The notes under the pieces: generated by a model
Told to the model about the DNA's origin: nothing
Databases searched by the model: none
Seen by the model: only the letters and a program-made list of their open reading frames with translations
Origin: a virus
Length of the DNA stretch: 64,000 bases
Strand: one strand, 5' to 3'
Virus record (IMG/VR): IMGVR_UViG_3300032562_000016
Made by a program: the position numbers and the translations under genes
Shown: positions 1-64,000 of the stretch, one piece after another
How positions within the stretch are numbered: the stretch's first letter is position 1
How the letters are laid out: the number at the start of each line of letters is the position of its first letter

Positions 1-864
1 TTCAGAGTACTTAGCTTCATAGTACTTAACCATATCCTCTTCGCCCTTCATGAAGATCATTGCTTCGCGCATAGCTCCATATAAAAGCACGGGATCAAAG
101 TTATCCCCCAACCAGCTTGTGCCAGTTGAGTTGTTAATCGTTGCAACTGGAACGGAAAAGCCAGAACCAGAGCCGCCAACATAGGTAGACAATACGCTCA
201 ATGTATCTCCTACCTGGTAGAAGTTACCACCATTTTGCAGAGTAACTGAAGAAACCGTTCCGCCAGAACCAATCAAAATATCTCCATAAGCGCCGTTTCC
301 AGATCCGCCAGACAACGGTACATTCTGATAAAGACCAGGAGTATATGTAGATCCAGCAGTTACCGATCCAAGGCCAGTAATAATGCCTTGAACGATCGAG
401 GGCGGATAAAAGAAATAGTGCAGTTCTACGTTATAAGTATTTGTAGAATCTGGGGTAGGACCAAGAATACAAGATAACTCATTAGCATTGCCGTACTGAG
501 GGCCAAATATCGCATAATACTTAGGAACGCCAGTAGCATTTGGGCTAGGATAAGCTTCTCTAATAAAGTTAACGTCTTTATTAAGCAGATAAGTAAAAGG
601 TACAGTAGTATAGTCAGACGTATAAACAGCTATTGAATAAGTAGATAGCCAATCTAATGGCAAAGATAAATACTGATTCCCGCCGGTTAAAGTACCTGTT
701 ACGTTCTTACGGAGTGAGGCAAAATTAATCGTGTTATACACACGCTCCTCACACTGCTGAACGAATATAGGAATATTTGAAAGAAACAAAGACTCCGTAT
801 TCTCAGCATACGCTTGGATCGTGTTGTAGAGAGATTCGTAATTGATTTTCAGTCCCCTGGTGTA
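1..864 (-). CDS. Structural protein (tail/baseplate-like), 3'-partial in this window; the C-terminus runs off the left edge. Start is uncertain: the frame is open from 864, there is no in-frame ATG between 603 and 864, and the alternative starts are GTG at 741 and TTG at 789.
   Basis: Open minus-strand frame from position 1 up to the stop at 865-867. Translation is G/S/T/N-rich with an internal YNTI repeat, typical of virion proteins. It is not in the ORF track because it is incomplete. Confidence 0.4.
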
Positions 865-1182
865 TTACGCCATTGGTCCTCTGGACATAAATCCACGCTC
901 AGCAGCACCTGCGCCACGCATCTTTTGACCGTCAGTTTTTACATCATCAGCAGCAGGATCGCCCATGCTTACACGCATAGCGGCTGTTCTTGTGTTTTGT
1001 TGGCCAGCCAATAGTCTATTAGGATCTTGAGTAACAAAAGAATCCGTCTTAGGGCTAATCTTTTCGCCATTCATTTTGTGCGGTGCAGCATAATCTGATG
1101 CAGGAGCATCAAACTTACCTTTACCAACTTTAACAGCAGGACTGTTTTTAGTTGTGGGTTTTACGTTCTTTGCAATAGCCAT
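865..1182 (-). CDS. small basic (Lys-rich) protein
   Basis: ORF track: 105 aa, K/A/G-rich, no recognisable domain. It lies in a run of small basic proteins in the late block. Confidence 0.45.
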   Translation of the reverse strand: MAIAKNVKPTTKNSPAVKVGKGKFDAPASDYAAPHKMNGEKISPKTDSFVTQDPNRLLAGQQNTRTAAMRVSMGDPAADDVKTDGQKMRGAGAAERGFMSRGPMA

Positions 1183-1358
1183 TATTTGCTCCCAGGTTTT
1201 TGGTTGTGAGCACGAGCTAAGTTACGTCCAACAGCACGCATTGCTTTGCCAGTCACTCCACCTTTAGCCATTTTTTTGACGCCAAGCTTTTTCTCTTCAG
1301 CTTTGATCATCTTTTTAAAGAGCTTTTTGTCTTCTGCTTCGTCTTCATGTTTAGCCAT
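1183..1358 (-). CDS. small Lys-rich protein (58 aa, below the ORF-track cutoff)
   Basis: Manual translation gives MAKHEDEAEDKKLFKKMIKAEEKKLGVKKMAKGG.... There is a strong SD (AGGAG, 6 nt before ATG). Its stop overlaps the downstream start as TAATG. Confidence 0.45.
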
Positions 1359-1367
1359 TTTCTACTC

Positions 1368-1790
1368 CTACGTTATTGTTACAGAATTTACAGTACCTAT
1401 TGCCACCAAATAGTTTGGAGTTAACTTGCGATCAAAGCTACTAGCTCCTCCCACTGGCCTCCAACCCCATTGAATCACCCTGCTACCAGTCTCAGGATAT
1501 CCAGATTGTGTAACAACGTTACCGCTGCCATTCTGAACCTGTAATCCACTATTACCAGATCCGTAATAACTGATATCAGGCCTTGGTTCTCTAACAGCTT
1601 GCGGATCATTAACGGGATACAAACCAAGTTGTAACTGAGGCTGATCTTCTTCCCAGCACTCAGGACATACCTTGATATTAACCTGTTTTGTCTTGATTGT
1701 CAGCTTTGCTAACTCAACAAGTTTATACCTAAAACCACATCTATCACATTCGCTTATGGCCCATTTGCCAGAAGAATATTTACTAGGCAT
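1368..1790 (-). CDS. Cys-rich zinc-finger protein
   Basis: 140 aa; CDRCG...CPEC motifs. Starts MPSKY, as do several neighbouring genes. Confidence 0.4.
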   Translation of the reverse strand: MPSKYSSGKWAISECDRCGFRYKLVELAKLTIKTKQVNIKVCPECWEEDQPQLQLGLYPVNDPQAVREPRPDISYYGSGNSGLQVQNGSGNVVTQSGYPETGSRVIQWGWRPVGGASSFDRKLTPNYLVAIGTVNSVTIT

Positions 1791-2445
1791 TTAAATCACC
1801 TAAGTGCTCTGGATACCGTCTAATATATTCTTGCTGCCAAACATCACCGTAATTACGTTTCATATTTGAAATTCTTGCCGCTTTTCTTCTATTTTCTATT
1901 TGTTCTGGATTGCATTTATAACCTTTGCTATAAGCTTTACCTTTTCTTGATGCAATTGCTTTTTCTCTATATTCTTTATTTTCCCATAAAAGCTTAGTTC
2001 TTTGTGAACGTTTTTTGCATTCCTCATCATTCATTGACAAATTAATAGCAGCCGTTACTTTTGATCTATATTCTTTATCTTCCCACATTTTAGAAGATGC
2101 CTTGCCAACTTTTTCTTTATGCTCTTTTGTTAAGGTAGCACCAATAGGGATTCCTGCATATGCACTTTTAGATTGATTAAATTGAGGTTGTAATTTATCC
2201 AGAATAAGCTGTTCGTAAAAACGAATTAGTTTTGGCTCGCAAAATAAAACCATTTCAAACTTAAAAGCATCCTCGCCATATTTAATCCAAGAATTTTGTA
2301 AATGTTTATTTTGGTGATACCCGCCCCTTAAAGCCGTCTTATGCTGGTTAAACCTTCTGAAACAAAAACTTGAAGATCCAACATACCATTTACCAGATAT
2401 GGTATTTAGTATTTTATAGACCCCAGCTTTGTACTTACTTGGCAT
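1783..2445 (-). CDS. GIY-YIG homing endonuclease
   Basis: N-terminal GVYKILNTISGKWYVGSS...R...H...L..G.H.N..LQ..W.KYG..F.F is the GIY-YIG catalytic module. The basic C-terminal DNA-binding tail is typical of phage homing endonucleases. Confidence 0.75.
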   Translation of the reverse strand: MPSKYKAGVYKILNTISGKWYVGSSSFCFRRFNQHKTALRGGYHQNKHLQNSWIKYGEDAFKFEMVLFCEPKLIRFYEQLILDKLQPQFNQSKSAYAGIPIGATLTKEHKEKVGKASSKMWEDKEYRSKVTAAINLSMNDEECKKRSQRTKLLWENKEYREKAIASRKGKAYSKGYKCNPEQIENRRKAARISNMKRNYGDVWQQEYIRRYPEHLGDLNA

Positions 2446-2448
2446 AAG

Positions 2449-3378
2449 TTACCTCGAATAGAATAAATTCCTTGGAACCCAACGAATCGGAGCCGTCTCC
2501 CTGTCCTCCTGGGCGGCCAAGTCAAAAGCTTGTTCATAGTCCTGTTTCAAGAACAAGACCCTAGCTGGATCTACTTCCGGCTTTTTGACGCTAATCAAAT
2601 AAGCCAACCCTGCAACCATGCAAGGTATAAATCTAAATGGAACGTCTTGGATATTAACCCCAGTTCCAGCATCCTGAATCCTTCTCATTCTCCAGTACAC
2701 CATTGTGTAAGTGGTAGATGAATCTGGGCAAGGCCAAACAGTTACGTTAGGCAAATACTGTACATAAACTACTGCCCCAGCCGTATGAGAAACCGCAGTC
2801 GTGCCGTTCTGTCCACGGTAACAGTTTGTAATCGTATTGCCAGATATATTTGCGTACCCAATAATCTCGTTATCAAGCTGTATATAGCCGCTTGAGCGAA
2901 GCCCAGTGACGGAACTAAGGGTAAGAGTAGTATCTGTTGCCGCGCACGTTGTAGCGAGCGTTATAGTCGTTATATCTGAATTGCCAGTTTGACGATTAAA
3001 CCAGGCCTGAATAGGGCGTCCAGTCGTTAATTTGTTAGGTATAGTGGAATAGGTACTTTCACTAATACGGCTTAAATTAATATCTTGCTGATTGCTTGTG
3101 CTGGCGTTGCTTGTACGAGTAACTAAATCAAGAATATCTACAGTGTCATTTGGCACTGGATAAAAAGCCTGGCCAGGAACCAAAGTAACAACGCATTCCT
3201 CAACTGTCCACAAGTTAATCCCGCGGTTAGCCCATTCCACCGCCATAAGATTCATTGATCTTCTTGCAGTTCTTAGGTCATAACCTGACCGGGATTGAAG
3301 ACCACAGCGCTCATACGCCTCCTCTACTAACTCAGTAAAGTCTAGGTTAAACGCTGTAGATCCACTTGTATATGCCAT
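2449..3378 (-). CDS. structural protein (unknown function)
   Basis: 309 aa, S/T/N-rich, located within the late operon. Confidence 0.4.
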   Translation of the reverse strand: MAYTSGSTAFNLDFTELVEEAYERCGLQSRSGYDLRTARRSMNLMAVEWANRGINLWTVEECVVTLVPGQAFYPVPNDTVDILDLVTRTSNASTSNQQDINLSRISESTYSTIPNKLTTGRPIQAWFNRQTGNSDITTITLATTCAATDTTLTLSSVTGLRSSGYIQLDNEIIGYANISGNTITNCYRGQNGTTAVSHTAGAVVYVQYLPNVTVWPCPDSSTTYTMVYWRMRRIQDAGTGVNIQDVPFRFIPCMVAGLAYLISVKKPEVDPARVLFLKQDYEQAFDLAAQEDRETAPIRWVPRNLFYSR

Positions 3379-3551
3379 TACTTCATGCCTTTTAACGTCT
3401 CAGCCAATCTAGCACGTTTACCAATTGTGCCCGGCTTTTTAGCAGCAGCAGCAAGTTTCTTAGCTGGTATTGTTTTGCCCTTCTTGACACCCAACTCTTC
3501 ACGAAGAGCACCGGGCTTCTTGATGGCTTTTTGAATCCACTTCTCTGCCAT
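3379..3551 (-). CDS. small Lys-rich protein (57 aa, below cutoff)
   Basis: Manual translation gives MAEKWIQKAIKKPGALREELGVKKGKTIPAKKLAAAAKKPG.... Its stop overlaps the next start (TAATG). Confidence 0.4.
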
Positions 3552-3553
3552 GA

Positions 3554-3865
3554 TTAATTAGCAACATTAGCTGCTGATTGTTCCTGAGCAACTGTTTGTG
3601 GAGCTTCAACCACTGGTGCTACAACTGGAGCAACTGGAGCAGCTACAACCACTGGCGCTTCTACTGTTGCAACTGGAGCCACTACTGGTCCTTCAATTAC
3701 TGGAGCAGCAGGTTTAGCCAATCCTAAATGATCTTCAATCTTCTCAAGCAATGCTTGAGTTTCTTGAGTTATTGCGCCGTGAGCAGCCTCTTGAGTAGCG
3801 GCTACATGCTTAATCAAAGCATATAAATGCTCAACGTTTTCTTCAATATGCTTTAATAAGCTCAT
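3554..3865 (-). CDS. hypothetical protein with PV/AP repeats
   Basis: 103 aa; C-terminus has repeated APV(V)A units. Confidence 0.4.
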   Translation of the reverse strand: MSLLKHIEENVEHLYALIKHVAATQEAAHGAITQETQALLEKIEDHLGLAKPAAPVIEGPVVAPVATVEAPVVVAAPVAPVVAPVVEAPQTVAQEQSAANVAN

Positions 3866-4101
3866 CTATTTCTCCTGGTTTTAGCTGCTTCAATAAAATC
3901 TTGATCTGTTGGGGCGCCTTTAGATCCTGGCTTTCTCATCTTTGCACCACGCTTTTGTTTAGCATGTATATTGGCATAAAGACCAGTAGAGCCACCCTTT
4001 TTATAAACCTCTACATCGTTCGGATTATCCGTCCTAGTAATGGTCTTTTCTTTGGGCATCTTGGACGGGCGAACAGCGCCCATCCCACGGCTGGCCATCA
4101 T
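3862..4101 (-). CDS. small basic protein
   Basis: 79 aa, K/R-rich. Confidence 0.4.
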   Translation of the reverse strand: MMASRGMGAVRPSKMPKEKTITRTDNPNDVEVYKKGGSTGLYANIHAKQKRGAKMRKPGSKGAPTDQDFIEAAKTRRNR

Positions 4102-4292
4102 TTCTTTTTAGCCATTCCACCACCGCACATAGCTTCTACATGCTCATGGTGCTTTTTATGATCAGCCTTATGCTCGCCATAAATCTTATGGTGATGAATA
4201 TGACCGCCATCTTCCAACTTTTCCATCATGTGCACATTGTGCGTATGAACTGGAGTTGGCTCTTTCATTAATTGAGGATGATCGTTTTTCAT
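4098..4292 (-). CDS. His-rich small protein (putative metal-binding)
   Basis: 64 aa with about 25% His (HTHNVHMM...HIHHHKIYGEHKADHKKHHEH) and a C-terminal Cys. Confidence 0.4.
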   Translation of the reverse strand: MKNDHPQLMKEPTPVHTHNVHMMEKLEDGGHIHHHKIYGEHKADHKKHHEHVEAMCGGGMAKKK

Positions 4293-4301
4293 AATTAATC
4301 C

Positions 4302-4742
4302 TTAACAAAATTTACCACGAGTTTTGCCTTTTTGAGCAATACCGTCTGCACGAGCTGAAGCTGTTCCGCCAGAAGCCATCTTCTTAACAGTCTTGCCGCC
4401 TTTTTTCATGGTATTGACTGGAGCGCCGGTACCAATATCATTGCCCTTCATTTTAGGCATTTCATCACGAGTATGACCGCGCTTTTGAATAGCATGCTCA
4501 CCGTGCTTAATATCTTTGTTAGATCCCTTTTCTACGTCCTTAGACATAGTTCTTGGGCCCATTGTTTCACCGCCCATCGCCATCTTCTTTTTCATATCTT
4601 CACCTTTAGAAAATTTCTTGCCTTTATCGGCTTGACTAAAATCTTCCCCAACTTTCTTGGGGACTCCTACTTTCTTGGCGAACGAAGGTGAATGAGCCAA
4701 CGCCTCCATGAAATTGTGCTGAGCTTTAGACTTACTTGGCAT
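4302..4742 (-). CDS. Lys-rich basic protein; start re-assigned to the internal Met (MPSKSKAQ...)
   Basis: The track ORF 4302-4946 overlaps ORF 4732-5001. The internal ATG at 4742 has a perfect SD (GGAGG, 6 nt before ATG). Protein is K/G-rich (KGG-like repeats). Confidence 0.45.
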   Translation of the reverse strand: MPSKSKAQHNFMEALAHSPSFAKKVGVPKKVGEDFSQADKGKKFSKGEDMKKKMAMGGETMGPRTMSKDVEKGSNKDIKHGEHAIQKRGHTRDEMPKMKGNDIGTGAPVNTMKKGGKTVKKMASGGTASARADGIAQKGKTRGKFC

Positions 4743-5001
4743 TCCTAACCTCCATAAGTCTATCCAATTTTTCATCCAATCTATCAAAACGATCCAAGAC
4801 CCTTGTGATATCGGCGTGTACTTCTTGCTTTGTAACGTACTCTTTAGCAATTTCCTCTCGGGTTCTGTTAAGAAGGATGGTAACTCTTTGGAGTTCAGAT
4901 TTTGTTTCATCAAACTCCCTTTCCTTCGTCTTAACGCCCCAGGCAATTAAACCTAAGATTATTGTTAGACCAGCATTCCATATGGGCATAAACTGTTCCA
5001 T
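4732..5001 (-). CDS. small membrane/coiled-coil protein
   Basis: 89 aa; N-terminal hydrophobic segment (TIILGLIAWGV) followed by a charged helix. Confidence 0.45.
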   Translation of the reverse strand: MEQFMPIWNAGLTIILGLIAWGVKTKEREFDETKSELQRVTILLNRTREEIAKEYVTKQEVHADITRVLDRFDRLDEKLDRLMEVRNAK

Positions 5002-5418
5002 TTAACACTTCCATGCTTCTTTGTATTTATCCCACTCTGGCTTATCTGCCGAAGCATACAAATATTGCGCTGCAAATTCAAGTAGCGTAGGATCATCTCT
5101 AAAATGTCCTAAACCACGATTGCAATGATTACATAACATTCCACGAATTTTACCGGTTATATGGTCATGATCAACAACTAATTTAGTTTCATCTCCGCAT
5201 ATAACACATTCTTTTGTTGTTGCTTTAAGCTCTTTTAAAGCTTCATCCGAGATAACATCTCTATGTCTACCGCGGCAATTTTCATTTCGATAAGAAGCAC
5301 GGCAAGAACGACACCAGCTGTCAAAACCTGATTTAGTTTTATTGTGTAATGGGAAATTAACCGCATCTAAAGGTTTTTCCACTTTGCACTTGGTGCAGCA
5401 CTTAATTAACAATTCCAT
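5002..5418 (-). CDS. HNH endonuclease, T4 endonuclease VII-like zinc-binding type
   Basis: KLVVDHDHITGKIRGMLCNHCNRGLGHF matches the EndoVII/HNH signature (DH.H.TG..RG.LC..CN..LG), with additional Cys pairs. Confidence 0.7.
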   Translation of the reverse strand: MELLIKCCTKCKVEKPLDAVNFPLHNKTKSGFDSWCRSCRASYRNENCRGRHRDVISDEALKELKATTKECVICGDETKLVVDHDHITGKIRGMLCNHCNRGLGHFRDDPTLLEFAAQYLYASADKPEWDKYKEAWKC

Positions 5419-5642
5419 GCTTTTAAAGACAATGCTTTACGCGTTGACTCTCCTTTTTCGTCTTTCATTGGACCAGGCATACCACTCATCCTGGCGCAAA
5501 ATGAATCCTTCCTGGATCCGCCTTCAGGCTGGGGAGGCTTTAAGTTCATCCCTTCCTTTTTAGCGGAAGCTCGACCCTTAGCATTTAAGCCGCCCTTTGG
5601 GTTCTTACCCTCTTTGCGTTGCCATGCAGGGGTCTTAGCCAT
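5406..5642 (-). CDS. small basic protein
   Basis: 78 aa, K/G/P-rich. Confidence 0.35.
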   Translation of the reverse strand: MAKTPAWQRKEGKNPKGGLNAKGRASAKKEGMNLKPPQPEGGSRKDSFCARMSGMPGPMKDEKGESTRKALSLKAWNC

Positions 5643-6418
5643 TATGTATTTCCTGCGTCTGCTGCGTTTTTAATCAAATAACCTTCTTGCGAAACTGTCA
5701 AAGCCGCAGTACCGGTACTAACTTTTGCTTGCAATTGAATGTCTGTTTTTTCCGGAACAGCCCTAGGCATTACTCGCTGTGTATGGTAGTTGTTTGTAAA
5801 CGGAGCCACAACAGTAACGCTAGATACCCCTGCACTACTTGTTTGGTAGTTTTGATACGTTGCAAAACCTGCGGGGTTGGCGTTTAAGCTGGTGTTAATA
5901 TCAATCCGGCTCAAGTAGAACGTATATCCGGCGGGAACCGTGTAAATGCCCATCAAAGTACGACCATTACCTGCTGCAATCTCTGCATACAACGTTGTAT
6001 CTGATGTATCTTTTAGCGTAATGTTACCAGTAGGAGCGCCACTAGCAACTGCCATACTATTGATACGGAAATAAGACTTAACCGTAGTTACAGACGTTGT
6101 ACCATTAAGCTTTATATTTTCAGAAATTTGGTTGTAATTCGCATCCAAGCCGTTGATGGTTATCAACGAAGTTGCATCAGCACCTGTGTTAACAGAGCTG
6201 ACAAGATGCATTTGAATAGCAGATGACGGAAAAGTATAGGAGGTATTACCTTCCCACACAGGCACAAACGATGTACCTACCGCTGTTTGATAACCATAAA
6301 TGTTTAAAACACTATGACCATAAATTTGACCGCGTGCAACTTGCAGGTCAAATGGTTCCGTCTTGTTTTGACGTGTTGATGACGATATTATGCCGCCGCT
6401 AGATAACGATGTTGCCAT
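5642..6418 (-). CDS. virion structural protein
   Basis: 258 aa, S/T/N/G-rich beta-rich composition, in the late operon. Confidence 0.45.
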   Translation of the reverse strand: MATSLSSGGIISSSTRQNKTEPFDLQVARGQIYGHSVLNIYGYQTAVGTSFVPVWEGNTSYTFPSSAIQMHLVSSVNTGADATSLITINGLDANYNQISENIKLNGTTSVTTVKSYFRINSMAVASGAPTGNITLKDTSDTTLYAEIAAGNGRTLMGIYTVPAGYTFYLSRIDINTSLNANPAGFATYQNYQTSSAGVSSVTVVAPFTNNYHTQRVMPRAVPEKTDIQLQAKVSTGTAALTVSQEGYLIKNAADAGNT

Positions 6419-6430
6419 GAATAATCTCCT

Positions 6431-6459
6431 TAAAGGTTAAAGATAGGGGCCGAAGCCCC
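6431..6459 (-). terminator. Stable hairpin GGGGC-UUCG-GCCCC (minus strand) followed by a U-rich stretch; possible attenuating terminator or mRNA-stabilising hairpin.
   Basis: Perfect 5-bp GC stem with a UUCG tetraloop at 6446-6459, read directly from the sequence. The downstream U-tract is moderate. Confidence 0.45.
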
Positions 6460-6465
6460 TAGAGA

Positions 6466-7167
6466 TTAGTCAAAGTTACCGTATGGGTAAGCTGAGCTTG
6501 TACCAATATTCATGTCATTTTGGTTGTAACGCATTGTTACTTCAATTTGACCTGATGTTGGAGTTGTTAAGCCAGTGTTAGTAATTTTAAGTGTTACAAC
6601 AACTTGACCAAACCATGCTGGATCTGTACCAACTTGTGGGTTTTGGAAGTCTTGTAATGTTGCACTAGCATAAGGCAATTGTGAGCCAACATAAGTTGCT
6701 GTTCCACGAGTAGCTGAAGTGATTGCAGCCATCGTAGCATATACACCAGTAGATGTAGCAAAGTTGTTAGAAACATAAGGCTGAATTGAATTGGCTGTTA
6801 CGCTTCCATCAGTTGGCAATGTACCAACGTCAACAATCACATCAGTGATATTGCAAGAATAAGGAACATAGAAAACTACGCCGCGATAAATAGTACCCGT
6901 AGCGTCAGCAGTTGGAGCAGAAGCTTTAGTAGGTCCGCTATTACTAAATACGCCAGCTTGTGGGGTATAAATAGTAGCAATACTATTTGGGATGTTGTTA
7001 GACGCAACAAAAATACCAGAGCCGCCACCGTAGTTAGCAGTATTAGGTGTTGTTACAGAAAAATCTAATAGAGCCGTTTGAACGAGGTCTGTATAACCTA
7101 CATCTCTAATAGGTCCAAAACGGTTTTGCCCAGAAAGAATTGGGCCGGAAAATGTGGAACGTGCCAT
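6466..7167 (-). CDS. virion structural protein
   Basis: 233 aa, S/T/N/G-rich. Confidence 0.45.
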   Translation of the reverse strand: MARSTFSGPILSGQNRFGPIRDVGYTDLVQTALLDFSVTTPNTANYGGGSGIFVASNNIPNSIATIYTPQAGVFSNSGPTKASAPTADATGTIYRGVVFYVPYSCNITDVIVDVGTLPTDGSVTANSIQPYVSNNFATSTGVYATMAAITSATRGTATYVGSQLPYASATLQDFQNPQVGTDPAWFGQVVVTLKITNTGLTTPTSGQIEVTMRYNQNDMNIGTSSAYPYGNFD

Positions 7168-7266
7168 GACAATAAGTCCTTATGCAAAAGTTACCTTGTT
7201 AATCGTTGCATCGTCTGCTGGGCCAGTGGCAACAAGGCGAAAACTCCCAGATGCACAAATAATACA

Positions 7267-7857
7267 CTATTTTTGGTGTGAGTCAAGAAGTTTGTTGGAC
7301 TTTTTAAGATTTTCTTCTTGGGTGATTACTCTTAAATTCCAAGGTACATGGAGACCACAGACTTCAGGAGAAATCAAAGGAATGATATGGTCAACAACGT
7401 ATCGCTCCCCCGTCATTTTAGTTAATGTTTGCGCATGTAGGTATAGCTGGCGCATGGCTAATTTTTGTTCGGGGGTAATCCATTTAGGTGTGGCGTTTTT
7501 ATGTCTGCGCCTACGAACACTTACAAATGCTTTATAAAGTTCTGGATTTTGCGCTTTATATTTTTCTCTGTGAAACTTGCGTTGTTCTATGGGTCTCGCA
7601 GCAGCTCTAGCAATTACCTGTTCTTTATTACGCTCGTAGTATTCTTTCTTAGCTTTTTGCCCTGCATCGGACTGGTTGTACTGCTTAAAATATTCTGCAC
7701 GGGTTTCATTTCCTTTAACCCATTCAACCTTTAAACACTCCGTGCACGAGCCTTTAGTTTTGCGTAAAGCTATATGACCATGTTTGCACGGTTGTCCAGT
7801 GAAATAGTACTTACTGCCGGTTTTCTTTGCTTCTTCTCTTGTATTTGGGTATTCCAT
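7267..7857 (-). CDS. HNH homing endonuclease
   Basis: C-terminal RYVVDHIIPLISPEVCGLHVPWNLRVITQEENLKKSNK is the HNH motif. The N-terminus is a Cys-rich zinc ribbon. The gene is inserted between structural genes. Confidence 0.7.
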   Translation of the reverse strand: MEYPNTREEAKKTGSKYYFTGQPCKHGHIALRKTKGSCTECLKVEWVKGNETRAEYFKQYNQSDAGQKAKKEYYERNKEQVIARAAARPIEQRKFHREKYKAQNPELYKAFVSVRRRRHKNATPKWITPEQKLAMRQLYLHAQTLTKMTGERYVVDHIIPLISPEVCGLHVPWNLRVITQEENLKKSNKLLDSHQK

Positions 7858-7894
7858 ATTAAATCCTGTATTACGACACAGGTAAGTATAGCAT

Positions 7895-7922
7895 AAAAGA
7901 AAAGGGCCCCGAAGGGCCCTAG
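7895..7922 (-). terminator. Intrinsic terminator downstream of the capsid gene: GGGCCC-UUCG-GGGCCC hairpin plus UUUUCUUUUAU (minus strand).
   Basis: 6-bp GC stem with UUCG tetraloop at 7907-7922, immediately followed on the transcribed strand by a U-tract. This is the classic position for a strong terminator after a major capsid gene. Confidence 0.65.
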
Positions 7923-7945
7923 TTACGTTAAAAACTAATATTAAA

Positions 7946-8848
7946 TTAGTAAGAACCGTATGCGCCTAGTGGATCTGAGTATCCAAAAGAATAACGCTCT
8001 CTTGATTTGTAACGAACGTTCCCTGTATCGAAGTCCCCGTCCATAGAATTTTGCAATGGTGTACGAACGAAGTGCTTGAGGCCGTTAGGTACGTCAGTTG
8101 TCAAGAACCAAGCATTAGGCGCTGTCAAGAAGTGGTTAATTGTGTAACCATCTGGAACAGAACCATTGTTCTTGATTGCGTTGATATCGTTGTTGTTTGT
8201 ACCAACACGGAGTTCAGTTTCGAGCAAACGTGTTGCAACGAACTGGAGTGCTGGAGGAACAACCAACTTCTTAGGCTTAGCGGCGATCAAAAGCCCACGC
8301 TCGTCTGTCCATGCGGCGACCTGAATAACAGCATTTTCAAGGGCTGTTTCGTTCAAGTCAGCAGGAGTAGAAGGTGTGTTCGCGTTTGTACCGCCGTTCA
8401 CCAATGGGTGAGCTGTAGAGAACAAAGACTGACCGTCACCACCAGTGTAAGCGCCGTTGAAGCCGTTATTTAAAACAGCAGCAGCTTTAACTTGCTTGGT
8501 GTAAGCCATTGCGCGAGCAAGACCTTTTGTGTAACGAGCAGACAAGCTGTCATACAAGTTATCTTCAATAGCTTCTTCTGTTAAGGAAAAGCCAAGAGCG
8601 ATAGTCTCGTGTGTATAGCGAGCTGTCCATGCTTCTTGTGCATTGTCATAAGCGATGGCATTGCCCTCGGCCTTAACAGGTGCTGCAGAGAAACCTGACA
8701 GTTTTGTTTCTTCTTCGAATGAACGCTCAGAGGTCTCTGTTTCATAGATCTCTTTGTGTTCTTCGCCGTAGCGTGCGTACTCTAATCCAAACAATGCGTT
8801 CAGTCCAGGGAGCAGCTCTTTGAGCAGTTGTGCGCGTGAAATTGCCAT
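7946..8848 (-). CDS. major capsid protein candidate
   Basis: 300 aa. It follows scaffold-like and 278-aa genes and precedes a strong terminator. Composition is consistent with a major capsid protein, but no search was possible. Confidence 0.5.
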   Translation of the reverse strand: MAISRAQLLKELLPGLNALFGLEYARYGEEHKEIYETETSERSFEEETKLSGFSAAPVKAEGNAIAYDNAQEAWTARYTHETIALGFSLTEEAIEDNLYDSLSARYTKGLARAMAYTKQVKAAAVLNNGFNGAYTGGDGQSLFSTAHPLVNGGTNANTPSTPADLNETALENAVIQVAAWTDERGLLIAAKPKKLVVPPALQFVATRLLETELRVGTNNNDINAIKNNGSVPDGYTINHFLTAPNAWFLTTDVPNGLKHFVRTPLQNSMDGDFDTGNVRYKSRERYSFGYSDPLGAYGSY

Positions 8849-8861
8849 TTTATGTTACTCC

Positions 8862-9698
8862 TTAAACAGCGGTTGCAGTGTAATACTCATGTATACCGAA
8901 ATTCAATTTAACAAGAACTTCAGGATAGTTTGTAAACACAATGGTTGATGCGGAAGGAATAGCTGTTACGCCACCCGGTACTGCTGGAGCTACGTTTAAA
9001 GTTCCAGATGTTGCGCCGGCTGAAATAGCTGCGGTAACAAAAGATCCAGTTTCAATTAACTGTCCATTAGTTGCTAAGTAAGCTACGTCAGCACCTTGCA
9101 ACACGTTACCGTTAGGTCCGGTTGTCATAGTGATAGTAGTTGTGCTTGAGCTACCAACAGCAGAATAAGACTGAGCTGTATCGCGAACAATATCAACAAC
9201 ACGGATTGGGAATGTGCTTGTTGTCAAAGTTGCAGAGTAAAGCAATGCGTTAGCAGAATCACCAGTATTGACGTTACCAGTGTTGTTAATCATCTGGTAG
9301 TTTTGGCCAATCATGGGGATGCTTGCTGATGCAACAGTAGTTCCAGATGAGCAAACAACAGCTTTGAAAACTGTGTCAGGATCATCGCAAACAACTGCTT
9401 GTGCGTCACCAGCTAAAGTGCTTGCTGGCCAATATTGGCTGAAACGCTTTTGCTTAGTTACTGGGTCTGTATAGTTACAGCCAAGGAAAATACCAACCAT
9501 GCCTGATGCGCCACCACCAGTAGAAACTGATTGACGGTTTACAAAGCCTTGGGTAAGGTTAACAAAATCGCCGTAAAAAATACTGGTAGCGTAGCCGTAC
9601 TGGATAGGCAACTGACGAGTTGATCCAGAAAAAACTTGTCCACCAATAAGATTTACAGGCTTCAGGCCGTAAGGGGCCGATACTGTAGGATATGCCAT
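8862..9698 (-). CDS. capsid-associated protein (second capsid or decoration candidate)
   Basis: 278 aa, G/S/T/V-rich, directly upstream of the capsid candidate. Confidence 0.35.
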   Translation of the reverse strand: MAYPTVSAPYGLKPVNLIGGQVFSGSTRQLPIQYGYATSIFYGDFVNLTQGFVNRQSVSTGGGASGMVGIFLGCNYTDPVTKQKRFSQYWPASTLAGDAQAVVCDDPDTVFKAVVCSSGTTVASASIPMIGQNYQMINNTGNVNTGDSANALLYSATLTTSTFPIRVVDIVRDTAQSYSAVGSSSTTTITMTTGPNGNVLQGADVAYLATNGQLIETGSFVTAAISAGATSGTLNVAPAVPGGVTAIPSASTIVFTNYPEVLVKLNFGIHEYYTATAV

Positions 9699-9717
9699 TT
9701 AAATCTCCAAAAAAAGT

Positions 9718-10170
9718 TTACTGACCTTTGCCAAAGCTAGTCGATGATCTACTTTCTTTAAAAATAGGCATACGACTGTCACTTTGACGCATTAAATTGT
9801 TATCTACTGCATCTGCGTTTGCTTGCGTTTGCTCAGCATAATATTTCATCTGCTGTGAATCAAACTCAATTGGACGCTTGCATAGTAACAATCCGCCAAT
9901 CTCGATGTTGTCTTTGAATCGACTTTCGGGATCGACTAACAGTGTGAATTTAGGCTGCTCTTCTATGCCCACCGGCTCATATCCCTCACGGAATCTCGTA
10001 CTGATATTCCTGGGATCTGCTTGATTTAGCATAGAAACCCGAATCCATTTATAACCGTACCCCGGCTGTTTGTCTGGCTCAGGAAGTAACTCAGGGGGCA
10101 TCCACTGTTTAGGACGCTCAGAGAGCGCACGAGTTGTCGTTTCACGGTCAAGTTGTTTTGCATTAGCCAT
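9718..10170 (-). CDS. hypothetical head-morphogenesis protein
   Basis: 150 aa, lies between the scaffold and the capsid genes. Confidence 0.35.
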   Translation of the reverse strand: MANAKQLDRETTTRALSERPKQWMPPELLPEPDKQPGYGYKWIRVSMLNQADPRNISTRFREGYEPVGIEEQPKFTLLVDPESRFKDNIEIGGLLLCKRPIEFDSQQMKYYAEQTQANADAVDNNLMRQSDSRMPIFKESRSSTSFGKGQ

Positions 10171-10173
10171 TTG

Positions 10174-11121
10174 TTAGGCCTCCATTTTCATAAGTTCACG
10201 GACATATTGCTCATTAGATAACCCAAGCCTCTTCGCTATAGCGACTTGAGATATGGTTAGCCTAACCTTTTTCGATGCAGTCGATCTACTTGCGGGAGCT
10301 ACTACCGTGGCCGGCTTTCGGGGAGCGTCTTCCCTAGATGGAGCCTGGCTTTCTTGCGATTCCTCAAAATTCTCTGGGAATCTTTTTCGCATAGTCTTGT
10401 CCAACTCTGCGTAATATCTGTCAGATCCAACAACTATACCACTCTTCCTGAGCTTTTCGTGGAGCCCAAGAGCTGATGCAGTCATCTCTTCGTCTTGTCC
10501 GAACCAGGGATTTCTGCTCTGCCATTCCATGACTTTTTCATCTGGTTTAGCAGGTTGTTGGTACTGTTGTTGCGTTTGTACCTTAAATTCTTCTTCTTGT
10601 AAAGGGGGTAGTTTAAAACTATTTGCCTTTTCAAGTTGCATTGTTGCTTTAGTTAATGCTTGCTGAGCCTCAACTAACTTATCAGATTCGCCTGAATCGT
10701 ATGCGTCTCTATAGGCTTTCTTGGCCATTTCAAGCTGCATTTCAGAAGAGCTTTTTACCGCCGCAACATACTCTTTTTCTCCTGAATTTAAGAGTTGTTT
10801 GATGCGCTTATTCTCTTCGTGTAATTTCTGCGCTGCATCTATAGCTGCTTGACGTTCGCGTTCTGCTGATTCTGCGCGTCTACGCTCGTCATTCCAAACT
10901 CTCTTCATCTGGATTAGCTTATCTTTAGCGTCTTTGCTGTATTTGTCTAAGTCATCAACTTCGACTTGAAGCTGTTTAACGCGCTCAGGATCGGCAGGTT
11001 TTCTATTCCTATCTTCCTCTGGCGTATCGTCTTCAATCTCAATTTCTAACTGATCTTCTGGTTCTTTTTCAACCAAATCTTCTGGTTCTGGGAACCCGCT
11101 TGCTGATTCAAATGTTGCCAT
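10174..11121 (-). CDS. scaffolding protein candidate
   Basis: 315 aa, very acidic N-terminus, long coiled-coil E/K/Q-rich helices. Position between portal and capsid. Confidence 0.55.
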   Translation of the reverse strand: MATFESASGFPEPEDLVEKEPEDQLEIEIEDDTPEEDRNRKPADPERVKQLQVEVDDLDKYSKDAKDKLIQMKRVWNDERRRAESAERERQAAIDAAQKLHEENKRIKQLLNSGEKEYVAAVKSSSEMQLEMAKKAYRDAYDSGESDKLVEAQQALTKATMQLEKANSFKLPPLQEEEFKVQTQQQYQQPAKPDEKVMEWQSRNPWFGQDEEMTASALGLHEKLRKSGIVVGSDRYYAELDKTMRKRFPENFEESQESQAPSREDAPRKPATVVAPASRSTASKKVRLTISQVAIAKRLGLSNEQYVRELMKMEA

Positions 11122-11132
11122 GTCCGGCTCCT

Positions 11133-11534
11133 TTATTTACGTCTAATTCCTCTTGGATCTTCAACTACACCCTCAACAGAGTCGTCGTTGATCATCCTCA
11201 TCTCTCTACCATGAATAACTAATCTGCTACCTGCGTTGGGGCGCACAAGTATAAAGTCACCCTCTTTACACCACGGGCCAGATGGGAATCTAGCTTTGTC
11301 TTGGTAACAGTCAGGCCCTAAAGAAACTACAAATAGTACTGTTGTCAGTAACTCTTCGTAATGAACTGTAGTGTCTGCCTTAGCTATACCACTTTCAAAC
11401 TCCTTTTCCACTTCTGGTATGGCGCAGAGTATGCGATATCCAGAGGGCTTTGGTAGCTGTGTTGCCTTTTCTTCTGCGTTTTTATGAAGAATGGCATCAA
11501 GATCAACTGCCAAATTTAGGTTTATGTCACTCAT
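11133..11534 (-). CDS. hypothetical protein
   Basis: 133 aa. Confidence 0.4.
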   Translation of the reverse strand: MSDINLNLAVDLDAILHKNAEEKATQLPKPSGYRILCAIPEVEKEFESGIAKADTTVHYEELLTTVLFVVSLGPDCYQDKARFPSGPWCKEGDFILVRPNAGSRLVIHGREMRMINDDSVEGVVEDPRGIRRK

Positions 11535-11721
11535 CGTCCAAATGCTCCACTTTTTGTTTAAGGTCTATGATGATTCCACATGCAGCTTCAAGACCTCGCA
11601 ACTGGCCGCATATGTATTTATATTCTTCATAAGAAGTCGCATTACCCCTGGCCAATGCTTGTTCAAGCATGTCAATACGGTCTTTGTACTCCCTTAAAAG
11701 AAAGTCTAAATTCTGGTCCAT
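11527..11721 (-). CDS. hypothetical small protein
   Basis: 64 aa, overlaps its neighbours by a few nt. Confidence 0.35.
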   Translation of the reverse strand: MDQNLDFLLREYKDRIDMLEQALARGNATSYEEYKYICGQLRGLEAACGIIIDLKQKVEHLDDE

Positions 11722-14267
11722 TATTCACCTCCCTGTTGTGGTGTTTGTTGATTCATTTGAGCTTGTTGTATCTTTGAATCGTGCTCCATTCTTTTGTGTA
11801 AAGTCTGGGCTATCAAGCCTTCGCGGCTTTGATCTTTTTCATGCTCATGTTGAGCCAATGTTTTAACAGCATCTTTTCTGATATCTGCTGATCGGAGTTG
11901 TTTCTCCATCTTCATTTCAGCAGTAGCTTTAAGTGCGTTCACATCTATCTGCTTCATTTGCGTAGCTGTTTGCGCCGCAATTCTTGCCTTTTCAATCTCT
12001 TGCTGAGACTGTTTTAAAGCAATATCAGCTTGATCTTTTTGAGCCTTGCGTTGTTGCTCGGCTTGCTTAATAGCAATCTCTTGCTGTTGCATTTGAACCA
12101 ATGGATCTTGCTGTTGTTGCTGCGCTTGCTGCTGTGCAACTTGAGCTTGGTTAGACTGAAGCAACCTAGTAGCTGCTTGTGCAAGTATCGGCGCAAGTCT
12201 TGCCTCAACTTGTGGGTCAATTGGTATATCTTCACCGGACGCATCTGTCTGCGGCGGCAATGTCATACCAAGTTGTTTCTCAATCTCTATTCTGTACTGG
12301 AATCCTAAGTGCTCATTAACGTGAGCCATCATAGCGGCCTCTAATTGCTGAGCCATTGGGTTATTCTGTAGCAACTGCATGATCTTTGGATCTTGCATAG
12401 CCGCCATATGAACAGTAATGTGAGATGTATGATCCTGATATGCAAACGCTTTGACCGGCTTCATCATAAGAACGTTTTGGTTCTCTGTGATTGGATCCAT
12501 TGGGCGCATATCTTCAGGTAAAGGTATCAGCTTTGCCGCATTTTTAATGCTCAAAACTTCTAACATTTGCCTATATAAGAACGGCATATTGAATAATTGA
12601 GGCTGTTGCTGCGCTAATTGCATAACCGCCTGGTATTGAACGATCTTTTGAGCCATTGTTGAGGCATTTGGATCACTCACTGGGATCACATCTACGCTCT
12701 CATAATCAGACTTTTTAGCCCTTTTTCCGCCGACTTCGGGCTCATAATCGTAATCTTCAGGCGCATTTGCAGCAATAATTTCCTTTAAAAGCCTCAATTC
12801 TTGCTTTAAAGAGTAGTGAATACGAGCTTGAACCGCAGACATTACCTTAAGTGTGCGCTCTAATATAGCTAATGTTGTACCAACTGGGGCTGCCGCAGAC
12901 ATATCGCTGACCTGAAGATCTGCTGTATTAGCAAATCTACGTCCTTCTTCAACGATCTGATTGAGCAACGCCAGAAGAGTTTGGCTTGGCTCTTTATATG
13001 GCAACGGTACGATGTTGTCTTTAATAGATCCACTAGGTACGTCCACATCTCTGAACTCGCCCGGTGCAATTGGTGTATCGTCACCCTTAACGCGTAAACC
13101 TCTGGTCTTAAATCCGCCTTGTAAATTAGACAGTGATCCAGCATCAACCAATTGGCGAATAATAGAAGTTCCTGATTTTGCATATGCTCCAATTAAATGG
13201 ATCAAACCAAAACAATAGAAACCAAATCCAGGAATATATCCATAATGTACAAAGTGCTGGCGCTTTAAATATAAGCTATCGTTTTCTTTCCAGTTACGGC
13301 GAATAGCCAATACATTCTGAGTACCTTTCTCAATAGTAACTATATAAGGCAAACCAATTTCTGTATGGTTTCCGTGTTCATCAGTATGCTCAAATCCTTT
13401 TAAATTAAGATTTACACTGACTTCAAAGATCTTATATCTATCATCAGACGTAGCTCTAAAGCCAAGCTTTTCTGCGATTTTCTTTTCTACTTCATCCAAT
13501 ACATTGACTGGATCGCCTATATCTATATCTCGATATACCCCAGCATCTTGGAGTTTTCTAATTTCATTTTCTGTCTTGCGCATTACATGTGTAACACGCT
13601 CTGCATTTTCTAAGCTAGATGCGCCGTAAGGTACAACTACATCTTCAGCAGGTACATATAAAGATACTTGTCTTCCAAGTGTTGGATCTTCGTATACTTT
13701 CTTAAAAGCATTTCCAGCTAGACCCAAGCCCCACAACATTCTTTCTGTCTCAGGGCGATACTCAGGCATCTTTTCCGTCAACTCAAGATTCATGTCATCT
13801 TGAACGCGCTCGGCAGAGTCTTTTTTCTCTGGCGTTTCTTTTCCTATAACGTGAGTCTTAACAGGACCAGTCGCAGGAAAAATACTCATCATTGTTTCGG
13901 CTTGGAACTTAACCAAAGCTTCAGCTAATAATGGGTGATATACACCACATGCGCCTTCCCAGGGCTCTGATCTTTCTTCAATCTTTAAGCCCAATAATTC
14001 TAGGCCGTCTACATAAGTTTGCAGCCAATCTTTCCTGGCATCTATGTCATTACTAATATCTTCTATTAGTTCATCAGCAATAATTTTTAATTCTGATTCA
14101 TCAATTAGATCTGCTAAGTTTTCATAAAATCCGCCTGGTGGACCTGGATCTGGCTGATCCTCATCTTCTTCTCCTGGCAATTGAATTTCTATTTCTATCT
14201 CTGGCATCTGCTCCGCTAAAGCTTCAATACCTTGGGGTGCTTGTGCTAATGACTTATCTATTGACAT
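11721..14267 (-). CDS. portal protein candidate (848 aa) with Q-rich C-terminal tail
   Basis: Large protein immediately downstream of the TerL region in the canonical TerS-TerL-portal-scaffold-capsid order. C-terminal QQQAQQQQQ low-complexity tail. Plus-strand ORFs inside it (12014-12308, 12869-13218) are judged spurious. Confidence 0.55.
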   Translation of the reverse strand: MSIDKSLAQAPQGIEALAEQMPEIEIEIQLPGEEDEDQPDPGPPGGFYENLADLIDESELKIIADELIEDISNDIDARKDWLQTYVDGLELLGLKIEERSEPWEGACGVYHPLLAEALVKFQAETMMSIFPATGPVKTHVIGKETPEKKDSAERVQDDMNLELTEKMPEYRPETERMLWGLGLAGNAFKKVYEDPTLGRQVSLYVPAEDVVVPYGASSLENAERVTHVMRKTENEIRKLQDAGVYRDIDIGDPVNVLDEVEKKIAEKLGFRATSDDRYKIFEVSVNLNLKGFEHTDEHGNHTEIGLPYIVTIEKGTQNVLAIRRNWKENDSLYLKRQHFVHYGYIPGFGFYCFGLIHLIGAYAKSGTSIIRQLVDAGSLSNLQGGFKTRGLRVKGDDTPIAPGEFRDVDVPSGSIKDNIVPLPYKEPSQTLLALLNQIVEEGRRFANTADLQVSDMSAAAPVGTTLAILERTLKVMSAVQARIHYSLKQELRLLKEIIAANAPEDYDYEPEVGGKRAKKSDYESVDVIPVSDPNASTMAQKIVQYQAVMQLAQQQPQLFNMPFLYRQMLEVLSIKNAAKLIPLPEDMRPMDPITENQNVLMMKPVKAFAYQDHTSHITVHMAAMQDPKIMQLLQNNPMAQQLEAAMMAHVNEHLGFQYRIEIEKQLGMTLPPQTDASGEDIPIDPQVEARLAPILAQAATRLLQSNQAQVAQQQAQQQQQDPLVQMQQQEIAIKQAEQQRKAQKDQADIALKQSQQEIEKARIAAQTATQMKQIDVNALKATAEMKMEKQLRSADIRKDAVKTLAQHEHEKDQSREGLIAQTLHKRMEHDSKIQQAQMNQQTPQQGGE

Positions 14268-14268
14268 A

Positions 14269-14958
14269 TTAAACCTTAATAATAATTGGAGCGTGGCCTT
14301 CTTTTTTTGCCGTTAAAGAAATATTGGAGTCAAAGTCTACCTCCGGCATATTTAATCTCATTCTGATTTTATTTAATGTATATTTTCTATTTATATATTT
14401 ATATTCGGCGGTATAAAAATCATAAGCTACATTATCTGGAATATCAAAATAATCATTTTTCTTGTCTTCTGATTCTTCTCTAGTTAGATATGTATCGCCC
14501 CACTCTATGAGTCTTTCTGATGAAAATTGAGGCCTTGTCCTCCATAACAACATTTTTTTATCATTAGTGGCATTTTGCAATTCATAAAATTCATTATAAA
14601 AACGCTCGGCTAACTGAGCTTCAGCTTTAACAACGTCATCGTTTTCTACAGCATAAGCAAAAGTTGTATAAGTAAATCTATATATATCATGATCGCCAAT
14701 TTTGTTTATATGATTAAACGCATTGGGGGTCATGAATTTTTCAGCATCTTCGCGCTTTAATTCCATAAATGACCTGGGCTCACCATCCACACAATAAAAC
14801 ATTTCAGATAATTTTTTATCAAGCTCAAGCGCAGTAGAGGGAATCCAGTTTGGATTGTATTTATCGTCATGCTCTAAGATATTAAATTTTTTAATATCTG
14901 TAGCAGCCAATGCTGTACCACCTAAAGCTGTTGCGCCTAAAAAAAATCTGCGTTTCAT
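14269..14958 (-). CDS. Tat-signal secreted protein (moron) between TerL and portal
   Basis: N-terminus MKRRFFLGATALGGTALAA has a twin-arginine motif (RRxFL) followed by a hydrophobic h-region and AxA. The gene is markedly AT-richer than its neighbours. Confidence 0.5.
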   Translation of the reverse strand: MKRRFFLGATALGGTALAATDIKKFNILEHDDKYNPNWIPSTALELDKKLSEMFYCVDGEPRSFMELKREDAEKFMTPNAFNHINKIGDHDIYRFTYTTFAYAVENDDVVKAEAQLAERFYNEFYELQNATNDKKMLLWRTRPQFSSERLIEWGDTYLTREESEDKKNDYFDIPDNVAYDFYTAEYKYINRKYTLNKIRMRLNMPEVDFDSNISLTAKKEGHAPIIIKV

Positions 14959-14966
14959 AATTTCCC

Positions 14967-16457
14967 TTAATAATAATTGGCCCTGCGTCTCGGACGATAC
15001 TCATCTTTTTCGTCAGAGTCTAAACTAATAAACCCACCTTTTCTAAAACGAATCAATGCCTGGGTGCTGGAGTCAACCAAGTCATCGTGCGCAGCATTTG
15101 GAAATGAAGCCATCTGCTCAATAACTTCATCCGCCCACCGAGTCTCTGGAGCCCATACTTTACCAGACCTAAAGAGATCAGTCACGCTATTCATACGAAC
15201 AAATTTATCATTACCACGGCTCGGCGTAAAATCTTCTACCGGAACCCCCATTCTACGCAATTCAAATATCAATGGACTACCCGCCGCCTTAGCCTCGATC
15301 AAACAACAGTCCGGGCTGTACTCTTTATACATAGCTAATGCTTTTTCTTTTAACTCAGGGAACTCCATCCTCTGCTGAAAAGCATCCAATAAAATAATAT
15401 GAGGATCTTCTATATTCTCATCCTTATAAAATATCCCCCAAGTCGTACAAGCCGAGAAGTCACTTCTCTCACTCTTAGTAAACGCCGTATCCCAGCTCTG
15501 TAATATAAACTCACATCTCGGCGGCCTATCATCGCTCCATCTTTTCCACCACTCCCTCTTAACTAAAGCGCCTTCCTCACCAGTCGGACTTTGTTGATAC
15601 TGCGCATTCCATTTAGCCGGCGGTAACTCCTCTTTTAAAGCCTCTAATTCTTCGATACTCCAGAACTCAGGCCAAAGCGGCTTACCAGTAGGCATAATAG
15701 CGGGCAACTCTATCAGCTCCCACTGCTCTCCCTTTTCCCTCATTAACGAATCTTTAAGTACTCGACCCGTTAAATCCGCCTCACCCCACCTGGTCATCAC
15801 TATAACAATCGACCCGCCCGGCTGTAAACGCTGTCTCGGTCCAGACGTATACCACTCATACACTTTCTGATAAACCTCCGGATTTCCAGCAGCCATAGCA
15901 GCTTCTTGCTCACTATGCGGATCATCAATAATAAGCAAATCCGCGCCCTTACCCGTTACAGTACCCCCAACACCAATAGCAAAGTACTCCCCGTCATGGT
16001 TAGTAGCCCATCTACCCGCCGCTTTACTATCTTGTCTTAGCGCAACGCCAGGAAATACCTTCGCATAAGCCTCAGAACCTACCAAATTCCTCACTTTTCT
16101 ACCAAATCCAACCGCTAAATCCGCCGTATTAGACGTCTGAATAATCTTTTTCCCAGGATATCTACCCAAAAACCAGCTCGGCAGCAAAAAAGACGCAAAT
16201 TCCGACTTCGTATGACGCGGCGCCATATTAATAATCAACCGCTTTATCTTCCCACTAGCTATCTCTTCAAATTTTCTAGCCACTAAAGCATGATGCCTTC
16301 CCGGAATAAACCCCGGCCACATCATCTTTACATAATGTATGAAATTTTCCTGCGCCTTCTCCCGGTCCATCGCGTCCTTATAGACCTGGAAATCATGAAA
16401 TAACTTCTCCTGCTCGTTTATCGGCAGTTTTGCAATCAATTCAGCTATATCACTCAA
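14967..16457 (-). CDS. terL: terminase large subunit
   Basis: 496 aa. ATPase region with a Walker-B-like LLIIDDPHSE. C-terminal RNaseH-like nuclease region (ILQSWDTAF...LIEAKAAGSPLI). Position next to TerS. Confidence 0.8.
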   Translation of the reverse strand: MSDIAELIAKLPINEQEKLFHDFQVYKDAMDREKAQENFIHYVKMMWPGFIPGRHHALVARKFEEIASGKIKRLIINMAPRHTKSEFASFLLPSWFLGRYPGKKIIQTSNTADLAVGFGRKVRNLVGSEAYAKVFPGVALRQDSKAAGRWATNHDGEYFAIGVGGTVTGKGADLLIIDDPHSEQEAAMAAGNPEVYQKVYEWYTSGPRQRLQPGGSIVIVMTRWGEADLTGRVLKDSLMREKGEQWELIELPAIMPTGKPLWPEFWSIEELEALKEELPPAKWNAQYQQSPTGEEGALVKREWWKRWSDDRPPRCEFILQSWDTAFTKSERSDFSACTTWGIFYKDENIEDPHIILLDAFQQRMEFPELKEKALAMYKEYSPDCCLIEAKAAGSPLIFELRRMGVPVEDFTPSRGNDKFVRMNSVTDLFRSGKVWAPETRWADEVIEQMASFPNAAHDDLVDSSTQALIRFRKGGFISLDSDEKDEYRPRRRANYY

Positions 16458-16506
16458 AAAAGAATCTCACTTATAGCTATAAACAAAACAATCAATATAA
16501 ACCACA

Positions 16507-16827
16507 TTACTCAATATTCCTAAAATTTATATATACAGGCCGAATACTTCTCTTCCCTTTCACTTTCTTTAAAACACCCAACTCCACAAGCCGATCAACC
16601 ATATGGCTCGTACTCCCTATACTTTTTACCCCCCTTTGCTCACATATATCCCTTATAGACGGACTATATCCAAACCTCTTCCACCACTCATCCACAACTA
16701 TAAACACTTCCCTTTGCGCCGGCGTCATATCTTCCTCCAAACATTTTTCAAAAGTTGTCCTCTTTCTAACCGCCATTTCGCGATTTATTAATAACTTCGT
16801 TTTCAAATCTTCTCGTTTTATCTTCAT
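16507..16827 (-). CDS. winged-helix DNA-binding protein (LexA/MarR-like N-domain)
   Basis: 106 aa; SIRDICEQRGVKSIGSTSHMVDRLVELGVLKK resembles a wHTH recognition helix and wing. Immediately preceded by copy A of the 44-bp element. Confidence 0.45.
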   Translation of the reverse strand: MKIKREDLKTKLLINREMAVRKRTTFEKCLEEDMTPAQREVFIVVDEWWKRFGYSPSIRDICEQRGVKSIGSTSHMVDRLVELGVLKKVKGKRSIRPVYINFRNIE

Positions 16828-16829
16828 AT

Positions 16830-16873
16830 TAATACTTTATGGTGGGACCATTATTACCGTTATAATTGTCCCC
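16830..16873. repeat. Copy A of a perfect 44-bp element (TAATACTTTATGGTGGGACCATTATTACCGTTATAATTGTCCCC); its inverted partner is at 39232-39275.
   Basis: Verified base by base: the reverse complement of 39232-39275 equals 16830-16873. The element contains an internal imperfect hairpin (GGTGGGAC...GTCCCCTC). Confidence 0.9.
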
Positions 16874-16943
16874 CCTAAAAGTTCTAAAAATATACCCCCC
16901 ATGTAATACTTTACGTTTCGATAAGGGGGTGTTTTCCATAAAA

Positions 16944-17645
16944 TCACTCCGATTTGTCGTCAGAATTTTTTATAGGGGGTGGGGTCAAACTTTCTGATGA
17001 CGATAGGGTGTCTGGAATAGTATGTAGGTCGGATAGGGACTCCTGAACGCCAAAAGGGGGTGTGGGGGGTGTCTTGGTCGTCCCGGATAATTCATCGAGC
17101 AGTAGGTCAACTTCCTTAACGTCAACGTCTATTGCTTGGCTCTTTATCATATCTTTAAGCTCCTGCATAATTTTTGATCTAGCATCTGCGCTGTTCGTAA
17201 TATGCGTTACTTCCTTGCGTTCGGTGAATGCCGAGACTTCAGTTACTGTGCCTAGAACTTTGCTTGCGTTGATCTTTGCACTGTGTGAAGCTTCTGGATC
17301 TATGACAACTTGAACTAATGATTGGATAACGAGAGCCCTTAATTGTGCAGGTGTACGATGTTTTTCCGCTTCTATCGCCAGCGAGTAGGCTTCTATTTCC
17401 GCCCTGATTCGTGTATCAGCTTTAAGCTTACTTGCATTATCTCCAATTGTTTTAGGTGTTCCGGTTGCGTTATATGCGTTTCGGTAAGCATCTGCACCGG
17501 TTAAACCGAGAGCGACACCCTTCGCAAAATCTTTTTGTTTTTGGGTTAGTTCGCCGGGAACGTGAAGGATTTGATCTAATGGGATTTGGTTTAATCCTTC
17601 TTTTACTTGTTTACGGCTTAGACGTTTAATTGTTTTAGTATTCAT
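16944..17645 (-). CDS. terS: terminase small subunit candidate
   Basis: 233 aa; N-terminal HTH-like region (TQKQKDFAKGVALGLTGADAYRNAY) resembles the TerS DNA-binding domain. Located directly upstream of TerL. Confidence 0.5.
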   Translation of the reverse strand: MNTKTIKRLSRKQVKEGLNQIPLDQILHVPGELTQKQKDFAKGVALGLTGADAYRNAYNATGTPKTIGDNASKLKADTRIRAEIEAYSLAIEAEKHRTPAQLRALVIQSLVQVVIDPEASHSAKINASKVLGTVTEVSAFTERKEVTHITNSADARSKIMQELKDMIKSQAIDVDVKEVDLLLDELSGTTKTPPTPPFGVQESLSDLHTIPDTLSSSESLTPPPIKNSDDKSE

Positions 17646-17779
17646 ACTTCCCTACTGTCTGAGTTAATGTATTAGACGTGATTATATGGGAACAATCAGA
17701 GAAACTGTATCGCTTCGCTATGAATAAAAGCGCGCGTTAACCAATTAATACTTTGGTTCTAAGGGTTTATAGTAGCAAA

Positions 17780-17825
17780 ATAATTGCTTGAGTAGTTGAG
17801 AAGTGTAGAAAAGTATGATAAGCTA
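17780..17825 (+). promoter_or_regulatory. candidate early promoter region in the divergent intergenic region
   Basis: TTGAGT/TTGAGA and TATGAT hexamers lie upstream of the first early gene. Spacing is not ideal, so the call is tentative. Confidence 0.25.
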
Positions 17826-17878
17826 TGCTTTATCGTGATTAAGCGATACAAAGTAAACCAAACCAAAGGAAATACAAA

Positions 17879-18091
17879 ATGTTATTAAAAGCTAGATTCA
17901 CAATGACAGTAGAAAACTTAGATTTAATCGTTAATCAATATCAGAGTTTAAATGGAAAGGTTAAGTTCTTAACTCAACCTGCATTTAATAGCAATAGTGA
18001 AATCGTAGGCGAACAGAATGAAATTATGTTTTTTATTGGATTTGTTGCAGGACTAGGAGTACATGACTTAGAGCATGTTAATAAAGCTTGA
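17879..18091 (+). CDS. early protein (70 aa)
   Basis: First ORF of a densely packed plus-strand block of small genes; SD AAAGGAAAT before the ATG. Confidence 0.5.
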   Translation: MLLKARFTMTVENLDLIVNQYQSLNGKVKFLTQPAFNSNSEIVGEQNEIMFFIGFVAGLGVHDLEHVNKA

Positions 18092-18104
18092 TAGGTAACT
18101 TTAT

Positions 18105-18133
18105 AAGACTATTCCCGGCGAGTAGTCTTATGA
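18105..18133 (+). promoter_or_regulatory. intercistronic hairpin (ATAAGACTA...TAGTCTTAT, 9-bp stem)
   Basis: Perfect 9-bp inverted repeat seen in the sequence. No U-tract follows, so it is more likely an RNA processing or stability element than a terminator. Confidence 0.35.
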
Positions 18134-18169
18134 GGCATAAGCCTAAAACCCAAAAGGAACTAAAACCAA

Positions 18170-18357
18170 TGCTAACACTATCAACAGAAACTCCACAAAG
18201 CTACTTCACGCCTAAGCAGGCTCAGTTTATTTGTTACCAAAACAATGCGGATGAGTTAGACGGATGGACATATAAAGTAGAAGATGTAAATAACTCTAAG
18301 GGATTAGTAGTAATCCGTGTTTATGACGAAACCGGGCATCCTTTAGGATATTTTTAA
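18170..18357 (+). CDS. early protein (start moved to MLTLSTETPQ...)
   Basis: The track ORF 18088-18357 begins inside the upstream hairpin. The internal ATG at 18170 has an SD (AAAAGGAAC). Confidence 0.45.
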
Positions 18358-18361
18358 TTTA

Positions 18362-18411
18362 GGTTAACTGATGAGACTTTAATAGTCGAAACCGCTCCGG
18401 CGGTCTTAACC
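18362..18411 (+). ncRNA. type-I hammerhead ribozyme; predicted self-cleavage after C18405 (GUC)
   Basis: GGUUAA(stem I)-CUGAUGA-GACU/UUAAU/AGUC(stem II)-GAA-ACCGC/UCCG/GCGGU(stem III)-C-UUAACC(stem I). Every conserved core nucleotide is present, including the G10.1-C11.1 and A15.1-U16.1 pairs. Confidence 0.8.
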
Positions 18412-18431
18412 AAATAAAAGGAAATAAACCA

Positions 18432-18752
18432 ATGAAAGATCATTTATATATTGGCTCAACGCCAACAGATGAGGATTGCGCTCAGGTAGGCTCAGAGAAT
18501 TATGCGAACCGTGCTCGCGCAGAATGTAGACTTTTTGCGATACAGATACTTAAACACTATCCCGAGCCAGAAAAAGGATACTTATCAATAAAGGCTAATT
18601 CGCACGACTTCGGCACTTATTATGAAGTGGTTGCAGTTTATGACGATGAAGATGAGGACTCGACCAATTGGGCATATGACGTAGAAGCGGACGCGCTCAA
18701 CGTTCTATCTAATTGGGATGAAGAACTAAACCCTGCAACTGTTCCCGCCTAA
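18432..18752 (+). CDS. early protein (106 aa, acidic)
   Basis: ORF track; SD AAAAGGAAAT. Confidence 0.5.
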   Translation: MKDHLYIGSTPTDEDCAQVGSENYANRARAECRLFAIQILKHYPEPEKGYLSIKANSHDFGTYYEVVAVYDDEDEDSTNWAYDVEADALNVLSNWDEELNPATVPA

Positions 18753-18803
18753 GGTCTACTGATGAGGCCTAATTGGCCGAAACCCCTTCCCGGGGTATAG
18801 ATC
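18753..18803 (+). ncRNA. type-I hammerhead ribozyme; predicted cleavage after A18797 (GUA)
   Basis: GGUCUA-CUGAUGA-GGCC/UAAUU/GGCC-GAA-ACCCC/UUCCC/GGGGU-A-UAGAUC. All core nucleotides conserved; stem I has one G-U pair. Confidence 0.8.
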
Positions 18804-18824
18804 AACACTAAAGGACTATTAAAA

Positions 18825-19058
18825 ATGTATATTCCAAAAAGAGCTTATAAAGAAATAAACCGGCGACTAGAAGAAGGGCAGACGTACATAGATGCCATTA
18901 AGTACACCGCCTATTCGCACGGACTCGAACCCGTAGAGCTTCGCAAAGCATACGAAACGAGAAGCCACAGACTAGAAGTATTGGACAATTTATCCGTGGC
19001 AATTGGCATGATATTGGTCTTATCTATTCCCGTATCCGCCTTTTTATTTAGGGGTTAA
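18825..19058 (+). CDS. early protein with C-terminal TM segment
   Basis: 77 aa; C-terminal hydrophobic helix AIGMILVLSIPVSAFLF. Confidence 0.45.
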   Translation: MYIPKRAYKEINRRLEEGQTYIDAIKYTAYSHGLEPVELRKAYETRSHRLEVLDNLSVAIGMILVLSIPVSAFLFRG

Positions 19059-19060
19059 TT

Positions 19061-19336
19061 ATGATCGCATACATTAATTCACACGCACAACGAGAAAACG
19101 GAATAAAGGATAGCTTCTTAACTATTTCCGCGCCAGTAAAAAATGAGCCCTTACCGTGGCAACTTTTAGGGCTTCAATTTACCGGCTCGGGTTATGGCTC
19201 GCGCATCCCTACCCAGTACAAGGTGAAATACTTTGGAAAGTGGAGAAGAGTTTATTGCCGCATTTATTCCAATATTGGGACTTTATACATTGGCAAATTA
19301 TCGGATAACTTAATTATCAATATTAATGAGGGATAA
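19061..19336 (+). CDS. early protein
   Basis: 91 aa. Confidence 0.45.
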   Translation: MIAYINSHAQRENGIKDSFLTISAPVKNEPLPWQLLGLQFTGSGYGSRIPTQYKVKYFGKWRRVYCRIYSNIGTLYIGKLSDNLIININEG

Positions 19337-19339
19337 ATT

Positions 19340-19594
19340 ATGCACTGTTTAATTTTTGACCGCTCGGGCGATTTGCTTGCTAACTTTTTGCTAGATGATA
19401 ACGATCCATTAGATTGTGACTATTACGCGGAAAGGTACGGGAACTCGCACGGCGTAGAACTTGAGGGAGAGACACCCGGCGCAATGATACCGGACGGAAC
19501 AGAAGATTTGAGCGTAGTTATCTTAGAAAACCCTGGTAACCGGGTTGTAGTATGGAATTCTCACAATTACATGATTAAACAAGAGGAGTATTAA
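19340..19594 (+). CDS. early protein
   Basis: 84 aa, acidic. Confidence 0.45.
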   Translation: MHCLIFDRSGDLLANFLLDDNDPLDCDYYAERYGNSHGVELEGETPGAMIPDGTEDLSVVILENPGNRVVVWNSHNYMIKQEEY

Positions 19595-19596
19595 AA

Positions 19597-19899
19597 ATGA
19601 AGACTTATAAATTTTACGAGGATAGCGGGCACGGTTGGCTAAAGGTTACATTTAATGAACTGCTAGCCCTAGGTATCGCCGATCAAATTAGCCACTACTC
19701 ATACATTAAACCCAGTAAGGACGGCCAAACGCTTAATTGTTACTTAGAGGAAGATTGTGATTATTCAGTATTTGAGCGAGCAATGCAATCCCGAGGCATG
19801 CAATGGAAGGTTAAATCCTACCGCTCCGAGCGCTCCGCAATTCGTAATTATGACAGTTATTCTCGCGTAATCAAAACCATATCAACTCAAGGAGCATAA
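19597..19899 (+). CDS. early protein
   Basis: 100 aa. Confidence 0.45.
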   Translation: MKTYKFYEDSGHGWLKVTFNELLALGIADQISHYSYIKPSKDGQTLNCYLEEDCDYSVFERAMQSRGMQWKVKSYRSERSAIRNYDSYSRVIKTISTQGA

Positions 19900-19902
19900 A
19901 CC

Positions 19903-20349
19903 ATGAAAAACCAAATTATTAACGCGCTTTACACCTTCGCCAACAAACGACCAGGGCTAGAACCCCGCGACTATATTAGAAGTTGGGACGATAGCGAAGG
20001 CCGGGCAACATACCGCGCAGAATCCAGGAATATAACCAAAGACCTAAACCATGCCCGCGCACTACTTCGCCGGCTCGAACTCTCAGGAATCACCGCCGAG
20101 GAAATAATCGAGGCATCAAAAGAGGCATTCTCCGGGCGTTTAAGTATTTCAGTAACAAATGACGGGATTGTTAAAGTGTCCTATTGTGTTGGGCAATACT
20201 TCCCTACTGAGTACAGAAAGGCAGTTGCTAGCGTATGCGCTCGCGCATTATGGAGCTACTGGCGCGAAGATTCAAAAACCGCCGATAGTATTAGACAACT
20301 CGCCCGCCGTGAATTTCCCCGTGCTATCGCTCGCGCTTACTTTAATTAA
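19903..20349 (+). CDS. early protein
   Basis: 148 aa, largest gene of the early block. Confidence 0.45.
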   Translation: MKNQIINALYTFANKRPGLEPRDYIRSWDDSEGRATYRAESRNITKDLNHARALLRRLELSGITAEEIIEASKEAFSGRLSISVTNDGIVKVSYCVGQYFPTEYRKAVASVCARALWSYWREDSKTADSIRQLARREFPRAIARAYFN

Positions 20350-20358
20350 GGTCTAAAA

Positions 20359-20550
20359 ATGAACAATCCAATTATTGCTTATCATAAAAAATCAGAGCTT
20401 CGCGGTTGGTCTGAGGTATGCCGTGATTCTATATATTGGGAAGGTTGGCACGAATTCGACCGATCAATGATAGAAGAGCTTCTTAAATCAGGGGAAGAGG
20501 TAATAACCTGCGGTTGGAATATGTACCAAGTAATTAAGGAGGCCAAATAA
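20359..20550 (+). CDS. early protein
   Basis: 63 aa. Confidence 0.4.
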   Translation: MNNPIIAYHKKSELRGWSEVCRDSIYWEGWHEFDRSMIEELLKSGEEVITCGWNMYQVIKEAK

Positions 20551-21329
20551 TGTACAAAATAATTGAAAAGAATAACCCGCTCGCCGTGCACTGTATTTGT
20601 GACACCCTAGAACGCGCCGAGTACTGGATTAAACAAACCGCCCCGGAATATTGCTTAAAGGGTTATTTTATGGATAAGACCTTGACCCCGGAAAGCTTCA
20701 CAATTAAAAAGGGTTAAACAATGTACACCGTAACCTATAAAGACACAAACGGCGGACTGTTCGGCGATTCTATGGAAACGCGGACATTCTCTAACTACCA
20801 AAGTGCCCGAGTATTCGCCCGGGTAAAAAAGGGAACTATTACAAGGGTTAAACCATGAAAGAGATTATCGAAAACCTTTTAAGAATTCAAGAACTATTAA
20901 ACGATCCGGAAGCGGATGATTACTTCACCCATAACGAAATCGACAGACTACTAACCCAAACGCTAGAAAAACTAAAGGCTAACCAATGAGAAAAATTAAG
21001 ATTGAATTAACTATTGAAATAAAAGAACATGATTCCTACGGATGCCAAAGCAATGCAGACTGGGTTTATAACACTATTGAGGAGCAATTAGACCCCGGAG
21101 AATCAATAATTGATTACAAAATAACAGACGAAAAATCAGATATTACAGAAGAGGCTAATTAATGAAAACACTATTTCACGATCAACTACACGCGCACCGC
21201 ACCGCTCGCCGGGCTCAGAAAAACGAACCCGATCATAGATTTATTGTCGATCAAGTTATTTGGGGAACTAATCCGGCCTGGATTATCTACCGATTAGACT
21301 CCGCCGGGCGAATAATTGGCCGTCTCTAA
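20550..21329 (+). other. Run of five sub-60-aa, translationally coupled early ORFs: 20550-20717, 20721-20858, 20855-20989, 20986-21161 and 21162-21329.
   Basis: Manual translation. Each has an ATG preceded by an SD. Stops and starts overlap as TAATG, ATGA or TGATG, and there is no gap between consecutive ORFs. Confidence 0.4.
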
Positions 21330-21370
21330 AATTCACGCCTGAGTCAGGCTTACTAAAAAAGGAATTAACA

Positions 21371-21565
21371 ATGAAAAAATTTATAGTGTATATGGTTCGA
21401 GTTGAGCACATTATTTACCCCATAAATGTAGAGGCAGAAGATCAGGAGGAAGCGGAAGAACTGGCGCGCAAAAAATGGGATGACGGGGATTTTAATTCAA
21501 AAGGAGAGGTTGTATACGGAGAAGAATTTATAAACCAAGTAGACGAAATAATGGATGAAAAATGA
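21371..21565 (+). CDS. early protein
   Basis: 64 aa, acidic. Confidence 0.4.
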   Translation: MKKFIVYMVRVEHIIYPINVEAEDQEEAEELARKKWDDGDFNSKGEVVYGEEFINQVDEIMDEK

Positions 21566-21882
21566 AATACACAATAATTACAGGTAACCCAGTGGACGGA
21601 TTTAGGTCGATAGGTATATTTGATAGTAGCGAAGATGCAGTCGCGCACGGAGATATGCAGAGATTATTCCACGACTATTCAATTATGGAGATTGATGAAA
21701 TAGAAAAACACACGACTGTTACGCGCAATGAAATGATTCAGGCTTTGATTGATCGAACGCTAGAAAAATGGAATAGTAACGACCAAAAAACCGCGTTTTT
21801 ATCTAGTTTTCTCAGAAATGGGTATGCAGGATTAGAAAAATTAAGTGATGATGAATTGATCGAAAGGTATAACCAATTATGA
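21562..21882 (+). CDS. early protein
   Basis: 106 aa. Confidence 0.45.
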   Translation: MKYTIITGNPVDGFRSIGIFDSSEDAVAHGDMQRLFHDYSIMEIDEIEKHTTVTRNEMIQALIDRTLEKWNSNDQKTAFLSSFLRNGYAGLEKLSDDELIERYNQL

Positions 21883-22157
21883 ACGACTTACAACGCGCAA
21901 TACTTAAAAAAGTATTAGAAAAAGGATACACCCTAAACCCGATGGAATATTGCCCGGACGGACACTATACCGATTATGATGAGTGGGACTCGGTTAACCT
22001 GGGCGATGGATTTGAATTTGATATTAACTTTTATAGTGATGGACAATATTTTTATATTACCGCCTACGATTTAATTCAAACCGACTCAGGAATGATGACC
22101 AGAAACAATCAGAGTTTTTTCCATTTAATCAAAATGCCAATAGTGGAGGTAGTATGA
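21879..22157 (+). CDS. early protein
   Basis: 92 aa. Confidence 0.45.
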   Translation: MNDLQRAILKKVLEKGYTLNPMEYCPDGHYTDYDEWDSVNLGDGFEFDINFYSDGQYFYITAYDLIQTDSGMMTRNNQSFFHLIKMPIVEVV

Positions 22158-22303
22158 CAGTAGCAGAACTAATTCAAGAGCTTTTAAAAGTGGACGATAT
22201 AACCAAACAGGTATATACATTCAATGACCACGAACTACGCCCGGTAACAATGGTAGACGAACTATCAGACCGGGTAGATATAAACCTGGGAGACATATTA
22301 TGA
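22154..22303 (+). CDS. early small protein (49 aa, below cutoff)
   Basis: ATGA overlaps at both ends. Confidence 0.35.
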   Translation: MTVAELIQELLKVDDITKQVYTFNDHELRPVTMVDELSDRVDINLGDIL

Positions 22304-22506
22304 GGCTAACTAAAAGAGATATCATTGAAAATTCAATTATCTACGAATGGGAGTGGCTACAAGAACGCGCCCAGGATGACCCAAAGGTCTACGAGGATGC
22401 AATTAAGACTATGCTCCGTTACGGGTTTATTGGTTACGAAAAAATGGATAACGATTCCCTGATAAATAAAGCGATTGACACCGGACAACTAATGGAAGAT
22501 TTATAA
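22300..22506 (+). CDS. early protein
   Basis: 68 aa. Confidence 0.4.
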   Translation: MRLTKRDIIENSIIYEWEWLQERAQDDPKVYEDAIKTMLRYGFIGYEKMDNDSLINKAIDTGQLMEDL

Positions 22507-22527
22507 ATAAATCATACAATTATTCGC

Positions 22528-22725
22528 ATGATTAAAGCCCTTTTTACGATTGATCTAATTGAGGACGAGGACGGAAATGTTCTCGTTCGTTCTAACTATA
22601 CCGGCGAAGGCGAGGCAGTAGAGGAAATAGGACATGATATCCTACGTCAGCTACTCCTTGCCGAGTCTATTAGCAACGGAAATATAACCGTTCAATCCCT
22701 GCATTATTTAGCGCATATTCAATAA
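22528..22725 (+). CDS. early protein
   Basis: 65 aa; its 3' end overlaps the convergent primase-like gene. Confidence 0.4.
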   Translation: MIKALFTIDLIEDEDGNVLVRSNYTGEGEAVEEIGHDILRQLLLAESISNGNITVQSLHYLAHIQ

Positions 22726-23541
22726 CTGATTCAGGCTTAAACCGAATTTAAGAACCCCTACCCGCCTAGAATAATCGTTCGCATCTTCGCCTACTGTATC
22801 GCTCATCCAGTATTTAGAGCCGATTTCCTTGGCTATTTTCTCCCCCGTTCCGCTCGCGTCATTGTCAGCAATCACCACGATTGGGTCAGGCTTTAATGAT
22901 TCAGCTATCTTTTTCATGTTACTGGCACTGAAACACACATGTATTCTGTACTGGCGCTTCATACTTTTTAAAGCTTTACGGATACTAAGCCCAGTAGCAT
23001 ATCCCTCACAAAGTATATGAACCCCCCCATTATCAAATATGAACTCTGCGTTACTGGTTCTTTGACCGAATAGGAACTTTTTCCCGCCGTCCTCATCAAT
23101 TAATTGACATCCGACAATCGTATCGTTAACCCTCATTGGTATAACTAAAAGCCGGCTTGAGTCACGGTTATAGATTAAACCCTCCTCCTCATCAAATCCT
23201 TTTGCCTTTAAATAAGAATGAGTCCCGATTTGGGATTGGGATATGATTGATTCCGCTTTTTCCTTAGCCTCCTGATTCAGTCTTCTGCGCTCCTGATCTG
23301 CTTTGTCGATTAATTGCCTGGCCTTTTTAGCATCTATTTGAATATTTCCTGATTCAGGGTTCCAAATAGACACTTCTGCATCTATCGCATGGTTCTGGAT
23401 AAATGCCATATTACCCATGAACTTTACCGCTCCATTCTTTTTATTTGGGTGATCTGTAGTTGGATATCTCTTCCATATACCCAGGGGAGGCATATGATTT
23501 ACGATAATCCCGTGCACCCTACAAAAATCAATCAAATCCAT
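22708..23541 (-). CDS. Toprim-domain protein (putative DNA primase)
   Basis: ILCEGYATGLSI...PIVVIADNDASGTGEKIA matches Toprim acidic motifs (E...DxD), like DnaG/T7 gp4 primase cores. Confidence 0.5.
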   Translation of the reverse strand: MDLIDFCRVHGIIVNHMPPLGIWKRYPTTDHPNKKNGAVKFMGNMAFIQNHAIDAEVSIWNPESGNIQIDAKKARQLIDKADQERRRLNQEAKEKAESIISQSQIGTHSYLKAKGFDEEEGLIYNRDSSRLLVIPMRVNDTIVGCQLIDEDGGKKFLFGQRTSNAEFIFDNGGVHILCEGYATGLSIRKALKSMKRQYRIHVCFSASNMKKIAESLKPDPIVVIADNDASGTGEKIAKEIGSKYWMSDTVGEDANDYSRRVGVLKFGLSLNQLLNMR

Positions 23542-23809
23542 TTACTTCCTTTAGTTTTCTCTGCAATGCCAGGCCAAATGTTTCAGGCTTAGACGTACCG
23601 TAATCCGCCCATACGTCTAGTATTTCCTTCTCGTTTAGATCTATCCATTCCCGCGGGTTAAGTTGTTCCATCATGTCATAGATAGAGCTTAGACAAGTAG
23701 GGCAAAATGACATTGGCAACATTCCAAAGTAACCCTGGATTCCGCCTTCGTCATCGGTATAGTCGCACGAACAAGCCGTACATTCGTGCTTTTCTGATTC
23801 ATGGTTCAT
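23528..23809 (-). CDS. Cys-rich zinc-binding small protein
   Basis: 93 aa; CTACSC...CPTC. Confidence 0.4.
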   Translation of the reverse strand: MNHESEKHECTACSCDYTDDEGGIQGYFGMLPMSFCPTCLSSIYDMMEQLNPREWIDLNEKEILDVWADYGTSKPETFGLALQRKLKEVNGFD

Positions 23810-23959
23810 GTATTCTTTTCCTTAAAAAATTCGTTAAAAACTTTTGCACATATTTCATCCCATTTGTCTTGTGAATATTTTTTATTCGTAGTATTTTCAT
23901 CTTCAGTTATAGGTACCCAATTGTCATTCTCATACTTGTACCACCAAGGTTTACCGTCT

Positions 23960-24370
23960 TTATTTCCCAGAAACCACATGATTTTTCTCCTTTAATTTAG
24001 CTTCTATACGTCTTGCATCAAGTAATAATTGGTCATGGTTATAGTCAGGATCGCCTCTGTATGTGCCGAAGATGCCAAAGATATCCTCGTCTGTCAGACT
24101 TACCCATGTGCATTTTTTAAGGCGTTCAATCTCTGCCCTCAATTCTTCATTGATTTTGTGTTCTTCAATGCCTTTTCGGATTAACTCGCTAGTCACTTGC
24201 GTTTCACGATGTTCCCAATCGCTGTACAACATATTGGTTCGCGCAAGAAACTCAATCTTTTCATTCAGGCGTTTGATTTCCGCATCTTTGTCATAGTAAG
24301 CAAGAGTGCAGTTGTCGTAGTTCTCACAACAAGTATCAACCATCCCATTTGGGCAAACAGTTCTGTTCAT
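23960..24370 (-). CDS. member 1 of the tandem paralog family (W[VI][GS]LTDEDI ... EAKLKEKN)
   Basis: 136 aa; shares CTWVSLTDEDIFG and the C-terminal IEAKLKEKN with its three upstream neighbours. Confidence 0.5.
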   Translation of the reverse strand: MNRTVCPNGMVDTCCENYDNCTLAYYDKDAEIKRLNEKIEFLARTNMLYSDWEHRETQVTSELIRKGIEEHKINEELRAEIERLKKCTWVSLTDEDIFGIFGTYRGDPDYNHDQLLLDARRIEAKLKEKNHVVSGK

Positions 24371-24816
24371 GTATTGCGTTCCTTTAATTTAGCTTCTATT
24401 GCTTTAACCAAATCTCTTAAAGTACCGCCTTCTTCCCAATCAATATCATCTTCATCAGTTAACCCTACCCATTCTTTAGTTTGTGGTTTGGTGTAGAGAG
24501 GAATGTGGTCATGTTGAAAACAACCATCAACTTGTTTGCTTGTGTAAACAGTGTGTTCATCTTCACTCATCCATGCAACAGGCTCACCCTGCTCTTGCTT
24601 TGGAAACGCTCTTGCACCACCTCCACAAATTGGACAATCAATTTCTTGCCATCCAAGTCTTGCTAACTGCTCACCCTGATCTTGCTTGGCATTCATACGT
24701 TCTAATAATTCAGCCGCTTCAACAGATACTGGGTCGCTATTTTCATATAGAGCTTCAATCATTTTTTGAATGTAGCTAACTGAATCATCTTGCTCTTGTG
24801 TTACTTCTTTAGTCAT
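24367..24816 (-). CDS. member 2 of the tandem paralog family
   Basis: 149 aa; TKEWVGLTDEDDIDW, C-terminal IEAKLKERNT, N-terminal MTKE. Confidence 0.5.
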   Translation of the reverse strand: MTKEVTQEQDDSVSYIQKMIEALYENSDPVSVEAAELLERMNAKQDQGEQLARLGWQEIDCPICGGGARAFPKQEQGEPVAWMSEDEHTVYTSKQVDGCFQHDHIPLYTKPQTKEWVGLTDEDDIDWEEGGTLRDLVKAIEAKLKERNT

Positions 24817-25072
24817 GTGTTACTCCAAAATGTTTTTTAATTTCATTTGAATAATCAGCAATAGCCGCTAATAAAAATGTATGTTCTTGCTCAAAATGCT
24901 TATTGATATAATGATTTGCTAAATTATTACCGCACTCAATACATTCTTTCACAATCAACTCGGCAAACTTATGGAGCAGTTTAGATTTGTTGGTGTGAAT
25001 TCCAGCCTTAATAGCAAGTGCTTTAATTCGTTTGTTTATTACTTCTTTAGTCATGTGTTGCGCTCCTTGCAT
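24809..25072 (-). CDS. small protein (likely starts at the internal MTKEVINK)
   Basis: 87 aa track ORF. The internal start at 25056 has the same ATGACTAAAGAAG start as its neighbours. Confidence 0.4.
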   Translation of the reverse strand: MQGAQHMTKEVINKRIKALAIKAGIHTNKSKLLHKFAELIVKECIECGNNLANHYINKHFEQEHTFLLAAIADYSNEIKKHFGVTHD

Positions 25073-25338
25073 AGTTGTACTATCGCTCTGCCTACTTCAA
25101 ATATATTTACACTTCCTTTGATTCCACCTTTGGGGTCAACAACCTTAAGATGACAACTTTCGTCAAAACAATTTTCTATATCTTCATCAGTTAACCCTAC
25201 CCATTCTTTAGTTGGTATATTCTCTATAAACCAATCATTCATCATTTTCCCAACTTGATTCCAGTTTTCTGCTTGTCGGTCAATTAAGTGCCAAGCAATA
25301 GATCCATCCATACCCTTCCAATTTTGTTTAGTATCCAT
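25051..25338 (-). CDS. member 3 of the tandem paralog family
   Basis: 95 aa; PTKEWVGLTDEDIENCF, C-terminal CKERNT. Confidence 0.5.
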   Translation of the reverse strand: MDTKQNWKGMDGSIAWHLIDRQAENWNQVGKMMNDWFIENIPTKEWVGLTDEDIENCFDESCHLKVVDPKGGIKGSVNIFEVGRAIVQLCKERNT

Positions 25339-25699
25339 TTTTTTCCTTTAATTTAGCTTCTATTATTCGGGAAATGACATATAACTCATCAGCACTGCAA
25401 TCTAATTCCACGGGCGATTCCATACAAGCCTCCCAAATTTCCTCACCCGTCAACCCTACCCATTCTTTAGGATGAGTATAGAGAGTAACTCCGGCAGATC
25501 CGTCTGTAACTTCTCGCCATATGCCATCGGTAAACTTTGCAAACTTACCCATAGGCTCACCTTGCTCTTGCTTTAATGCTTCTTCTAAGGCTTTAATTGC
25601 ACTTTGAGCTTTATCTGCCCAGTCACCATCAACTATTTCATCGTGCCAATTACATCCTCCAAAAACTTCAAGTGCTTGTTTTATTGCTTCTTTAGTCAT
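25328..25699 (-). CDS. member 4 of the tandem paralog family
   Basis: 123 aa; HPKEWVGLTGEEIWEAC, C-terminal IIEAKLKEKNGY, N-terminal MTKE. Confidence 0.5.
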   Translation of the reverse strand: MTKEAIKQALEVFGGCNWHDEIVDGDWADKAQSAIKALEEALKQEQGEPMGKFAKFTDGIWREVTDGSAGVTLYTHPKEWVGLTGEEIWEACMESPVELDCSADELYVISRIIEAKLKEKNGY

Positions 25700-27183
25700 C
25701 TTGCCCTCTTCATCTTTTTAATATATGCCTTGATTCGCGAGTCTACAAACTTCTCTACTTCTAAACTAGGTTGCTTTGGGGTATCTGATAGGTTCTTAGG
25801 CCATACTCCAAATTTATCCTTATAAGTATGAGCTGCTCTGCCCTGCGACCACCCAGAATGCTCCGTATACCACATCAGTTGTGACCACCATTCCTGCTTA
25901 TTCTCGCGGGACATAGTAGCCAACTCAGACATTTCACCCGGAACAGATTCAACCTTATTCCTTCTCTCCCTTACATGCCCGCAATGACTGCATACATCCA
26001 TATATCCAGGCATATACATAGAACATTTAGGACACTTAGCTTCTTTCTTTTCCTTCTCAGTAGGTTCTTTCTTAGGCTTTTCCTTACTGTCGTTTAACTC
26101 ACTTACGCCGTTCTCATATACGTCTTCCCATTCTTCTCTGAACCTGAGATAGTTACCGCTATGATCTAGCCATACCGCAAACTTCTTTGATTCCGGGTCA
26201 TCCTGATTCGACCTCATCACGCGCCCCATCTGCTGAATGTGACTTGATAATGATTTTGAAAAAGGACGGGCTGATACGCCGATCATTACATCTGGAACAT
26301 CAAATCCTTTTGTTAAGATATCCGTAGCTATTAAGCCGTGAATCTCTGTATCCGGCTTACTGAACTCCGCTATAACTTCCTTCTTGAATTCGTCATCATC
26401 CTTATAGCTGATTGAGATAAAGTTATATCCTTGCTCCGCAAACTTCTGGCTTAAATCTATTCCGTGCGCTACCCCAGAACAGAAAACAATCGTCTTTCTT
26501 GGTGCTCCAAATATCTCATGCGTTTTCTTAATCCACTCGGTAACTATATCTCCGGTGATCTGCATTCCTCTTGTTGTTGTTTCTTTCTGCGACCACTCCC
26601 CCGCTACCTTTTTAGCCCCCTCCATATCTATCTCTTTGGCTACAAATACTCTAAGCGGTACTAATACGCCTTGATCCACGAGATCTTTTGTTGTTATTGT
26701 GGATACTACATTCTGGTATATCTTGCCGAGCCCTTTGGTAAATGGTGTAGCCGTTAAGCCAATTACTTTTACATCTGGATTGTTCTTAATAAACTCAACC
26801 GTCTGCTTTCTCTGTTGATGTACCTCGTCAACAATCAACAAAGATAAGCCTGGAAATGACCCACGCTTTTCTAAGGTCTGCGCCGAACATACCTGGATAT
26901 TCTCATAAGGTCTAAAGCGCCAGTGGCCTGACTGCAATACCCCATGCTCTATCTTGTACTTATCTAGGCGTTGACTGGTTTGATCGCAAAGAACAATCCT
27001 ATCCAATATCATTGCTGATTTGTTTCCCTTCGATCTAGTGGCTTCTAAGAGGGCAATAGCCATCTCAGTTTTCCCACCTCCAGTGCCAAGATATAGGATT
27101 TGACTTCGGTATCCTTTAGCAAAACCCTCTCTTAGCTTCTGAAGTCCAAGCTCTTGATAAGGCCTAAGCTTTAAACTAGACAT
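25696..27183 (-). CDS. SF2 DEAD/DEAH-box helicase with C-terminal zinc ribbon
   Basis: Walker A GTGGGKT, DEVH box, LTATP (motif III), QQMGRVMR (motif VI), and a C-terminal CPKC...CSHCGH zinc ribbon. Confidence 0.85.
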   Translation of the reverse strand: MSSLKLRPYQELGLQKLREGFAKGYRSQILYLGTGGGKTEMAIALLEATRSKGNKSAMILDRIVLCDQTSQRLDKYKIEHGVLQSGHWRFRPYENIQVCSAQTLEKRGSFPGLSLLIVDEVHQQRKQTVEFIKNNPDVKVIGLTATPFTKGLGKIYQNVVSTITTKDLVDQGVLVPLRVFVAKEIDMEGAKKVAGEWSQKETTTRGMQITGDIVTEWIKKTHEIFGAPRKTIVFCSGVAHGIDLSQKFAEQGYNFISISYKDDDEFKKEVIAEFSKPDTEIHGLIATDILTKGFDVPDVMIGVSARPFSKSLSSHIQQMGRVMRSNQDDPESKKFAVWLDHSGNYLRFREEWEDVYENGVSELNDSKEKPKKEPTEKEKKEAKCPKCSMYMPGYMDVCSHCGHVRERRNKVESVPGEMSELATMSRENKQEWWSQLMWYTEHSGWSQGRAAHTYKDKFGVWPKNLSDTPKQPSLEVEKFVDSRIKAYIKKMKRAR

Positions 27184-27185
27184 GC

Positions 27186-27971
27186 TTAAGCCTTTTTAAG
27201 CTGACGTTGATACCTCGCTATCGTCTTCTTAAGCTGAGCATTCTCCGACTGGAATGTATCCCTGCTCTTTGTTACGGCCTTGAGCTCGATCTTTAATTGC
27301 TTAATCTCATCTCTTAACTCTTGGATTGTTTCTTCTGCAAGCTTTGGATCTGGTGCGGATACGGTTGCCAGTTGATCGGATAGCTTCTCGTTTTGCTCCA
27401 TTAAATAATCTATTGTTTCTTGATCTTTGTTATGGACTGGGGCTACTTCTACCTTTGGCTCTACTTTGGTTTCTTTGGTAGACCTGGTGCGCTCGTACTC
27501 TTGCCCATCTTTGGTCTTAACCGTTATGCTCTTAGGTGCTGTTCCGGCTTTGTTCCTGATCTTGCTGACATACGGCTGAGATACGCCACAATGCCTAGCT
27601 ATCTCTGTATCTGTCCAGTCTGACCACTCAAAATCTTCCACCATCTTCTGGGCGTTCTTGCACCGCTCGGCGCGAGTAGGGGGCTTACCGTGAGCATTAT
27701 TGGCATTCATGCCCTTTAGCTCTGCATCCCTCTGAGTTCCAGTTAAGACCTCTGCGTTTATGTATTCCTCTCCGTTCCTAAGTGAAGCATGGATACGGTG
27801 AAATCCATCTGCTGGCCATACATCTGTTCCATCGTGGAAAACAATAATAGGAGGAAATATAGTACCGTCTGCCATTGCTTCGGCATATTGGGTAACTGTC
27901 TCCTGGTCAAGTGCTCGGGATTGTGTGTTGCCATCCATGCGGATAGCTGAAATTAGTACGTCTTTAATCAT
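27186..27971 (-). CDS. ParB-like nuclease domain protein with C-terminal coiled coil
   Basis: N-terminus IFPPIIVFHDGTDVWPADGFHRIHAS matches the ParB/Srx fold signature; HTH-like middle; coiled-coil tail. Confidence 0.65.
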   Translation of the reverse strand: MIKDVLISAIRMDGNTQSRALDQETVTQYAEAMADGTIFPPIIVFHDGTDVWPADGFHRIHASLRNGEEYINAEVLTGTQRDAELKGMNANNAHGKPPTRAERCKNAQKMVEDFEWSDWTDTEIARHCGVSQPYVSKIRNKAGTAPKSITVKTKDGQEYERTRSTKETKVEPKVEVAPVHNKDQETIDYLMEQNEKLSDQLATVSAPDPKLAEETIQELRDEIKQLKIELKAVTKSRDTFQSENAQLKKTIARYQRQLKKA

Positions 27972-27973
27972 TA

Positions 27974-28156
27974 TTATTCCTTAGAAAAGTTCCAACCTAG
28001 GTAAAAGTACATCCATTTAACTTGGATATTCTTAGATGTATACCGTGCCCCGTCCCAAACAAAATCCAATCCGCGCATTTGAATATATTCCTCAAACTTC
28101 TTACGCGCCGGCTCCATATTAGTCGTTACTTTCTTTACATTCTTTTCCATGCTCAT
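27974..28156 (-). CDS. hypothetical small protein
   Basis: 60 aa. Confidence 0.35.
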   Translation of the reverse strand: MSMEKNVKKVTTNMEPARKKFEEYIQMRGLDFVWDGARYTSKNIQVKWMYFYLGWNFSKE

Positions 28157-28343
28157 CGCCTTCTTGTTGATTTAAAAATATCTTTCCGCATACCGTACAT
28201 CTGTAGGCGGGTTTAATTGTGTGAACTATCTCGCCCCTCACGTTCGTGCTTCTCCCCAGATATGTCCTTATCTTCTCTATCATCCTTCTCCTCCTTGTTT
28301 TTATCCTTAAAGATTCTGTCCCAATTACTTGAATACTGTTCAT
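28119..28343 (-). CDS. C2H2-like zinc-finger small protein
   Basis: 74 aa; CTVCGKIF...HGKEC. Confidence 0.4.
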   Translation of the reverse strand: MNSIQVIGTESLRIKTRRRRMIEKIRTYLGRSTNVRGEIVHTIKPAYRCTVCGKIFLNQQEGDEHGKECKESND

Positions 28344-28381
28344 GATTTGTTGGCCTTTGCTTTGAACCCTTTCCCGCCTCT

Positions 28382-28741
28382 CTACTCATCTTGATCTCCC
28401 TCTATCATTTCATCAAATATCTTCTGGTCAATATAATCATCCAAATCTTCCTTGCAAGTAAATCCTTCTGTCATATCTAAGAACTTACCTTCCTCCCATT
28501 TATTGCATAACCAGTTGTAATGCTTGGAATCCCTGATTACAAAAGCATCATTACGAACTCTTAACTCTTCCATTGCTTCTGAATGCAACATGGATAGTTT
28601 GTTGTAAGACTGCTCAAAATGATCTATAACAATTTCCCTTTGGCGCAATAAAAGCTTTTCCAGATCTGCATGAGTCATATTTAATGGATCATTTATCTTT
28701 GCCAAATACTTTCTAAACTCTTCAAATTTTTCGCTATTCAT
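28382..28741 (-). CDS. hypothetical protein
   Basis: 119 aa, acidic. Confidence 0.45.
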   Translation of the reverse strand: MNSEKFEEFRKYLAKINDPLNMTHADLEKLLLRQREIVIDHFEQSYNKLSMLHSEAMEELRVRNDAFVIRDSKHYNWLCNKWEEGKFLDMTEGFTCKEDLDDYIDQKIFDEMIEGDQDE

Positions 28742-29170
28742 TAAATCCTCCTAATATTAATATTACATAACAGAACACCGCCACTATCCAGATCGCCGAT
28801 ACAGTCAAAACGCCCATAAGTAACAGTATGTCTAATATGTCATTCACTTTTGACTCCTATTGATTCCTGCAAATGATTATCCATGCGTTGCTTAGAAAAC
28901 TTAATTTCTTTTAACAGCGTCTCTAACTGCTCTATGGTGTACCACCCCTCAGCGATATAGAACTGTGATGTGCCAAATACCTCTACCTTATATTCATCCA
29001 TTTTTTGCCTTTATTGCTGATTTATAACCCTGCTCCCACGTTTTGTAATGGTTCTCTACAAAAGGATCTTCTTTTAAAAATTCCAATGCTTCCTGAGTTT
29101 TCTTCCATCTATGATGGCTACTCTTATCTAGGAAATCTTGTAGTATCTTTATTGCTTCTTCTTTAGTCAT
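28734..29170 (-). other. Three sub-60-aa ORFs: a 27-aa TM mini-protein (28734-28817, MGVLTVSAIWIVAVFCYVILILGGFNE), 28840-29001 (MDEYKV..., 53 aa) and 28994-29170 (MTKEEAIKIL..., 58 aa).
   Basis: Manual translation. Each overlaps the next start. The mini-protein is a single hydrophobic helix whose stop sits in the SD/start of the downstream gene. Confidence 0.35.
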
Positions 29171-29363
29171 TTAAGTTCCTAAAATGTCCATGCCTTACGT
29201 TCCAAAGTACATAGCACCAAGCATAATTAGGAGTGATATCTCCATCCATGTACTTGTTAACATTGCTCTCCACTTCCGCCCAGTCAACTGAAACCAATCC
29301 GTTTTTATCTATCATCGCCACTGCGCTATTGTTAACTTCAGCAAATTTATAGTTATTACTCAT
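29163..29363 (-). CDS. hypothetical small protein
   Basis: 66 aa. Confidence 0.4.
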   Translation of the reverse strand: MSNNYKFAEVNNSAVAMIDKNGLVSVDWAEVESNVNKYMDGDITPNYAWCYVLWNVRHGHFRNLND

Positions 29364-29802
29364 AGAACCCCCTAGAAAGTAAACCTAGAAAAGCATAAAT
29401 CAATATGCCGTACAGCGCGAACAGAAATACCGTATCAGACGTCCAATAAGACTCAATACCTAAAATAACCCTCTGCACCCAATCCTGATCCGGGTTGTAG
29501 TGGTTCTGTTTAGGCTCGTAATAAAGGCCAATCTTGACCTTGCCAGTGTCATAAGGCGGTGTCTTCAATGCGCCTCCTTTAATAATCTCTTTAACCTGCG
29601 TTCCGCTATTCCAAAGGACTTTCTGAACGCGTAAGTAGCCTTCTCCTCCTCCATTCCCGCCTCCACCGCTACTGTCGCTAATGCCATGCTCAAGCCCGAT
29701 AGAATGTCCCGCACATCCGCCGATGCTTTTGTCGCTAATATTTGCAATATCTCTACTGCTACCTTTTCTGATGCCGTTCTTTCTGTCATTTCTTTTCCCC
29801 AT
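29356..29802 (-). CDS. Gly-rich protein with C-terminal TM anchor
   Basis: 148 aa; GGGGNGGGEG stretch; C-terminal hydrophobic FLFALYGILIYAFLGLL. The nested ORF 29565-29789 is judged spurious. Confidence 0.45.
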   Translation of the reverse strand: MGKRNDRKNGIRKGSSRDIANISDKSIGGCAGHSIGLEHGISDSSGGGGNGGGEGYLRVQKVLWNSGTQVKEIIKGGALKTPPYDTGKVKIGLYYEPKQNHYNPDQDWVQRVILGIESYWTSDTVFLFALYGILIYAFLGLLSRGFYE

Positions 29803-29949
29803 AAAATAACTTCCTTTTTAAATCTCTATACGTCTTCAGAAGGCCTTTTACTTCCAACAAACGATAATAGTATCCAATCTTTCCCGTATTATTATATTTA
29901 GTTTTTAGCTTTTCAATACGAAAAAGTAATAATAATTCACAATCTAGCA
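29787..29949 (-). CDS. small basic protein (54 aa, below cutoff)
   Basis: ATG at 29949 with GGAGG 8 nt upstream; MLDCELLLLFRIEKLKTKYNN.... Confidence 0.35.
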
Positions 29950-30026
29950 TAATATATCCTCCTTAGATGTGATGGATTATAACACTACTAGGTGTGCTAA
30001 AGTGAAATTATTTATAATAAAACTAC

Positions 30027-30353
30027 CTAGAACGATAGTAGTATTTTTATAGATTCTTTTTCAGTTTGATCTATTGTGTGTTCACAATCTTCCCAAGGGG
30101 GAGTAGTACAGTTGCATAACGGCTTATATACGCCAGTAGTAAAAACAACTTTAGATTTCGTATTGTTTGTATTAATAGATAATTTTCTTTTGCCAAAAGT
30201 TAAATGAGATAACTCGGCAGTATTATTCTGATACCTTTTCGCCCACCCAGGCCGTAGCGGATAAGGTATACCAAATGCTCTGGCTGATGTAGCAGTAATA
30301 GATATATTATCTGGATAGTACTTACTTAAGAAATCTTTAAGTGTAATTATCAT
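30027..30353 (-). CDS. hypothetical protein
   Basis: 108 aa, Cys-containing. Confidence 0.45.
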   Translation of the reverse strand: MIITLKDFLSKYYPDNISITATSARAFGIPYPLRPGWAKRYQNNTAELSHLTFGKRKLSINTNNTKSKVVFTTGVYKPLCNCTTPPWEDCEHTIDQTEKESIKILLSF

Positions 30354-31514
30354 TTTTAGTGAGCCAGAGTGAGTGAAGTGATATTTAGAGGAAAGCTATG
30401 CCTATAGGAGACCTAAGCCTCCTATATAGCATTACCTGAGCCGTCGGTCGTTCGTTTCAACCCGTATCAGGGGAGCTGTAAAGTTGTTCGCCAGCTCCTA
30501 TCTTCCAACGTTATCTGCTCAACATGCAGCGTTCCCTTACCACACCGTCGGAAGGCATCCCTATCGTTGCCACCGTGTACCGCCTCATTGAAGAGCGGAT
30601 TGGTATAGCTATTTTCGAAAACACTCTATCCCTATGCGTCCGGATGGGGATGCTTCTGTCCGGAATACAACACAAGCCAGAACCGTCGTGACTCTGCTCC
30701 TCAGGGACTACGCTTTCTAAACCTTTTCAGGCTACCGATACCATGACGTATGACGGCTACTCGCTTCCTCTACCCTCGGTATGAAATCTTTTCCCGATAG
30801 ACTCTTATGTCGGGTAACGGCAGAAAGCAAAAAACCCTTACTGAAAGATACGAGCTTTAGGCTTGGTTGCCGCATACAAGTCTGCCATACCAGAATCTTG
30901 TAGCTTTGACGAAGCCCGCTCCTTCAGTAAGGGTTCGGGACTGTTTCGTTATATGGAACTACAACGGGTTACCAAGCCGTTGATGGGGGGAGTATATCAA
31001 ATAATTTCAGGTTATGTCAAACCCAAGTAAAAATATATGTAGTCTTTTACACGGGGAAATAGTTGTTGGTGCTCACATAAAGCAGTGTTTTGTTACCAAT
31101 TCGACTCTAATGGATCATAAAAAAATGATTATTAGATTACTGGCGCTAACCCAGTAAACACCAACAAGAATGAAGACTGCTACCCGCTGTTCACAGAGCA
31201 GGAAACCTGCATTTCTCGCAATCCTCATACTTGTTAGCTGTTGGCAAAATAAGACTTTCTTAATGCATCATAACAATGCTCCGCCTCGTATATACCAACA
31301 AGAATGAGGACTACCTTTATGTCTTTATCCCGTGGCTGGCCTTGTCACAGCCCTTTGGACTCGGGTTAAAGCTGGGCGTCCCCCAGCAATCCTCATGCTT
31401 GTAAGTACTCCCCCAGCAGTTGTAGCCGCCGAGGGAGAAGGACAACATTTGTCCGAACAAGTATGAAGACTCGGAGGCTTTTATTTCAGTTAGCCACGAT
31501 GCCTGAACACACCG
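30354..31514. ncRNA. Large ORF-free region (about 1.16 kb) with higher GC and many hairpins; candidate large structured ncRNA(s) and/or origin or other cis-acting locus. Strand unknown.
   Basis: No ORF of 60 aa or more in six frames over 1161 bp, in an otherwise roughly 95% coding genome. Hairpins visible: CTATAGGAG/CTCCTATAG (around 30395-30430), GGAGCTG/CAGCTCC, TCCGGA...TCCGGA, CCCTTACTGAA...TTCAGTAAGGG (11-bp stem enclosing about 80 nt), plus three 13-bp-stem hairpin units at 31163-31540. Confidence 0.45.
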
Positions 31515-31540
31515 TTATTGTGAATCTTCATACTTGTTAG
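31163..31540. repeat. Array of three long hairpin units. 5' arms AACAAG(A/T)ATGA(A/G)GACT are at 31163-31178, 31297-31312 and 31456-31471. 3' arms (C/G)AATC(C/T)TCAT(A/G)CTTGT(T/A)AG are at 31219-31237, 31387-31405 and 31523-31540.
   Basis: Read directly. Unit 3 arms form a perfect 13-bp helix. Units 1 and 2 have 1-2 mismatches with partly compensatory changes. Loops are 40-75 nt. The array is bracketed by roughly 90-nt direct repeats (GCTCRCATAAAGCAGYGTT...GGCGCTAACCCRGTA) at about 31066-31160 and 31546-31625. Confidence 0.7.
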
Positions 31541-31748
31541 TTTGGGACGGCTCGCATAAAGCAGCGTTATTTTGTGCCTCATTACTCCAAGGAGATACGG
31601 CGCTAACCCGTATTACCGCCCCAAGGTTTTTATTATAAGCAGAAATATTAATCCGTTTCTTGTTGGGGCATTTTTTACACTTAATCCCCTGGCAAACACC
31701 TAGTTGTTCACACCTTGTAATCTTCATAAAAAAATGGGGATGCCGCAC
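31515..31748 (-). CDS. doubtful ORF (GTG start, Cys-rich, overlaps repeat R2 and a hairpin arm)
   Basis: The 77-aa track ORF starts with GTG and spans the conserved non-coding repeats. Probably not a real gene. Confidence 0.2.
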   Translation of the reverse strand: MRHPHFFMKITRCEQLGVCQGIKCKKCPNKKRINISAYNKNLGAVIRVSAVSPWSNEAQNNAALCEPSQTNKYEDSQ

Positions 31749-31794
31749 GACACCCCCAAAAGTTCAACAGGAACTACCAATGAAAGACTATATT

Positions 31795-32082
31795 CTACTC
31801 GCATTTTTTAAGCATTGCTAAAGCTTCTTCAACAGAATTTACTATCGCCAGTAGCCCTCCCGTCCATTCATTGAAAAACTTCTGTTCCGCGTCCGTCAGC
31901 TTTCTAGCACTAGGAACTTTTTTACCATCTTTAACTTCTAGCAAAAGGGTATACCCCATATACCCCACCAAAAGATCCGGTACTCCGTCACCCATAGTGA
32001 TTATTCTTACAGTAGCACCCGCCTTACGGAGGGCGTCCACTATGTCGTTTTGATTGGCGTCAATTCTATTTGCATATCTCAT
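31795..32082 (-). CDS. VRR-NUC domain nuclease
   Basis: 95 aa; GVPDLLVGYMGYTLLLEVKDG...L...Q..F..W.GG...IV.S.EEA matches the VRR-NUC (PD-(D/E)XK-fold) signature D...E.K. Confidence 0.65.
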   Translation of the reverse strand: MRYANRIDANQNDIVDALRKAGATVRIITMGDGVPDLLVGYMGYTLLLEVKDGKKVPSARKLTDAEQKFFNEWTGGLLAIVNSVEEALAMLKKCE

Positions 32083-32162
32083 ATAAATATTTTACAACAT
32101 ATTGCAAACGGCTGGATATATGTGGTACATTACACTCCCTTGCAATACATAAGGAACTAACA

Positions 32163-32435
32163 ATGAAACATATCCACGCAGACTTAATACATGCTTGGGC
32201 AGATGGTGCTCAGATTCAACGGAAAAGAAATAATGAAGATTGGGATGATGCTCCTTATCCAATTTGGGATGAAAATACTGAATACAGAATAAAACCAGAA
32301 TCTAAATCAGATTATGTTAGATATCTTGAAATGCCTATGTTTTGGGGATATGTCGAAAGAAGACCAGAATCAAATATGAAAGTTGTATTTGATGGCGAAA
32401 CAGGCGATCTTAAATCAGCGGAGGTGCTTAAATGA
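32163..32435 (+). CDS. hypothetical protein (start moved to MKHIHADL...)
   Basis: The track ORF starts at 32070. The ATG at 32163 has an SD (AAGGAACT). Confidence 0.4.
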   Translation: MKHIHADLIHAWADGAQIQRKRNNEDWDDAPYPIWDENTEYRIKPESKSDYVRYLEMPMFWGYVERRPESNMKVVFDGETGDLKSAEVLK

Positions 32436-33307
32436 AATTAACAAATAAATTTGGCTTGCCAGAAACCATAGTAAACGTCTTAAAGCGCCCCACCTATTCC
32501 AAAGGTAAGGCTCATATATCTGCAACTGAGCTCATAAACTCACCAAAGATCGTACAGCTTAAAAGAATGTATTGGGACGAGCTGGAGGAGGATGCAAGCT
32601 CTATGGTCTGGTCTTTGTTTGGATCTGCTGTTCATAACATCCTAGAGCACGGTAAAGCGGATAACCATATCGTAGAAGAAAGAGTACACGTTACCCATGA
32701 TGGATGGAACATATCCGGAGCAGTAGATCTTCAGGAAGTATACGAAGACGGAATAGTTATTAACGACTATAAAACTACTACCGCCTGGGCAGTTCAAAAC
32801 GACAAGCCGGAATGGGAAGAACAGCTAAACATCTATGCCTGGTTATTACAGAAAGCCAAGAATAAACCCGTCAAAAAGCTTCGTATTGTGGCCATAGTGC
32901 GCGATTGGAGCTCAAGGGAGGCCAGTACCAAGGAAAGCTATCCACAAGCCCCCATCGTGATCCTAGACCAGACCTTATGGCCTTTTGAGCGGGCAGAGTT
33001 ATTTATAGACGAGAAGTTAAAGTTACACGGCGAAGCTTATTTTGAATCTGAGACAGACGGAGATCTACCGGACTGTACGCCAGAGGAGATGTGGGAGAAG
33101 CCAAGTAAATATGCTGTTATGAAAGATGGTGGATTAAGAGCAAAAAGCGTACACGACACTTTAGAAGAAGCTCAAAAAGCACTGCCGGAGAAGGGGTATT
33201 CCATTGAATGCAGGCCCGGAGAAAGAACAAGATGTAAATCTTATTGTCAAGTATCAAAATTTTGTAATCAATATAAAGAATACATTAAAAATAATAGCGA
33301 TCTTTAA
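32432..33307 (+). CDS. PD-(D/E)XK nuclease with C-terminal Cys cluster (Cas4/RecB-like exonuclease)
   Basis: VDLQEV...IVINDYKTTT (D..E.K core) and the C-terminal C...CKSYCQVSKFC cysteine cluster typical of Cas4/AddB-type nucleases. Neighbours an ERF annealing protein. Confidence 0.5.
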   Translation: MKLTNKFGLPETIVNVLKRPTYSKGKAHISATELINSPKIVQLKRMYWDELEEDASSMVWSLFGSAVHNILEHGKADNHIVEERVHVTHDGWNISGAVDLQEVYEDGIVINDYKTTTAWAVQNDKPEWEEQLNIYAWLLQKAKNKPVKKLRIVAIVRDWSSREASTKESYPQAPIVILDQTLWPFERAELFIDEKLKLHGEAYFESETDGDLPDCTPEEMWEKPSKYAVMKDGGLRAKSVHDTLEEAQKALPEKGYSIECRPGERTRCKSYCQVSKFCNQYKEYIKNNSDL

Positions 33308-33310
33308 TAT

Positions 33311-33835
33311 GTGGGAATTTGTGATATTATTCCCACATTTAAAGGGGAAATAATGAACATATCTCAAGAATATTTAAAAGAAGTTTTTATATATAAAGAT
33401 GGAGTTCTTTTTTGGAATGTTGATAAAAGAAAAATGAAGATTGGAGAAAAAGCAGGTAGAACAAAAAAAAATGGATATTGTGAAATTAGATTAAATGGAA
33501 AACTTTATGGCACTCATAGATTAATTTTTTTAATGTTTCATGGATATCTTCCAAAAATTATTGATCATATTGACGGGAACCCTTCAAACAATTTAATTTC
33601 AAACTTAAGAAGCGCAACTCATGCAGAGAACATGAGAAATTCAAAAAAACCAATTAATAACAAATCAGGATTTAAAGGAGTTTATTTCAACAAAGAAACA
33701 AAAAAATGGATAGCTCAATGCGTTGTTAATAATAAAAAACATCATATAGGAAGCTACGAAGACATTCATGAAGCCGCAAATGCAATTATGAGTTTTAGAA
33801 ATAAAAACCATAAAAATTTTGCAAAACACAATTAA
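33311..33835 (+). CDS. HNH homing endonuclease with AP2-like DNA-binding domain (probable start at 33353)
   Basis: GYCEIRLNGKLYGTHRLIFLMFHGYLP...IDHIDGNPSNN (HNH_3) followed by KGVYFNKETKKWIAQC...HHIGSYEDIHEAANA (AP2-like). Confidence 0.7.
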   Translation: MGICDIIPTFKGEIMNISQEYLKEVFIYKDGVLFWNVDKRKMKIGEKAGRTKKNGYCEIRLNGKLYGTHRLIFLMFHGYLPKIIDHIDGNPSNNLISNLRSATHAENMRNSKKPINNKSGFKGVYFNKETKKWIAQCVVNNKKHHIGSYEDIHEAANAIMSFRNKNHKNFAKHN

Positions 33836-33862
33836 ACAATTTCAACAATACAAGGAACAAAA

Positions 33863-34780
33863 ATGATCTTATTTTTTATTGCGATTTTTCTATTAATCAT
33901 TCCAATTGGCATTGGATATGCTCTTCATTTTAATTATTTAGACAGTATAAAAACTCAAAATACATTTAAGAGCGGAGATAGCAAGATACCCGAACCAGTA
34001 TTTAAGCCAACAATACCGGTTATTGCGGGCTTAGTTTTAATGCTCATATATATTTGTCTTGAGTCCTACGTTATCGTACCTGCTGGCCATATCGGCATTC
34101 AGGTTACGTTTGGTACGGTCAATCAGGCAACACTTGGAGAAGGATTACATTTTGTAAATCCATTATCTAGCGTACAGAACCTGGACGTTCGTTTGGTATC
34201 AGCCAAGCTTGTAGGATCAGCGGCGGGTACTAAAGATCTACAGCAAGTACATACCGATATCGTTGTGAACTACCGTATATCCGGCGATAAAGCGGCTCAT
34301 ATCTACAAAGAGTTTGGCCTGGATCTTCAGGATAAAGTAGTTATGCCCTTTGTTAACGAGTCCTTTAAAGCCATTACCGCGCACTACACCAGCGAGGAAT
34401 TAATTACCAAGCGGGACGAAGTATCAGCAGGAATTAAGCAGGAGCTCTCAGACAAACTGGGAAAGTACAACATAGTTGTGAGCGATATTTCTTTGGTGAA
34501 TTTCGGTTTCTCTGCCGAATACCAAAAGGCTATTGAGGCAAAGGTAATAGCAACCCAGAGCAAGCTCCAGGCCGAACAAGATCTACAAAGGATTGAGGTA
34601 GAAGCCAAGCAAACCATTGCTAAGGCGGAAGGTCATGCTAAAGCTATCCAGATCGAAACAGCGGCTATCAACTCCCAGGGCGGACAGTCATACGTTCAGT
34701 TAAAAGCCATTGAGCGTTGGGACGGGAAGATGCCACAAACTATTGCCGGAGGCGCGACACCGTTCGTGAATTTGAAATGA
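33863..34780 (+). CDS. SPFH/band-7 (prohibitin/HflC-like) membrane protein
   Basis: N-terminal TM helices, then a typical SPFH core (IQVTFGTVNQATLGEGLHFVNPL...IVVNYRI...) and a coiled-coil C-terminus. Confidence 0.75.
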   Translation: MILFFIAIFLLIIPIGIGYALHFNYLDSIKTQNTFKSGDSKIPEPVFKPTIPVIAGLVLMLIYICLESYVIVPAGHIGIQVTFGTVNQATLGEGLHFVNPLSSVQNLDVRLVSAKLVGSAAGTKDLQQVHTDIVVNYRISGDKAAHIYKEFGLDLQDKVVMPFVNESFKAITAHYTSEELITKRDEVSAGIKQELSDKLGKYNIVVSDISLVNFGFSAEYQKAIEAKVIATQSKLQAEQDLQRIEVEAKQTIAKAEGHAKAIQIETAAINSQGGQSYVQLKAIERWDGKMPQTIAGGATPFVNLK

Positions 34781-35124
34781 TTGAAGATCGTGAAGATGCA
34801 TATGAAGACCTTATGAAGTTCTTGGAAGAAGGAGAGTCCGTTGAGGGAATAGTCTTTGGAGAGTACGGATGGGGCGGGTACGGAGAAAAAGAAAATCACA
34901 AAGTTCAAAAGAAAAACCAAGGAAAACTAATGACATTGGCTGAGGCAGAGCCACTGATGCATGGTTGGACTTTCTACGGAGGCTACGGAGCACCTGAATG
35001 CAATGCGATCTATGTATGGACAAATAAAAGGATTATTTGGGTAACTCAGTACGATGGTTCTACCACCTTGGATTCCGCTCCACGAGATCCAATTGACTGT
35101 ATACCTGATATGCCAGGCGGATAA
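34777..35124 (+). CDS. hypothetical protein (start re-assigned; ATGA overlap with SPFH stop)
   Basis: Track ORF 34717-35124 overlaps the SPFH gene. The ATG at 34777 overlaps the TGA at 34778-34780. Confidence 0.4.
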   Translation: MIEDREDAYEDLMKFLEEGESVEGIVFGEYGWGGYGEKENHKVQKKNQGKLMTLAEAEPLMHGWTFYGGYGAPECNAIYVWTNKRIIWVTQYDGSTTLDSAPRDPIDCIPDMPGG

Positions 35125-35142
35125 TTAACAAAGGAAAACAAA

Positions 35143-35859
35143 ATGACAGTATTTAAAAAACTACAAAAAGCACGAGCAGAAATAGCTCACAAGCCACTCA
35201 AGAAATCCGGCAAGAACAAGTTTGCAGGATATGAGTACTTTGAATTGGGAGACTTCATACCCACTGCTCACGACATATTCGAGAGTCTTGGATTGTGCGG
35301 AGTATTCAATATCAACTATGAAACTGCTACGCTTTGCATCCACGATGTTGAAAGCGGGGAAGTGGTTCAGTTCTCCTCCCCAACAGTAATGGCAGAGAAC
35401 GCTAAAGTTCAGGCTATCCAATCAATGGGATCAACCCACACCTACTATCGCCGTTACCTTTGGTTAATGGCCTTAGAGCTTACCGAGCACGATACGGTAG
35501 ATTCATCCGATCCAGGAGAAAAGAAATCAGAGCCAAAGCCAAAAGCTGAAGCTCCAGTTGTTAAAGAATCAGTTGATCCAAAGACCGGAGAGATCAAGCC
35601 TCCAGTAAATATTGAGGGCGAGAAGAAGGAATGGAACTTTAAGGTCACAGCAGAGCCAGGAGCATCTGTAGACGGATGGATTCAGATCGTCAAAGACGCC
35701 GCCGAAATAATGCTCAGCGCAGCACAGTCCAGGACTGACGTAACAACTATATTCACAACCAATAGGAATATATTCAACAAACTTAAAGAGCTGAGCGCGC
35801 AAGAGCATACAGCTTTGATGGACACATTTAAATCTAAGAAAGAATCATTTAAGGAGTAA
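35143..35859 (+). CDS. erf: ERF-family single-strand annealing protein
   Basis: N-terminus KLQKARAEIAHKPLKKSGKNKFAGYEYFELGDFIPTAHDIF matches the ERF superfamily N-terminal core. Low-complexity acidic/Pro C-terminal half. Confidence 0.6.
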   Translation: MTVFKKLQKARAEIAHKPLKKSGKNKFAGYEYFELGDFIPTAHDIFESLGLCGVFNINYETATLCIHDVESGEVVQFSSPTVMAENAKVQAIQSMGSTHTYYRRYLWLMALELTEHDTVDSSDPGEKKSEPKPKAEAPVVKESVDPKTGEIKPPVNIEGEKKEWNFKVTAEPGASVDGWIQIVKDAAEIMLSAAQSRTDVTTIFTTNRNIFNKLKELSAQEHTALMDTFKSKKESFKE

Positions 35860-35862
35860 AAC

Positions 35863-36156
35863 ATGGCTAATCAATATCCAAACAGCGGGCGTTTATCAAC
35901 AAACAAATACAAGGAAATAGGCGATAAAAAGCCTGATCTAGTAGGCGATATCACAATGACCAGAGAAGCCCTTAAAGGCCTATTAGACGAGCATCCAGAT
36001 GACGAAATAGTTATCAAGCTATCCGCCTGGAATATGAGCGGTAACTATGGTCCTTGGGTTCGTTTAGCCTGGAATAACTATAAGCCAAAGACTGATGCGG
36101 CTCCAGTACAGAAGGCTATTCCAATAGACCCACTAGACGATTCGATACCATTTTGA
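35863..36156 (+). CDS. hypothetical protein
   Basis: 97 aa. Confidence 0.4.
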   Translation: MANQYPNSGRLSTNKYKEIGDKKPDLVGDITMTREALKGLLDEHPDDEIVIKLSAWNMSGNYGPWVRLAWNNYKPKTDAAPVQKAIPIDPLDDSIPF

Positions 36157-36575
36157 TGGACACCATTCAATATGAGGCGGTAAAGGTAGCATTAAAGCAG
36201 GATAAAACCGGCTTTATGCTGACCTTAAACATACATCCGGACGAGATACCAAATGACTTAATTCGTGACTTCGTGGGGGCGCGGTATCAGGTTGTTATGG
36301 TACGTCTTGACGGGAATAATCAACCAATGGATCGCAAGGAGAACTTTAGAGATCCGGTTAAGTTAGCCGTTTTGCTTTGCAAAGATCCCGATTTTTCCAA
36401 GTTTCTTTACGAGACTTCTCAAAGCTTAGAAAAGGAAATGACGGAGGAGGACTTAACCAATTGGTTAAAGCTTGAACTCAATATCACGTCCAGAGCAGAT
36501 CTAAAGAACGATGCAGAGGCTACTCGGCATTTATACACAATTAATCAGGAATTTAAAGCATGGAAACAAATCTAA
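36153..36575 (+). CDS. hypothetical protein
   Basis: 140 aa. Confidence 0.4.
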   Translation: MMDTIQYEAVKVALKQDKTGFMLTLNIHPDEIPNDLIRDFVGARYQVVMVRLDGNNQPMDRKENFRDPVKLAVLLCKDPDFSKFLYETSQSLEKEMTEEDLTNWLKLELNITSRADLKNDAEATRHLYTINQEFKAWKQI

Positions 36576-36865
36576 TCCCGTACTCGGTTTACCTGAGCTC
36601 GGAAATACATAAAAAATTAAAGGAGGCGGCGGAAGATAGAAAAGCTTCTGGAATAGTTAGAGATGCTATTAACGCCTATTTTGAAAATACGGACGCGATG
36701 AACACAGGATACAACAGTGCAATAGGAGATGTAATTGACATTATCGCCAAGGACAAACTGGTATCTGGGCTAACTATCAATAGCAAAGAAGTCGATATGC
36801 AGTTGATCAATAAAATCTTAAAACTTAAAAGGAAAGAAAATGGCAAGAAAAAAAGAGGGGCTTGA
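36560..36865 (+). CDS. ribbon-helix-helix (CopG/Arc-like) DNA-binding protein
   Basis: YSVYLSSEIHKKLKEAAEDRKASGIVRDAINAYF is a beta-strand plus two helices (RHH signature). Confidence 0.55.
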   Translation: METNLIPYSVYLSSEIHKKLKEAAEDRKASGIVRDAINAYFENTDAMNTGYNSAIGDVIDIIAKDKLVSGLTINSKEVDMQLINKILKLKRKENGKKKRGA

Positions 36866-37043
36866 ACTGCTCCAGGCAAAACAAGATCCCATATCTATCG
36901 AGAAGATTACCATGCTTGACTGGTACGCCGCACAAGCTATTAAACACGTTCAGCTCAGCGAGATGGAGAGAAGTGCAAAACTTATCTTTGACTTTGCTGA
37001 GGCTTGCCTGAACGAGCGGACAAAAAGGATTGGGAATGACTAA
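36840..37043 (+). CDS. hypothetical small protein
   Basis: 67 aa. Confidence 0.35.
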   Translation: MARKKEGLELLQAKQDPISIEKITMLDWYAAQAIKHVQLSEMERSAKLIFDFAEACLNERTKRIGND

Positions 37044-37404
37044 TGAAGAATTAATGCAGTTGATGACTGATATGGATTTGCATGAAGGTGGTATGGAAAA
37101 CTGGGTTCTTGATAATGCTTGGTTGCGGGTGGCTAATGCAGTTGAAGAAAAAGAACGTGAGCGTATAAAAAAACAGAACGCACCCGAGATTGAAAAGACT
37201 AATGCTTACATAAAACAACTAGAGCTAGAAAAGATGGAGTCTGACATTTTGCACAATGAGCACCTAAAACTGTTGGGCGAAATTAAAGCTATGACAGAAG
37301 CATCGAGATCGGCTGAACGTGAGGTGATTCTTGATTTGGTTGACGGTTACGCAAAAAACAACACAGACCTAGTTGAGGCAATTCAAGCAAGGGGACAAGA
37401 ATGA
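37030..37404 (+). CDS. coiled-coil protein ending ...EAIQARGQE*
   Basis: 124 aa; the 3' end is the conserved junction GCAAGGGGACAAGAATGA. Confidence 0.45.
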   Translation: MGMTNEELMQLMTDMDLHEGGMENWVLDNAWLRVANAVEEKERERIKKQNAPEIEKTNAYIKQLELEKMESDILHNEHLKLLGEIKAMTEASRSAEREVILDLVDGYAKNNTDLVEAIQARGQE

Positions 37405-37562
37405 AGATTAGGGTATGGCGCAGACAGATGACCAGAAGGGACACAGGTTTTGTAAGATCATTGGATAGGTTGATGGATCTAATGGCATATCACTCGAATA
37501 AACTTTCAAAGACGTTACAAGATGTTTATACAAATTCTTTACGAGCAAGGGGACAAGAATGA
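37401..37562 (+). CDS. small protein (53 aa, below cutoff) ending ...SLRARGQE*
   Basis: Manual translation MKIRVWRRQMTRRDTGFVRSLDRLMDLMAYHSNKLSKTLQDVYTNSLRARGQE. Both ends use the conserved ATGA junction. Confidence 0.4.
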   Translation: MKIRVWRRQMTRRDTGFVRSLDRLMDLMAYHSNKLSKTLQDVYTNSLRARGQE

Positions 37563-37789
37563 ATAAAATAATTGCACTAAGAGAAGGAATGGCAACTGTT
37601 GGGGATAACGCTTTAGAGTACATGGATGAATGGAAATCGGAAATGATTACTAGCTCCAAAGTTGTGATTATTTTTAGCGATGAGGCAGGTGCTTATAACA
37701 CCTATTCTGTTAACTGCAATATGGCTGAAGCGATTGGTTATTCGACACTTGCGCAAGAGATGTTGCTTAATCAGATAAGACCACAATGA
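37559..37789 (+). CDS. hypothetical small protein
   Basis: 76 aa; starts in the conserved junction. Confidence 0.4.
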   Translation: MNKIIALREGMATVGDNALEYMDEWKSEMITSSKVVIIFSDEAGAYNTYSVNCNMAEAIGYSTLAQEMLLNQIRPQ

Positions 37790-38091
37790 ATAAAGAAGAA
37801 ATAATTGAAGTTGCTATACAGGCGGGAATTAAGCATAGGACAGATGAATTTTATTCAGAATTTTGTGATGGCGTTTATTTCGATGACCTTATAACCTTTG
37901 CCAAACTAATAGCAGAAAAAGAACGTGCGTCAAATCATGCATACATTTATGAATTGGAACGTGATCTAGAGGTGGCGCAAGACAAGATTAACGATTGTCT
38001 TGTATGTCTTAACTTTAACCCTTTAGAGGCGGCGCAAGATAAGATTAAAGGTTGTCTTGGAATTCTAAACTATAACCCAAGGGGTAAATAA
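37786..38091 (+). CDS. small protein, paralog of 38424-38642, with internal tandem duplication
   Basis: Shares TFAKLIAEKERE with the downstream paralog. Internal duplication AQDKINDCLVCLNFNP/AQDKIKGCLGILNYNP is a roughly 57-nt DNA tandem repeat at about 37960-38075. Confidence 0.45.
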   Translation: MNKEEIIEVAIQAGIKHRTDEFYSEFCDGVYFDDLITFAKLIAEKERASNHAYIYELERDLEVAQDKINDCLVCLNFNPLEAAQDKIKGCLGILNYNPRGK

Positions 38092-38273
38092 TGGGTGATA
38101 TGGCTGAAGTGTGGAAAGATTGGAAAGAATACAAAAAGGAACGTAAAGATCGTTTAGGGATGCCATGCCCTGATTGCACCATTCGCTTACCAAAGGCTCA
38201 GCCAAAGATTCTCATGCCAAATCAGAAGTGTTGGTGTGGTTATGTTGATAAAAGAAAGAGGGGACAAGAATGA
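38091..38273 (+). CDS. Cys-containing small protein ending ...KRKRGQE*
   Basis: 60 aa; CPDC...C. The 3' end is the conserved junction variant AGAGGGGACAAGAATGA. Confidence 0.4.
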   Translation: MGDMAEVWKDWKEYKKERKDRLGMPCPDCTIRLPKAQPKILMPNQKCWCGYVDKRKRGQE

Positions 38274-38431
38274 ATTTTAATCAAGGTAAATTAGCTGAAG
38301 GTCTTGTTGATGAAGTATTACAAATAATTCACAATTATGACGATACCCTTTACATGGCAACCGTAATTGGATGTTTGGAGTTGGTGAAGCAACAGTTAAT
38401 TAATGATGCTATGGAGGAAGATAATGACTAA
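38270..38431 (+). CDS. small protein (53 aa, below cutoff)
   Basis: Manual translation MNFNQGKLAEGLVDEVLQIIHNYDD...; starts in the conserved junction. Confidence 0.35.
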   Translation: MNFNQGKLAEGLVDEVLQIIHNYDDTLYMATVIGCLELVKQQLINDAMEEDND

Positions 38432-38642
38432 AGAAGAAGAAATAATTGAAATTGCTAGACATGCAGACCGAGAATGGGATTGCGACAGAGATATGTTTGA
38501 ATGGCTTGAAACTTTTGCCAAACTAATAGCAGAAAAAGAACGTGAGGAATGTGCAAAGGTGTGTGATGCGTATGACAACGGTAGATATTCAAATGCCGCA
38601 GATTTGTGCGCTGAAGCAATCAGAGCAAGGGGACAAGAATGA
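38424..38642 (+). CDS. small protein ending ...EAIRARGQE* (paralog of 37786-38091; MTKEE start)
   Basis: The track ORF starts at 38403; the ATG at 38424 has GGAGG upstream. The 3' end is the conserved junction. Confidence 0.45.
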   Translation: MTKEEEIIEIARHADREWDCDRDMFEWLETFAKLIAEKEREECAKVCDAYDNGRYSNAADLCAEAIRARGQE

Positions 38643-38881
38643 TTAAGCTAACCTACGAACATATTTGTGACGGATGCAAGAAAACGCTTGATACAGAAGT
38701 TTATGAATGCAGTGACTATCCTGGAATGGAATTTCCAAAAACACACAGAATGTTTTCATTTCATTGGCGAGGATTAAATGCTCAGCTTTGCAAAGATTGT
38801 GCGGCTCCTTTGTATGAAGCACAAGAGCAAACTATGAAAATAATTATTGCTAATAGGGATCAAGACATTTTGATAAATTAA
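38639..38881 (+). CDS. Cys-rich small protein
   Basis: 80 aa; CDGC...C...C. Confidence 0.4.
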   Translation: MIKLTYEHICDGCKKTLDTEVYECSDYPGMEFPKTHRMFSFHWRGLNAQLCKDCAAPLYEAQEQTMKIIIANRDQDILIN

Positions 38882-38911
38882 CTGACGAAGAAAACGTTAT
38901 ATTTTTATACT

Positions 38912-39196
38912 TTGATAGGAAAAGAATTCTTGAACAACAAACTATCCGCGAAAGAAAGACAGTATGTAGGGTTAGTTAAAAGCTTACCCTGCTCCGTCTG
39001 TGACGCGCCAGGCCCTTCAGATGCTCATCACGTTAAACAACATAGACAATACACCGTTGTTGCTTTGTGCAGAGATTGTCATACAGGATATAATGGATGG
39101 CATGGAACCAAAGCATTTTGGCGAATACGTAAGCTAGATGAATTGGATGCTCTTAATATAACCATTGAAAGAATGGTTGAATTACTTAAATCTTAA
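38912..39196 (+). CDS. small HNH-like zinc-binding protein
   Basis: CSVCDAPGPSDAHHV...CRDCHTGYNGWHG has His/Cys spacing reminiscent of small phage HNH nucleases. Confidence 0.35.
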   Translation: MIGKEFLNNKLSAKERQYVGLVKSLPCSVCDAPGPSDAHHVKQHRQYTVVALCRDCHTGYNGWHGTKAFWRIRKLDELDALNITIERMVELLKS

Positions 39197-39231
39197 ATAC
39201 TACATTTACTTTAAATATTAATACTTATAGA

Positions 39232-39275
39232 GGGGACAATTATAACGGTAATAATGGTCCCACCATAAAGTATTA
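39232..39275. repeat. Copy B of the perfect 44-bp inverted repeat (partner at 16830-16873). It overlaps the stop codon of the 2125-aa gene.
   Basis: Exact reverse-complement identity to 16830-16873, verified base by base. Confidence 0.9.
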
Positions 39276-42200
39276 CTTTTTCATAGACAGCCTAATACTT
39301 TCTGCTCTCTGTGCTAGATCAGATATCAATCCTTTAAGTCTTAAGACCTCATTTGCCTTCTGTTCTCCGGTCAAAGATGTATTGTTTGGATCTTGAATAT
39401 GATTCAACTGCTTACGAATGTTAGCCATATTCTTAGACGTTGCATCATACATTTTCTCAAGCCGGATCAGATCGCCCTTCTCTTCTAATATCTGCTGAAC
39501 CTTAGAAGAATCTCCAATCTCAGCATAATGCCTCATATCTGCATATGCTTCGCTGATAGCCTGGTTATTCTGATAGAAATCAGTAACGTAAGTAGATTGA
39601 ACGCTAGGTAGTTTTTGCACAAAACCTAAGCTCATCCGCTTTTGCCAATCCGCATCCGCATAAACACCATTATTAAACGGCATCATTGCATATTGAGATG
39701 TAGTCGCTATAGTTCCACCAAGCCATCCTAGATAGCTTTTAATCATGTAATCTATCTGTACTGGAGACATTTCTGCCTTGCCGCCGGAAACAGCTCCTAG
39801 GGCCTTGGAAACGCCTCCTAGACCCTTTGCCAAAGCACTGGTTTCATTGGTCATACGTTCTTGCTTAGATAACCGCTCCATGCCCGCAGTTTCAATCGGC
39901 GCATTGGTAAAGGAATCTTTATTAGCATAGACGTCAATTAAAGGCTTAAAGAACTGAGGAGTAGGATCCATAGAGAAAGTCTGGAACACCATTCGTCCAA
40001 TACTCTCTCCAAAGCGTTTTCCTTCTACGTCTTTATCTACGATCTGCTCCAAAGACCGCTCGGCTAAAGTACCAATAGATCCAAATTCAAACGGCTTAGG
40101 AATGCGAATAACTTCCTGGGTTCCAGGTATCTTAAACCACCAGAAGAAATCACGATCCCACTGCTCGCGCTTCTTAAAGTCATCATCATCTTTGAATGCC
40201 ATGTACAAAGCCATAGACGCTAAAGATATTGCGCCGGCAACAGTCATAAAGGACTGAGCCTTTTGTTTTTCATCTTGAGTAAGCGGATTACCATCTGGTC
40301 TATAGAACACCCTTACCGTAGGAATAACACCGTCTCTACCAAGCTTATACAAGCCCTGCAAACGAGCATTCAAAAACGGAACGATCTGAGACAAATACCT
40401 GATAGCCCCACTAGATCCTTGCATGGAGAAGTCCATCAAATCGCGAGCGTGGTAGCTGGCCTCTAAGTGGCTCATGCCTTCACTTTTTAACTTTTCATAT
40501 AAAGCTATGCGGTTAATATTCTCAGATCTATTTCCTATGTCTTCATAGTTATGCCAGATCTTAGTTAGCCAGAACTTAGCCTTTTCCTTGGTATCAACAA
40601 TATTATCTCCATTGACACCGCGGGCCAATAGCTTCTTAATTACTTCACTTCTATTACCTTCTAATGTAGTGCCGTAATTAAATACACCGCCACCGGCGAG
40701 AGCGGCTATGTAAACGGGCGAATCTTTATGAGAAGATGCCCATCCATCCATTACGTTCTTAACAAAGTTATTATTAAGGCCAGATAGACCTGCCGCCTGG
40801 ATCGAATCCTTAATCAAGTTAGATGCCTTGAAAGCGGGAGATAGCGTTACACCAAACCGTAGCGCATTCTTAAACCCGCGCATAACATCAAGAACTTTAG
40901 ATTGTGGTCCTAAATATGTAACAGCACTGAGAGACTCAAAAAGGAACGGATCATTGATATGAAAATGAGTTTCATGTCCTTCAATATTTACCTTGACCGT
41001 TTCGCGCCCAGCAGTTGTATAGCTGAGCATCTTTTTATTCCCATCCTCATCCTTACCTTCCTGAACCAGATCTCCATTGCCTACAATCTTGCCAGTCTTT
41101 TCATTGTGCACTGCACCATCTTTCCAGAAAAATCCTTGCTTAAGATTTGGAGTAGCAGCGCCTAGTCCAGAAGCATCTTGAATGGTTGTCAAAGACGCTT
41201 GATTCTTCATAGAGGCGGAAAGGATATGGCTCCAGTTTCTAAGCGTATTCTCCATAAGATCGGAGAACGGCTTTTCGCCTCCTCCTTTAAGCATCTTAGA
41301 GAATTGCTGGTTGGTCATCCTGGAGGCGGTACGGATTGATTCAATCTTTCCATCTTCCATTACCTTATAAAAAGGAACGAAGAAGGCATCATTAGAAAAT
41401 CTTTCGTATGCTTCTTTGTCTATTAAATTTTGCTTGAGCGCAACATCTAAAACAGACTTATTAAGCGCCATCATATCCTTACGAGCTTGCTCATAAACTC
41501 CGTCTTTGCCGTTTTTATCTTTTCCAATTCTTGGTCTTCCGTTAATCTCGCCTTTAACGTACTCATCTTTCTTGGATACAAGATTGGCCAAGGCAGGAGT
41601 GCGCTTATGCTCTGGCAATAATGCCTCTCTATTAAGAGCCATCCACTGCTGGAACCTATCCACTTCTTTACCAAGAGGAGCTAAAGCCTGGATCATCCCT
41701 TTAAAATTATCTCCTTGCTTAATGGTTAGCGCTCCGTCTTCTAGCGCGATATGGCCATTAAACATCATGCCATGCAACCCTCCGTCAACAGATGATGCTA
41801 GACGAGCTTGCATATAACCCATAGGAGAGAAATCTTTAATAGCGCGGTACTGATCAACAGTCTTTTGCGCAATCATCTTCCAGAAGTTATCTTTGTTCTC
41901 TGCAATACGGTCTATGATTGTCTTGCTTCTAGGATGGAATATTTTTTCTGCCTCATCAACAGTAGAAGAAGGCATCCCCTCATAAGCACTTTTATCCGAA
42001 GGTGCGCGTTTTTGTAAAACGTCCTGAGCTTTATTTACTGCCGCCTGAGCCATTTCTGGAACAGACTTCATAGCAAACATCTCTTGCGCTTTCTTAGAGA
42101 ATAGCGACTGCTGAACCATTTTCCCGGTAGACGGCTTGCCTAAAGCATAGCCCTCCTTAACCATTCCATTTTGTAAAGGAATTAGAGTGTCATCCAGTAA

Positions 42201-45200
42201 TGATTCAGTTGTTCTAACCAGTCTATCTAATGCTGTTTCAAAGTTCTTAGCAATGCCTAGCACCTGGCGAATCAAACCAATAATGTGAGAAAAGACTGTT
42301 TTATTTCCTACCTTAATATCAGATAAGAATTTCTGCATTCCTTTATCCGTCATACCCCAGGAGATAAGCTCATCAGGATCTGACAAAGCATTGTTCATGC
42401 GCTTGTAGTAATTCTTTAAAACATCAGGTAAATCAGCGCCTTTATTCTTTGCTATTTCCTCGTTAAATTTATTAACAACAGTCTCATGCAAGCTTCTAAT
42501 CTCTTTTACCAATGGATCTGTACTGGCCAAAAATCTCATCTGACCGCGAGTAGCAGCGTGGAGCAGTTCATGTAGCACCACCGTATAGTCCATACCAGAA
42601 GGGAAGCCATTTTGATTGGCAAATACTGGAGCACCATTTAGCTTAATGGAAATAAGCGTAGGCTGTCCTTGGGCGCCCCAAACAAAACTTGTTAATCCCT
42701 TAGCAGACCTTAGATCCCCAGTCCTGGAGTTACCGCTTGCGACTTCAAAGTTATATACTACTCCGGCCTTTTGCATAGACTGGAGGCGGGTTAAAACTTT
42801 ATTGGCTACAAACCTAGCAAAGCTATTTGGCGCGTTGGCAATAGCCCATTGAGCAGCCTGAATGAATGTTTTACCAGTAAGCTCTTTCTGAATCCTAGCT
42901 TCTTCTGGATTATTTGCCGGCTTATTGCTTACATCTTTTGATTGTAAAGTCTCAGGTTTATTGCCAAGATAATCCTTTATAGCTGAAGTCAAAAACTGAT
43001 GATACATATCCTCAGCTTCAGCTTGAGTTTCTCCTCTGGTAAAGGCTTCCTCATGTATTCTTCTTGTATCAATACCTATTTGCTTGGCAAAGCTTATAAG
43101 GTTATCTAGTAACTCATTTTCTAATTCGTCTTCATATATGGGCTTACCATTTAAATGGGCAATGAGTAGACTTTTTTGATAGTCTTTATACTCCTCATCT
43201 CCTTTTTGATTTAATGATTCCTCTATATTTTCTGGTTTTTGTCTATCGTTTTTAATTGCTTGTCTAGCATCTTCGTGATCACTAGGATCTAAAATGTATC
43301 CAGACTCATGCAAAGCTGTAGCGGCTTTATCCATCCGCATCCCTTTTTCGGGATTATTTTGCCCTGCGTATAACCATCCAGCACCAACTTTAATATTAGG
43401 CACATCCTCATGCCCCATCTCAGTTTTCTCATCTGGATGTAGTCCACCTTGCGATGCTATAAAACTCCTAGCACCCATCTTTTCGCCGGAAGCAGTGACT
43501 TTACCTAGGTTGCGATTATTCTTTTTCTCAGAATCTAACTGAGCTTGTGTCTTTGGAGTAAGAACAAATTCATTGCCAATCGGCAATATTCGCATTAATG
43601 GTTGCAATTTCTTCGCTTGAATAGCATCTTCTTTATGCTTAAAGCGAGTTGCTCCCTCTGACAATAATCCAGTAATGGGATTATTTAAATCGTCATATCC
43701 AACAATGCCTATGTTTTCAGGATGCTCAGATGATTTAATTTCTGGCTTAGGCTTTGTAACCGTTTCTTTTGGCATGGTCCCGTAAACTTGGTCCCATTGC
43801 TCATTCTCCATCATCTTTTGTCTATCTTCCCACTTTTGCATCCACCTATCTTTTGATGAAGCAGTCTGTATAGCTTTCTTTTTCTCATCAGGAGACATGG
43901 CATCCCAAGCTTGTTGAGCTGTAGGAGGAGGCGGTTGCATAGGAGCATTTTCAACAACAGGAGCTCCAATGGCTTGTAAAGCTCTATTGCGATCTAATTT
44001 GTCCTTAATAGGATCATCGCTAAACTTTGTTTTATTAATCTGAGCTATAGCCTTTTTTTGCCTGGTATCTTGCTCTACTTGTTGCGCTGCAACATTAGTT
44101 CTTGCTTGTCCCAATAATTGATTATTTATATTTTGCTGGCCAAGTAATTGGCTCATTGGTGTATTTGTCAATGATTGACCAAGCTGAGGAGCAACCGGCG
44201 CTTCTGGAGCGGCTTGTTCGGGTTGCATTGCAGCCACTTGTTGCGGTTGTAAAGCAGCTAATTCTTTGTTTTGAATTAACTGATTCATCATTGGATCAGT
44301 GTGATATTGGGTTTGTTTAACTTGTTTTATTTGTTCTTGTCTTTGAGCTTCTGCTTCAGCGGCGGCCTGAGCTTGTTGTTGACGAGCAGCATCTAAAAAT
44401 CCCATTTGATTTGCAGGACCGGCAAACCCAGGAAGATTACGGAACCTATCGGATTGATCCCCTTCAAACATAGGAGCATAAGAACTAGGCTGTTCTTCTT
44501 GTTCTGGCTCTTGAATTGCTTGCGCTTGTTTAATAGGCGCAGCATTCATTCTTGTATTAACACCGCCTACGCCGCCAGGAACTATGCCCATAGCAAACGC
44601 GCCACCAGCAGTATTAATATACTCATTGATAGCGTTCTTATCTGCTAACGGTAACCCAGCACCATAACGCTCAGCAGCTTGTTGGACGAGCTCAGGAGGA
44701 ACTTCTTTAGCACCAGTGGCTAACATTCCTTTACCAATATCCAAAAATAAATTGCGGGTAGATTTAGATCCTATTCCTTCAAGTCCACCTAGACCAATCT
44801 TTTCAGCAGCAAAGTCGGCAAGAGAATGAACCGCAACAGCAGGAGCTAACTTAGAAAAGTCAATCTTATCTGTATCGTATCCGGCTTCCTGGGCAGCTCT
44901 ACTTGTTGGTTCACCAATACCATGAAATAAAGCTTGGCTGGCTACTCCAGCATTCTGTCCAAAAGTAGATGCTCCTGAACTAGCGTACTTAGCTAATTCT
45001 TCTTTTGCCAAAGTTTGCTTAGCTTTATCTTCTACAAAGGTCTGGGCCGCAATCTTAGCTGCATCTTTAGTAGCTCCATTCTTAAGCTCATTCTCAAGAA
45101 CTTCCTTTGCTGCATTCTTAATCCCTTGCTTAACCAATGACTTGTTTAATATAGGAGCCATTGCGCCTTCTAGCGTACCTGCTCCAGGGGCTATAGCTGT

Positions 45201-45650
45201 TCCAAGAGCTCCGCCGGCCAAAGCAAATGCGCCAGTCTCGGCCAAGTTAGATACGCCGCTACCAATCTGATAAGGAAGCCAATCTGTGAGAACCGTACTA
45301 ATCCCTTTGTGATAAGCATTTTCTAAATCATCAGATTCTTTAGCATTCTTTTCCTGGGATTCGTTTGCTTCTTTAAGGTTCTTAACCCCTTTGCCTAGCA
45401 AATAGTCAGATACTACGCCCTTACCTAAGACATGCTTAGCACCTGCCCCTAGTAGGGTTTGCAATCCGCCCAACACTTCTTGGTCTTGAGATCCAATAGA
45501 AGTAAGGCCACGCATAAAGTCGCCTTGACCTTCTTTTGCGTTACCAAAATTTGCTTGAGCATAAGATAAAACTTGGTCTTCTGTAGCTCCCTCTGGAGCG
45601 TTAACGGTATATACCGTACCAGACGGATCTTTAACTTTAAAAGACGGCAT
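39273..45650 (-). CDS. giant virion protein (2125 aa): putative ejected/internal polyvalent protein with zincin-like HExxH motif and a Q/A-rich linker
   Basis: Single uninterrupted ORF. Motif VVLHELLHAATRG (HExxH) near residue 1000. Long QQQAQAAAEAEAQ low-complexity segment. Located next to the SLT-domain protein in the late operon. Several short plus-strand ORFs inside it are spurious. Confidence 0.6.
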   Translation of the reverse strand: MPSFKVKDPSGTVYTVNAPEGATEDQVLSYAQANFGNAKEGQGDFMRGLTSIGSQDQEVLGGLQTLLGAGAKHVLGKGVVSDYLLGKGVKNLKEANESQEKNAKESDDLENAYHKGISTVLTDWLPYQIGSGVSNLAETGAFALAGGALGTAIAPGAGTLEGAMAPILNKSLVKQGIKNAAKEVLENELKNGATKDAAKIAAQTFVEDKAKQTLAKEELAKYASSGASTFGQNAGVASQALFHGIGEPTSRAAQEAGYDTDKIDFSKLAPAVAVHSLADFAAEKIGLGGLEGIGSKSTRNLFLDIGKGMLATGAKEVPPELVQQAAERYGAGLPLADKNAINEYINTAGGAFAMGIVPGGVGGVNTRMNAAPIKQAQAIQEPEQEEQPSSYAPMFEGDQSDRFRNLPGFAGPANQMGFLDAARQQQAQAAAEAEAQRQEQIKQVKQTQYHTDPMMNQLIQNKELAALQPQQVAAMQPEQAAPEAPVAPQLGQSLTNTPMSQLLGQQNINNQLLGQARTNVAAQQVEQDTRQKKAIAQINKTKFSDDPIKDKLDRNRALQAIGAPVVENAPMQPPPPTAQQAWDAMSPDEKKKAIQTASSKDRWMQKWEDRQKMMENEQWDQVYGTMPKETVTKPKPEIKSSEHPENIGIVGYDDLNNPITGLLSEGATRFKHKEDAIQAKKLQPLMRILPIGNEFVLTPKTQAQLDSEKKNNRNLGKVTASGEKMGARSFIASQGGLHPDEKTEMGHEDVPNIKVGAGWLYAGQNNPEKGMRMDKAATALHESGYILDPSDHEDARQAIKNDRQKPENIEESLNQKGDEEYKDYQKSLLIAHLNGKPIYEDELENELLDNLISFAKQIGIDTRRIHEEAFTRGETQAEAEDMYHQFLTSAIKDYLGNKPETLQSKDVSNKPANNPEEARIQKELTGKTFIQAAQWAIANAPNSFARFVANKVLTRLQSMQKAGVVYNFEVASGNSRTGDLRSAKGLTSFVWGAQGQPTLISIKLNGAPVFANQNGFPSGMDYTVVLHELLHAATRGQMRFLASTDPLVKEIRSLHETVVNKFNEEIAKNKGADLPDVLKNYYKRMNNALSDPDELISWGMTDKGMQKFLSDIKVGNKTVFSHIIGLIRQVLGIAKNFETALDRLVRTTESLLDDTLIPLQNGMVKEGYALGKPSTGKMVQQSLFSKKAQEMFAMKSVPEMAQAAVNKAQDVLQKRAPSDKSAYEGMPSSTVDEAEKIFHPRSKTIIDRIAENKDNFWKMIAQKTVDQYRAIKDFSPMGYMQARLASSVDGGLHGMMFNGHIALEDGALTIKQGDNFKGMIQALAPLGKEVDRFQQWMALNREALLPEHKRTPALANLVSKKDEYVKGEINGRPRIGKDKNGKDGVYEQARKDMMALNKSVLDVALKQNLIDKEAYERFSNDAFFVPFYKVMEDGKIESIRTASRMTNQQFSKMLKGGGEKPFSDLMENTLRNWSHILSASMKNQASLTTIQDASGLGAATPNLKQGFFWKDGAVHNEKTGKIVGNGDLVQEGKDEDGNKKMLSYTTAGRETVKVNIEGHETHFHINDPFLFESLSAVTYLGPQSKVLDVMRGFKNALRFGVTLSPAFKASNLIKDSIQAAGLSGLNNNFVKNVMDGWASSHKDSPVYIAALAGGGVFNYGTTLEGNRSEVIKKLLARGVNGDNIVDTKEKAKFWLTKIWHNYEDIGNRSENINRIALYEKLKSEGMSHLEASYHARDLMDFSMQGSSGAIRYLSQIVPFLNARLQGLYKLGRDGVIPTVRVFYRPDGNPLTQDEKQKAQSFMTVAGAISLASMALYMAFKDDDDFKKREQWDRDFFWWFKIPGTQEVIRIPKPFEFGSIGTLAERSLEQIVDKDVEGKRFGESIGRMVFQTFSMDPTPQFFKPLIDVYANKDSFTNAPIETAGMERLSKQERMTNETSALAKGLGGVSKALGAVSGGKAEMSPVQIDYMIKSYLGWLGGTIATTSQYAMMPFNNGVYADADWQKRMSLGFVQKLPSVQSTYVTDFYQNNQAISEAYADMRHYAEIGDSSKVQQILEEKGDLIRLEKMYDATSKNMANIRKQLNHIQDPNNTSLTGEQKANEVLRLKGLISDLAQRAESIRLSMKK

Positions 45651-45662
45651 TAAATGCTCCTA

Positions 45663-47990
45663 TTATTTTTCGATGCTCCAACCTGCGCCGCCTGGAGTCG
45701 GTTTTTCCTGGTCCACGTCTGGATACATGCCAAATCTTTGCTTATGCGCTTCTCTAAATGGAGTATCTTTAGTGTGCATTTTATACAGTTCTTCAGCGAT
45801 GATCTTATCTTTCTGATCTTGCGTCATTAATGGATCTTTGGCCCTAGCCAATGCCCTTGTTGTAAAAAGCTTCTCACGCATATTCATGGTGTCATCAGCT
45901 TCTTTCTTTTTTCTTTCCTCTAATCCTTGCTGTCTTAGATCTAAAGCATTTTGAGCGGCATTGTGTTGCTCAAGGATTTTTGCGTAACCTAAGTTGTTTA
46001 CAAGTTCATGCTGATATTTTTTTTCCTCGGCTTGTTGATTTTGTAAATCACGCAAGCTACTATATCTAGCAATGCCTAACTTACCGGTAAGAATAGCATT
46101 CTCTTCTGCGGCGTTTTCTTTGTTGGCATTCATAGCGTAAGAAATACCAGGCAGAGCGCCTTCTCCAATATCTCCAGCAAGGGTGTGCACTTCACCAGGC
46201 TTAACTGTTCCAGCTTTACCCATCATTCCAAGACCTGCGCTAAGCAAAGACATGTAAAAGTCTTTTTGCTTCTTATCTTGCAAAGCTCCTTCGCGCTTAG
46301 CCAAATAATCATTAAAGCTATCAAATGGATTTGGAGCTGCTTTTTCCACGGCAGGAGCGGCAACGGGTCCTCTTACATAAGAAGGATTAAGTTGATCTTG
46401 TGCATTAGCTGTTTCATCATATCCGCCTAAAGCATTAGATGCAGCTTCAGTTGCAGAAGGAGCAGAAGTAATCAACCTAGAATCATTAGCCATAGTTGGT
46501 CTTCCGCGAGCAATATCAGCGGCAGCAGGTGCAACAGCTACATCAGGAGCAGCAACTTGTGGATGCCTAGGGTTATAAGATCCTGGATGTGAACTAAAGA
46601 AGCTTGCCAAACCAGATAACGCATCTTGCTGTTTTTTTGGATAAACCGGCGTATGGGTATCCACTGGAGCAGCTACTGGCGTATTTCTATTTATAGCATC
46701 TCTATATAACGTAGATTTTGCTAACTCTGGCAAAGACGAGTAATCGTAATTAGGCGTTTCTATTGCCCGGTTAGGCATTAAAGTTTGAGCGGCAGGAGCG
46801 GCGTTACTAACTGGATATGTAGCAGGAGGGTTTTTAACTGCATTTAAAGCATCCGCATAAGGAGTTCCTGTATCCATTCCTGGAATAGTTGTGTAATCCA
46901 TATCGCCTACAAGACTACTATCTGTTCCATTAAAGTGAGCTATTCCACCTTGAGCCAAGCCAACAGTATAGTTCTGGGTTTCTTTAGGTACTGCTCTTGG
47001 ATCTGCTCCATTAGCTAACCATTTGTCTACATTACCAGGACCCCAGTTATAAGCCATAGCAGCAAGCTTAGGATCTTTGTATTTGTTTTCAAGTTTAGCC
47101 AAATATTTAACGCCGCCTCCAATATTTTGCTCAGTATCAAAAGGATCTGTAATTCCCAATTCTTTCTGGGTTCCTTTCATAATCTGCATAATGCCTTCTG
47201 CTCCGGCGGGAGATACAGCATTAACTCTATCCTTTAATCCACCGGTTTCTTTATTGGCAACATGTAATGCAAGCTTCGGATTAGCGTTATATTCTTTAGC
47301 CTTTTCCAATACTATTTTGTCAATATCTTCATTCTTTGTAGGTCTAGCAACTCTAGTTTCTTCCTTGTGCGCTACAACTGGCTGAGCCATTCCAGGCCCT
47401 TGATAGGCTTGGGTTTGCCCCATTTGCTCCGTCATCATAGGAGAGATAGATTCAATACCAGGACTCTTGGCATTCATACCGCCGGCAACAGCATCTTCAA
47501 ACTCTTGATCCTCGTTGTCTGCCTCATCATCCTCTTCATCATCAGGCTTCTCTGATAAATACTGTCTAGCCATTTCCTCCGGATCTGGAACTCCGCCCAT
47601 AGCAAAGCCCATGATGCCGCCAGTAGCAGCTTGAGTAGGTAGATTAGACTGAGCAGCAGCAATACCAGGAGAAGGTTGCTGGGCTTGTTGTGGGGTTTGA
47701 GGAGCTTGTGGAGCTGGCTGTGGAACTTGAGGAGCTTGAGCTTGAGCCAATGTTTGCTGAGCAATAGGAGGCTGATTGAGTAACCCAGACTTCATAGCCT
47801 GAGCACTCTTCATCTCATTCATCTTTGCTGTAATCTTAGAAACCAAAGGTACGCCAAGATAGCCGTACAAAGAACCATCTTGTACAGATTGAGCTATGTG
47901 CTGTTGAAGAGATTGAGCCTGAGAAGGGTCTTTGATATTATCAATTAGCTGACTGTAATGGTTAGCTATTTGGTCTTGAATATCGTTCAT
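45663..47990 (-). CDS. internal virion protein with lytic transglycosylase (SLT) domain
   Basis: AGAEGIMQIMKGTQKELGITDPFDTEQNIGGGVKYLAKL matches the SLT catalytic region (E...GLMQI). The flanking sequence is low-complexity Q/P/A-rich. Confidence 0.65.
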   Translation of the reverse strand: MNDIQDQIANHYSQLIDNIKDPSQAQSLQQHIAQSVQDGSLYGYLGVPLVSKITAKMNEMKSAQAMKSGLLNQPPIAQQTLAQAQAPQVPQPAPQAPQTPQQAQQPSPGIAAAQSNLPTQAATGGIMGFAMGGVPDPEEMARQYLSEKPDDEEDDEADNEDQEFEDAVAGGMNAKSPGIESISPMMTEQMGQTQAYQGPGMAQPVVAHKEETRVARPTKNEDIDKIVLEKAKEYNANPKLALHVANKETGGLKDRVNAVSPAGAEGIMQIMKGTQKELGITDPFDTEQNIGGGVKYLAKLENKYKDPKLAAMAYNWGPGNVDKWLANGADPRAVPKETQNYTVGLAQGGIAHFNGTDSSLVGDMDYTTIPGMDTGTPYADALNAVKNPPATYPVSNAAPAAQTLMPNRAIETPNYDYSSLPELAKSTLYRDAINRNTPVAAPVDTHTPVYPKKQQDALSGLASFFSSHPGSYNPRHPQVAAPDVAVAPAAADIARGRPTMANDSRLITSAPSATEAASNALGGYDETANAQDQLNPSYVRGPVAAPAVEKAAPNPFDSFNDYLAKREGALQDKKQKDFYMSLLSAGLGMMGKAGTVKPGEVHTLAGDIGEGALPGISYAMNANKENAAEENAILTGKLGIARYSSLRDLQNQQAEEKKYQHELVNNLGYAKILEQHNAAQNALDLRQQGLEERKKKEADDTMNMREKLFTTRALARAKDPLMTQDQKDKIIAEELYKMHTKDTPFREAHKQRFGMYPDVDQEKPTPGGAGWSIEK

Positions 47991-49123
47991 TTTGCACCTT
48001 TCATGGCGTTATATAACCCAAGGCTAACAATTCCTCCGGCTGCATATGATTTAACTTTTCCGCCTTTTGCCTGATTTACTGGGGCAGATCCTGAGTTGGT
48101 TCCAGTACCATTAATATTAATTGTTGGAGAGCTTGGATTAGCCAATCCATAGATACCGGCTCCAGCAGTACCAAGTCCCGCAAGTTGAGAAAAAGTATTG
48201 GGCGCAGCAGCTTGCTGAGTAGTCGTTATGTCGGATATAGGCAACCCAGACGTTAAGTTCTTGAGCTGACCAAGTTGCGTCATAGGATACTGCTGAGCAG
48301 TAGCATAATTCTGCATTGCCTGGTTGATGATGTTTTGCTGTTGCTGTTGCTGTTGTCCGCCAACTGTTCCTTGTTGGTTAAGGATATTTTGCTGATTAGC
48401 CAATCCTTGAGTTCCCAAAGCACCGAGTTGACCTGCATTTTGAGCAGCTTGATTAGCAGCTTGTAAAGCAAACGTACCGCTTTGGTTGTATTGGTTTTGA
48501 GCAGCGCCAAACGCATTGTTATATGCGTTACCAATCAACTGTTGCTGAGCTAAGTTCTGGTTCTGAGAGTTAAGCGCATTCATTACCGCTTCTCTGCTTC
48601 CGCCAAAAGCACCGGCTTGTGTAGCAGAACCTTGCTCTTGTGCAGCTTGTTGACCATATTGCTGATTTAACAATTGCAAACTAGGAGCAAGTGACTGTTG
48701 AAGATACGGATTCATGTATCCACCAACTTGATTTTGAAAATCTTGTGGATTAGCAGATGCGCCTAGTTGGTTAGCAGTGTTGATCGAATTTATTGTCTGA
48801 CCAGATGCAGCACCAGTTTGCCAAGGATTTTGTAAACTAGCTACGCCTTGCTGTTGTTGCGCCTGAAGCGGTGTAAATCCAGCAACTGACGACTGAGCAG
48901 CGGCTTGTGAACTTGGATCCATGCCGTACTGTCCGCCAGCAGGTGTATATGATCCATAAGGGTTATAAGGGTTTATACCAGTAATCTGTCCAGATGGATT
49001 TGTATTAAATACCTGGCTTTGAGCGGCGCCAAGAATATCAGTGATATACGGCTGAGCCCAAGGCGATAGACTTGAATATTGATTTGATTGTGCGGTTTGA
49101 CCGCTTCCTCCGCCACCACTCAT
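47987..49123 (-). CDS. Q/N/G-rich low-complexity virion protein
   Basis: 378 aa with over 30% Q+N and long QQQQ runs. Confidence 0.45.
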   Translation of the reverse strand: MSGGGGSGQTAQSNQYSSLSPWAQPYITDILGAAQSQVFNTNPSGQITGINPYNPYGSYTPAGGQYGMDPSSQAAAQSSVAGFTPLQAQQQQGVASLQNPWQTGAASGQTINSINTANQLGASANPQDFQNQVGGYMNPYLQQSLAPSLQLLNQQYGQQAAQEQGSATQAGAFGGSREAVMNALNSQNQNLAQQQLIGNAYNNAFGAAQNQYNQSGTFALQAANQAAQNAGQLGALGTQGLANQQNILNQQGTVGGQQQQQQQNIINQAMQNYATAQQYPMTQLGQLKNLTSGLPISDITTTQQAAAPNTFSQLAGLGTAGAGIYGLANPSSPTININGTGTNSGSAPVNQAKGGKVKSYAAGGIVSLGLYNAMKGAK

Positions 49124-49132
49124 AATAGACTC

Positions 49133-49546
49133 CTAAATATCTGTTTTTACAACCGTATATTGCTTATTAAAGCCATACCGTCTAAGCCACCTAGCTACAG
49201 AATCTCTAACCGCACCCTGTATTCTAGTTGCTCCCATGTTTTTTAGTAACACTTTTAGCTGAGAAAAAGTGTCTTCATTTGAAATTAATCTGCCGCCAAT
49301 GGTCGTAAAAAACGCCGTCCTGTGAAGCGGATCATTTATAAAAGTAACCGTCCCCGCGCCATGTATAACGCCGTCCTCGTCTAACGCAACAAATAGCGCC
49401 CAAGAACCGGTATTAACATACATTTGAGCCTGTTCAAGCGTATAGTCTTCGTTACCGTAATTGTGCGCTTGAGCTATATACCTCTCAACCAATGGCCAAG
49501 CCTGGGCGCAGTGGCTAAGGGGTATATGCTTTACAGACAATATCAT
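49133..49546 (-). CDS. hypothetical virion-module protein
   Basis: 137 aa globular. Confidence 0.4.
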   Translation of the reverse strand: MILSVKHIPLSHCAQAWPLVERYIAQAHNYGNEDYTLEQAQMYVNTGSWALFVALDEDGVIHGAGTVTFINDPLHRTAFFTTIGGRLISNEDTFSQLKVLLKNMGATRIQGAVRDSVARWLRRYGFNKQYTVVKTDI

Positions 49547-51114
49547 GTTGGGATGTACTTTTCTGCATCAATTTGTTTACCTTGTCTGGTATGACCTGTT
49601 CTGGCTTTGCGAACTTTATCCATCATTGCATAGAGATGTTTAGCGCCAGCATCAGTAGAGCCATTACCAAGATGAGAAACCACATCAGATGGCACAACAA
49701 ACTCACCTTCAGCCAATCTTGCAGGTTGTTTATCAGCAATACTAGCGGGAATATCATCAGACATGCCATCCCCAGGGCCTTTAAGTAAACGTCCACCATC
49801 TGAATAACTTCCTAAGTTATAACCTGTATCTCCTCCAGATGCCAAGCCTAAGCTCCTGCCTATAGAGCTAACTCCGTTACTAATACTTTGTCCAATACCA
49901 TCTATGCTTTGCCCTATACCGCCAAGGAATCCTGGGCCACTGCTAAATTGTTCTTGGTTGTAAGGAACTCCGGTTTTAGGGTCTATTGAATCAGCTCCTT
50001 GAGCGGAATACATTTGTTGTAAAGTTTGTCCGCCAGATGCCAAGCCCATGATGCCGCCTTGCGCTGCCGTAATATTTGAAGGCAAACTAATGCCGTACTG
50101 AGATGCGAGATCTTGCAAACTAGAGCTAGAAGAAGGAGCTTGATATACCTGTAAAGGACCACTGCTTTCGCCCGCAGCAGTCATGCCGCCAGACGCCATA
50201 GAGTTGGTAATAGCCTGAGACATAGGCAGATTACTAGGCTCATAACCTACCATTTGATTGGCAGATGTAGGCAGTTGTGTAGGAGCATGGTAAACATTAG
50301 AGCTTAACTGACTCTGTGGATACTCTTGTCCAGGATCGCCCCCCATAGATAAAGACATAATACCGCCCTGAGCTGCGGCGCGATACGGCTGATATCCGGC
50401 GGCTAACGTCCTGCCCAATCCATAAGATGCGGCAGATGGAGGCTGATATGTTGGCATGTAGTTAGGCTTTGTTCCGCCAAGAGCTGAATAAGCAGCAAGA
50501 GCGGCAGCAGCAGACATATAAGGATGATCGTGAACAAAGTTCATCAAACCATTTCCAGCAGAGGATGCGGCAGAACCTATCTTACTCAGCATTGAAGGAG
50601 TATTGGTTGCCTGGGCATTAGCTCCTTGTGCTGCTGTTTGAGCGCCCCATTGGCTTTCATCTTCTGCATACAAAGGATTTGGAGCGCCAGACGGTAAAGT
50701 TGCTGATGCAGAACTTCCGGCTACGTTACTAGCAGTTGGATATCCTACTTGACTAAATCCATTTTCAATCTGACCTGCATATGGGTTAGCTCCGCCTAAA
50801 GCCGAAACCTGATTTGTACCTAATGCGGCCATATCACCTGAAGCAACTGGAGCTGCTGTACTAGCTGCGCCTTGAGCAAATTCTCCGGTTAATCCACTTA
50901 AAGCATCGGCATCAGAAGCAGACATAGCAGCACCAGCACCACTACCTCCAGACAAAAGAGAGCCAATCCCAAAGTCTGCTCCAGCGCCGCCTAATCCAAG
51001 TAGCTCAGGATTCATTGTGCCAACAGCTAAGGCGCCAAGAGCCAGCTCGCCAATACCTTTTGGGCTACTTAAAGTACCGCTAATACTACCTATTGGATCA
51101 GACCAAAAACTCAT
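49543..51114 (-). CDS. G/S/A-rich low-complexity virion protein
   Basis: 523 aa, Gly/Ser/Ala-rich with repeated SGG/MSxGG motifs. Confidence 0.45.
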   Translation of the reverse strand: MSFWSDPIGSISGTLSSPKGIGELALGALAVGTMNPELLGLGGAGADFGIGSLLSGGSGAGAAMSASDADALSGLTGEFAQGAASTAAPVASGDMAALGTNQVSALGGANPYAGQIENGFSQVGYPTASNVAGSSASATLPSGAPNPLYAEDESQWGAQTAAQGANAQATNTPSMLSKIGSAASSAGNGLMNFVHDHPYMSAAAALAAYSALGGTKPNYMPTYQPPSAASYGLGRTLAAGYQPYRAAAQGGIMSLSMGGDPGQEYPQSQLSSNVYHAPTQLPTSANQMVGYEPSNLPMSQAITNSMASGGMTAAGESSGPLQVYQAPSSSSSLQDLASQYGISLPSNITAAQGGIMGLASGGQTLQQMYSAQGADSIDPKTGVPYNQEQFSSGPGFLGGIGQSIDGIGQSISNGVSSIGRSLGLASGGDTGYNLGSYSDGGRLLKGPGDGMSDDIPASIADKQPARLAEGEFVVPSDVVSHLGNGSTDAGAKHLYAMMDKVRKARTGHTRQGKQIDAEKYIPT

Positions 51115-51124
51115 AACTATCCCC

Positions 51125-51463
51125 TTAAGATGTTCTTACTTTAAGCACGTTATCTGCGCTTGTATCTACATAAATATCGCCAACTCTTAACAAACCATTT
51201 GCGTAATCCGTCTGCGTAGGTAAGCTAATAACTTGTCCAGTACCTGAAGTCCCAGGTTGGCTAAAATTTAAAGCAGAAATAACCTGAGCAACCGTTGTTG
51301 AGTTCGGCGCGGTTACCCTTTGCGTAGCCATAGCAGATGGACCCGGACTATCTAACTGCGTAAAGTAAAGCCGTAAAGCATTTAACATCGAGTTAATATA
51401 GGCGGGATCATATTCCGCAGGGGCAATCGGTATGTTGGGTTGGTGTGTGGTTCCAGTTGACAT
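51125..51463 (-). CDS. hypothetical structural protein
   Basis: 112 aa. Confidence 0.4.
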   Translation of the reverse strand: MSTGTTHQPNIPIAPAEYDPAYINSMLNALRLYFTQLDSPGPSAMATQRVTAPNSTTVAQVISALNFSQPGTSGTGQVISLPTQTDYANGLLRVGDIYVDTSADNVLKVRTS

Positions 51464-53907
51464 TACCTTCTCCCATCCGGTCTAATATCAAACCTAGGAA
51501 CACCGAGCTGCCACGCTGTTCCAATTGTATTGGACTCAATTCTAAACGCCATTTGACGTCCTCTGAGCCTTGTATAAACTTGACCAGTAAACTGTTGTAT
51601 GTTGTACGCATTTGTGGCTGCGTAATTGTTTGCACTGACAACCTGTGGAGTAGCCGCCGCGCCGTAAGCAGTTCCAGAATTCTCTCTTGGCTTAACCGTC
51701 ATCGTCACATAAGGTTCAGCAGGTGCTCCAGCCTGGTTTGAATTAGACCCGTTAAAGTTAACGTCCGGTAATATTCTCCAAACAAACCCAAAGTTCTGGC
51801 CTTCTGCAATCTCAAAGTCGGATGATTGAATATAAGCATCTATTGGCAAAACGGCAGCAGTAGACAGATCATCTGTACCGCTTTCATGGTTTAACAATAA
51901 ACCATTTCCGTTGGTTGTCAATACTGTAATCTGGCTATTAGAAGACCCAACAACCTGGCTAGGAGATATCGTATAAGTGCCAACTCCGCCTGTTCCGGTT
52001 CCAAGAGCCGTAATGGTTGTATTTGGAGCTATTCCAGGTCCTGTTAACGTTTGTCCAACAGCTAAAGTACCAAGTGTAATAGCGGTAACATGTAATGTAG
52101 TTGCAGATATATACCCAGTAAAAATACAGTTTGTGTTGTAAGAAGCGGCAACGGGATAGAACTCAATACCGTTCTGTATCCATGCGGTTCTGGACATTTC
52201 CCCGTAATACCAAATATTCTCTAAGTAGTTATAGACTACATAAGAGTCAACAATCGTATTTGGATTTGCGGATGTGCCTGTACCGTTTGGCCCGGCAATA
52301 GAACAATAGAACCACCAAATCTCATTAAACTGCTCATTAGCACCGGCAAATACTTGATAAGACTGCTGTTGGTTTAGCTGCTCAAATACATATTGACGCA
52401 CTGCACAATCAAGCGTAGATACCGTACCTGTATACCGATAGAACTTATCCTGCCCCATCCAATAGGTCGTATTGTTAATCGTCACCATGCAATTGGGAGA
52501 CATAACAGATATATTGTCCATCATGATCTGGAAGCCCCAAACATATGGGGCGCCAATATACTGCATAGAATAAAGAGCAGAATCAGTCCAAACTAATATC
52601 TCCTGGCGGGTCGTTCTGGCTCCAACAATATAAGAACCGTTGCTTAATATGTAATCACCTGCCTGGTTTGTTACGCTAGGCGTCCATTGCTGAGGATTAG
52701 CCTGGTCTGACCAGCGAACGCACATGGGATTAAATGTAGAAGACCCATACGGATTAGCTCCAAAAGCAATAACAAACTGCTGAATGGAAGACGCTATGAC
52801 CTGATACGTTTGAGTTGGTACGTTAGAAGCGCCAGACAAAGAAGACAATGGGGTAGCCCTGGTTCCTACTCCGTTTGCGTCTTGCCAATAATATATAGCA
52901 CCGCCTCTAGGGGCAATAACTAAATCTTGACCGTAGTTATCGTTAGACCAAAGCCTGAGCTGAGATCCAACGCCCGCTCCGGCGTAAGACGTCCCCCATC
53001 CACGAGTACCTGTTTGCTCTTGTACAACTACAGAAGATCCGCCACCGCTACCCGTAGAAGTAGCAGTTAATGTGCTAGAAATTGTGGATGTAGAAATCGT
53101 ATATGTGTTTGTGCCGGTAGAAGTAATCTGATATGCAAAATTATTAAGCACTGATGCCGGTATGCCGTTAGTCGCTGTAGCCCCTGTGAAGATAACAAAA
53201 GTACCAGTCGTTAAACCGTGAGCAGTCTGGGTAACCGTAATAGTCCCGCTTGTATTTGTAGTTGCAAATGGGTTAGATCCTAAAGATACGCTTAAAGGCT
53301 GAGAAGCTCCGCCCCAAGGACCTGCGCCCCATCCGTTACTGACCGTATATACATCAAGACCTGCTGGGACTTCATACCCCGCAGATACCGATCCGCCGCC
53401 AGTAGCACTTGAAGATGCAGTAGTTGACGCAGTAATCGTATATGTATTAGCACTTGGGTTAATAGATACGACTTGATATTCACCACTTATGGTTAATCCG
53501 CCAACAGCAGAGCCACCGCTAAACACAACATAGTCCCCAACACTAGGATCATAGCTTCCATCCGTTACAGTAACCGTTGCAGAACCGGAAGTAGTTGTAA
53601 AAGGATTGGTTAGCGAATCAGACTGGATAAAAGGAGTTATATCGTTATAAGTACCGCCCTGGTAGATGTAATACTTAATCTGGGTTCCTACGCCTATTAG
53701 ATTATTTCCTGCAAGGTCAACCCAATTCCAAAGCGCGCGGGCATGGCCTAAGTACTGATTAGGACTAACCTGGCTCCATCCGCCTATCTTTTCTGGAAAC
53801 CCAGAGCGGAACCGAATGTTATTACAGTCGAACCATCCACCAGTGTTGGCAAAATCTGTGCCTTCACGGTTAACTCCTGGTCTGAACTGTAATTTCTGTA
53901 AGGGCAT
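51463..53907 (-). CDS. large tail structural protein (814 aa)
   Basis: G/S/T-rich beta-rich protein upstream of the fibre cluster. The function (tube, tubular or baseplate) is not resolvable from sequence alone. Confidence 0.5.
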
Positions 53908-53914
53908 AGATTCC

Positions 53915-54520
53915 TCAAGCTAAAACGGACATGGCATGTTGATACCTCGCCATGCGATCCTCTTGCCCAATTGTCCCACCATTTATAGCTTTTGTCAGCC
54001 CCGTAAAGTCATTATTATCCACATGACGGTTTAGATTGTGCTTTTCCCAAAAAACTGCGGCGGAAATAGCTGATCCCTCCGGCGTAGCTACAGCATCAGG
54101 ATTAGATACAAAGTCAATCTGAGTGGCATCTGATAGCTGTTCATATCCTGCTTTACCTGTTGTTTGCAGCCATCCGCGACCACGGTAATTCCACCCATCC
54201 CCAGATTCTTCGTCACCGTTCGACATACGGTTAGCGTAAGCACGGTTAGCTATCTTTTCAGGATTATGAGCATATTCGCTTGCGTTTTCTTCGTTGAAAT
54301 GGCTAGGCCAAGTACGGCACAAAGACTCGGCTTTGTAGTTTAGGTTTTCCTCCATAAACCGAAAGCTGTCAGATTCATGACCGCACTGCGCAATAAAGGC
54401 AGCTAACCTCTCAGGTGTAGACAAATCCGCTTTTTCTATAGCAACGTTCATAGCGTCAATTAGCGCCTCGGCATGACCTAAATCAATATTTGCTGCTTCA
54501 GCGAGTTGTTGTGCTTCCAT
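53915..54520 (-). CDS. endolysin, glycoside hydrolase family 19 (chitinase-like)
   Basis: [12 protein letters not shown] (catalytic Glu), [12 protein letters not shown] and AINGG motifs are typical of GH19 phage endolysins. Confidence 0.8.
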
Positions 54521-54974
54521 TGATTAATTCCTTTACTTGATTATAGGTTGCGATACAGGCGTTGAGTTTCCTGATTGCGAGGTCCCCATCGTCTGTGACG
54601 GAGACAAGATCTGTAGCAGTCTTTGGGTCAAGTTGGGTTGTTGAGGTGTCAGGTCCGCTGGAAGGTCCGGCATCCTTGGAGGGACATACTGTGCCTTTAG
54701 TTTTGACGAAGAGCTGCAACTTGCCAGTAGCAATATCAGCATCACGCTTAGCAATTTGTTTTTGAGCTTCATTTTGCACCTTGTCTAATTGTGTTGATAA
54801 GTCTGTAATCTTTCCGTTAAGCTCTTGTTCTGTAGCCCTTGCTTGTTCGTTAGCCTTAGCTATTTGTAAAGCTACTTCAGTCTGAGATTCATCATACCCT
54901 TTATGATGGCCGTAGAAATACGAAACAGATCCAATCAATATAAAGAGGATGAGTTCTATCTGCGCTCTATTCAT
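54498..54974 (-). CDS. i-spanin (Rz-like)
   Basis: N-terminal TM helix (LILFILIGSVSYFYG), periplasmic coiled coil; overlaps the endolysin start. Confidence 0.65.
   Translation of the reverse strand: MNRAQIELILFILIGSVSYFYGHHKGYDESQTEVALQIAKANEQARATEQELNGKITDLSTQLDKVQNEAQKQIAKRDADIATGKLQLFVKTKGTVCPSKDAGPSSGPDTSTTQLDPKTATDLVSVTDDGDLAIRKLNACIATYNQVKELINGSTTTR
54533..54772 (-). CDS. o-spanin (Rz1-like lipoprotein) fully embedded in the i-spanin gene in another frame
   Basis: Signal peptide with lipobox LLASC followed by a Pro-rich mature region; classic embedded Rz/Rz1 architecture. Confidence 0.65.
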   Translation of the reverse strand: MKLKNKLLSVMLILLLASCSSSSKLKAQYVPPRMPDLPADLTPQQPNLTQRLLQILSPSQTMGTSQSGNSTPVSQPIIK

Positions 54975-55414
54975 AGTGCTGGCCTATCATTTGGGTTGCC
55001 AAAATGGGGAGAAGAAGTTGTTGGGGCAAACGTCTTAGGAGCAGTCGGAACAGAACTTCCAAAAGAAGGAGCACAAGACGTTGTAGGCATTGTAGGCTTT
55101 GGTAGCGTATTAGAACCTTTTGCAATGTAATTTGCCAATATCTGGAGAAGCTGCCCGGCAACTAGGGTAAGTACTGTAAAGATCTGCTTATCAGCGGGAG
55201 CTTCATTAAACAAGGGTTGCTCTGTAAATACGATGCTATAGCCAAAAAGAATAACAATAAATACCAAGGCGATACTGAACATCCGGATTACGAACCGGTT
55301 TGTCTCTGCGTTTAACTGCTCAGTTGTCTTGTGATTTGCCATTAGTTGGTTTGTTAAAGTATTCAGGACACGTTTGAGTAGCGACACATAAGGGCGGTTT
55401 GCAGTCATCATCAC
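54971..55414 (-). CDS. holin candidate
   Basis: 147 aa with two hydrophobic helices (IRMFSIALVFIVILFGYSIVF; IFTVLTLVAGQLLQILANYIA), immediately upstream of the spanin/endolysin genes. Confidence 0.45.
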   Translation of the reverse strand: MMMTANRPYVSLLKRVLNTLTNQLMANHKTTEQLNAETNRFVIRMFSIALVFIVILFGYSIVFTEQPLFNEAPADKQIFTVLTLVAGQLLQILANYIAKGSNTLPKPTMPTTSCAPSFGSSVPTAPKTFAPTTSSPHFGNPNDRPAL

Positions 55415-55495
55415 TCCAATGCTTGGGGTCTTGGCAGTGGTATCTGTACCTGTCGGAGCACCCCACTAACAACATAATCAATAAAGCGCATATTT

Positions 55496-55750
55496 TCATT
55501 TGTCCTTCTGAGCCTCAAGTTCTTTCTTCAGCTTTTCAATTCTTTTGAGATCATTTGCAATTAATATCCTATCCTGGTGTACATCCATGTACATAATACC
55601 AATCACAGGCAATATCAGAACGAATAACAGCGCTAAGATAATGATGGTGATTACATACCCCCATGACTCGCTCGATTTATTGCCCACATCAGTCCCGCCA
55701 AATATATTGCTACAAAGATGACCACCACCGTGTAAGCACTCATCAACCAA
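55496..55750 (-). CDS. small membrane protein (holin or antiholin candidate; start uncertain)
   Basis: 84 aa, one TM (VITIIILALLFVLILPVIGIMY). The 5' end overlaps the upstream ORF by about 100 nt, so the true start is probably downstream. Confidence 0.3.
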   Translation of the reverse strand: MVDECLHGGGHLCSNIFGGTDVGNKSSESWGYVITIIILALLFVLILPVIGIMYMDVHQDRILIANDLKRIEKLKKELEAQKDK

Positions 55751-56304
55751 GCCCTATCTGCCAAATCCCTTGCCTCTGCTTCCCGCTGAGCTTTCTTCCT
55801 AAGCTCCGCCTTCCTTGCGATCTCCTGCTTTGCCTTAACCGTACCGATCATTTCATTGACGCGCGTATAAAGATCTTTTAGTTCTGGCGGGACATGGTAG
55901 ATCATGAATTCCGTTAAATCTGTACCCATTTGCTCCAACTGCGTCTTTGCCAAAACCAACCGAATCGCTATCTCATACGTCTCACCATCTGGATCGTAAA
56001 TTTTTTCAATCCGTTCTTCTTCAGTCCTAATTGCATCCGCACAAGCTTTGTAGTTCTTGAAGAATGAAACTAGCTGATCTCCAATCTCTGCGTAAATAGC
56101 CTTTTCGTCAAACTTTACCTTTTCCTTTTTCTGATTCTTAGGATGAATATCTTGCAGTGTTTTCTTCTCTTCCACCGGAGGGGCAAACAGATTTGTTATC
56201 CACCCCCATATCCCCTTTACCTCTTTCCCTATTTGTTTAACTTCATTGACAGTCTTTTGTACATCTTTGACAAGTGCTTTGCCTTCGTTGTACATAGCGC
56301 ACAA
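55651..56304 (-). CDS. coiled-coil protein with C-terminal TM anchor
   Basis: 217 aa. Confidence 0.4.
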   Translation of the reverse strand: MCAMYNEGKALVKDVQKTVNEVKQIGKEVKGIWGWITNLFAPPVEEKKTLQDIHPKNQKKEKVKFDEKAIYAEIGDQLVSFFKNYKACADAIRTEEERIEKIYDPDGETYEIAIRLVLAKTQLEQMGTDLTEFMIYHVPPELKDLYTRVNEMIGTVKAKQEIARKAELRKKAQREAEARDLADRAWLMSAYTVVVIFVAIYLAGLMWAINRASHGGM

Positions 56305-56370
56305 CTCTTTGACCCCAGTGAATGCGGCATTGGCAGCTTGGAAAAGAAGCAGGAATTCAATGACTGGTCC

Positions 56371-57906
56371 TTAAGTTTTGATGATGAAGTAAATACCTAA
56401 ATATGGAGAAATCGTACTAAATGCAGTGCTTGATCCTGTGTTTCCAATGGTTGTCGTAACGTTTGCATAGCCGGTATTTGTGTTGTAGTTACCAGATGCT
56501 CCAACATCAAGACCTCCACCACCACTACTAGCAGCGTTCGGGTATGCTCGAATAGCGTGTATGTGGCCTGAGTCAGTAGATACAGCAGTATGGCTATGGC
56601 TTGGAAGTTGCGCAGAAGAAGTCAAAGCTGTTGTAGCTGCACCGCCCGTAGAAGCTACTGATATTGCAGATAAAGTTCCAGTCAAACTGGTTGAGGATAA
56701 AGTCTGGGTTACGCTGACCGTGTAAACACCAACCCCTCCAAAAGTTCCAGATACAAATCCAGTAATAGTCGTACCAGAAGCCACGCTACCACCTGTAAGA
56801 ACTTGATTAACACCAATAGTTCCAGATCCAAGGGCGGATACAGTTAGAGTAGTTCCTGAGATACTTCCTGTAAATGAAGATGTGCTTCCAGATGTAGCGC
56901 CAATTGGCATAGCCCCAGCATAATTAGGCAACAAGAAAGTACCGCTTGATCCGCCAAACGTATACCCCAATACGCTAAATAATGCAGAGTAAGTAGAAGT
57001 AGAAACTCCTTGGCCATTACATAGCAAATATCCTGTAGGCGCACTAGAAGTGGCCCACATATTAATAGTGCCTGTTGGAACGGTAAGGATTGAACTGGTC
57101 GAAGTTTGAACAAAAGCTGTAGTGGCTATGTTTACTGAATTATCCCCAGTGGGCATAGTTGGAGCTATTGCCCCCGCAGCGCCTGTAAATGTTGTTCCGC
57201 CCGATACCGTCTGAGATATATTAACCGTCCAAGTAGTACCACTTCCGCTGATAATCTCGGTTCCGCTTGTAACTCCTGTTCCAGAAATCCTTTGACCAGG
57301 AAAAATTACCCCACTGGCTATGGCGCTAACCGTTAAAGTTGTTCCAGAAATACCACCTGTAAATGATGCGGCAGTATAAGCTCCTAAAACCCCGGCAGCA
57401 GATAAATTGCCTACATCCGTTGAATTTCCAGTAACACTTAGGTTACCGTTGATATTAAAGTTACCAGCCGATCCTGTTTGTGCAGAGTAAAAGCCAGCTC
57501 CAGATCCTGTGGCATTTGCTGCATCGCAATAACATTGAGCCGTAGTTCCAGACGAGCCGTAAGGAATAGCTAAAGTAGTTGATCCACCTGTCGCAGACAT
57601 AGTTATAGTCTGACCGCACAAGTTAACAACAATATACATCTTATTAACCAGGGGAGCTACGATAGTTACCCCAGCACTTGGGCTTCCTGTAAACACAAGA
57701 ACCATGCTCCTGGCGTCATCTACAGTGCCGTTATATGCCTGTAATGTATAGGTAGTTAACCCCGTTAAACTGATCGGCCTGACGCCGGAAATAGACTGTT
57801 CAAGCAAAGTTCCAAGGTTAGTATTGGTTGTATTGCCCCAGGTTCCTGACTGGTCGCCCGTGCCCATAATGGCCAGTCTTAGTGATGTTGAGTACGTTGT
57901 TGACAT
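56371..57906 (-). CDS. tail fibre/spike-like protein
   Basis: 511 aa, G/S/T-rich. Confidence 0.5.
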
Positions 57907-57915
57907 AGTAAGTCC

Positions 57916-58641
57916 TTACTGACTGTTGTTTATCTTTACCCAAACGGTTGTTTGACCGTTATTGAGCTGTGTCCAAGTTTCTGATTGACTGTCATTGATC
58001 TGTGCCCAAGATGTACTTTGAGCACTATTTACCTGGGTCCATGTCTCAGACTGTGCATCGTTTACCGCAGCCCAAGTCACTATCTGACTATCGTTGATTC
58101 TAAACCAACCCCCCACGGCGTTCAAGTCAAGGAATGAAAGCAGCTCGGTTATAGCCTCGACAAACTGGGCGGTAATAGTTGGGGAATCTTTAAGGCTAAA
58201 TGCCTCCGTTATGCTGACCGATGTGTTGACAGTTGCAGTTGGAGTATCTGCTAAGCTGAAGTTCTGGGTAATAGACTGGAGGAAAGCTGAAGTCTGGGTG
58301 CTTGAGTCTGCAAATATCAGGTTTTCTGAGATAGAGTTAACAAAAGCCCAAGACTGAGTATTGGAATCGGCTAAGCTAAAGTTCTCTGAGCGCGTCTCAA
58401 GGAATGAGGACTGCTGAGTATTTGAATCGGCAAAAGATACTGGCTCCCCGATACCTTCGATATAGGTGTCAATCTCGCTATTAAAGTCGGTAAAGATTAA
58501 AGGCTCTGATAAAGCCAAAGGGAAATTGGCGGTAATGGTCGGAGTATCCGCAAACCCAACGTTCTGAGTAATCGTTATGATGTACTGAGTTGACCCTAGG
58601 GAAGCAAAGGGGGGTTGGGCGAATGCGGCGTAGCCAAACAT
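57916..58641 (-). CDS. repeat-containing fibre-associated protein
   Basis: 241 aa; roughly 20-aa FADSxTQ repeats and a C-terminal run of six 10-aa W-x3-N-x2-Q repeats (WAAVNDAQSETWTQVNSAQSTSWAQINDSQ...). Confidence 0.45.
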   Translation of the reverse strand: MFGYAAFAQPPFASLGSTQYIITITQNVGFADTPTITANFPLALSEPLIFTDFNSEIDTYIEGIGEPVSFADSNTQQSSFLETRSENFSLADSNTQSWAFVNSISENLIFADSSTQTSAFLQSITQNFSLADTPTATVNTSVSITEAFSLKDSPTITAQFVEAITELLSFLDLNAVGGWFRINDSQIVTWAAVNDAQSETWTQVNSAQSTSWAQINDSQSETWTQLNNGQTTVWVKINNSQ

Positions 58642-59216
58642 TATTCGTATTGAATGTTGATTGATCCTGCGTCAAATGTGTCTGTGCCGTTGACTGTGGT
58701 CAAAATAACACGATCAAGCGTTCCTGAAAGAGATACATGCCCCCCGCCTGTCGTAATAGCAACATTGTTTGACCATCCTGTTGTAAATGAACAGGTCCAC
58801 ACATTTCCCGTTTGTAATGCTAAAATCATATTGCCGCTCATTGTGGTTGCGGCAGTTTGACCTGTGGAATTTAAAGCAAAACCCGAACTATAATTTGTTA
58901 TTTGCACCGAACCTATATGCAATAAATAAGCTGTTGCGCCATTATACCCGGAAGTTGTTGCTGACCCGGAACCCAATTGAATAATTGGGTTGCTTGTTCC
59001 ACTTGTGGAAACGCCCTGAAACATCACAGTAATGCGCTTAGCATAGCTAGGTATTCCAGTAAACGTAATAGCCGTACCAGACGTACTAGCTTGAGCAGTT
59101 CCACTGACAATATTAGTAGATAAGCCCTGTACCGCAACTGTTCCTGCTCCAGATGGAAATGATAAGCTTGGATTGCCCGATCCACCCATACCCGCTTGGA
59201 CTATGGTTAAACTCAT
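58641..59216 (-). CDS. tail fibre-like protein
   Basis: 191 aa, G/S/T-rich. Confidence 0.45.
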   Translation of the reverse strand: MSLTIVQAGMGGSGNPSLSFPSGAGTVAVQGLSTNIVSGTAQASTSGTAITFTGIPSYAKRITVMFQGVSTSGTSNPIIQLGSGSATTSGYNGATAYLLHIGSVQITNYSSGFALNSTGQTAATTMSGNMILALQTGNVWTCSFTTGWSNNVAITTGGGHVSLSGTLDRVILTTVNGTDTFDAGSINIQYE

Positions 59217-59428
59217 GGAAGCGTCTCCATAAATGATTTGATTTGATCAGCAGTCATTGCCGTTCCTGTTGCGTCTTCAAGAGCTACTCCGTTGGCTAGG
59301 TCAGCTTTGAATTTAGTGTAGTCTGTGTTGGCAGGGTCGAAAGGAATAATCATTCCATCAGATAAACGAATGACGCAATTTAAAGGTATAAGTTTGTACA
59401 TTTTTATAGCTCCGCTGAGACAGCCCAA
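59213..59428 (-). CDS. small fibre-module protein
   Basis: 71 aa. Confidence 0.35.
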   Translation of the reverse strand: MGCLSGAIKMYKLIPLNCVIRLSDGMIIPFDPANTDYTKFKADLANGVALEDATGTAMTADQIKSFMETLP

Positions 59429-60483
59429 CCAAACAAAGACATTAAACCAATGCCTGGTAAAACCGTAAATCCATATTGACTATCTCCAGAATAAACAGAA
59501 GTAAGAGCACCTACATTGTTAGCCAAGGAAAGCCCTCCACCAGTCAATGTTGAATATCTACTTGCAGTTCCAGCAGCATCCCAATATTGGAAACCAGCAT
59601 TGCTTCTTTTTGTTACCTTATATTGAATTGTTCCACCCATATAGCTACTTGAAGTTGGGTTAACAGTTGCTGTTATGTGTAATCCAGCATAAGTTCCTGT
59701 AACAGAAGTCCCCGACGCAGTGGCTTGATCATACGATTTCTCATAATACCTCTGACACAAAGCCAACTCAGTACCATACTGTCTATATTCAAACGGAGTG
59801 GCTGTGCTTCCTGCTTCTAGCTGTACGCCTGTGATGTAGAAGGTTGCACCGTTAGTTCCGACTACGGATGTTGCGCCTGTGGTTGATATATATAAAACCC
59901 CTGCCCACGAACCAGCAGTGCCACTATAAGTTGAACCGGTACCAAGACTAAAATTAACGGTCATTCCAATACCGTTAGTTGTTAACCAAGTTCCACTTGT
60001 ATCGCCAGGAATAGTCACTGATACTGCTGTCCAAGTGTTAGCAGAAGATACGGTATAGCTAAAAGGGTAGCTTCTTGAATACCCAGAATTATTAACAGAA
60101 CCGCCAAAAGTTCCTGTTAACGATGAATAAACTTGAAACGATAAAGTAACGGTTTTTGCATTAGATGTACCCCATCCCAAATCGGCAATATTCAAACCTT
60201 CAATAGATTGGTACAAGCCAAAATAATCTGTTGCGCCAACAGAATAAGCAGATGAAGATATTGCTTTTAATGACGAAATATATCCCGATGGGTAAGTAGA
60301 TGTGTCTTGTGAGACTGTTGCTTTAGTTGAAACTGAAGCATTGTAAAACCACCTATCTACTGTATAAGCTGCTGTTGTAACAGAAGTTGCTCTTTGATTG
60401 ATTGCCATCGCACCATTAATGATCCTATTCCTAAACGTAGGATTGCTAGAGCCGTACTGTGCTATTGAGATTGCATTGGTCAT
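59404..60483 (-). CDS. tail fibre/structural protein
   Basis: 359 aa, S/T/G/Y-rich. Confidence 0.45.
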   Translation of the reverse strand: MTNAISIAQYGSSNPTFRNRIINGAMAINQRATSVTTAAYTVDRWFYNASVSTKATVSQDTSTYPSGYISSLKAISSSAYSVGATDYFGLYQSIEGLNIADLGWGTSNAKTVTLSFQVYSSLTGTFGGSVNNSGYSRSYPFSYTVSSANTWTAVSVTIPGDTSGTWLTTNGIGMTVNFSLGTGSTYSGTAGSWAGVLYISTTGATSVVGTNGATFYITGVQLEAGSTATPFEYRQYGTELALCQRYYEKSYDQATASGTSVTGTYAGLHITATVNPTSSSYMGGTIQYKVTKRSNAGFQYWDAAGTASRYSTLTGGGLSLANNVGALTSVYSGDSQYGFTVLPGIGLMSLFGWAVSAEL

Positions 60484-60656
60484 TTTCCTACTGCCTCAAG
60501 TTGTGCTTGCGTTGGTTGTGCAAATGTTGGGTGTTCCCATTTAGCTATGTAGTCGCCTTTGCCGTCTGAGTCGTTTTGTAGTTGGATTGTTCCTCTTGGA
60601 GAAAAATCTTCGTCAGTTAATGATGGGTATATTGATTTGATTTGATCGTATAACAT
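60480..60656 (-). CDS. small protein (58 aa, below cutoff)
   Basis: Manual translation MLYDQIKSIYPSLTDEDFSPRGTIQLQNDSDGKGDYIAKWEHP...; ATGA/TAATG overlaps with both neighbours. Confidence 0.35.
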   Translation of the reverse strand: MLYDQIKSIYPSLTDEDFSPRGTIQLQNDSDGKGDYIAKWEHPTFAQPTQAQLEAVGK

Positions 60657-61687
60657 TAAGCGCTCCTAACCATTACTGCTTGAAAAAATGTTTGATCGGA
60701 ACTACCTTGTACAATTGGAGATACTCCAGTTAAATAACCCCAACCTTCAACATAATCACTTGAACCGTTTAAATAAACTAATGATACTACTTCAGCGGGA
60801 GTATTTGATCCGTTATTAAATTGACGTTTATATAAACTTCCATTTTTATATATTGCAGATTGTGTTGCTGTTGTAGCTGAATTTGGAGAAATTGCTACTT
60901 GAATTTGATAATATCCAGCTACAGTAGGTGTAAATCTGCTAGATGAATACATTCCACTTGTAGTATCAAATTCAGTAGTTTGAAACAAAATTTTTGTAAA
61001 TGTGCTTGAACTAATAGATTGATTAGAACTTGGATAAGCACTAAAAGCTGGCATATTACCGCTAACCATTGCAGTACCAGATACAGCAGGTAAAGTTATA
61101 TTACCGCCACTTGTAGGTAATGTTGTGAGGTTTGCTAATTGGCTAGACCCAACCGCACCTGAAGCTATATAAGAACCTGTCACCGCGCCCGCAGTAGCAG
61201 GGATGGCATTAAGAACAGAACTAACCAAGAAGCTCTCTATCGTTACCGTATCCCCTGTTGTACACCCATTGTTTAAAACTACCGTAGTTCCGTTGGTTGC
61301 TGTGTAGTCTGGGGTCGGCAGGTATACACCGTTTCTGTATACATTAATAAACCCTGCTGTGTAGCTAGGCGGTGAGAATGTAGTCTGTCCTGATGTTGCA
61401 GTAAAGTTAGTTACTGTTCGGTATGCAGTTGTTGTGACATTAGACGCAGGAATGCCTAGATACCTGGCTGATATATTTCCTGTTCCGCTTGGCGGTGCGC
61501 CCGAGAAGGTCAGCGTTGTACCTGATACTGAATATGTACTCGGATCTTGAACAACACCTGATACAACCACCAAGACGGACGCAGTATTCGCAGGTGCAAC
61601 AGACATTGTAAAAACAGTAGTCGAGTTATTCCCGTTGAACGTATCTACTACGAACGCTATTTGGTACGGTTGATTTCCAATGTACAT
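60656..61687 (-). CDS. tail fibre paralog A (shared N-terminal anchor domain MYIGNQPYQ...)
   Basis: The first roughly 70 aa are homologous to the N-terminus of 61750-63381 (MYIGN...FSG...TLTFSGAPPSGT). The C-terminal domain is different. Confidence 0.55.
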   Translation of the reverse strand: MYIGNQPYQIAFVVDTFNGNNSTTVFTMSVAPANTASVLVVVSGVVQDPSTYSVSGTTLTFSGAPPSGTGNISARYLGIPASNVTTTAYRTVTNFTATSGQTTFSPPSYTAGFINVYRNGVYLPTPDYTATNGTTVVLNNGCTTGDTVTIESFLVSSVLNAIPATAGAVTGSYIASGAVGSSQLANLTTLPTSGGNITLPAVSGTAMVSGNMPAFSAYPSSNQSISSSTFTKILFQTTEFDTTSGMYSSSRFTPTVAGYYQIQVAISPNSATTATQSAIYKNGSLYKRQFNNGSNTPAEVVSLVYLNGSSDYVEGWGYLTGVSPIVQGSSDQTFFQAVMVRSA

Positions 61688-61749
61688 TTAGCGGATCTCC
61701 ATTAGGACCAAAGTATTTAAACCTGTATTGTCTATTGTTGAGAGTGGCA

Positions 61750-63381
61750 TTATGCACCTACCTTTGCTTTAAGTGCGGCTATGTCTGCTGCTTGTTGTGT
61801 GATGGTTGCATTGAGTTCTTGGATTGCTGATACAAGATACGGCACTAGGTTTGGATTAATACCATATAGAGTATCTGAACCAGTTAAGGTTTTTTCGTCT
61901 GGACTTGCAGCGTGTTCTTGAACTTGGTCAGGCAATACAGTTTGAAATTCTTGAGCAATAAATCCAGAGTCAGACTTTTTGGTTAAAATATAATCAAAAG
62001 TTACTGGTCGTAATTTAGTAACGGTTTCTAAACCAGTTGTAATGGTTGCTACATTTTCTTTGATGCGTGAATCAGATGTTGTTGACCAACTTGATGAGTT
62101 GTTTCCTTGGTATACACCACCAGTTCCAGGAGCAATAAAACCAGTTGATGAGCCTTTTCCTGTTTGTGATGTTGTTCCAATAACTATTTCATTCGTTGCA
62201 CTTGAACTTCCAGCTTGAATTCCTGTTCCAATATAAACACCATAATATCCTGTGCTTAGATTTGAACCAGCTTGTGAACCTACAAAAACACAAGAACCAA
62301 CAGTTTGTGCGTAACCAGCCTGATAACCGAGAGCTGTTGTATTATTGTTTGATGCTAGAGAATATAAAGCCTGATAACCTACTGCGGTGTTATTAGAGGC
62401 TGTGGTGTTGGAGTAAAGAGCATTTAAGCCAAAAGCAGTATTATCTTGTCCAGTTGTGTTTGATGCTAAAGAAGCATGACCAAAAGCACTATTGTTTGCT
62501 CCAGTTGTATTTGCAACTAAACTATAATTACCAAAAGCATTATTTGCTGAAGCAGTTGTATTTGCGTTTAATGCACCTTTACCTACTGCCACATTATCAG
62601 CACCTGTAGTATTTAAATAGAGCGCTCCAGATCCAATAGCAGTAATTGGTGAACCTGTTGTATTTGAATATGCAGCCAGATAACCTACTGCGGTATTGTT
62701 AGAAGCGGTGGTGTTTGAATAAAGGGCGTTATAACCTAGTGCTGTGTTATAAGATGCGGTGGTGTTTGAATAAAGGGCGTTATAACCTAGTGCAGTATTG
62801 AAAGCACCTGTTGTATTTAATCTATTTGCAGCATGACCAAAAGCAGAATTACCGCCGCCAGTTGTTGTGTTTTGCAAACTTCCCCAACCAAAAGCATTGT
62901 TTGAAGAACCGCTTGTAATTGCATTTAAAGCATTAACACCAAAAGCATGGGTATATCCGCTAGTATTTGTGCCACCAATAGCACCAGCACCAACCGCAGT
63001 AGAATTAGCATCACTACCACCACCTAAACCAACAGTAAGACCATGAATAGTTGCATCTGCAGTAGTTACTACAGTACCATTTGCTAATTGACTAGTACCC
63101 ACAGTACCAGGGCTAGGTGCTATAACTTGAGTAATTAAGCTTGTATATTCTACCCAAATATTATTTGTACCGCTTGGGGGCGCAGAGGCAAACGTAATCG
63201 TATTGCCTGAAACTGTATAAGCTGATCCTGGGTTCTGTGTGACGTTAGCCACTACCACTAACATCTGATATGTAGATGCAACCGGACGAGACAGTGTAAA
63301 AACTGTGGTCGAGGCATTCCCGCTGAAGAAGTCTACAGCAGGTGTGTAAGCTTGGTTGTTTGGGGTATTGCCTATATACAT
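61750..63381 (-). CDS. tail fibre paralog B with C-terminal S74-type intramolecular chaperone/autoprotease domain
   Basis: C-terminus SDSRIKENVATITTGLETVTKLRPVTFDY...GFIAQEFQTVLPDQV matches the peptidase S74 chaperone signature. Central 17-aa beta-helix repeats (NTTASNNTAVGY...). A 38-nt perfect tandem repeat lies at 62705-62742 and 62756-62793. Confidence 0.65.
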   Translation of the reverse strand: MYIGNTPNNQAYTPAVDFFSGNASTTVFTLSRPVASTYQMLVVVANVTQNPGSAYTVSGNTITFASAPPSGTNNIWVEYTSLITQVIAPSPGTVGTSQLANGTVVTTADATIHGLTVGLGGGSDANSTAVGAGAIGGTNTSGYTHAFGVNALNAITSGSSNNAFGWGSLQNTTTGGGNSAFGHAANRLNTTGAFNTALGYNALYSNTTASYNTALGYNALYSNTTASNNTAVGYLAAYSNTTGSPITAIGSGALYLNTTGADNVAVGKGALNANTTASANNAFGNYSLVANTTGANNSAFGHASLASNTTGQDNTAFGLNALYSNTTASNNTAVGYQALYSLASNNNTTALGYQAGYAQTVGSCVFVGSQAGSNLSTGYYGVYIGTGIQAGSSSATNEIVIGTTSQTGKGSSTGFIAPGTGGVYQGNNSSSWSTTSDSRIKENVATITTGLETVTKLRPVTFDYILTKKSDSGFIAQEFQTVLPDQVQEHAASPDEKTLTGSDTLYGINPNLVPYLVSAIQELNATITQQAADIAALKAKVGA

Positions 63382-63382
63382 A

Positions 63383-63709
63383 TTAGATCGCCGTCATCGC
63401 TGAAATCCACACATCGCCAGAAGTAGCTGTGCCGTTTTGCACATACAAGGCATCACTTGCAATCAGTACTACTCTGCTTCCCTGAATCACCTCAAGAGAA
63501 CCACCAGCCGGAACAGTGGCTTGATAGACCAAATAGTAATTAACCGCTGAACGCGTAATATATACAGAAGTCGTAATGGGGGATGCTGTTGTATTAGATA
63601 CGATCAAACTGGCAATAGCTACTGTGCCCGAACTAATCGAAGAAATAACCGCCACCGCTGATGTACCAACGTTCTTATAGGCATAGGATGTATTTGCGTA
63701 TGTGGTCAT
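63383..63709 (-). CDS. small S/T-rich structural protein
   Basis: 108 aa. Confidence 0.4.
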   Translation of the reverse strand: MTTYANTSYAYKNVGTSAVAVISSISSGTVAIASLIVSNTTASPITTSVYITRSAVNYYLVYQATVPAGGSLEVIQGSRVVLIASDALYVQNGTATSGDVWISAMTAI

Positions 63710-63710
63710 G

Positions 63711-64000
63711 TTAGCCCATCATAAAAGATTGAAAGTATGCGCTCTGATCCGGCACGTTTGAATATGCAGAAAACTCAGAGGGGTATGTACAGAACACCGT
63801 CAGTGTATCTGATGTGCTAAAACTAATCAGCGAAGTGTTTCCTGAACTATTAGACAGCACCGTTGTGCGAGATAGCGTATTACCAGAGGAAGTATAAGAA
63901 CCAATCCCAACTTCCCAAGTAGCCGCAGTAGGATCTACGATTGTGTAATAAGTGGAGTTGCCGTTACCAATCCCGTTAGAGAATGTTTGAAAGCTGTTTA
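63711..64000 (-). CDS. structural (fibre-like) protein, 5'-partial (start lies beyond the window)
   Basis: Open minus-strand frame to the right edge. Stop TAA at 63711-63713, immediately before the next ATG. Confidence 0.4.
   Translation of the reverse strand, partial: NSFQTFSNGIGNGNSTYYTIVDPTAATWEVGIGSYTSSGNTLSRTTVLSNSSGNTSLISFSTSDTLTVFCTYPSEFSAYSNVPDQSAYFQSFMMG

Follow-up and report, generated by a model that had tools for sequence, protein, structure and literature searches.

Copies of a perfect 44-nt inverted repeat in a phage genome as candidate operators of a small winged-helix protein

The described systems closest to the locus discussed here are LexA with its SOS box and the repressor–operator pairs of phages. 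The resemblance takes in a winged-helix (wHTH) domain of the same LexA type, a palindrome lying across the 5' end of the gene that encodes the protein, identical sites elsewhere in the genome that form a small regulon, and a site sequence that changes along with the recognition helix. There the likeness ends. LexA has an S24 peptidase/dimerization domain at its C terminus, which our protein, 106 aa in total, does without; one of our sites, placed where two genes converge at their ends, has no promoter to repress; and the SOS box is shorter than the palindromes here (29–58 bp), whose arms co-vary even when the protein stays constant. Another parallel comes from Bacillus subtilis RTP, a small dimeric winged-helix protein whose gene has a Ter site within its promoter area and is autoregulated through it, with more Ter sites elsewhere in opposed orientations (PMC10331603). 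As in RTP–Ter (and Tus–Ter of Escherichia coli), our locus combines a small wHTH protein, one site at the gene for that protein and another far off, usually in inverted orientation, where polymerases would collide. Those systems serve a chromosome terminus, however, whereas ours belongs to a phage genome in which orientation is not conserved, and RTP was not among the structure-search matches to our protein at E values up to 1. A further parallel is the protein roadblock (LacI, CodY, CcpA), in which a DNA-bound protein, inside a transcription unit or at its end, takes the place of an intrinsic terminator, as may happen here by analogy, and which is strengthened by looping between two sites (PMC10310618). 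Phage repressors that have been tested are mostly weak transcriptional roadblocks (PMC10310618), which counts against a roadblock here.

The window, by which we mean the whole 64,000-nt stretch of viral DNA analyzed, contains TAATACTTTATGGTGGGACCATTATTACCGTTATAATTGTCCCC at 16830–16873 on the plus strand (copy A) and its reverse complement at 39232–39275 (copy B, minus strand), with 0 mismatches. The perfect 44-bp inverted repeat pair of the original prediction is thus exact; it is also unique, there being no further match at three or fewer mismatches in the window, and two matches arose in 0 of 100 shuffles. Independent metagenome contigs of the same phage hold each copy with several kb of identical flanks on each side (copy A in L232, copy B in L228), which excludes an assembly artifact as the source of the repeat. 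The inverted repeat is in fact longer than 44 nt, extending to 58 nt at 93% identity (16830–16887 versus 39218–39275). In the extended copy A, to which no strand is assigned, the far arm is CCTAAAAGTTCTAA, a conserved 'AGAACTTTTAG' leader that is present in other lineages; the extended copy B, found by repeat search and folding, is a quasi-palindrome, TTAATACTTATAGA-GGGGAC...GTCCCAC-CATAAAGTATTA. Each 44-nt copy is itself an imperfect palindrome, which is why A and B also match as direct repeats at 77%. The 14-bp arms, GGGACAATTATAAC and GTAATAATGGTCCC, differ by two mismatches (16844–16872 in copy A, around a single central base; 39233–39261 in copy B), and the outer arms of each copy are TAATACTT(T)AT and ATAAAGTATTA. 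Additional outer-arm motifs occur on the plus strand near both copies: TAATACTTTA at 16904–16913, in the loop of a C-run/G-run hairpin, and TAATACTTTCTG at 39293–39304, within the 3' end of a gene for a 2125-aa protein.

Copy A ends, as predicted, 2 nt 5' of the wHTH start codon (ATG 16827–16825, minus strand). The gene (16507–16827, minus strand) is the first of a wHTH–TerL–portal operon and encodes our candidate trans factor, a 106-aa protein whose residues 32–96 form a DNA-binding domain of the LexA type. It matches PF01726 (33.6 bits against a cut-off of 23.7), the LexA structure 3k2z (E 2.8e-4) and the N terminus of TIGR00498, and its predicted structure, a low-confidence model, has wHTH topology. 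Directly upstream of copy A is a 233-aa TerS-like gene (16944–17645, minus strand; a weak match to phrog_51, E 2.6e-6); every A-type locus has a homologue of this gene ahead of its A site. Between the two, at 16886–16931 on the minus strand, the C-run/G-run hairpin is followed by GGGGGGTATATTTTT; the combination occurs once in the window, is kept in relatives, and may be either the TerS terminator or a –10-like promoter element of the late operon.

Copy B takes up the space between the late operon and the exonuclease/Erf/HNH operon, which converge on it. Its overlap with a stop codon is borne out: the first triplet of copy B is the TAA (39275–39273, minus strand) of the 2125-aa virion protein, which has an LPD38 domain and is encoded by the last gene of the late block (39273–45650, minus strand). 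Converging on copy B from the other side is the last gene of the plus-strand exonuclease/Erf block, a 94-aa HNH-like gene with a C-terminal CxxCH motif (38912–39196, plus strand; phrog_1588 and, weakly, phrog_96), and a homologue adjoins the B site in relatives. The exonuclease (32432–33307) and the Erf-like single-strand annealing protein (35143–35859, plus strand) are plausible machinery for gene conversion between copies A and B. Searches of the two copies gave neither a canonical intrinsic terminator at A or B nor any terminator-like site at B, and no Rfam family at either. Two of the earlier suggestions survive, the first broadly, on position, and the second in part. As regulatory or terminator elements at late-operon boundaries, the copies are in the right positions (A at the head, B at the end, at a convergent junction) but do not include a canonical intrinsic terminator; as a reused 5'-UTR or promoter element, A lies in the wHTH leader and B has part of a flank resembling it, yet no gene stands downstream for B to drive. 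The repeats do bracket the early/replication module, with the TerS-like gene inside the bracketed segment, although on a circular or concatemeric map the late structural operon, from the wHTH gene to the 2125-aa gene, is bracketed equally.

Uncultured phage relatives, which make up a large clade, have palindromes at the same two positions, with sequences that are wholly different between lineages and match between A and B within a genome. The pairing recurs in four further lineages, and a fifth has its second copy upstream of replication genes. Lineage 2 has TAGAAATGATTAATGATTTCTA in three copies at A and one at B (both sites in three contigs), lineage 4 has TAGAAAAATTAAAAGTTTTCTA in three to four copies at A and one at B (both sites in two contigs), and lineage 5 has GAGAACCGAAACGTTTTGGTTCTC at 21 A loci and 10 B loci (both sites in one contig); a 93% relative has the element at A and B alike. 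Lineage 3 has an exact 18-mer at the wHTH start and a second copy of it ~23 nt ahead of the RBS of a replication-operon gene, an operator-like position; the operon downstream contains a ParB-like gene. In more than 100 loci the A site either overlaps the wHTH start codon or adjoins it, and the sequence common to A and B in relatives is only ~22 nt. At least one lineage 2 phage (L089) has no B palindrome, so B is dispensable there. That A and B have a lineage-specific sequence in common argues for a trans factor with sequence specificity over a generic hairpin. Their relative orientation, inverted in lineages 1, 2 and 5 and direct in lineage 4, is as expected of a symmetric dimer site. Within the arms, double changes that keep the symmetry number 66 cells, against 22±4 in shuffles, and the covariation score reaches 0.72, slid controls giving no more than 0.22. 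There are almost no G·T pairs, their frequency being no higher than that of other mismatches, and this, together with the symmetric covariation, favors duplex DNA over RNA.

On balance, and judging from these sequence comparisons, A and B are probably cognate operators of one sequence-specific, two-fold-symmetric phage DNA-binding protein, likeliest the wHTH protein, with A autoregulatory and B a roadblock or insulator. At A, at the head of the late operon, the wHTH protein would, when bound, cover the leader of its own gene together with the translation start, thereby autoregulating it and/or gating read-through from the TerS-like gene. At B, the bound protein would act as a roadblock or insulator, perhaps strengthened by A–B looping, that keeps each convergent unit from antisense transcription into the other. 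The natural roadblocks known to us are host regulators within operons, and we know of no phage site lying over the stops of convergent genes. The perfect identity over 44 nt, unusual in its length, would come from recent gene conversion, by the phage Erf/exonuclease system or by template switching, and the inverted orientation would be incidental. The window's copies are alike at 56/63 positions, against 48–49/63 for a relative's copies, and have in common two derived asymmetric positions that the relative does not have, which indicates concerted evolution.

The recognition-helix classes of the wHTH protein follow the palindrome classes, a correlation that, like the adjacency of gene and site, is confounded by shared phylogeny. 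The helix GSTSHMVDR pairs with GGGAC..GTCCC sites, SNTSKIIKR with TAGAAA-N10-TTTCTA sites, and GNTKxIVDR mostly with AACGTT-centered sites; lineages 2 and 4 have helix and outer half-sites in common and differ in the inner bases. Two observations sit less easily with operators of the wHTH protein. Under near-identical wHTH proteins (for example L037 and L038, and the two sites in L028), the palindrome arms differ and are still self-complementary, so not all of the symmetry is being read by the protein as sequence; this suggests a structural requirement (hairpin or cruciform) or templated quasi-palindrome correction. In the AACGTT class the invariant part is the 6-bp center only, which leaves too little room for two wHTH domains to sit on duplex DNA, and this counts against the wHTH protein as the binder.

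The element might instead act in RNA, though we consider this unlikely. The copies would then be transcript hairpins: at A, a 5'-UTR hairpin occluding the wHTH start; at B, a 3'-end stabilizer, a factor-dependent terminator or an RNase III-type site. Long hairpins do fold at both copies (z-scores –1.7 to –3.0), the start codon lies within an arm in several lineages, the arms co-vary while the protein is unchanged, and CUUUUUC follows copy B on the plus strand. Moreover, in lineages 1, 2 and 5, A in the wHTH sense equals B in the HNH sense, so both operons would yield identical RNA, which a lineage-specific RNA-binding factor might recognize much as lambda N does boxB. Lambda has two such phage-specific hairpins, in nutL and nutR, inverted, on different operons and co-varying with the phage protein, and our locus is alike in these respects. 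The nut sites, however, are RNA near operon 5' ends, recognized by an arginine-rich peptide, whereas one of our copies stands at a 3' end, the neighboring protein has a DNA-binding fold, and orientation varies (it is direct in lineage 4). Nor is wobble favored: G·U pairs are not enriched among non-Watson–Crick cells, and imperfect copies depart from symmetry by A·G, A·A, G·G or C·C mismatches, with no wobble pair among them. The three or four tandem A copies of lineages 2 and 4 are typical of protein–DNA rather than RNA-processing sites, and the U-tract, unaccompanied by a terminator call or Rfam match, is absent in relatives.

Less likely again is that the same sites serve another binder in a parS-like or other role, the candidates being the TerS-like protein, encoded next to A, and the ParB-like one (261 aa; 27186–27971). 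The parS and KorB sites are short palindromes, few in copies and scattered; the TerS-like gene is always directly 5' of the A site, and the second site of lineage 3 precedes the operon of the ParB-like gene. Yet it is the start of the wHTH gene, and not of the others, that the site overlaps or adjoins in every lineage, and the correlation of helix class with site class was seen for the wHTH protein, for which alone it was computed.

The wHTH protein might instead work in packaging, like lambda Nu1 on cosB-like repeats, binding the repeats before its own gene and TerL and so starting packaging, with the HNH protein encoded beside B taking part in cutting. We regard this as improbable. The A site does lie between the TerS-like and wHTH–TerL genes, lineages 2 and 4 have three to four tandem repeats directly 5' of the wHTH gene, TerL and the wHTH gene are closely linked, with 6 nt separating them in relatives, and the HNH gene abuts B. 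But unit-length packaging would have no use for an identical second site at a distance of 20 kb, whichever way round it lies, the second site of lineage 3 is upstream of replication genes, the wHTH protein is too small for the oligomerization and TerL-binding parts of a small terminase, and a separate TerS-like gene exists.

That homologous exchange (Erf/RecA) between A and B as crossover sites inverts the 22.4-kb segment is very improbable, and the original prediction is not upheld on this point. Perfect inverted homology over 44 nt, an Erf-like annealase and an exonuclease encoded between the copies, and concerted evolution, by which A and B exchanged sequence at least once, speak for it. 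A flipped isomer would read HNH–site–wHTH–TerL in one direction, and HNH-associated terminase modules have a similar gene order. Against this, all of ~65 junction loci in four lineages are parental (recombinant junctions, 0), seven of them metagenome loci from the window's own lineage; B-junction gene order is kept in ~40 contigs at 45–90% identity; the relatives' copies have only ~22 nt in common; and those of lineage 4 are direct. Short inverted repeats also surround a DNA segment in Hin/hix and Gin/gix, but here the segment contains essential genes, the assemblies hold no flipped isomers, and no invertase gene is present, the 112 ORFs having no serine or tyrosine recombinase domain, as had been anticipated. 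Least probable of all is an iteron-type replication origin or control, with the wHTH protein as a Rep-like initiator, tandem repeats that serve as iterons, and handcuffing through the remote copy: the 22-bp tandem repeats beside the wHTH gene in lineages 2 and 4 and a weak match of the protein to the replication-initiator family phrog_270 (E 6.8e-4) are set against a single wHTH of only 106 aa, one copy at A in the window's lineage, a locus that belongs to the packaging operon and is distant from the helicase/primase module, and sites that are palindromes rather than directional iterons.

The exact 44-bp inverted repeat of the original prediction stands. Its two copies lie at 16830-16873 (copy A) and, reverse-complemented, at 39232-39275 (copy B), with no third copy in the window at three or fewer mismatches, and none of the shuffled sequences contained two matches to it. 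Similarity between A and B reaches 58 nt at 93%. Each copy is in itself an imperfect palindrome, in which the inner arms, GGGACAATTATAAC and GTAATAATGGTCCC, have two mismatches and one central base and are flanked by outer arms, TAATACTT(T)AT and ATAAAGTATTA. The repeat is no assembly artefact, because A and B of the same phage recur on two independent metagenome contigs (loci L232 and L228, respectively), each in the same flanks over kilobases.

Along the minus strand, a TerS-like gene (16944-17645) is followed by a C-run/G-run hairpin and then GGGGGGTATATTTTT (16886-16931), copy A, the gene for a 106-aa LexA-type winged-helix protein (wHTH, 16507..16827), TerL, portal and the structural genes. 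The wHTH ATG lies 2 nt past the end of copy A, and in more than 100 related loci the palindrome overlaps or abuts the wHTH start; apart from wHTH, no gene is in contact with a site in every case. The protein matches the LexA DNA-binding domain (PF01726; 33.6 bits, cut-off 23.7) and the LexA structure 3k2z (E 2.8e-4), and a low-confidence model predicts a helix-helix-helix-wing topology (single-sequence AlphaFold, pLDDT 58, left out of our fold searches). LexA proper has a C-terminal S24 self-cleavage and dimerisation domain, which the 106-aa wHTH lacks; the match to TIGR00498 takes in only profile positions 2-65 of 203 (30 bits, cut-off 111). The C-run...G-run hairpin with its GGGGGGTATAT(A/T)TTT tail occurs once in the window and is kept across many lineages (upstream regions of loci L007-L081), in some of which the tail is A-rich instead of T-rich. 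It could be a TerS terminator, a -10-like late promoter, or both.

Copy B occupies the gap between the plus-strand HNH-like gene (94 aa, ending at 39196) and the minus-strand gene for a 2125-aa LPD38 virion protein (the giant gene, 39273..45650), whose TAA stop is the first triplet of the copy. The flanking genes thus converge on B. Neither a terminator-like nor a promoter-like site was called at copy B, consensus promoter and terminator scans gave nothing at either copy, and Rfam 15 returned no match around A and B at E up to 1. The stems of both copies are A+U-rich at the base, without the G+C-rich stem and U-tract of an intrinsic terminator; the sole U5 run, on the plus strand after B, consists of Lys codons and is missing in relatives.

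Searched with megablast, GenBank phages gave no match to either repeat region, and papers on this phage group mention neither repeats nor regulators nor HNH genes. Judged by TerL, the closest relatives in culture (~50-57% identity) are HTVC023P-type pelagiphages together with some podophages, freshwater or cyanobacterial, none with the wHTH gene. Neither the wHTH gene nor the element is present in the cultured TerL relatives 023Pt_psg01 and HTVC027P, so no functional annotation could be gained from them. The marine 023Pt_psg01 has a different long palindrome, ACATCTAGTGTGTAGGC/GCCTACACACTATG, upstream of TerL (locus L153, ~3205-3245), and repeated GGGCCCACCCACCCC motifs lie upstream of TerL there as well.

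Uncultured relatives in IMG/VR that carry wHTH together with the giant gene number in the hundreds. Only the window's own small clade has the exact core of its element, and palindromes occupy positions A and B (the wHTH start and the giant gene-HNH junction) in many lineages, A and B being alike within a genome. In lineage 1b, which contains the 93% relative, A is a perfect palindrome, GGGACAATTATAAC-G-GTTATAATTGTCCC, and B is a copy with a decayed arm. Lineage 2 has three copies of TAGAAATGATTAATGATTTCTA at A, the last over the wHTH ATG, and its reverse complement at B, running from the giant gene's TAG; three contigs carry both positions. Lineage 4 has three or four copies of TAGAAAAATTAAAAGTTTTCTA at A and one at B, direct rather than inverted, with both positions on two contigs. 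In lineage 5, GAGAACCGAAACGTTTTGGTTCTC marks 21 loci of type A and 10 of type B, with both positions on one contig, and B is still at the convergent junction where an extra gene precedes the HNH gene. Lineage 3 differs in its second site: AATGGCAACGTTGCCATT lies over the wHTH start and again ~23 nt upstream of a ribosome-binding site (three contigs), and the gene behind that site heads a series of ParB-like, helicase and primase genes. These palindromes match within a genome and have lineage-specific sequences. Neither a particular sequence nor inverted orientation is the conserved feature; what the lineages have in common is a palindrome of their own in at least two copies, with one copy at the wHTH gene.

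In lineages 2 and 4 (L088, L167, L253 and similar loci) both convergent genes stop on the outer triplets of the B site, TAG...CTA, and nothing but the 22-nt palindrome separates them. Locus L089 (~5470-5500, contig 3300027782_002618) has no B palindrome, its giant and HNH genes nearly touching, and this phage still has lineage-2 palindromes at A (L156); at least one close relative can thus dispense with B. The lineage-3 18-mer has a third exact match at 7618-7635 of L199 (contig 3300025732_000002), within a structural-gene coding region, where it reads I-N-G-N-V-A-I-G. Either chance placed it there, in a gene of repetitive, fibre-like character, or it is one more putative binding site.

We aligned wHTH proteins (71 distinct sequences) alongside the palindromes upstream of their genes. 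Three recognition-helix classes match three site classes, a signal confounded by common descent. The helix GSTSHMVDR pairs with GGGAC...GTCCC; SNTSKIIKR pairs with TAGAAA-N10-TTTCTA, lineages 2 and 4 sharing this helix and the outer half-sites and differing in the inner part; and GNTKxIVDR mostly pairs with AACGTT-centred sites. With that reservation, the match fits an operator/regulator pair. A second signal makes matters less simple. The 22 distinct sites of the AACGTT class preserve ~7 bp of symmetry between their arms via double changes: 66 double-change cells against 22±4 in shuffles, and a covariation score of 0.72 that falls to 0.22 or less once partners are slid. Phages whose wHTH proteins are near-identical have arms that differ and are still self-complementary; therefore self-complementarity as such seems to be maintained. 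G·T pairs are as rare as other mismatches, and imperfect copies mismatch as A·G, A·A, G·G or C·C, which argues for symmetry held at the DNA level rather than in an RNA stem. The site may also act as a hairpin or cruciform, or its quasi-palindromes may be subject to templated correction.

Taken as a whole, the comparison supports a boundary or regulatory element: a putative repressor/operator pair, possibly a roadblock, in a large uncultured phage clade. Of the original prediction's boundary hairpins, a narrower form survives, namely lineage-matched palindromes at the head and the end of the late operon; no terminator-like site was called at A or B. Of the marks of an autoregulated repressor with a LexA-type DNA-binding domain, both the domain and a palindrome at the regulator's own 5' end are present, and the co-variation of site and helix is confounded by phylogeny. 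We propose that a wHTH dimer would occupy both A and B. At A, where the late operon begins, it would cover the leader and start of the wHTH gene itself, and so might autoregulate, gate read-through from the TerS-like gene, or both. At B, bound wHTH would stop polymerases arriving from either convergent operon, and in lineage 3 the equivalent second site would switch off the replication operon. The roadblock is the weakest step of this mechanism. Many phage repressors are poor roadblocks, and two-site looping strengthens roadblocks (PMC10310618). Were this reading right, a widespread clade of uncultured freshwater podophages, kin to HTVC023P-type pelagiphages, would part its transcription modules with one small wHTH protein and two or three matched palindromes, and one site on the stop codons of convergent genes would replace a terminator. 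It would be a compact, readily testable case of protein-dependent insulation in a virus, and would supply natural orthogonal protein/site pairs, at least five specificities having been seen.

The closest architectural parallel to wHTH with A and B is RTP-Ter of Bacillus subtilis. RTP is a small dimeric winged-helix protein, autoregulated via one Ter site at the gene that encodes it, and other Ter sites lie elsewhere in opposed orientation (PMC10331603). This positional pattern, a site at the protein's own gene and a remote opposed one, fits lineages 1, 2 and 5 and does not fit lineage 4, and no RTP or Tus chain was among the PDB matches to wHTH at E up to 1. Of the two sites, one is at the wHTH gene, at the head of the ~42-kb late operon, and the other exactly at the operon's end, facing the convergent operon. 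We think it unlikely that wHTH and its paired sites form a phage barrier system of this kind, blocking RNA polymerases and/or replication forks, perhaps looping the operon ends, and insulating late genes from the early/replication module. To our knowledge, no dedicated, co-evolving, protein-dependent bidirectional terminator or insulator has been described in phages.

As in Hin/Gin/Cin inversion systems and shufflons, short inverted repeats (here 44 nt, exact) flank a segment, and the original prediction took them as possible crossover sites. There were no recombinant junctions among ~65 A- or B-type loci, in assemblies that give the majority form only. Flanks are parental throughout lineages 2 (13 A, 3 B), 4 (5 A, 6 B) and 5 (21 A, 10 B) and at the lineage-1 loci from viral and metagenome collections; TerS/giant or HNH/wHTH junctions were seen at none of the loci of these four lineages. 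The order of the giant gene, convergent HNH gene and recombination block holds in ~40 contigs, down to 45% identity. The inverted arrangement itself is not conserved in relatives: the copies are direct in lineage 4 (two contigs), so the same exchange there would delete, not invert. Whether copy B is flipped between the window and the 93% relative is ambiguous, because the element is quasi-palindromic. A Pfam scan of the 112 window ORFs matched 31 families, and the 25 of them that were listed include neither Resolvase nor Recombinase nor Phage_integrase, in line with the earlier remark that no recombinase gene is obvious. Rare flipping is conceivable, given that assemblies yield the majority form, and is not the conserved function; the inversion reading is not supported, which corrects the attractive idea of a 22-kb invertible segment.

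Two observations led us to reject linkage to the HNH gene, as a mobile HNH with its target or a cos site: in lineage 3 no HNH gene adjoins the second site, and B keeps its place at the stop of the giant gene despite a gene inserted before HNH. Lambda-type cosB/small-terminase sites are repeated at one locus by the terminase genes and the cut site, whereas here a second identical site lies 20-22 kb off, and in lineage 3 it is upstream of replication genes. A generic class of intergenic hairpins is dismissed, there being no other comparable local palindromes in the window and the core occurring only at A and B.

The identity of the window's copies is a matter of its own. A and B share 44 identical nt in the window against ~22-23 nt in relatives; the 44 nt include two asymmetric positions that are derived when set against the 93% clade. 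A and B agree at 56/63 positions, more than the 48-49/63 of the 93% relative. This indicates concerted evolution. Since Erf and exonuclease genes are encoded, one copy may plausibly have converted the other in the recent past. Just 5' of the wHTH ATG, AAAGTATTAATA (16828-16841, minus strand) would code K-V-L-I, resembling the N-terminal K-[VI]-L-I-N codons of relatives' wHTH proteins, a likeness that hints, speculatively, at A as the conversion donor. A second KLLIN lies 13 codons into the present gene, which suggests a small duplication at the wHTH 5' end, the outer arm of the repeat being a coding-sequence relic.

Early genes lie between the copies, and among the larger ORFs there PHROGs assigned a primase, a helicase, a ParB-like protein, an exonuclease, a free-standing HNH and an Erf-like annealase. 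Across the window, the Pfam scan matched endonuclease VII, ERF and a PD-(D/E)XK nuclease. The genome's nuclease genes (33311-33835 and other ORFs) comprise the free-standing HNH, a GIY-YIG domain, endonuclease VII and the PD-(D/E)XK exonuclease. Cruciforms are a substrate of endonuclease VII, and a long palindrome of the kind seen at A and B would have to stay unextruded or be protected. Four small plus-strand genes at 37374-38648 have AGGGGACAAGAATGA as their common ribosome-binding/start sequence, and in some of them internal stretches of 30-40 nt are 90-93% identical; they look like a tandem paralogue family. At 62317-62932, a 51-nt periodic repeat (17 codons) runs within a minus-strand gene of 543 aa, which probably encodes a repetitive fibre or collar protein.

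Follow-up and report, generated by a model that had tools for sequence, protein, structure and literature searches.

Two type I hammerhead ribozymes predicted on either side of a conserved small gene in an uncultivated tailed phage

What the hammerhead ribozymes of bacteria and phages are for is still to be defined, according to a 2019 review (PMC6765202). A 64-kb stretch of viral DNA (64,000 nt; IMG/VR record IMGVR_UViG_3300032562_000016; hereafter the window) poses this question in a compact form: two hammerhead motifs, HH1 and HH2, lie in consecutive spacers of an operon and bracket a single gene encoding a 106-aa protein. Are these motifs genuine ribozymes, and what would self-cleavage at these places do to the operon transcript? 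Judged by their sequences and those of their relatives, HH1 and HH2 are real, conserved and almost certainly catalytic, and it is probable that they work as functional type I hammerheads, cutting the RNA of a small-gene operon into uncoupled single-gene messages.

The operon and its two hammerhead elements

The window derives from a tailed phage and encodes a large terminase, portal, tail fibres, helicase and primase; no tRNAs were found in it. A megablast search against cultured phages returned no nucleotide match to the window, and its terminase shares at most 57% identity with terminases from uncultured and Pelagibacter phages. Contigs L166-L169, from four separate metagenome samples (SRR11285841, SRR11607847, SRR11607848 and JGI 3300031813), agree with the window at all positions compared within 17879-19058; the phage therefore recurs across datasets, and these contigs add no diversity.

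The operon consists of tightly packed small ORFs on the + strand, running from 17879 to approximately 22725, with HH1 and HH2 on the coding strand. Divergent to it lies a 233-aa gene that weakly matches the small terminase. Early in the operon only three spacers exceed 40 nt: 18092-18168, 18358-18431 (HH1) and 18753-18824 (HH2). The search for an operon promoter gave weak consensus matches only, no more than in shuffled sequence. That the operon is expressed early is suggested by its small unassigned ORFs, divergent from packaging genes. A 73-aa ORF on the - strand (L167 76-297, corresponding to about window 16507-16728), whose product matches LexA_DNA_bind (PF01726), has the large terminase gene on one side and the 233-aa terminase-like gene on the other; its product may be a small transcription regulator beside the divergent promoter region.

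Table 1. Coordinates of the hammerhead elements, the neighbouring ORFs and the predicted single-gene RNA (window positions)
Feature	Position	Strand	Remarks or evidence
Spacer after 70-aa ORF, before 62-aa ORF	18092-18168	+	16-bp hairpin
62-aa ORF, upstream of HH1	18169-18357	+	stop 4 nt before stem I
HH1, type I hammerhead	18362-18411	+	sequence, descriptor match, R1 model, MFE
HH1 flanking conserved A residues	18361 and 18412-18413		
HH1 stem I 5′ strand	18362-18367		GGUUAA
HH1 core C3-A9	18368-18374	+	CUGAUGA
HH1 stem II and loop	18375-18387		GACU/AGUC, loop UUAAU
HH1 G12A13A14	18388-18390		
HH1 stem III	18391-18404		ACCGC-UCCG-GCGGU
HH1 C17	18405		GUC triplet
HH1 stem I 3′ strand	18406-18411		UUAACC
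106-aa ORF between HH1 and HH2	18432-18752	+	
HH2, type I hammerhead	18753-18803	+	sequence, descriptor match, R1 model, MFE, orthologues
HH2 stem I 5′ strand	18753-18758		GGUCUA
HH2 core C3-A9	18759-18765	+	CUGAUGA
HH2 stem II and loop	18766-18778		GGCC-GGCC, loop UAAUU
HH2 G12A13A14	18779-18781		GAA
HH2 stem III	18782-18796		ACCCC-UUCCC-GGGGU
HH2 A17	18797		GUA triplet
HH2 stem I 3′ strand	18798-18803		UAGAUC; one stem I G-U pair
77-aa ORF downstream of HH2	18825-19058	+	start 27 nt past cut
Predicted 392-nt single-gene RNA	18406-18797	+	deduced from predicted cut sites

Both intercistronic spacers were found to hold a complete hammerhead, with a full core and three helices, as the preliminary description of this DNA had claimed. 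The assignment of the two elements as canonical type I hammerheads, made there from the sequence, is borne out by core rules and topology, by an independent covariance model, and by conservation with compensatory changes. Core residues C3 U4 G5 A6 N7 G8 A9 and G12 A13 A14 are correctly placed in each element. The A15.1-U16.1 pair is formed by A18391 and U18404 in HH1 and by A18782 and U18796 in HH2, and H17 is C18405 or A18797, neither being G. The descriptor assigns stems of 6, 4 and 5 bp to both elements, with G10.1-C11.1 and A2.1-U1.1 adjoining the core; stem I is open while stems II and III are closed by loops, the type I topology. An extendable stem I had also been described for HH1. The extension is present in the minimum free energy (MFE) fold; it is not conserved in the L002 orthologue, and for this reason it was left out of the element.

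When both strands of the 64-kb window were scanned with a descriptor, HH1 and HH2 were the only sites, and the three-way junction is the MFE fold of each, both alone and within a 101-nt context. An independent covariance model (R1) was built from an alignment of 22 unrelated viral hammerheads of equal length, members of the IMG/VR set described below, with the window and its relatives excluded. Run on the window with filters off, R1 scored HH1 at 65.3 bits (E 1.4e-16) and HH2 at 58.8 bits (E 1.2e-14), the next-best site reaching 12.6 bits (E 0.57).

The Rfam hammerhead search proposed in the preliminary description returned nothing in the window at gathering thresholds. At a permissive E-value, HH2 scored 19.6 bits with Hammerhead_3 (RF00008; gathering 48.5) and HH1 scored 19.4 bits with the RAGATH-1 hammerhead (RF03152; gathering 56.3), the latter over model positions 26-77 only. 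Twenty related loci likewise gave no match at the Rfam gathering threshold. Because R1 scores the two elements at 59-65 bits and Rfam misses the related loci too, the negative result appears to reflect a gap in model coverage; taken alone, the Rfam check would have been a false negative for both HH1 and HH2. An abundant viral type I subclass escapes the curated Rfam hammerhead models.

That curated negative is the one observation in favour of reading the motifs as functionless consensus matches arising by chance in AT-rich spacers. Against it, 300 dinucleotide-preserving shuffles gave an expectation of 0.01 relaxed matches in 64 kb, and no match with stems of the observed lengths; two are observed, both on the coding strand and in adjacent spacers. 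With the shuffles, the R1 E-values of 1e-14 to 1e-16, and the covariation and compensatory changes described below, a chance origin is refuted and is scarcely conceivable.

The subclass can be described from other viral contigs. A scan of IMG/VR with the pattern CTGAYGAG-N9-15-CGAAACC gave at least 119 loci (L047-L165), and full type I hammerheads could be drawn in 76 of the 119 listed. Features that the search pattern did not require were counted, among the matches listed, in 59 independent members whose stem II has 4 bp and whose loop II has 5 nt. In 51 of these 59, stem I has exactly 6 bp; its distal pair is G-C (G in 53/59, C in 51/59); an A precedes stem I in 55 and follows it in 47; and loop II reads U-N-A-N-U (U1 56/59, A3 52/59). 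HH1 and HH2 carry every feature of the subclass: a 6-bp stem I with a distal G-C pair, an A at both -7 and +7, a stem II of 4 bp, the 5-nt U-N-A-N-U loop, and a predicted cut 20-34 nt before the start codon. No bulge or pseudoknot that would serve a contact between stem I and loop II was identified in HH1 or HH2. The shared conserved positions outside the core may nevertheless point to a tertiary contact, of the kind needed for fast cleavage at cellular Mg2+.

Several contigs bear more than one hammerhead. Within L079 (2402-3883), the stem I strands of consecutive hammerheads are fully interchangeable though stems II and III differ, and interchangeable stem I strands also occur in the multi-hammerhead contigs L115, L088, L077, L105 and L117. 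RNAs excised from such contigs could close into a circle containing a complete hammerhead, or the hammerheads may share a common leader.

Conservation of the elements and of their neighbours

Relatives were gathered through the 106-aa protein rather than through the RNA, which yielded 46 IMG/VR loci. Hammerheads are present in only seven of them: L001-L006, whose 106-aa protein is 81-97% identical, each carry both elements, and L019 (protein 51-52% identical) carries one hammerhead in which all three stems are different.

Among orthologues of HH1 the changes are limited to N7, loop II, loop III and H17. Position 7, the one free core position, is U in the window and C in L002-L006 and is the sole site of core variation among the orthologues, while H17 is C or A and never G; this variation accords with the hammerhead consensus rules listed in PMC3088659. 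Orthologues of HH2 show compensatory changes, C-G to U-A in stem II and C-G to G-C in stem III. In a model-guided alignment of eight distinct sequences, 100% of the cells are paired and eight pairs are changed on both sides. The covariation score was 0.482, compared with at most 0.089 for slid controls, and none of 500 shuffles reached it. Between the window and L002 or L004, HH1 is 94-96% identical, whereas the flanking genes are 74-76% and the leader 75% identical.

The protein that the two elements flank is a conserved phage protein of a widespread family, with 46 IMG/VR loci and 83 database homologues, all "hypothetical". It was assigned to no Pfam, PHROG or NCBIfam family, had no sequence match in the PDB, and gave no tblastn match in cultured phages. 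The AF2 model is alpha/beta and confident (pLDDT 95), and a Foldseek search of this model against the PDB found nothing significant (best E 0.087). Residues P11, E14, C16, Q18, V19, G20, H58, G61, Y63, Y64, E65 and W95 are invariant in the family, and in most relatives the gene is the first after a promoter, beside a terminase-like gene.

Homologues without a hammerhead lie directly behind near-consensus sigma-70 promoters in two lineages, on three contigs. In L009 the promoter is TTGACA-16-TAGAAT (11/12 match); in L012 it is TTGACA-16-TAATAT with a TG extension (10/12 match), and a terminator immediately follows the gene. HH1 and HH2 would bound a 392-nt single-gene mRNA and would therefore resemble the promoter plus terminator found elsewhere.

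Gene order was compared between window 17879-19058, L002 2718-3931 and L004 1706-2786. With gA denoting the 70-aa gene and g62, g106 and g77 the genes named by product length, the window reads gA-hairpin-g62-HH1-g106-HH2-g77 and L002-L006 read gA-HH1-g106-g62-HH2-g77. L001 keeps g62-HH1-g106-HH2-g77, with a different small hydrophobic ORF replacing gA and no hairpin. In L002-L006, and also in L014-L016, the g62 homologue follows the 106-aa gene. Despite this reordering, each hammerhead still adjoins the same downstream gene.

The hairpin in the window occupies the first of the long spacers, where the preliminary description had suspected a decayed third copy before 18170. Its 16-bp helix pairs 18099-18114 with 18120-18135, and a 5-bp helix lies outside it (MFE -23.8 kcal/mol, z -4.6). 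The spacer does resemble that of HH1 (alignment z 4.8 versus shuffles; weaker, p 0.024, without the shared leader), which lends the suspicion weak support; it has no core, and R1 gave no match to it at E<=10. A third hammerhead copy at 18092-18168 was thus rejected, the catalytic core being destroyed. The hairpin is absent from L001, and an exact search of IMG/VR finds no further copy. The spacer may be a hammerhead relic at most, perhaps dating from the rearrangement in which the 62-aa gene was moved, and a broken hammerhead could here have taken on a new role as a hairpin, stabilising or of RNase III type.

Such rearrangements raise the alternative that the motifs are selfish passengers or module boundaries, short conserved stretches that favour recombination and the shuffling of genes and whose cleavage is of little use to expression. 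The orders in the window and L001 on one side and L002-L006 on the other differ exactly at hammerhead-bounded units, the 18092-18168 spacer, which falls at a rearrangement junction, has the look of a broken HH1 spacer, and the large majority of loci with the 106-aa gene do without the motif. Against it, the catalytic core and the pairing are under purifying selection; the subclass-specific positions conserved outside the core argue for selection on catalysis, and the sharp peak in leader length at 26 nt (see below) does so too, as opposed to selection on mere sequence homology. We consider the passenger explanation improbable.

Predicted processing of the operon transcript

The preferred reading is that HH1 and HH2 act on the operon mRNA. 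Since they sit on the coding strand in operon spacers, the RNA would be cut just 5′ of the next ribosome-binding site. HH1 and HH2 would be transcribed within the + strand operon, starting near 17879, and each ribozyme would fold once the 3′ strand of stem I has been made, approximately 50 nt past the upstream stop codon. Self-cleavage would then follow after C17 in HH1 (18405|18406) and after A17 in HH2 (18797|18798).

The preliminary description placed the cuts 20-25 nt upstream of the start codons; the leaders are slightly longer, 26 nt for HH1 and 27 nt for HH2, and both contain the ribosome-binding site of the downstream gene. This spacing recurs across the class: for unique viral type I hammerheads among the matches listed, the median distance from cut to start is 26 nt, with 71 of 106 lying within 20-34 nt.

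Hammerhead cleavage leaves a 5′-OH on the downstream product and a 2′,3′-cyclic phosphate at the end of the upstream product. Each cut would accordingly provide the downstream gene with a 5′-OH leader of 26-27 nt that carries its ribosome-binding site, and would leave the upstream message with a 3′ end made of the GC-rich stem III hairpin and one further nucleotide bearing the cyclic phosphate. Both cuts together would free a 392-nt mRNA for the 106-aa protein: a 5′-OH, a 26-nt leader with an AAGGAA ribosome-binding site, the ORF, and then HH2 through its stem III hairpin, with a 2′,3′-cyclic phosphate at the 3′ end. Neighbouring cistrons would become uncoupled in stability and translation with no need for a host nuclease. 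By generic arguments about bacterial RNA decay, involving RNase E and exonucleases, such ends might resist both 5′-end-dependent and 3′ exonucleolytic decay. What the sequences show is the motifs with their conservation, covariation and placement; cleavage itself, the fate of the ends and the selective benefit are what we infer here.

A role in mRNA processing or expression tuning, suggested in the preliminary description, gains support from the same proposal in the literature (PMC3088659, PMC6765202), from the class-wide 26-nt leader and from the alternation of promoter and ribozyme in front of the 106-aa gene. One version of it, in which cleavage unmasks the ribosome-binding site, was dropped: the predicted unpaired probability of the site changes little and inconsistently upon cleavage.

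Upstream stop codons are closely placed relative to the ribozymes. Among 106 viral hammerheads in the matches listed, the stop mostly abuts or falls inside stem I, and in L019 the 5′ strand of stem I ends with the TGA stop itself. Of 101 cases among the matches listed, 58 have the stop of the upstream ORF within stem I or the core, as a TAA at the end of stem I or as the TGA in CUGAUGA. HH2 begins right after the TAA stop of the 106-aa gene.

As the stops lie at stem I (4 nt away for HH1, 0 nt for HH2, and similarly throughout the class), a terminating ribosome would cover its 5′ strand, and cleavage might be a conditional switch, gated by terminating ribosomes, Mg2+ or another signal, by which the downstream genes are tuned. 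Regulated cleavage in phages has been suggested before (PMC3088659), and for L004 HH2 and L019 the hammerhead is not the MFE fold in context. In the window, however, the hammerhead is the MFE fold in context, no ligand-binding or extra domain is present in HH1 or HH2, and the cores are fully consensus, as is typical of fast constitutive ribozymes; a switch is therefore an unlikely account of this pair.

Two same-sense hammerheads around one gene also have the geometry of viroid-like RNAs and retrozymes. The active ribozymes might excise the 392-nt RNA, which reversal of the hammerhead reaction or a host ligase of the RtcB type would then join to give a circular or spliced product, a possibility raised by Perreault et al. 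(PMC3088659). Among the matches listed from other viral contigs, 38 consecutive hammerhead pairs include 12 with a fully compatible chimeric stem I, compared with 3.6% of random pairs. In the window, by contrast, the downstream 5′ strand GGUCUA and the upstream 3′ strand UUAACC pair at just four of six positions, with one contiguous pair beside the core; circularisation is on this ground judged unlikely here. The same mismatch is kept in L001-L006, and circular or spliced products were sought by Perreault et al. and none were found (PMC3088659). Of the fates considered for the 392-nt RNA, joining is thus a very improbable one.

Returning to the processing of the operon mRNA into single-gene messages, a more speculative extension, which we put forward tentatively and hold to be doubtful, is that a hammerhead with its 26-nt leader forms a portable, self-insulating expression unit for phage genes. 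Such a unit may give an internal cistron a defined and protected 5′ end, as a private promoter does in other phages; it may stay with its downstream gene through gene shuffling; and it may depend on the tertiary motif of the subclass, the A-A juxtaposition after the 6-bp stem I together with the U-N-A-N-U of loop II. If this were so, proper expression of the 106-aa and 77-aa genes would require cleavage, and the purpose of phage hammerheads would become testable on the HH1/HH2 pair. The locus offers a compact test case, as two consensus ribozymes bracket one conserved gene for which promoter-bearing comparators exist, L012 having a terminator as well; these comparators could reveal whether mRNA stability or translation depends on cleavage.

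Comparison with known systems

HH1 and HH2 share with the Rfam type I models (Hammerhead_1 and Hammerhead_3 of clan CL00010, and RF03152) the catalytic core, the three-helix junction, A15.1-U16.1, H17 and the open stem I. The RF03152 alignment gives HH1 the same helices, the 5′ domain of that model (positions 1-25 of 77) being absent in the window. Unlike those models, stem I of HH1 and HH2 is a simple helix of 6 bp; it lacks an internal bulge, and conserved A residues flank it.

A cultured representative of the subclass was found in Flavobacterium phage vB_FspP_elemoA_7-9A (Elemovirus, MT497017.1), where an unannotated hammerhead (L170 5000-5064) scores 50.1 bits with R1. It has an identical stem II and loop II (GACUUUAAUAGUC), a GUC triplet, and a 6-bp stem I with A before and AA after, and it likewise lies in an operon of small hypothetical genes; it differs from HH1 and HH2 in being a single copy in the 10 kb examined and in its longer stem III. 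The MT497017.1 record places a 35-aa reverse-strand "hypothetical protein" CDS over this hammerhead (L170 4968-5075). The CDS is probably spurious, and genome annotations of cultured phages put doubtful CDSs over such elements.

Two functional analogues may be considered. In T7 early mRNA, RNase III cuts the intercistronic spacers, and the upstream products end in a protective hairpin. That system uses a host protein enzyme and double-stranded hairpin substrates, whereas the HH1/HH2 RNA would cut itself; the predicted ends, 5′-OH and 2′,3′-cyclic phosphate, also set HH1 and HH2 apart from T7 RNase III processing. RiboJ is an engineered part, a type III ribozyme of satellite-RNA origin to which a hairpin was added. 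As an insulator it is a hammerhead just 5′ of a ribosome-binding site that strips away the upstream RNA context; HH1 and HH2 differ in being natural, of type I and located between cistrons.

HHphage, of haloviruses HF1 and HF2, offers a mapped mRNA 5′ end, which lies within three nucleotides of the cleavage site (PMC3088659). In contrast to HH1 and HH2, HHphage is a variant in core and structure that needs high Mg2+, it lies 13 nt from the start codon, and it is the first element of its own transcript rather than an element between cistrons (PMC3088659).

The closest parallel is provided by the clusters of Perreault et al. (2011), in which multiple hammerheads flank single genes or short gene blocks in prophages, as in the triple arrangement around ardA in Agrobacterium tumefaciens, in Clostridium scindens and in Azorhizobium caulinodans (PMC3088659). 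Clustered phage hammerheads cut approximately 2-kb polycistronic RNAs in vitro, and mRNA processing was proposed as their role (PMC3088659). In the window, two + strand copies with predicted cuts 392 nt apart bracket one 106-aa ORF in phage DNA; the clustered arrangement has been known since 2011, and HH1 and HH2 are further examples of it. The two cases have in common same-sense consensus hammerheads in phage spacers, single genes so bracketed, a proposed processing of the transcript to gene-length mRNAs, and flanked genes that are small and vary between examples. They differ in that the window comes from a different, uncultivated phage with an unassigned 106-aa gene, and in that both of its copies are type I and belong to one narrow subclass.

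Follow-up and report, generated by a model that had tools for sequence, protein, structure and literature searches.

The window, i.e., the whole 64,000-nucleotide stretch of viral DNA that was analysed (IMG/VR record IMGVR_UViG_3300032562_000016), has its longest run free of ORFs of 80 aa or more at positions 30354-31794 (1441 nt). A preliminary description had called it the only long ORF-free stretch. This held in part: it is the longest, but the second-longest, at 20350-21561, reaches 1212 nt. The claim that it is GC-richer than its flanks was confirmed, with 45.3% against about 40.5% in the 5 kb on either side, and 49% in the left 630 nt. TAA, TAG and TGA stops are spread over all six frames of 30354-31794. 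Stop-codon recoding thus does not account for the desert, and a hidden long gene was rejected on the same ground.

The minus strand is the strand of all the elements described below and of both flanking genes. The left half of the island (31020 to 30354) contains a promoter and two RNA modules, A and B; the right half (31634 to 31061) is an array of cassettes. The upstream edge of the island is formed by the intrinsic terminator (31735-31758, minus strand; 10-bp stem with 6 GC pairs, then TTTTTTT) of a 95-aa nuclease-like gene (31795-32082), an arrangement that is the same in the related loci L002 and L020. On the other side lies a 108-aa gene, the first of a leftward operon that runs through a ParB-like gene, a helicase and a primase. 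Folding z-scores of the right half are -6.8 (plus strand) and -7.4 (minus strand), and its minus-strand fold is more stable by 46 kcal/mol; the left half has a z-score of -2.9 on the minus strand.

A small Cys-rich ORF of 77 aa (about 31515-31748, minus strand) overlaps the array. It is probably not a gene: its sole database relative is its own sequence, and no ribosome-binding site is visible upstream of its ATG on inspection of the sequence. Its first 30 codons or so are common to L020, where they stand behind an inserted gene that, judged by its sequence, reads as PAPS-reductase-like.

The elements of the island recur in hundreds of uncultured phage contigs and match none of the catalogued RNA families. 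Rfam 15 gave no relevant match for the whole window at the gathering threshold or for 30200-31950 at E up to 10, where only chance snoRNA and miRNA matches were obtained; on 24 related loci it gave tRNA matches only. Neither the GOLLD nor the ROOL model matched in the window (gathering threshold for GOLLD), in 30200-31950 (E up to 10) or in these 24 loci, and no riboswitch model of Rfam matched in the window or the region. For the C4/CI immunity RNAs (P1, P7, P4, N15) there was no relevant Rfam match at E up to 10, assuming that the family is in Rfam. No GenBank phage has DNA similarity to the region or to the module A consensus. Among 185,579 species genomes scanned there were 9 matches, 8 of them due to chance, about the number estimated by hand; the remaining one lies on a 3.2-kb contig in a MAG. 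The elements are thus essentially absent from reference bacterial genomes and GenBank phages, and their biology is so far metagenome-only. The literature searched, by topic and by sequence string, contains no description of them. The supplements of PMC10690425, a catalogue of 10,006 candidate viral structured RNAs, were not covered, and it is possible that the elements are present there unnamed.

Hairpin units and cassettes of the right half

The array (minus strand) is made of three copies of a conserved two-helix hairpin alternating with tRNA-sized modules. In the direction of reading, these are: module G copy 1 (31540-31634; closing helix GGGGCGG/CCGUCCC, hairpin loop G-GUUAGCG-C and a variable part; CUGCUUUAUGCGAG); hairpin unit C (31456-31540; CUAACAAGUAUGAAGAUUC ... 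GAGUCUUCAUACUUGUUCGG); hairpin unit B (31288-31405; 67-nt loop); a 60-nt cassette between units B and A (31240-31299; 7-bp closing helix GUUGGUA/UGCCAAC, seen on inspection of the sequence); hairpin unit A (31154-31237; CUAACAAGUAUGAGGAUUG ... CAGUCUUCAUUCUUGUUGG); and module G copy 2 (31061-31177). The 5' closing strand of the latter is the end of the 3' arm of unit A, and its closing helix, the 7-bp GUUGGUG/CACCAAC, is common to the alternating modules of the window array.

The three hairpin units had been recognised in the preliminary description, though not at their sizes: the arms are of 16-21 nt rather than 13 bp and the loops of 33-67 rather than 40-75 nt. The direct repeats of roughly 90 nt said to bracket them held only in part. 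They are the two copies of module G, which resemble each other in short blocks only (24 nt at 83%, 11 nt and 13 nt at 100%).

The sequence of the hairpin arm has 5 matches in the window against 0.28 expected. The exact 18-nt arm is found in more than 120 contigs, and hairpin arrays are present in more than 150. Each unit is built of two helices, the outer CCAACAnG/CnUGUUGG and the inner GrrGAUUG/CAGUCyyC, which are separated by a small internal loop and capped by a hypervariable terminal loop. Paired column by column, 44 units show an 8-bp outer helix, 2 unpaired positions and a 9-bp inner helix, with loops of 14-109 nt. The inner helix carries a conserved U.G wobble, replaced in some copies by U-A or C-G. 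In the 44 units, whose orientation had been fixed independently, with the direction of module A as reference, about 75 wobble pairs were counted against about 3 A.C/C.A pairs (author's tally), the latter being what wobbles of the opposite strand would look like.

The cassettes have 45-110 nt and no ORFs. The median payload length is 87 nt, and at least 7 closing pairs are found in 80 of 107 payloads (motif-anchored test). A first closing-helix test was dropped as too permissive (160/192 real vs. 127/192 shuffled payloads). Module G occurs in 50 distinct copies from 48 loci. Its hairpin stem covaries, and its closing helices, of 41 different kinds, have a median of 10 bp. Payloads are shuffled among phages. 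Moreover, the loop of unit B is 95% identical to that of unit 1 of L020, yet it stands between different arms.

The window contains no tRNA according to ARAGORN or the Rfam tRNA model. The earlier statement that no cloverleaf could be found is thus correct for the window, while in related phages tRNA-model sequences fill equivalent slots (L196, L226, L237); in L196 and L237 the match begins exactly at GUUGG. Over 289 loci of related arrays, ARAGORN made 30 tRNA/tmRNA calls, in 26 loci.

The array and module A are independent, since in 100 loci collected with the hairpin arm the covariance model of module A had no match. The array is missing altogether in the relatives L001-L003, which retain module A. 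The three right-hand hairpins are therefore to be considered as cassettes of an independently distributed array and not as domains of a large RNA.

Two explanations at the DNA level bear on these hairpins. The first is a replication origin or packaging site made of iterated palindromic protein-binding sites on double-stranded DNA, already proposed as an alternative in the preliminary description. In its favour: (i) the replication module adjoins (ParB-like protein, helicase and primase on the left, exonuclease and Erf on the right); (ii) the point of transcription divergence, at about 32.1 kb, is close; (iii) cumulative GC skew has a local minimum at 31-32 kb. This minimum coincides with the change of coding strand, so it is not diagnostic of an origin. 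Against it: (i) unrelated spacers of 33-67 bp separate the half-sites; (ii) the arms covary instead of staying fixed, and G.U pairing is found on one strand only; (iii) L001-L003 have module A without the array; (iv) no direct iterons or AT-rich unwinding element were seen in the repeat analysis. Given wobbles valid on one strand only and covarying stems, this explanation is very unlikely, though it is not excluded as no transcript has been observed.

In the second explanation, the units would act as folded single DNA strands, i.e., as recombination sites comparable to integron attC by which tRNA-sized cassettes are gained, lost and shuffled, or as signals for lagging-strand priming beside the replication genes. 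The layout test for attC is met: the units are imperfect inverted repeats with an outer box, an unpaired spacer, an inner box and a variable terminal structure (14-109 nt), running from ...AAC to GTTGG..., with strand-specific non-Watson-Crick positions, and they delimit shuffled cassettes. Strand-specific wobbles or mismatches are also expected of a hairpin that works on a single DNA strand. Between the window and L020, recombination has combined loops with other arms, and payload shuffling among phages goes in the same direction. The TAGCG of the module G loop recalls CS-6, an element of plasmid single-strand origins, but the resemblance is of 5-6 nt only. On the contrary, no integrase or recombinase was found among 30 window proteins (PHROGs or Pfam; a search that was not exhaustive and did not cover every small ORF), the cassettes are RNAs of tRNA size rather than ORFs, and the core motifs fit RYYYAAC/GTTRRRY only loosely. 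The units are oriented like the flanking genes, and tRNA-model matches begin at their last bases, which fits co-transcription with tRNA-like payloads. Replacement of U.G by U-A or C-G in some copies is as in RNA helices. This second explanation is considered unlikely.

Promoter, module A and module B of the left half

A sigma-70 promoter (30991-31020, minus strand) reads TTGACA-18-TATACT, with TG before the -10 hexamer and 11/12 consensus matches. Most of the inspected rows of the homologue alignment have a pair of the TTGACA/TATAAT type at the equivalent position before module A. A transcription start near 30985 is inferred from this promoter.

Module A (about 165 nt; 30826-30987, minus strand) is supported by covariance model match, covariation and folding. 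It consists of P1 (loop CUUGGUAAC), P2, a long P3 and a variable hairpin P4, followed by U6; P3 encloses the conserved core GAGCGGGCUUCGUCAAAGCU / AUGCGGCAACCAAGCCUAAAGCUCG. Covariance model R1, built without the window sequence, matches 30826-30993 (minus strand) at 129.8 bits (E = 1e-31), its sole match in the window. Module A alone folds at z = -4.6. It is present in more than 150 IMG/VR phage contigs, and each of two pattern scans gave more than 100 IMG/VR stretches. Its P3 is the nested helix of the preliminary description; this claim held, the arms (30833-30848 and 30920-30935) being of 16 nt with 94% complementarity instead of an 11-bp stem.

In alignment A6 (24 rows), 94% of cells are paired, and 98% for P3. 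Both sides have changed in 24 pairs, against 16.4 +/- 1.5 in shuffled and 7-11 in slid controls. Among 118 distinct sequences, P3 has 11-17 pairs with 34 different 3' arms and a CCC/GGG base. Module A ends in a covarying 19-bp helix, then U6, and a T-run follows every listed member from the pattern scans; it must be noted that the 118 P3 sequences had been selected for a T-run after P3, and that the alignments were gathered by exact sequence patterns, so that the choice of columns free to vary is biased. When 63 module A sequences were simply aligned with MAFFT, RNAalifold misplaced the outer helix, the arms being out of register, and this result was discarded. The covariation of module A thus rests on a length-matched subset with a curated structure, plus a direct count of arm pairing.

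As an intrinsic terminator, P3 meets the test of a GC-rich helix followed by a U-run and fails that of a short loop (3-8 nt), since it encloses a folded domain of about 60 nt. For this reason a simple terminator scan does not list P3 and the efficiency of termination is uncertain; a helix closed over such an insert may terminate poorly. UUGGU in the P1 loop can pair with ACCAA of a conserved internal loop. The support for this pseudoknot is one compensatory change (UGGU:ACCA to UGGC:GCCA) in 4 distinct sequences and in 2 of the 24 rows of A6. These may belong to a single lineage, and competing AAGCC pairings exist.

Module B (30374-30819, minus strand) is a multi-helix RNA of about 450 nt with 17 predicted helices (alignment A4, RNAalifold). 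It is present in 11 contigs; A4 comprises 10 contigs. RNAalifold predicted 84 pairs, 37 of them compensatory. The paired cells amount to 97.5%, and 37 pairs have changed on both sides, against 19.2 +/- 2.5 in shuffled and 2-7 in slid controls. Module B extends to the beginning of the replication operon's first gene: a short leader of CACUCACUC type (30354-30373, minus strand) joins it to the ATG of the 108-aa gene. In relatives, a conserved CTCACTCACTCyCTCGGAGTCAnnATG precedes different genes.

Modules A and B form a unit of about 630 nt downstream of the conserved sigma-70 promoter. Their separate occurrence supports the view that they are separable and that leaders are interchangeable. Module B also stands behind two other promoter-proximal long hairpins ending in a U-run. 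Many different 3' sequences follow module A; a single 3' domain common to all its loci was rejected, since clustering by k-mers and BLAST separates the 3' sequences into at least 18 unrelated classes. These 3' domains start within about 10 nt of U6, which leaves no space for a promoter, so that read-through must occur. Another class (class 2) ends in a terminator of its own, and what follows looks, from its sequence, like a promoter that serves the next gene separately; some class-2 domains contain an embedded tRNA-like insert.

The preliminary description had suggested one or more large structured RNAs in the size class of GOLLD and ROOL. Compensatory base changes across related phage contigs, found in modules A and B above shuffled controls, support a structured RNA, no transcript having been shown. 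The large RNA is the left half, where only the nested helix had been seen. The RNA is no member of the GOLLD or ROOL families, whose Rfam models do not match it, nor did any other family match.

The same controls contradict the explanation that the island consists of decayed genes or neutral junk, with hairpins due to chance or recent duplications. A possible gene remnant at 31640-31733 and the absence of the array from some relatives could be cited for it. However, sequence and structure are kept across phages widely diverged in GC and proteins. The helicase of L001 has 82% identity and the best GenBank phage helicase 59%, yet the window and L002 share an identical core of 23 nt. Compensatory substitutions are found in hundreds of independent copies. 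This explanation is all but excluded.

A free-standing RNA acting in trans, like GOLLD and ROOL, is in contrast a live alternative for modules A and B (about 630 nt), although it is held to be clearly less probable than the leader reading given below. It would be a stable RNA with its own job, e.g., a multimeric particle or binding to host machinery, U6 being a linker or weak pause and the tRNA-like array the counterpart of the tRNA islands beside GOLLD and ROOL. GOLLD/ROOL-type ornate RNAs assemble into RNA-only homo-oligomeric particles (PMC12286853). Like them, the left half encodes a structured phage noncoding RNA of several hundred nt, without known function, beside tRNA or tRNA-like genes (PMC12286853), and it recalls the ornate RNAs in size, in the many helices that covary and in the high conservation of its internal loops. 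A conserved half stands beside a variable one, of which there are at least 18 classes of 3' domain, i.e., GOLLD in mirror image (PMC12286853). The tRNA-like insert of some class-2 domains has its parallel in GOLLD linkers, which sometimes hold tRNAs (PMC12286853). In L047, L056 and L060, ARAGORN places a tRNA-Met immediately before the module A promoter; GOLLD env-38 lies downstream of a tRNA-Met (PMC12286853). Class-2 RNAs, with their own terminator and the apparent separate promoter behind it, fit a free-standing RNA gene.

Several observations go against this view: (i) neither Rfam model is matched in sequence or structure, with E allowed up to 10; (ii) the conserved part is the 5' 165 nt with a terminator-like helix and a U6 end, and the U-run directly after the GC-rich helix base in every gathered module A is the signature of a terminator, not of a linker; (iii) the two halves occur apart, module B behind three other contexts and module A before many 3' sequences; (iv) the window-class RNA abuts the conserved ribosome-binding site of the operon. 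This last arrangement fits a cis leader, and the contexts of the two classes conflict.

Proposed working and biological meaning

The preferred reading is that the island consists of RNA genes on the minus strand, in two elements distributed independently among phages. Together with the whole of the working proposed here, it is held to be only a little more likely than not, in the absence of transcript data. While conservation, folds and strand are shown, transcription, termination and processing are inferred without RNA-seq or end-mapping data. On balance, the array is read as a processed precursor, module A as a promoter-proximal terminator or small RNA, and module B as a structured leader.

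Host sigma-70 RNA polymerase would start near 30985. Module A would fold into P1-P4, its long GC-based P3 and U6 forming an intrinsic terminator; termination at U6 would hold transcription down and yield a small RNA of about 165 nt. Polymerases reading through would transcribe module B and then the replication operon. Pairing of UUGGU in the P1 loop with ACCAA could, speculatively, tune terminator formation. The array would be transcribed as one precursor RNA, though no promoter is evident between the upstream terminator and module G copy 1. Each conserved hairpin would be a 5' leader or processing signal for the module starting at its last five bases (GUUGG). This proposal rests on the tRNA-model sequences of other phages that start exactly at GUUGG.

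Terminated phage leaders are a close comparison for module A in this preferred reading. Known examples are lambda pR'-6S RNA-tR', the put RNA of HK022 and the immunity RNAs P4 CI and P1 C4. The likeness is that a strong sigma-70 promoter, constitutively active, gives a short transcript, conserved and structured, that ends at a terminator; the long operon behind this terminator depends on read-through, and there are internal complementary segments comparable to seqA/seqB of P4. No Q-like or N-like gene was identified beside module A. Module A differs from the C4 family in that it matches nothing in Rfam, where C4 is expected. It is far more elaborate than put (two stem-loops, about 70 nt in total), and it is followed by a 450-nt structured RNA; only the position of put, i.e., promoter-proximal and upstream of a terminator and an operon, is comparable, and antitermination activity has not been shown.

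The array can be compared with phage tRNA clusters. The tRNA region of T4 is a multi-tRNA precursor cluster that includes the stable RNA species 1 and 2. Here also, tRNA-sized structured RNAs without ORFs stand in tandem on the same strand, and related contigs hold tRNA-model sequences in equivalent slots. The differences are that the window has no cloverleaf tRNA and that the cassettes have a common acceptor-like closing helix. To our knowledge, no described tRNA cluster has a conserved two-helix hairpin with a hypervariable loop before each cassette. The skipping-rope RNA motif (Weinberg et al. 2017, PMC5737381) is reported to have a conserved stem and a long variable terminal loop and to be often phage-associated. 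The hairpin units share this conserved stem and highly variable loop; nevertheless, they have no Rfam match even at E up to 10, and the conserved nucleotides differ.

A bolder reading is possible, though it is held to be rather improbable. There may be, in uncultured phages of freshwater type, a cassette system for small structured RNAs, in which two-helix hairpins delimit tRNA-sized modules (tRNA-like, GUUAGCG-loop and other recurrent families) with one acceptor-like helix. Recombination at the hairpins would shuffle the modules from phage to phage, and the whole would be an integron-like array for RNA genes. In some phages, the present one among them, this array would lie directly upstream of a new, large and modular RNA made of A and B, a functional counterpart of GOLLD or ROOL.

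Large structured phage RNAs are rare and their functions unsolved. The locus adds at least four new conserved RNA elements, three with dozens to hundreds of variants and module B with eleven, whose structures are well supported and whose context (promoter, terminator, operon, tRNA-like array) is clear. Of these, module A, with 165 nt, is small and promoter-proximal, and its conservation is extreme. The arrays punctuated by hairpins suggest that the "tRNA islands" of phages take in further kinds of tRNA-sized RNAs, which share a signal for processing or recombination. They thus bear on the way phages acquire tRNAs and tRNA mimics, e.g., in countering host defences that target tRNAs.

Noncoding DNA within a replication module

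The region 30354-31794 is genuinely noncoding. TAA, TAG and TGA stops occur in all its frames, and it is the longest stretch of the window without an ORF ≥80 aa. Its GC content is 45.3% vs. ~40.5% in the flanks. Of the structures listed in the preliminary description, the nested helix, all three hairpins and both repeat blocks are present. The right half folds far more stably than shuffled sequence, the minus strand more so than the plus strand. The runner-up stretch without an ORF ≥80 aa (20350-21561, 1212 nt) contains only ORFs of 50-80 aa, and a search of it with the model of module A, the promoter-proximal element of the left half, gave no match.

The window represents the majority of one tailed-phage genome. 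It contains the large terminase (14967-16457), the portal (11721-14267), a head protein (7946-8848) and tail fibres (39-64 kb). The noncoding region is flanked on both sides by the replication module: primase (22708-23541), helicase (25696-27183) and a ParB-like gene (27186-27971) lie to the left on the minus strand; PD-(D/E)XK exonuclease, HNH endonuclease, SPFH protein and Erf lie to the right on the plus strand. Its immediate borders are a 108-aa gene (30027-30353) and a 95-aa nuclease-like gene (31795-32082), both on the minus strand. By helicase, the nearest GenBank relative is an uncultured Caudoviricetes from a freshwater spring (59% identity). It must be mentioned that an HNH-AP2 homing-endonuclease gene (33311-33835, plus strand) lies in a kilobase (33001-34000) of 30.5% GC vs. 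~42% for the window; it looks to have been inserted recently, with the exonuclease and SPFH genes on its two sides. A further homing-endonuclease gene is found at 1783-2445, amid structural genes.

Module A and the sequences that follow it

Syntenic IMG/VR contigs were reached via the flanking 108-aa protein. Besides the 95-aa gene and a terminator, these have the same promoter and homology over ~190 nt of noncoding DNA; the hairpin array of the right half is missing from them. Between the window and one related locus (L002), one helix is altered on both arms, CCCUUACUGAA/UUCAGUAAGGG vs. GCUCUUUAGU/ACUAAAGAGC, around an identical 23-nt core. Scanning IMG/VR with 17 nt of this core gave 107 stretches, ~102 of them being the same element, and a gapped pattern freeing the core gave at least 119 additional stretches. 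In one locus (L133), the gene upstream of module A encodes a 746-aa large-terminase-looking protein with an apparent intein-like insert (...CIPGTMIATPSGD...VVHNC...).

In most rows of the homologue alignment, a TTGACA/TATAAT-type promoter lies ~7 nt 5' of module A (30987 to 30826, minus strand); in the window it reads TTGACA-18-TATACT. Helix P1 carries the conserved loop CUUGGUAAC; P2 is short, whereas P3 is long and, in our reading of the length-matched alignment of 24 sequences, extends through GAGCGGGCUU/AAAGCUCGUUC. Enclosed by P3 are P4, a hairpin that varies, and an internal loop of asymmetric form (CGUCAAA / GGCAACCAAGCCU). In that alignment 94% of cells are paired (98% for P3), and two-sided changes occur in 24 of the 41 pairs vs. 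16.4 ± 1.5 in shuffled alignments (0/500 reach 24) and 7-11 in slid controls. P3 has 11-17 pairs and 34 different 3' arms among 118 distinct sequences. These were pre-selected for a T-run after P3; the T-run is also found 3' of P3 in every listed member from the core and gapped-pattern scans. With the window left out of its build, the covariance model gives a single match in the window (30826-30993, minus strand, 129.8 bits, E = 1e-31), and this copy adopts the predicted fold (-60.4 kcal/mol, z = -4.6). A pseudoknot between UUGGU (P1 loop) and ACCAA is proposed only tentatively; its support is a single compensatory variant, UGGC:GCCA, present in four distinct sequences and also in two rows of the 24-sequence alignment.

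The 5' part of module A (30950-30987) contains tRNA-like strings. By eye, the P1 loop UUGGUA looks like a D-loop, GUAGUUC...GAAAC is similar to tRNA positions 7-25, and P1 starts with CAUCAAC, the motif terminating the array payloads. These strings and CAUCAAC hint that module A may derive from an array cassette, a possibility resting solely on sequences read by eye.

In nearly all loci the next same-strand ORF ≥80 aa begins 280-830 nt past the core, with at least 18 mutually unrelated classes of sequence in between. In L010 and its relatives, a 3' domain of ~270 nt starts ~10 nt past the U-run following P3 (U6) and ends in its own terminator, thus polymerase must pass U6 at least sometimes; the sequence beyond reads like a fresh promoter. 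Four contigs of this class contain a tRNA-like insert (GUAGCUCA...GGGUUCGAUUCCC). In L011, L013, L034 and L054 such an insert, ~130 nt long with tRNA-like D-arm and T-arm sequences (GUAGCUCA ... GGGUUCGAUUCCC), lies inside a helix of the 3' domain (columns ~85-225 of alignment A3), and is not called as a tRNA by ARAGORN; the same kind of element lies 3' of hairpin units in L188, L189, L221 and L226. Given this self-terminated class and the tRNA-like inserts, a trans-acting role like that of the large phage RNAs GOLLD and ROOL (PMC12286853) remains possible, a reading that we regard as clearly less probable than the one favoured below.

Module B and the hairpin array

Module B (30819 to 30374, minus strand), the window's class of 3' domain, is common to L039, L047, L072 and L078 at 68-83% identity, and six additional contigs were retrieved with a loop-derived pattern. 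For 10 sequences RNAalifold gives 84 pairs in 17 helices and notes compensatory changes in 37 of these pairs. Of the cells, 97.5% are paired; two-sided changes are seen in 37 pairs vs. 19.2 ± 2.5 when shuffled (0/500) and 2-7 in slid controls. Module B is autonomous. In six contigs module A lies on its 5' side; this place is taken in L167, L168 and L171 by a different long hairpin, likewise promoter-proximal and with a U-run, and in L170 by a third kind of leader, while in L166 module G, a payload of the array, adjoins module B directly. The two kinds of replacement leader are ~130 nt long, with a long closing helix and then U6-7 (e.g., GGCCGUUUACA...UGUAAGCGGCUUUUUUU and AGCUGUUAGA...UCUAACAGCUUUUUUU); they could be distant analogues of module A. 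On the 3' side comes a conserved CUCACUCACUC...GGAG...AUG, and the gene that it precedes is not always the same: it can belong to an apparent HNH endonuclease family, or encode a "MEDL..AWKNAT" protein or, as in the window, the 108-aa protein.

The array (31634 to 31061, minus strand) consists of three hairpins of one family and their payloads. The consensus of the family is 5'-CCAACA(C/A)G-yAU-GrrGAUUG [14-109 nt] CAGUCyyC-AnY-C(G/U)UGUUGG-3'. When 44 units are oriented by the way module A points, covariation (C-G/A-U, G-C/A-U) is seen in the outer helix and the inner one alike, and at one position 36 of the 44 units have U.G, the others U-A or C-G. By our tally, wobble pairs outnumber A.C pairs by ~75 to 3, thus the hairpin forms on the minus strand only. 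A DNA-level action of the hairpins, attC-like or in priming, is unlikely but not excluded. More than 120 additional contigs contain an exact copy of the 18-nt 3' arm, and module A is absent from all 100 of these that were examined; the array is thus a separate, more widespread element.

The final five bases of the arm, GUUGG, are the start of the next module. A CAAC(A/U)(A/G)C motif lies 3' of 107 of 192 units (median distance 87 nt) and closes a helix ≥7 bp in 80 of these 107 cases. The Rfam tRNA model aligns from exactly this GUUGG in L196 and L237, three tRNA-model matches lie just downstream in L226, and ARAGORN tRNAs are found 70-400 nt downstream of units in ~20 cases. The two stretches of the window that had been described as direct repeats are copies of one such payload, module G (50 distinct copies spread over 48 loci, with 41 different closing helices and the loop G-GUUAGCG-C), which is located inside hairpin-unit arms in L085 and L170. 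Payloads of L172-L289 include several other recurrent families besides module G and tRNA-like RNAs, with examples beginning GUUGGUGAAUGCGC..., GUUGGUGAAAGCGG...GUAGCGAGUAGCCAAC and GUUGGGUGUUAAGC...

The sole close relative of the window's array, in L020, has four units and holds the loop of the window's unit B between different arms, which indicates recombination within arms. In that locus (4593-5379, minus strand) an inserted gene of ~260 aa, which from its translation we take to be PAPS-reductase-like, separates the array from the 95-aa gene's terminator; the window retains only ~90 nt homologous to the sequence just past it.

Novelty and proposed role

No relevant match was found in Rfam 15 for the window and related loci, nor any match in GenBank phages; among 185,579 species genomes scanned there is one matching stray contig, and the literature searched contains no description of these elements. 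They may be present, unnamed, among the 10,006 candidate structured RNAs of viruses catalogued in 2023 (PMC10690425).

A role at the level of transcription accounts most economically for the common strand, the promoter, the U-run and the adjoining ribosome-binding site; we favour this reading with moderate confidence, no transcript having been observed. Since promoter-proximal leaders made of a hairpin plus a U-run are interchangeable before module B, termination or attenuation is suggested as their common function. In this transcription-level reading, the array would be a precursor RNA that is processed, module A would be at once a small RNA and a terminator close to the promoter, and module B would be the structured leader of the replication operon.
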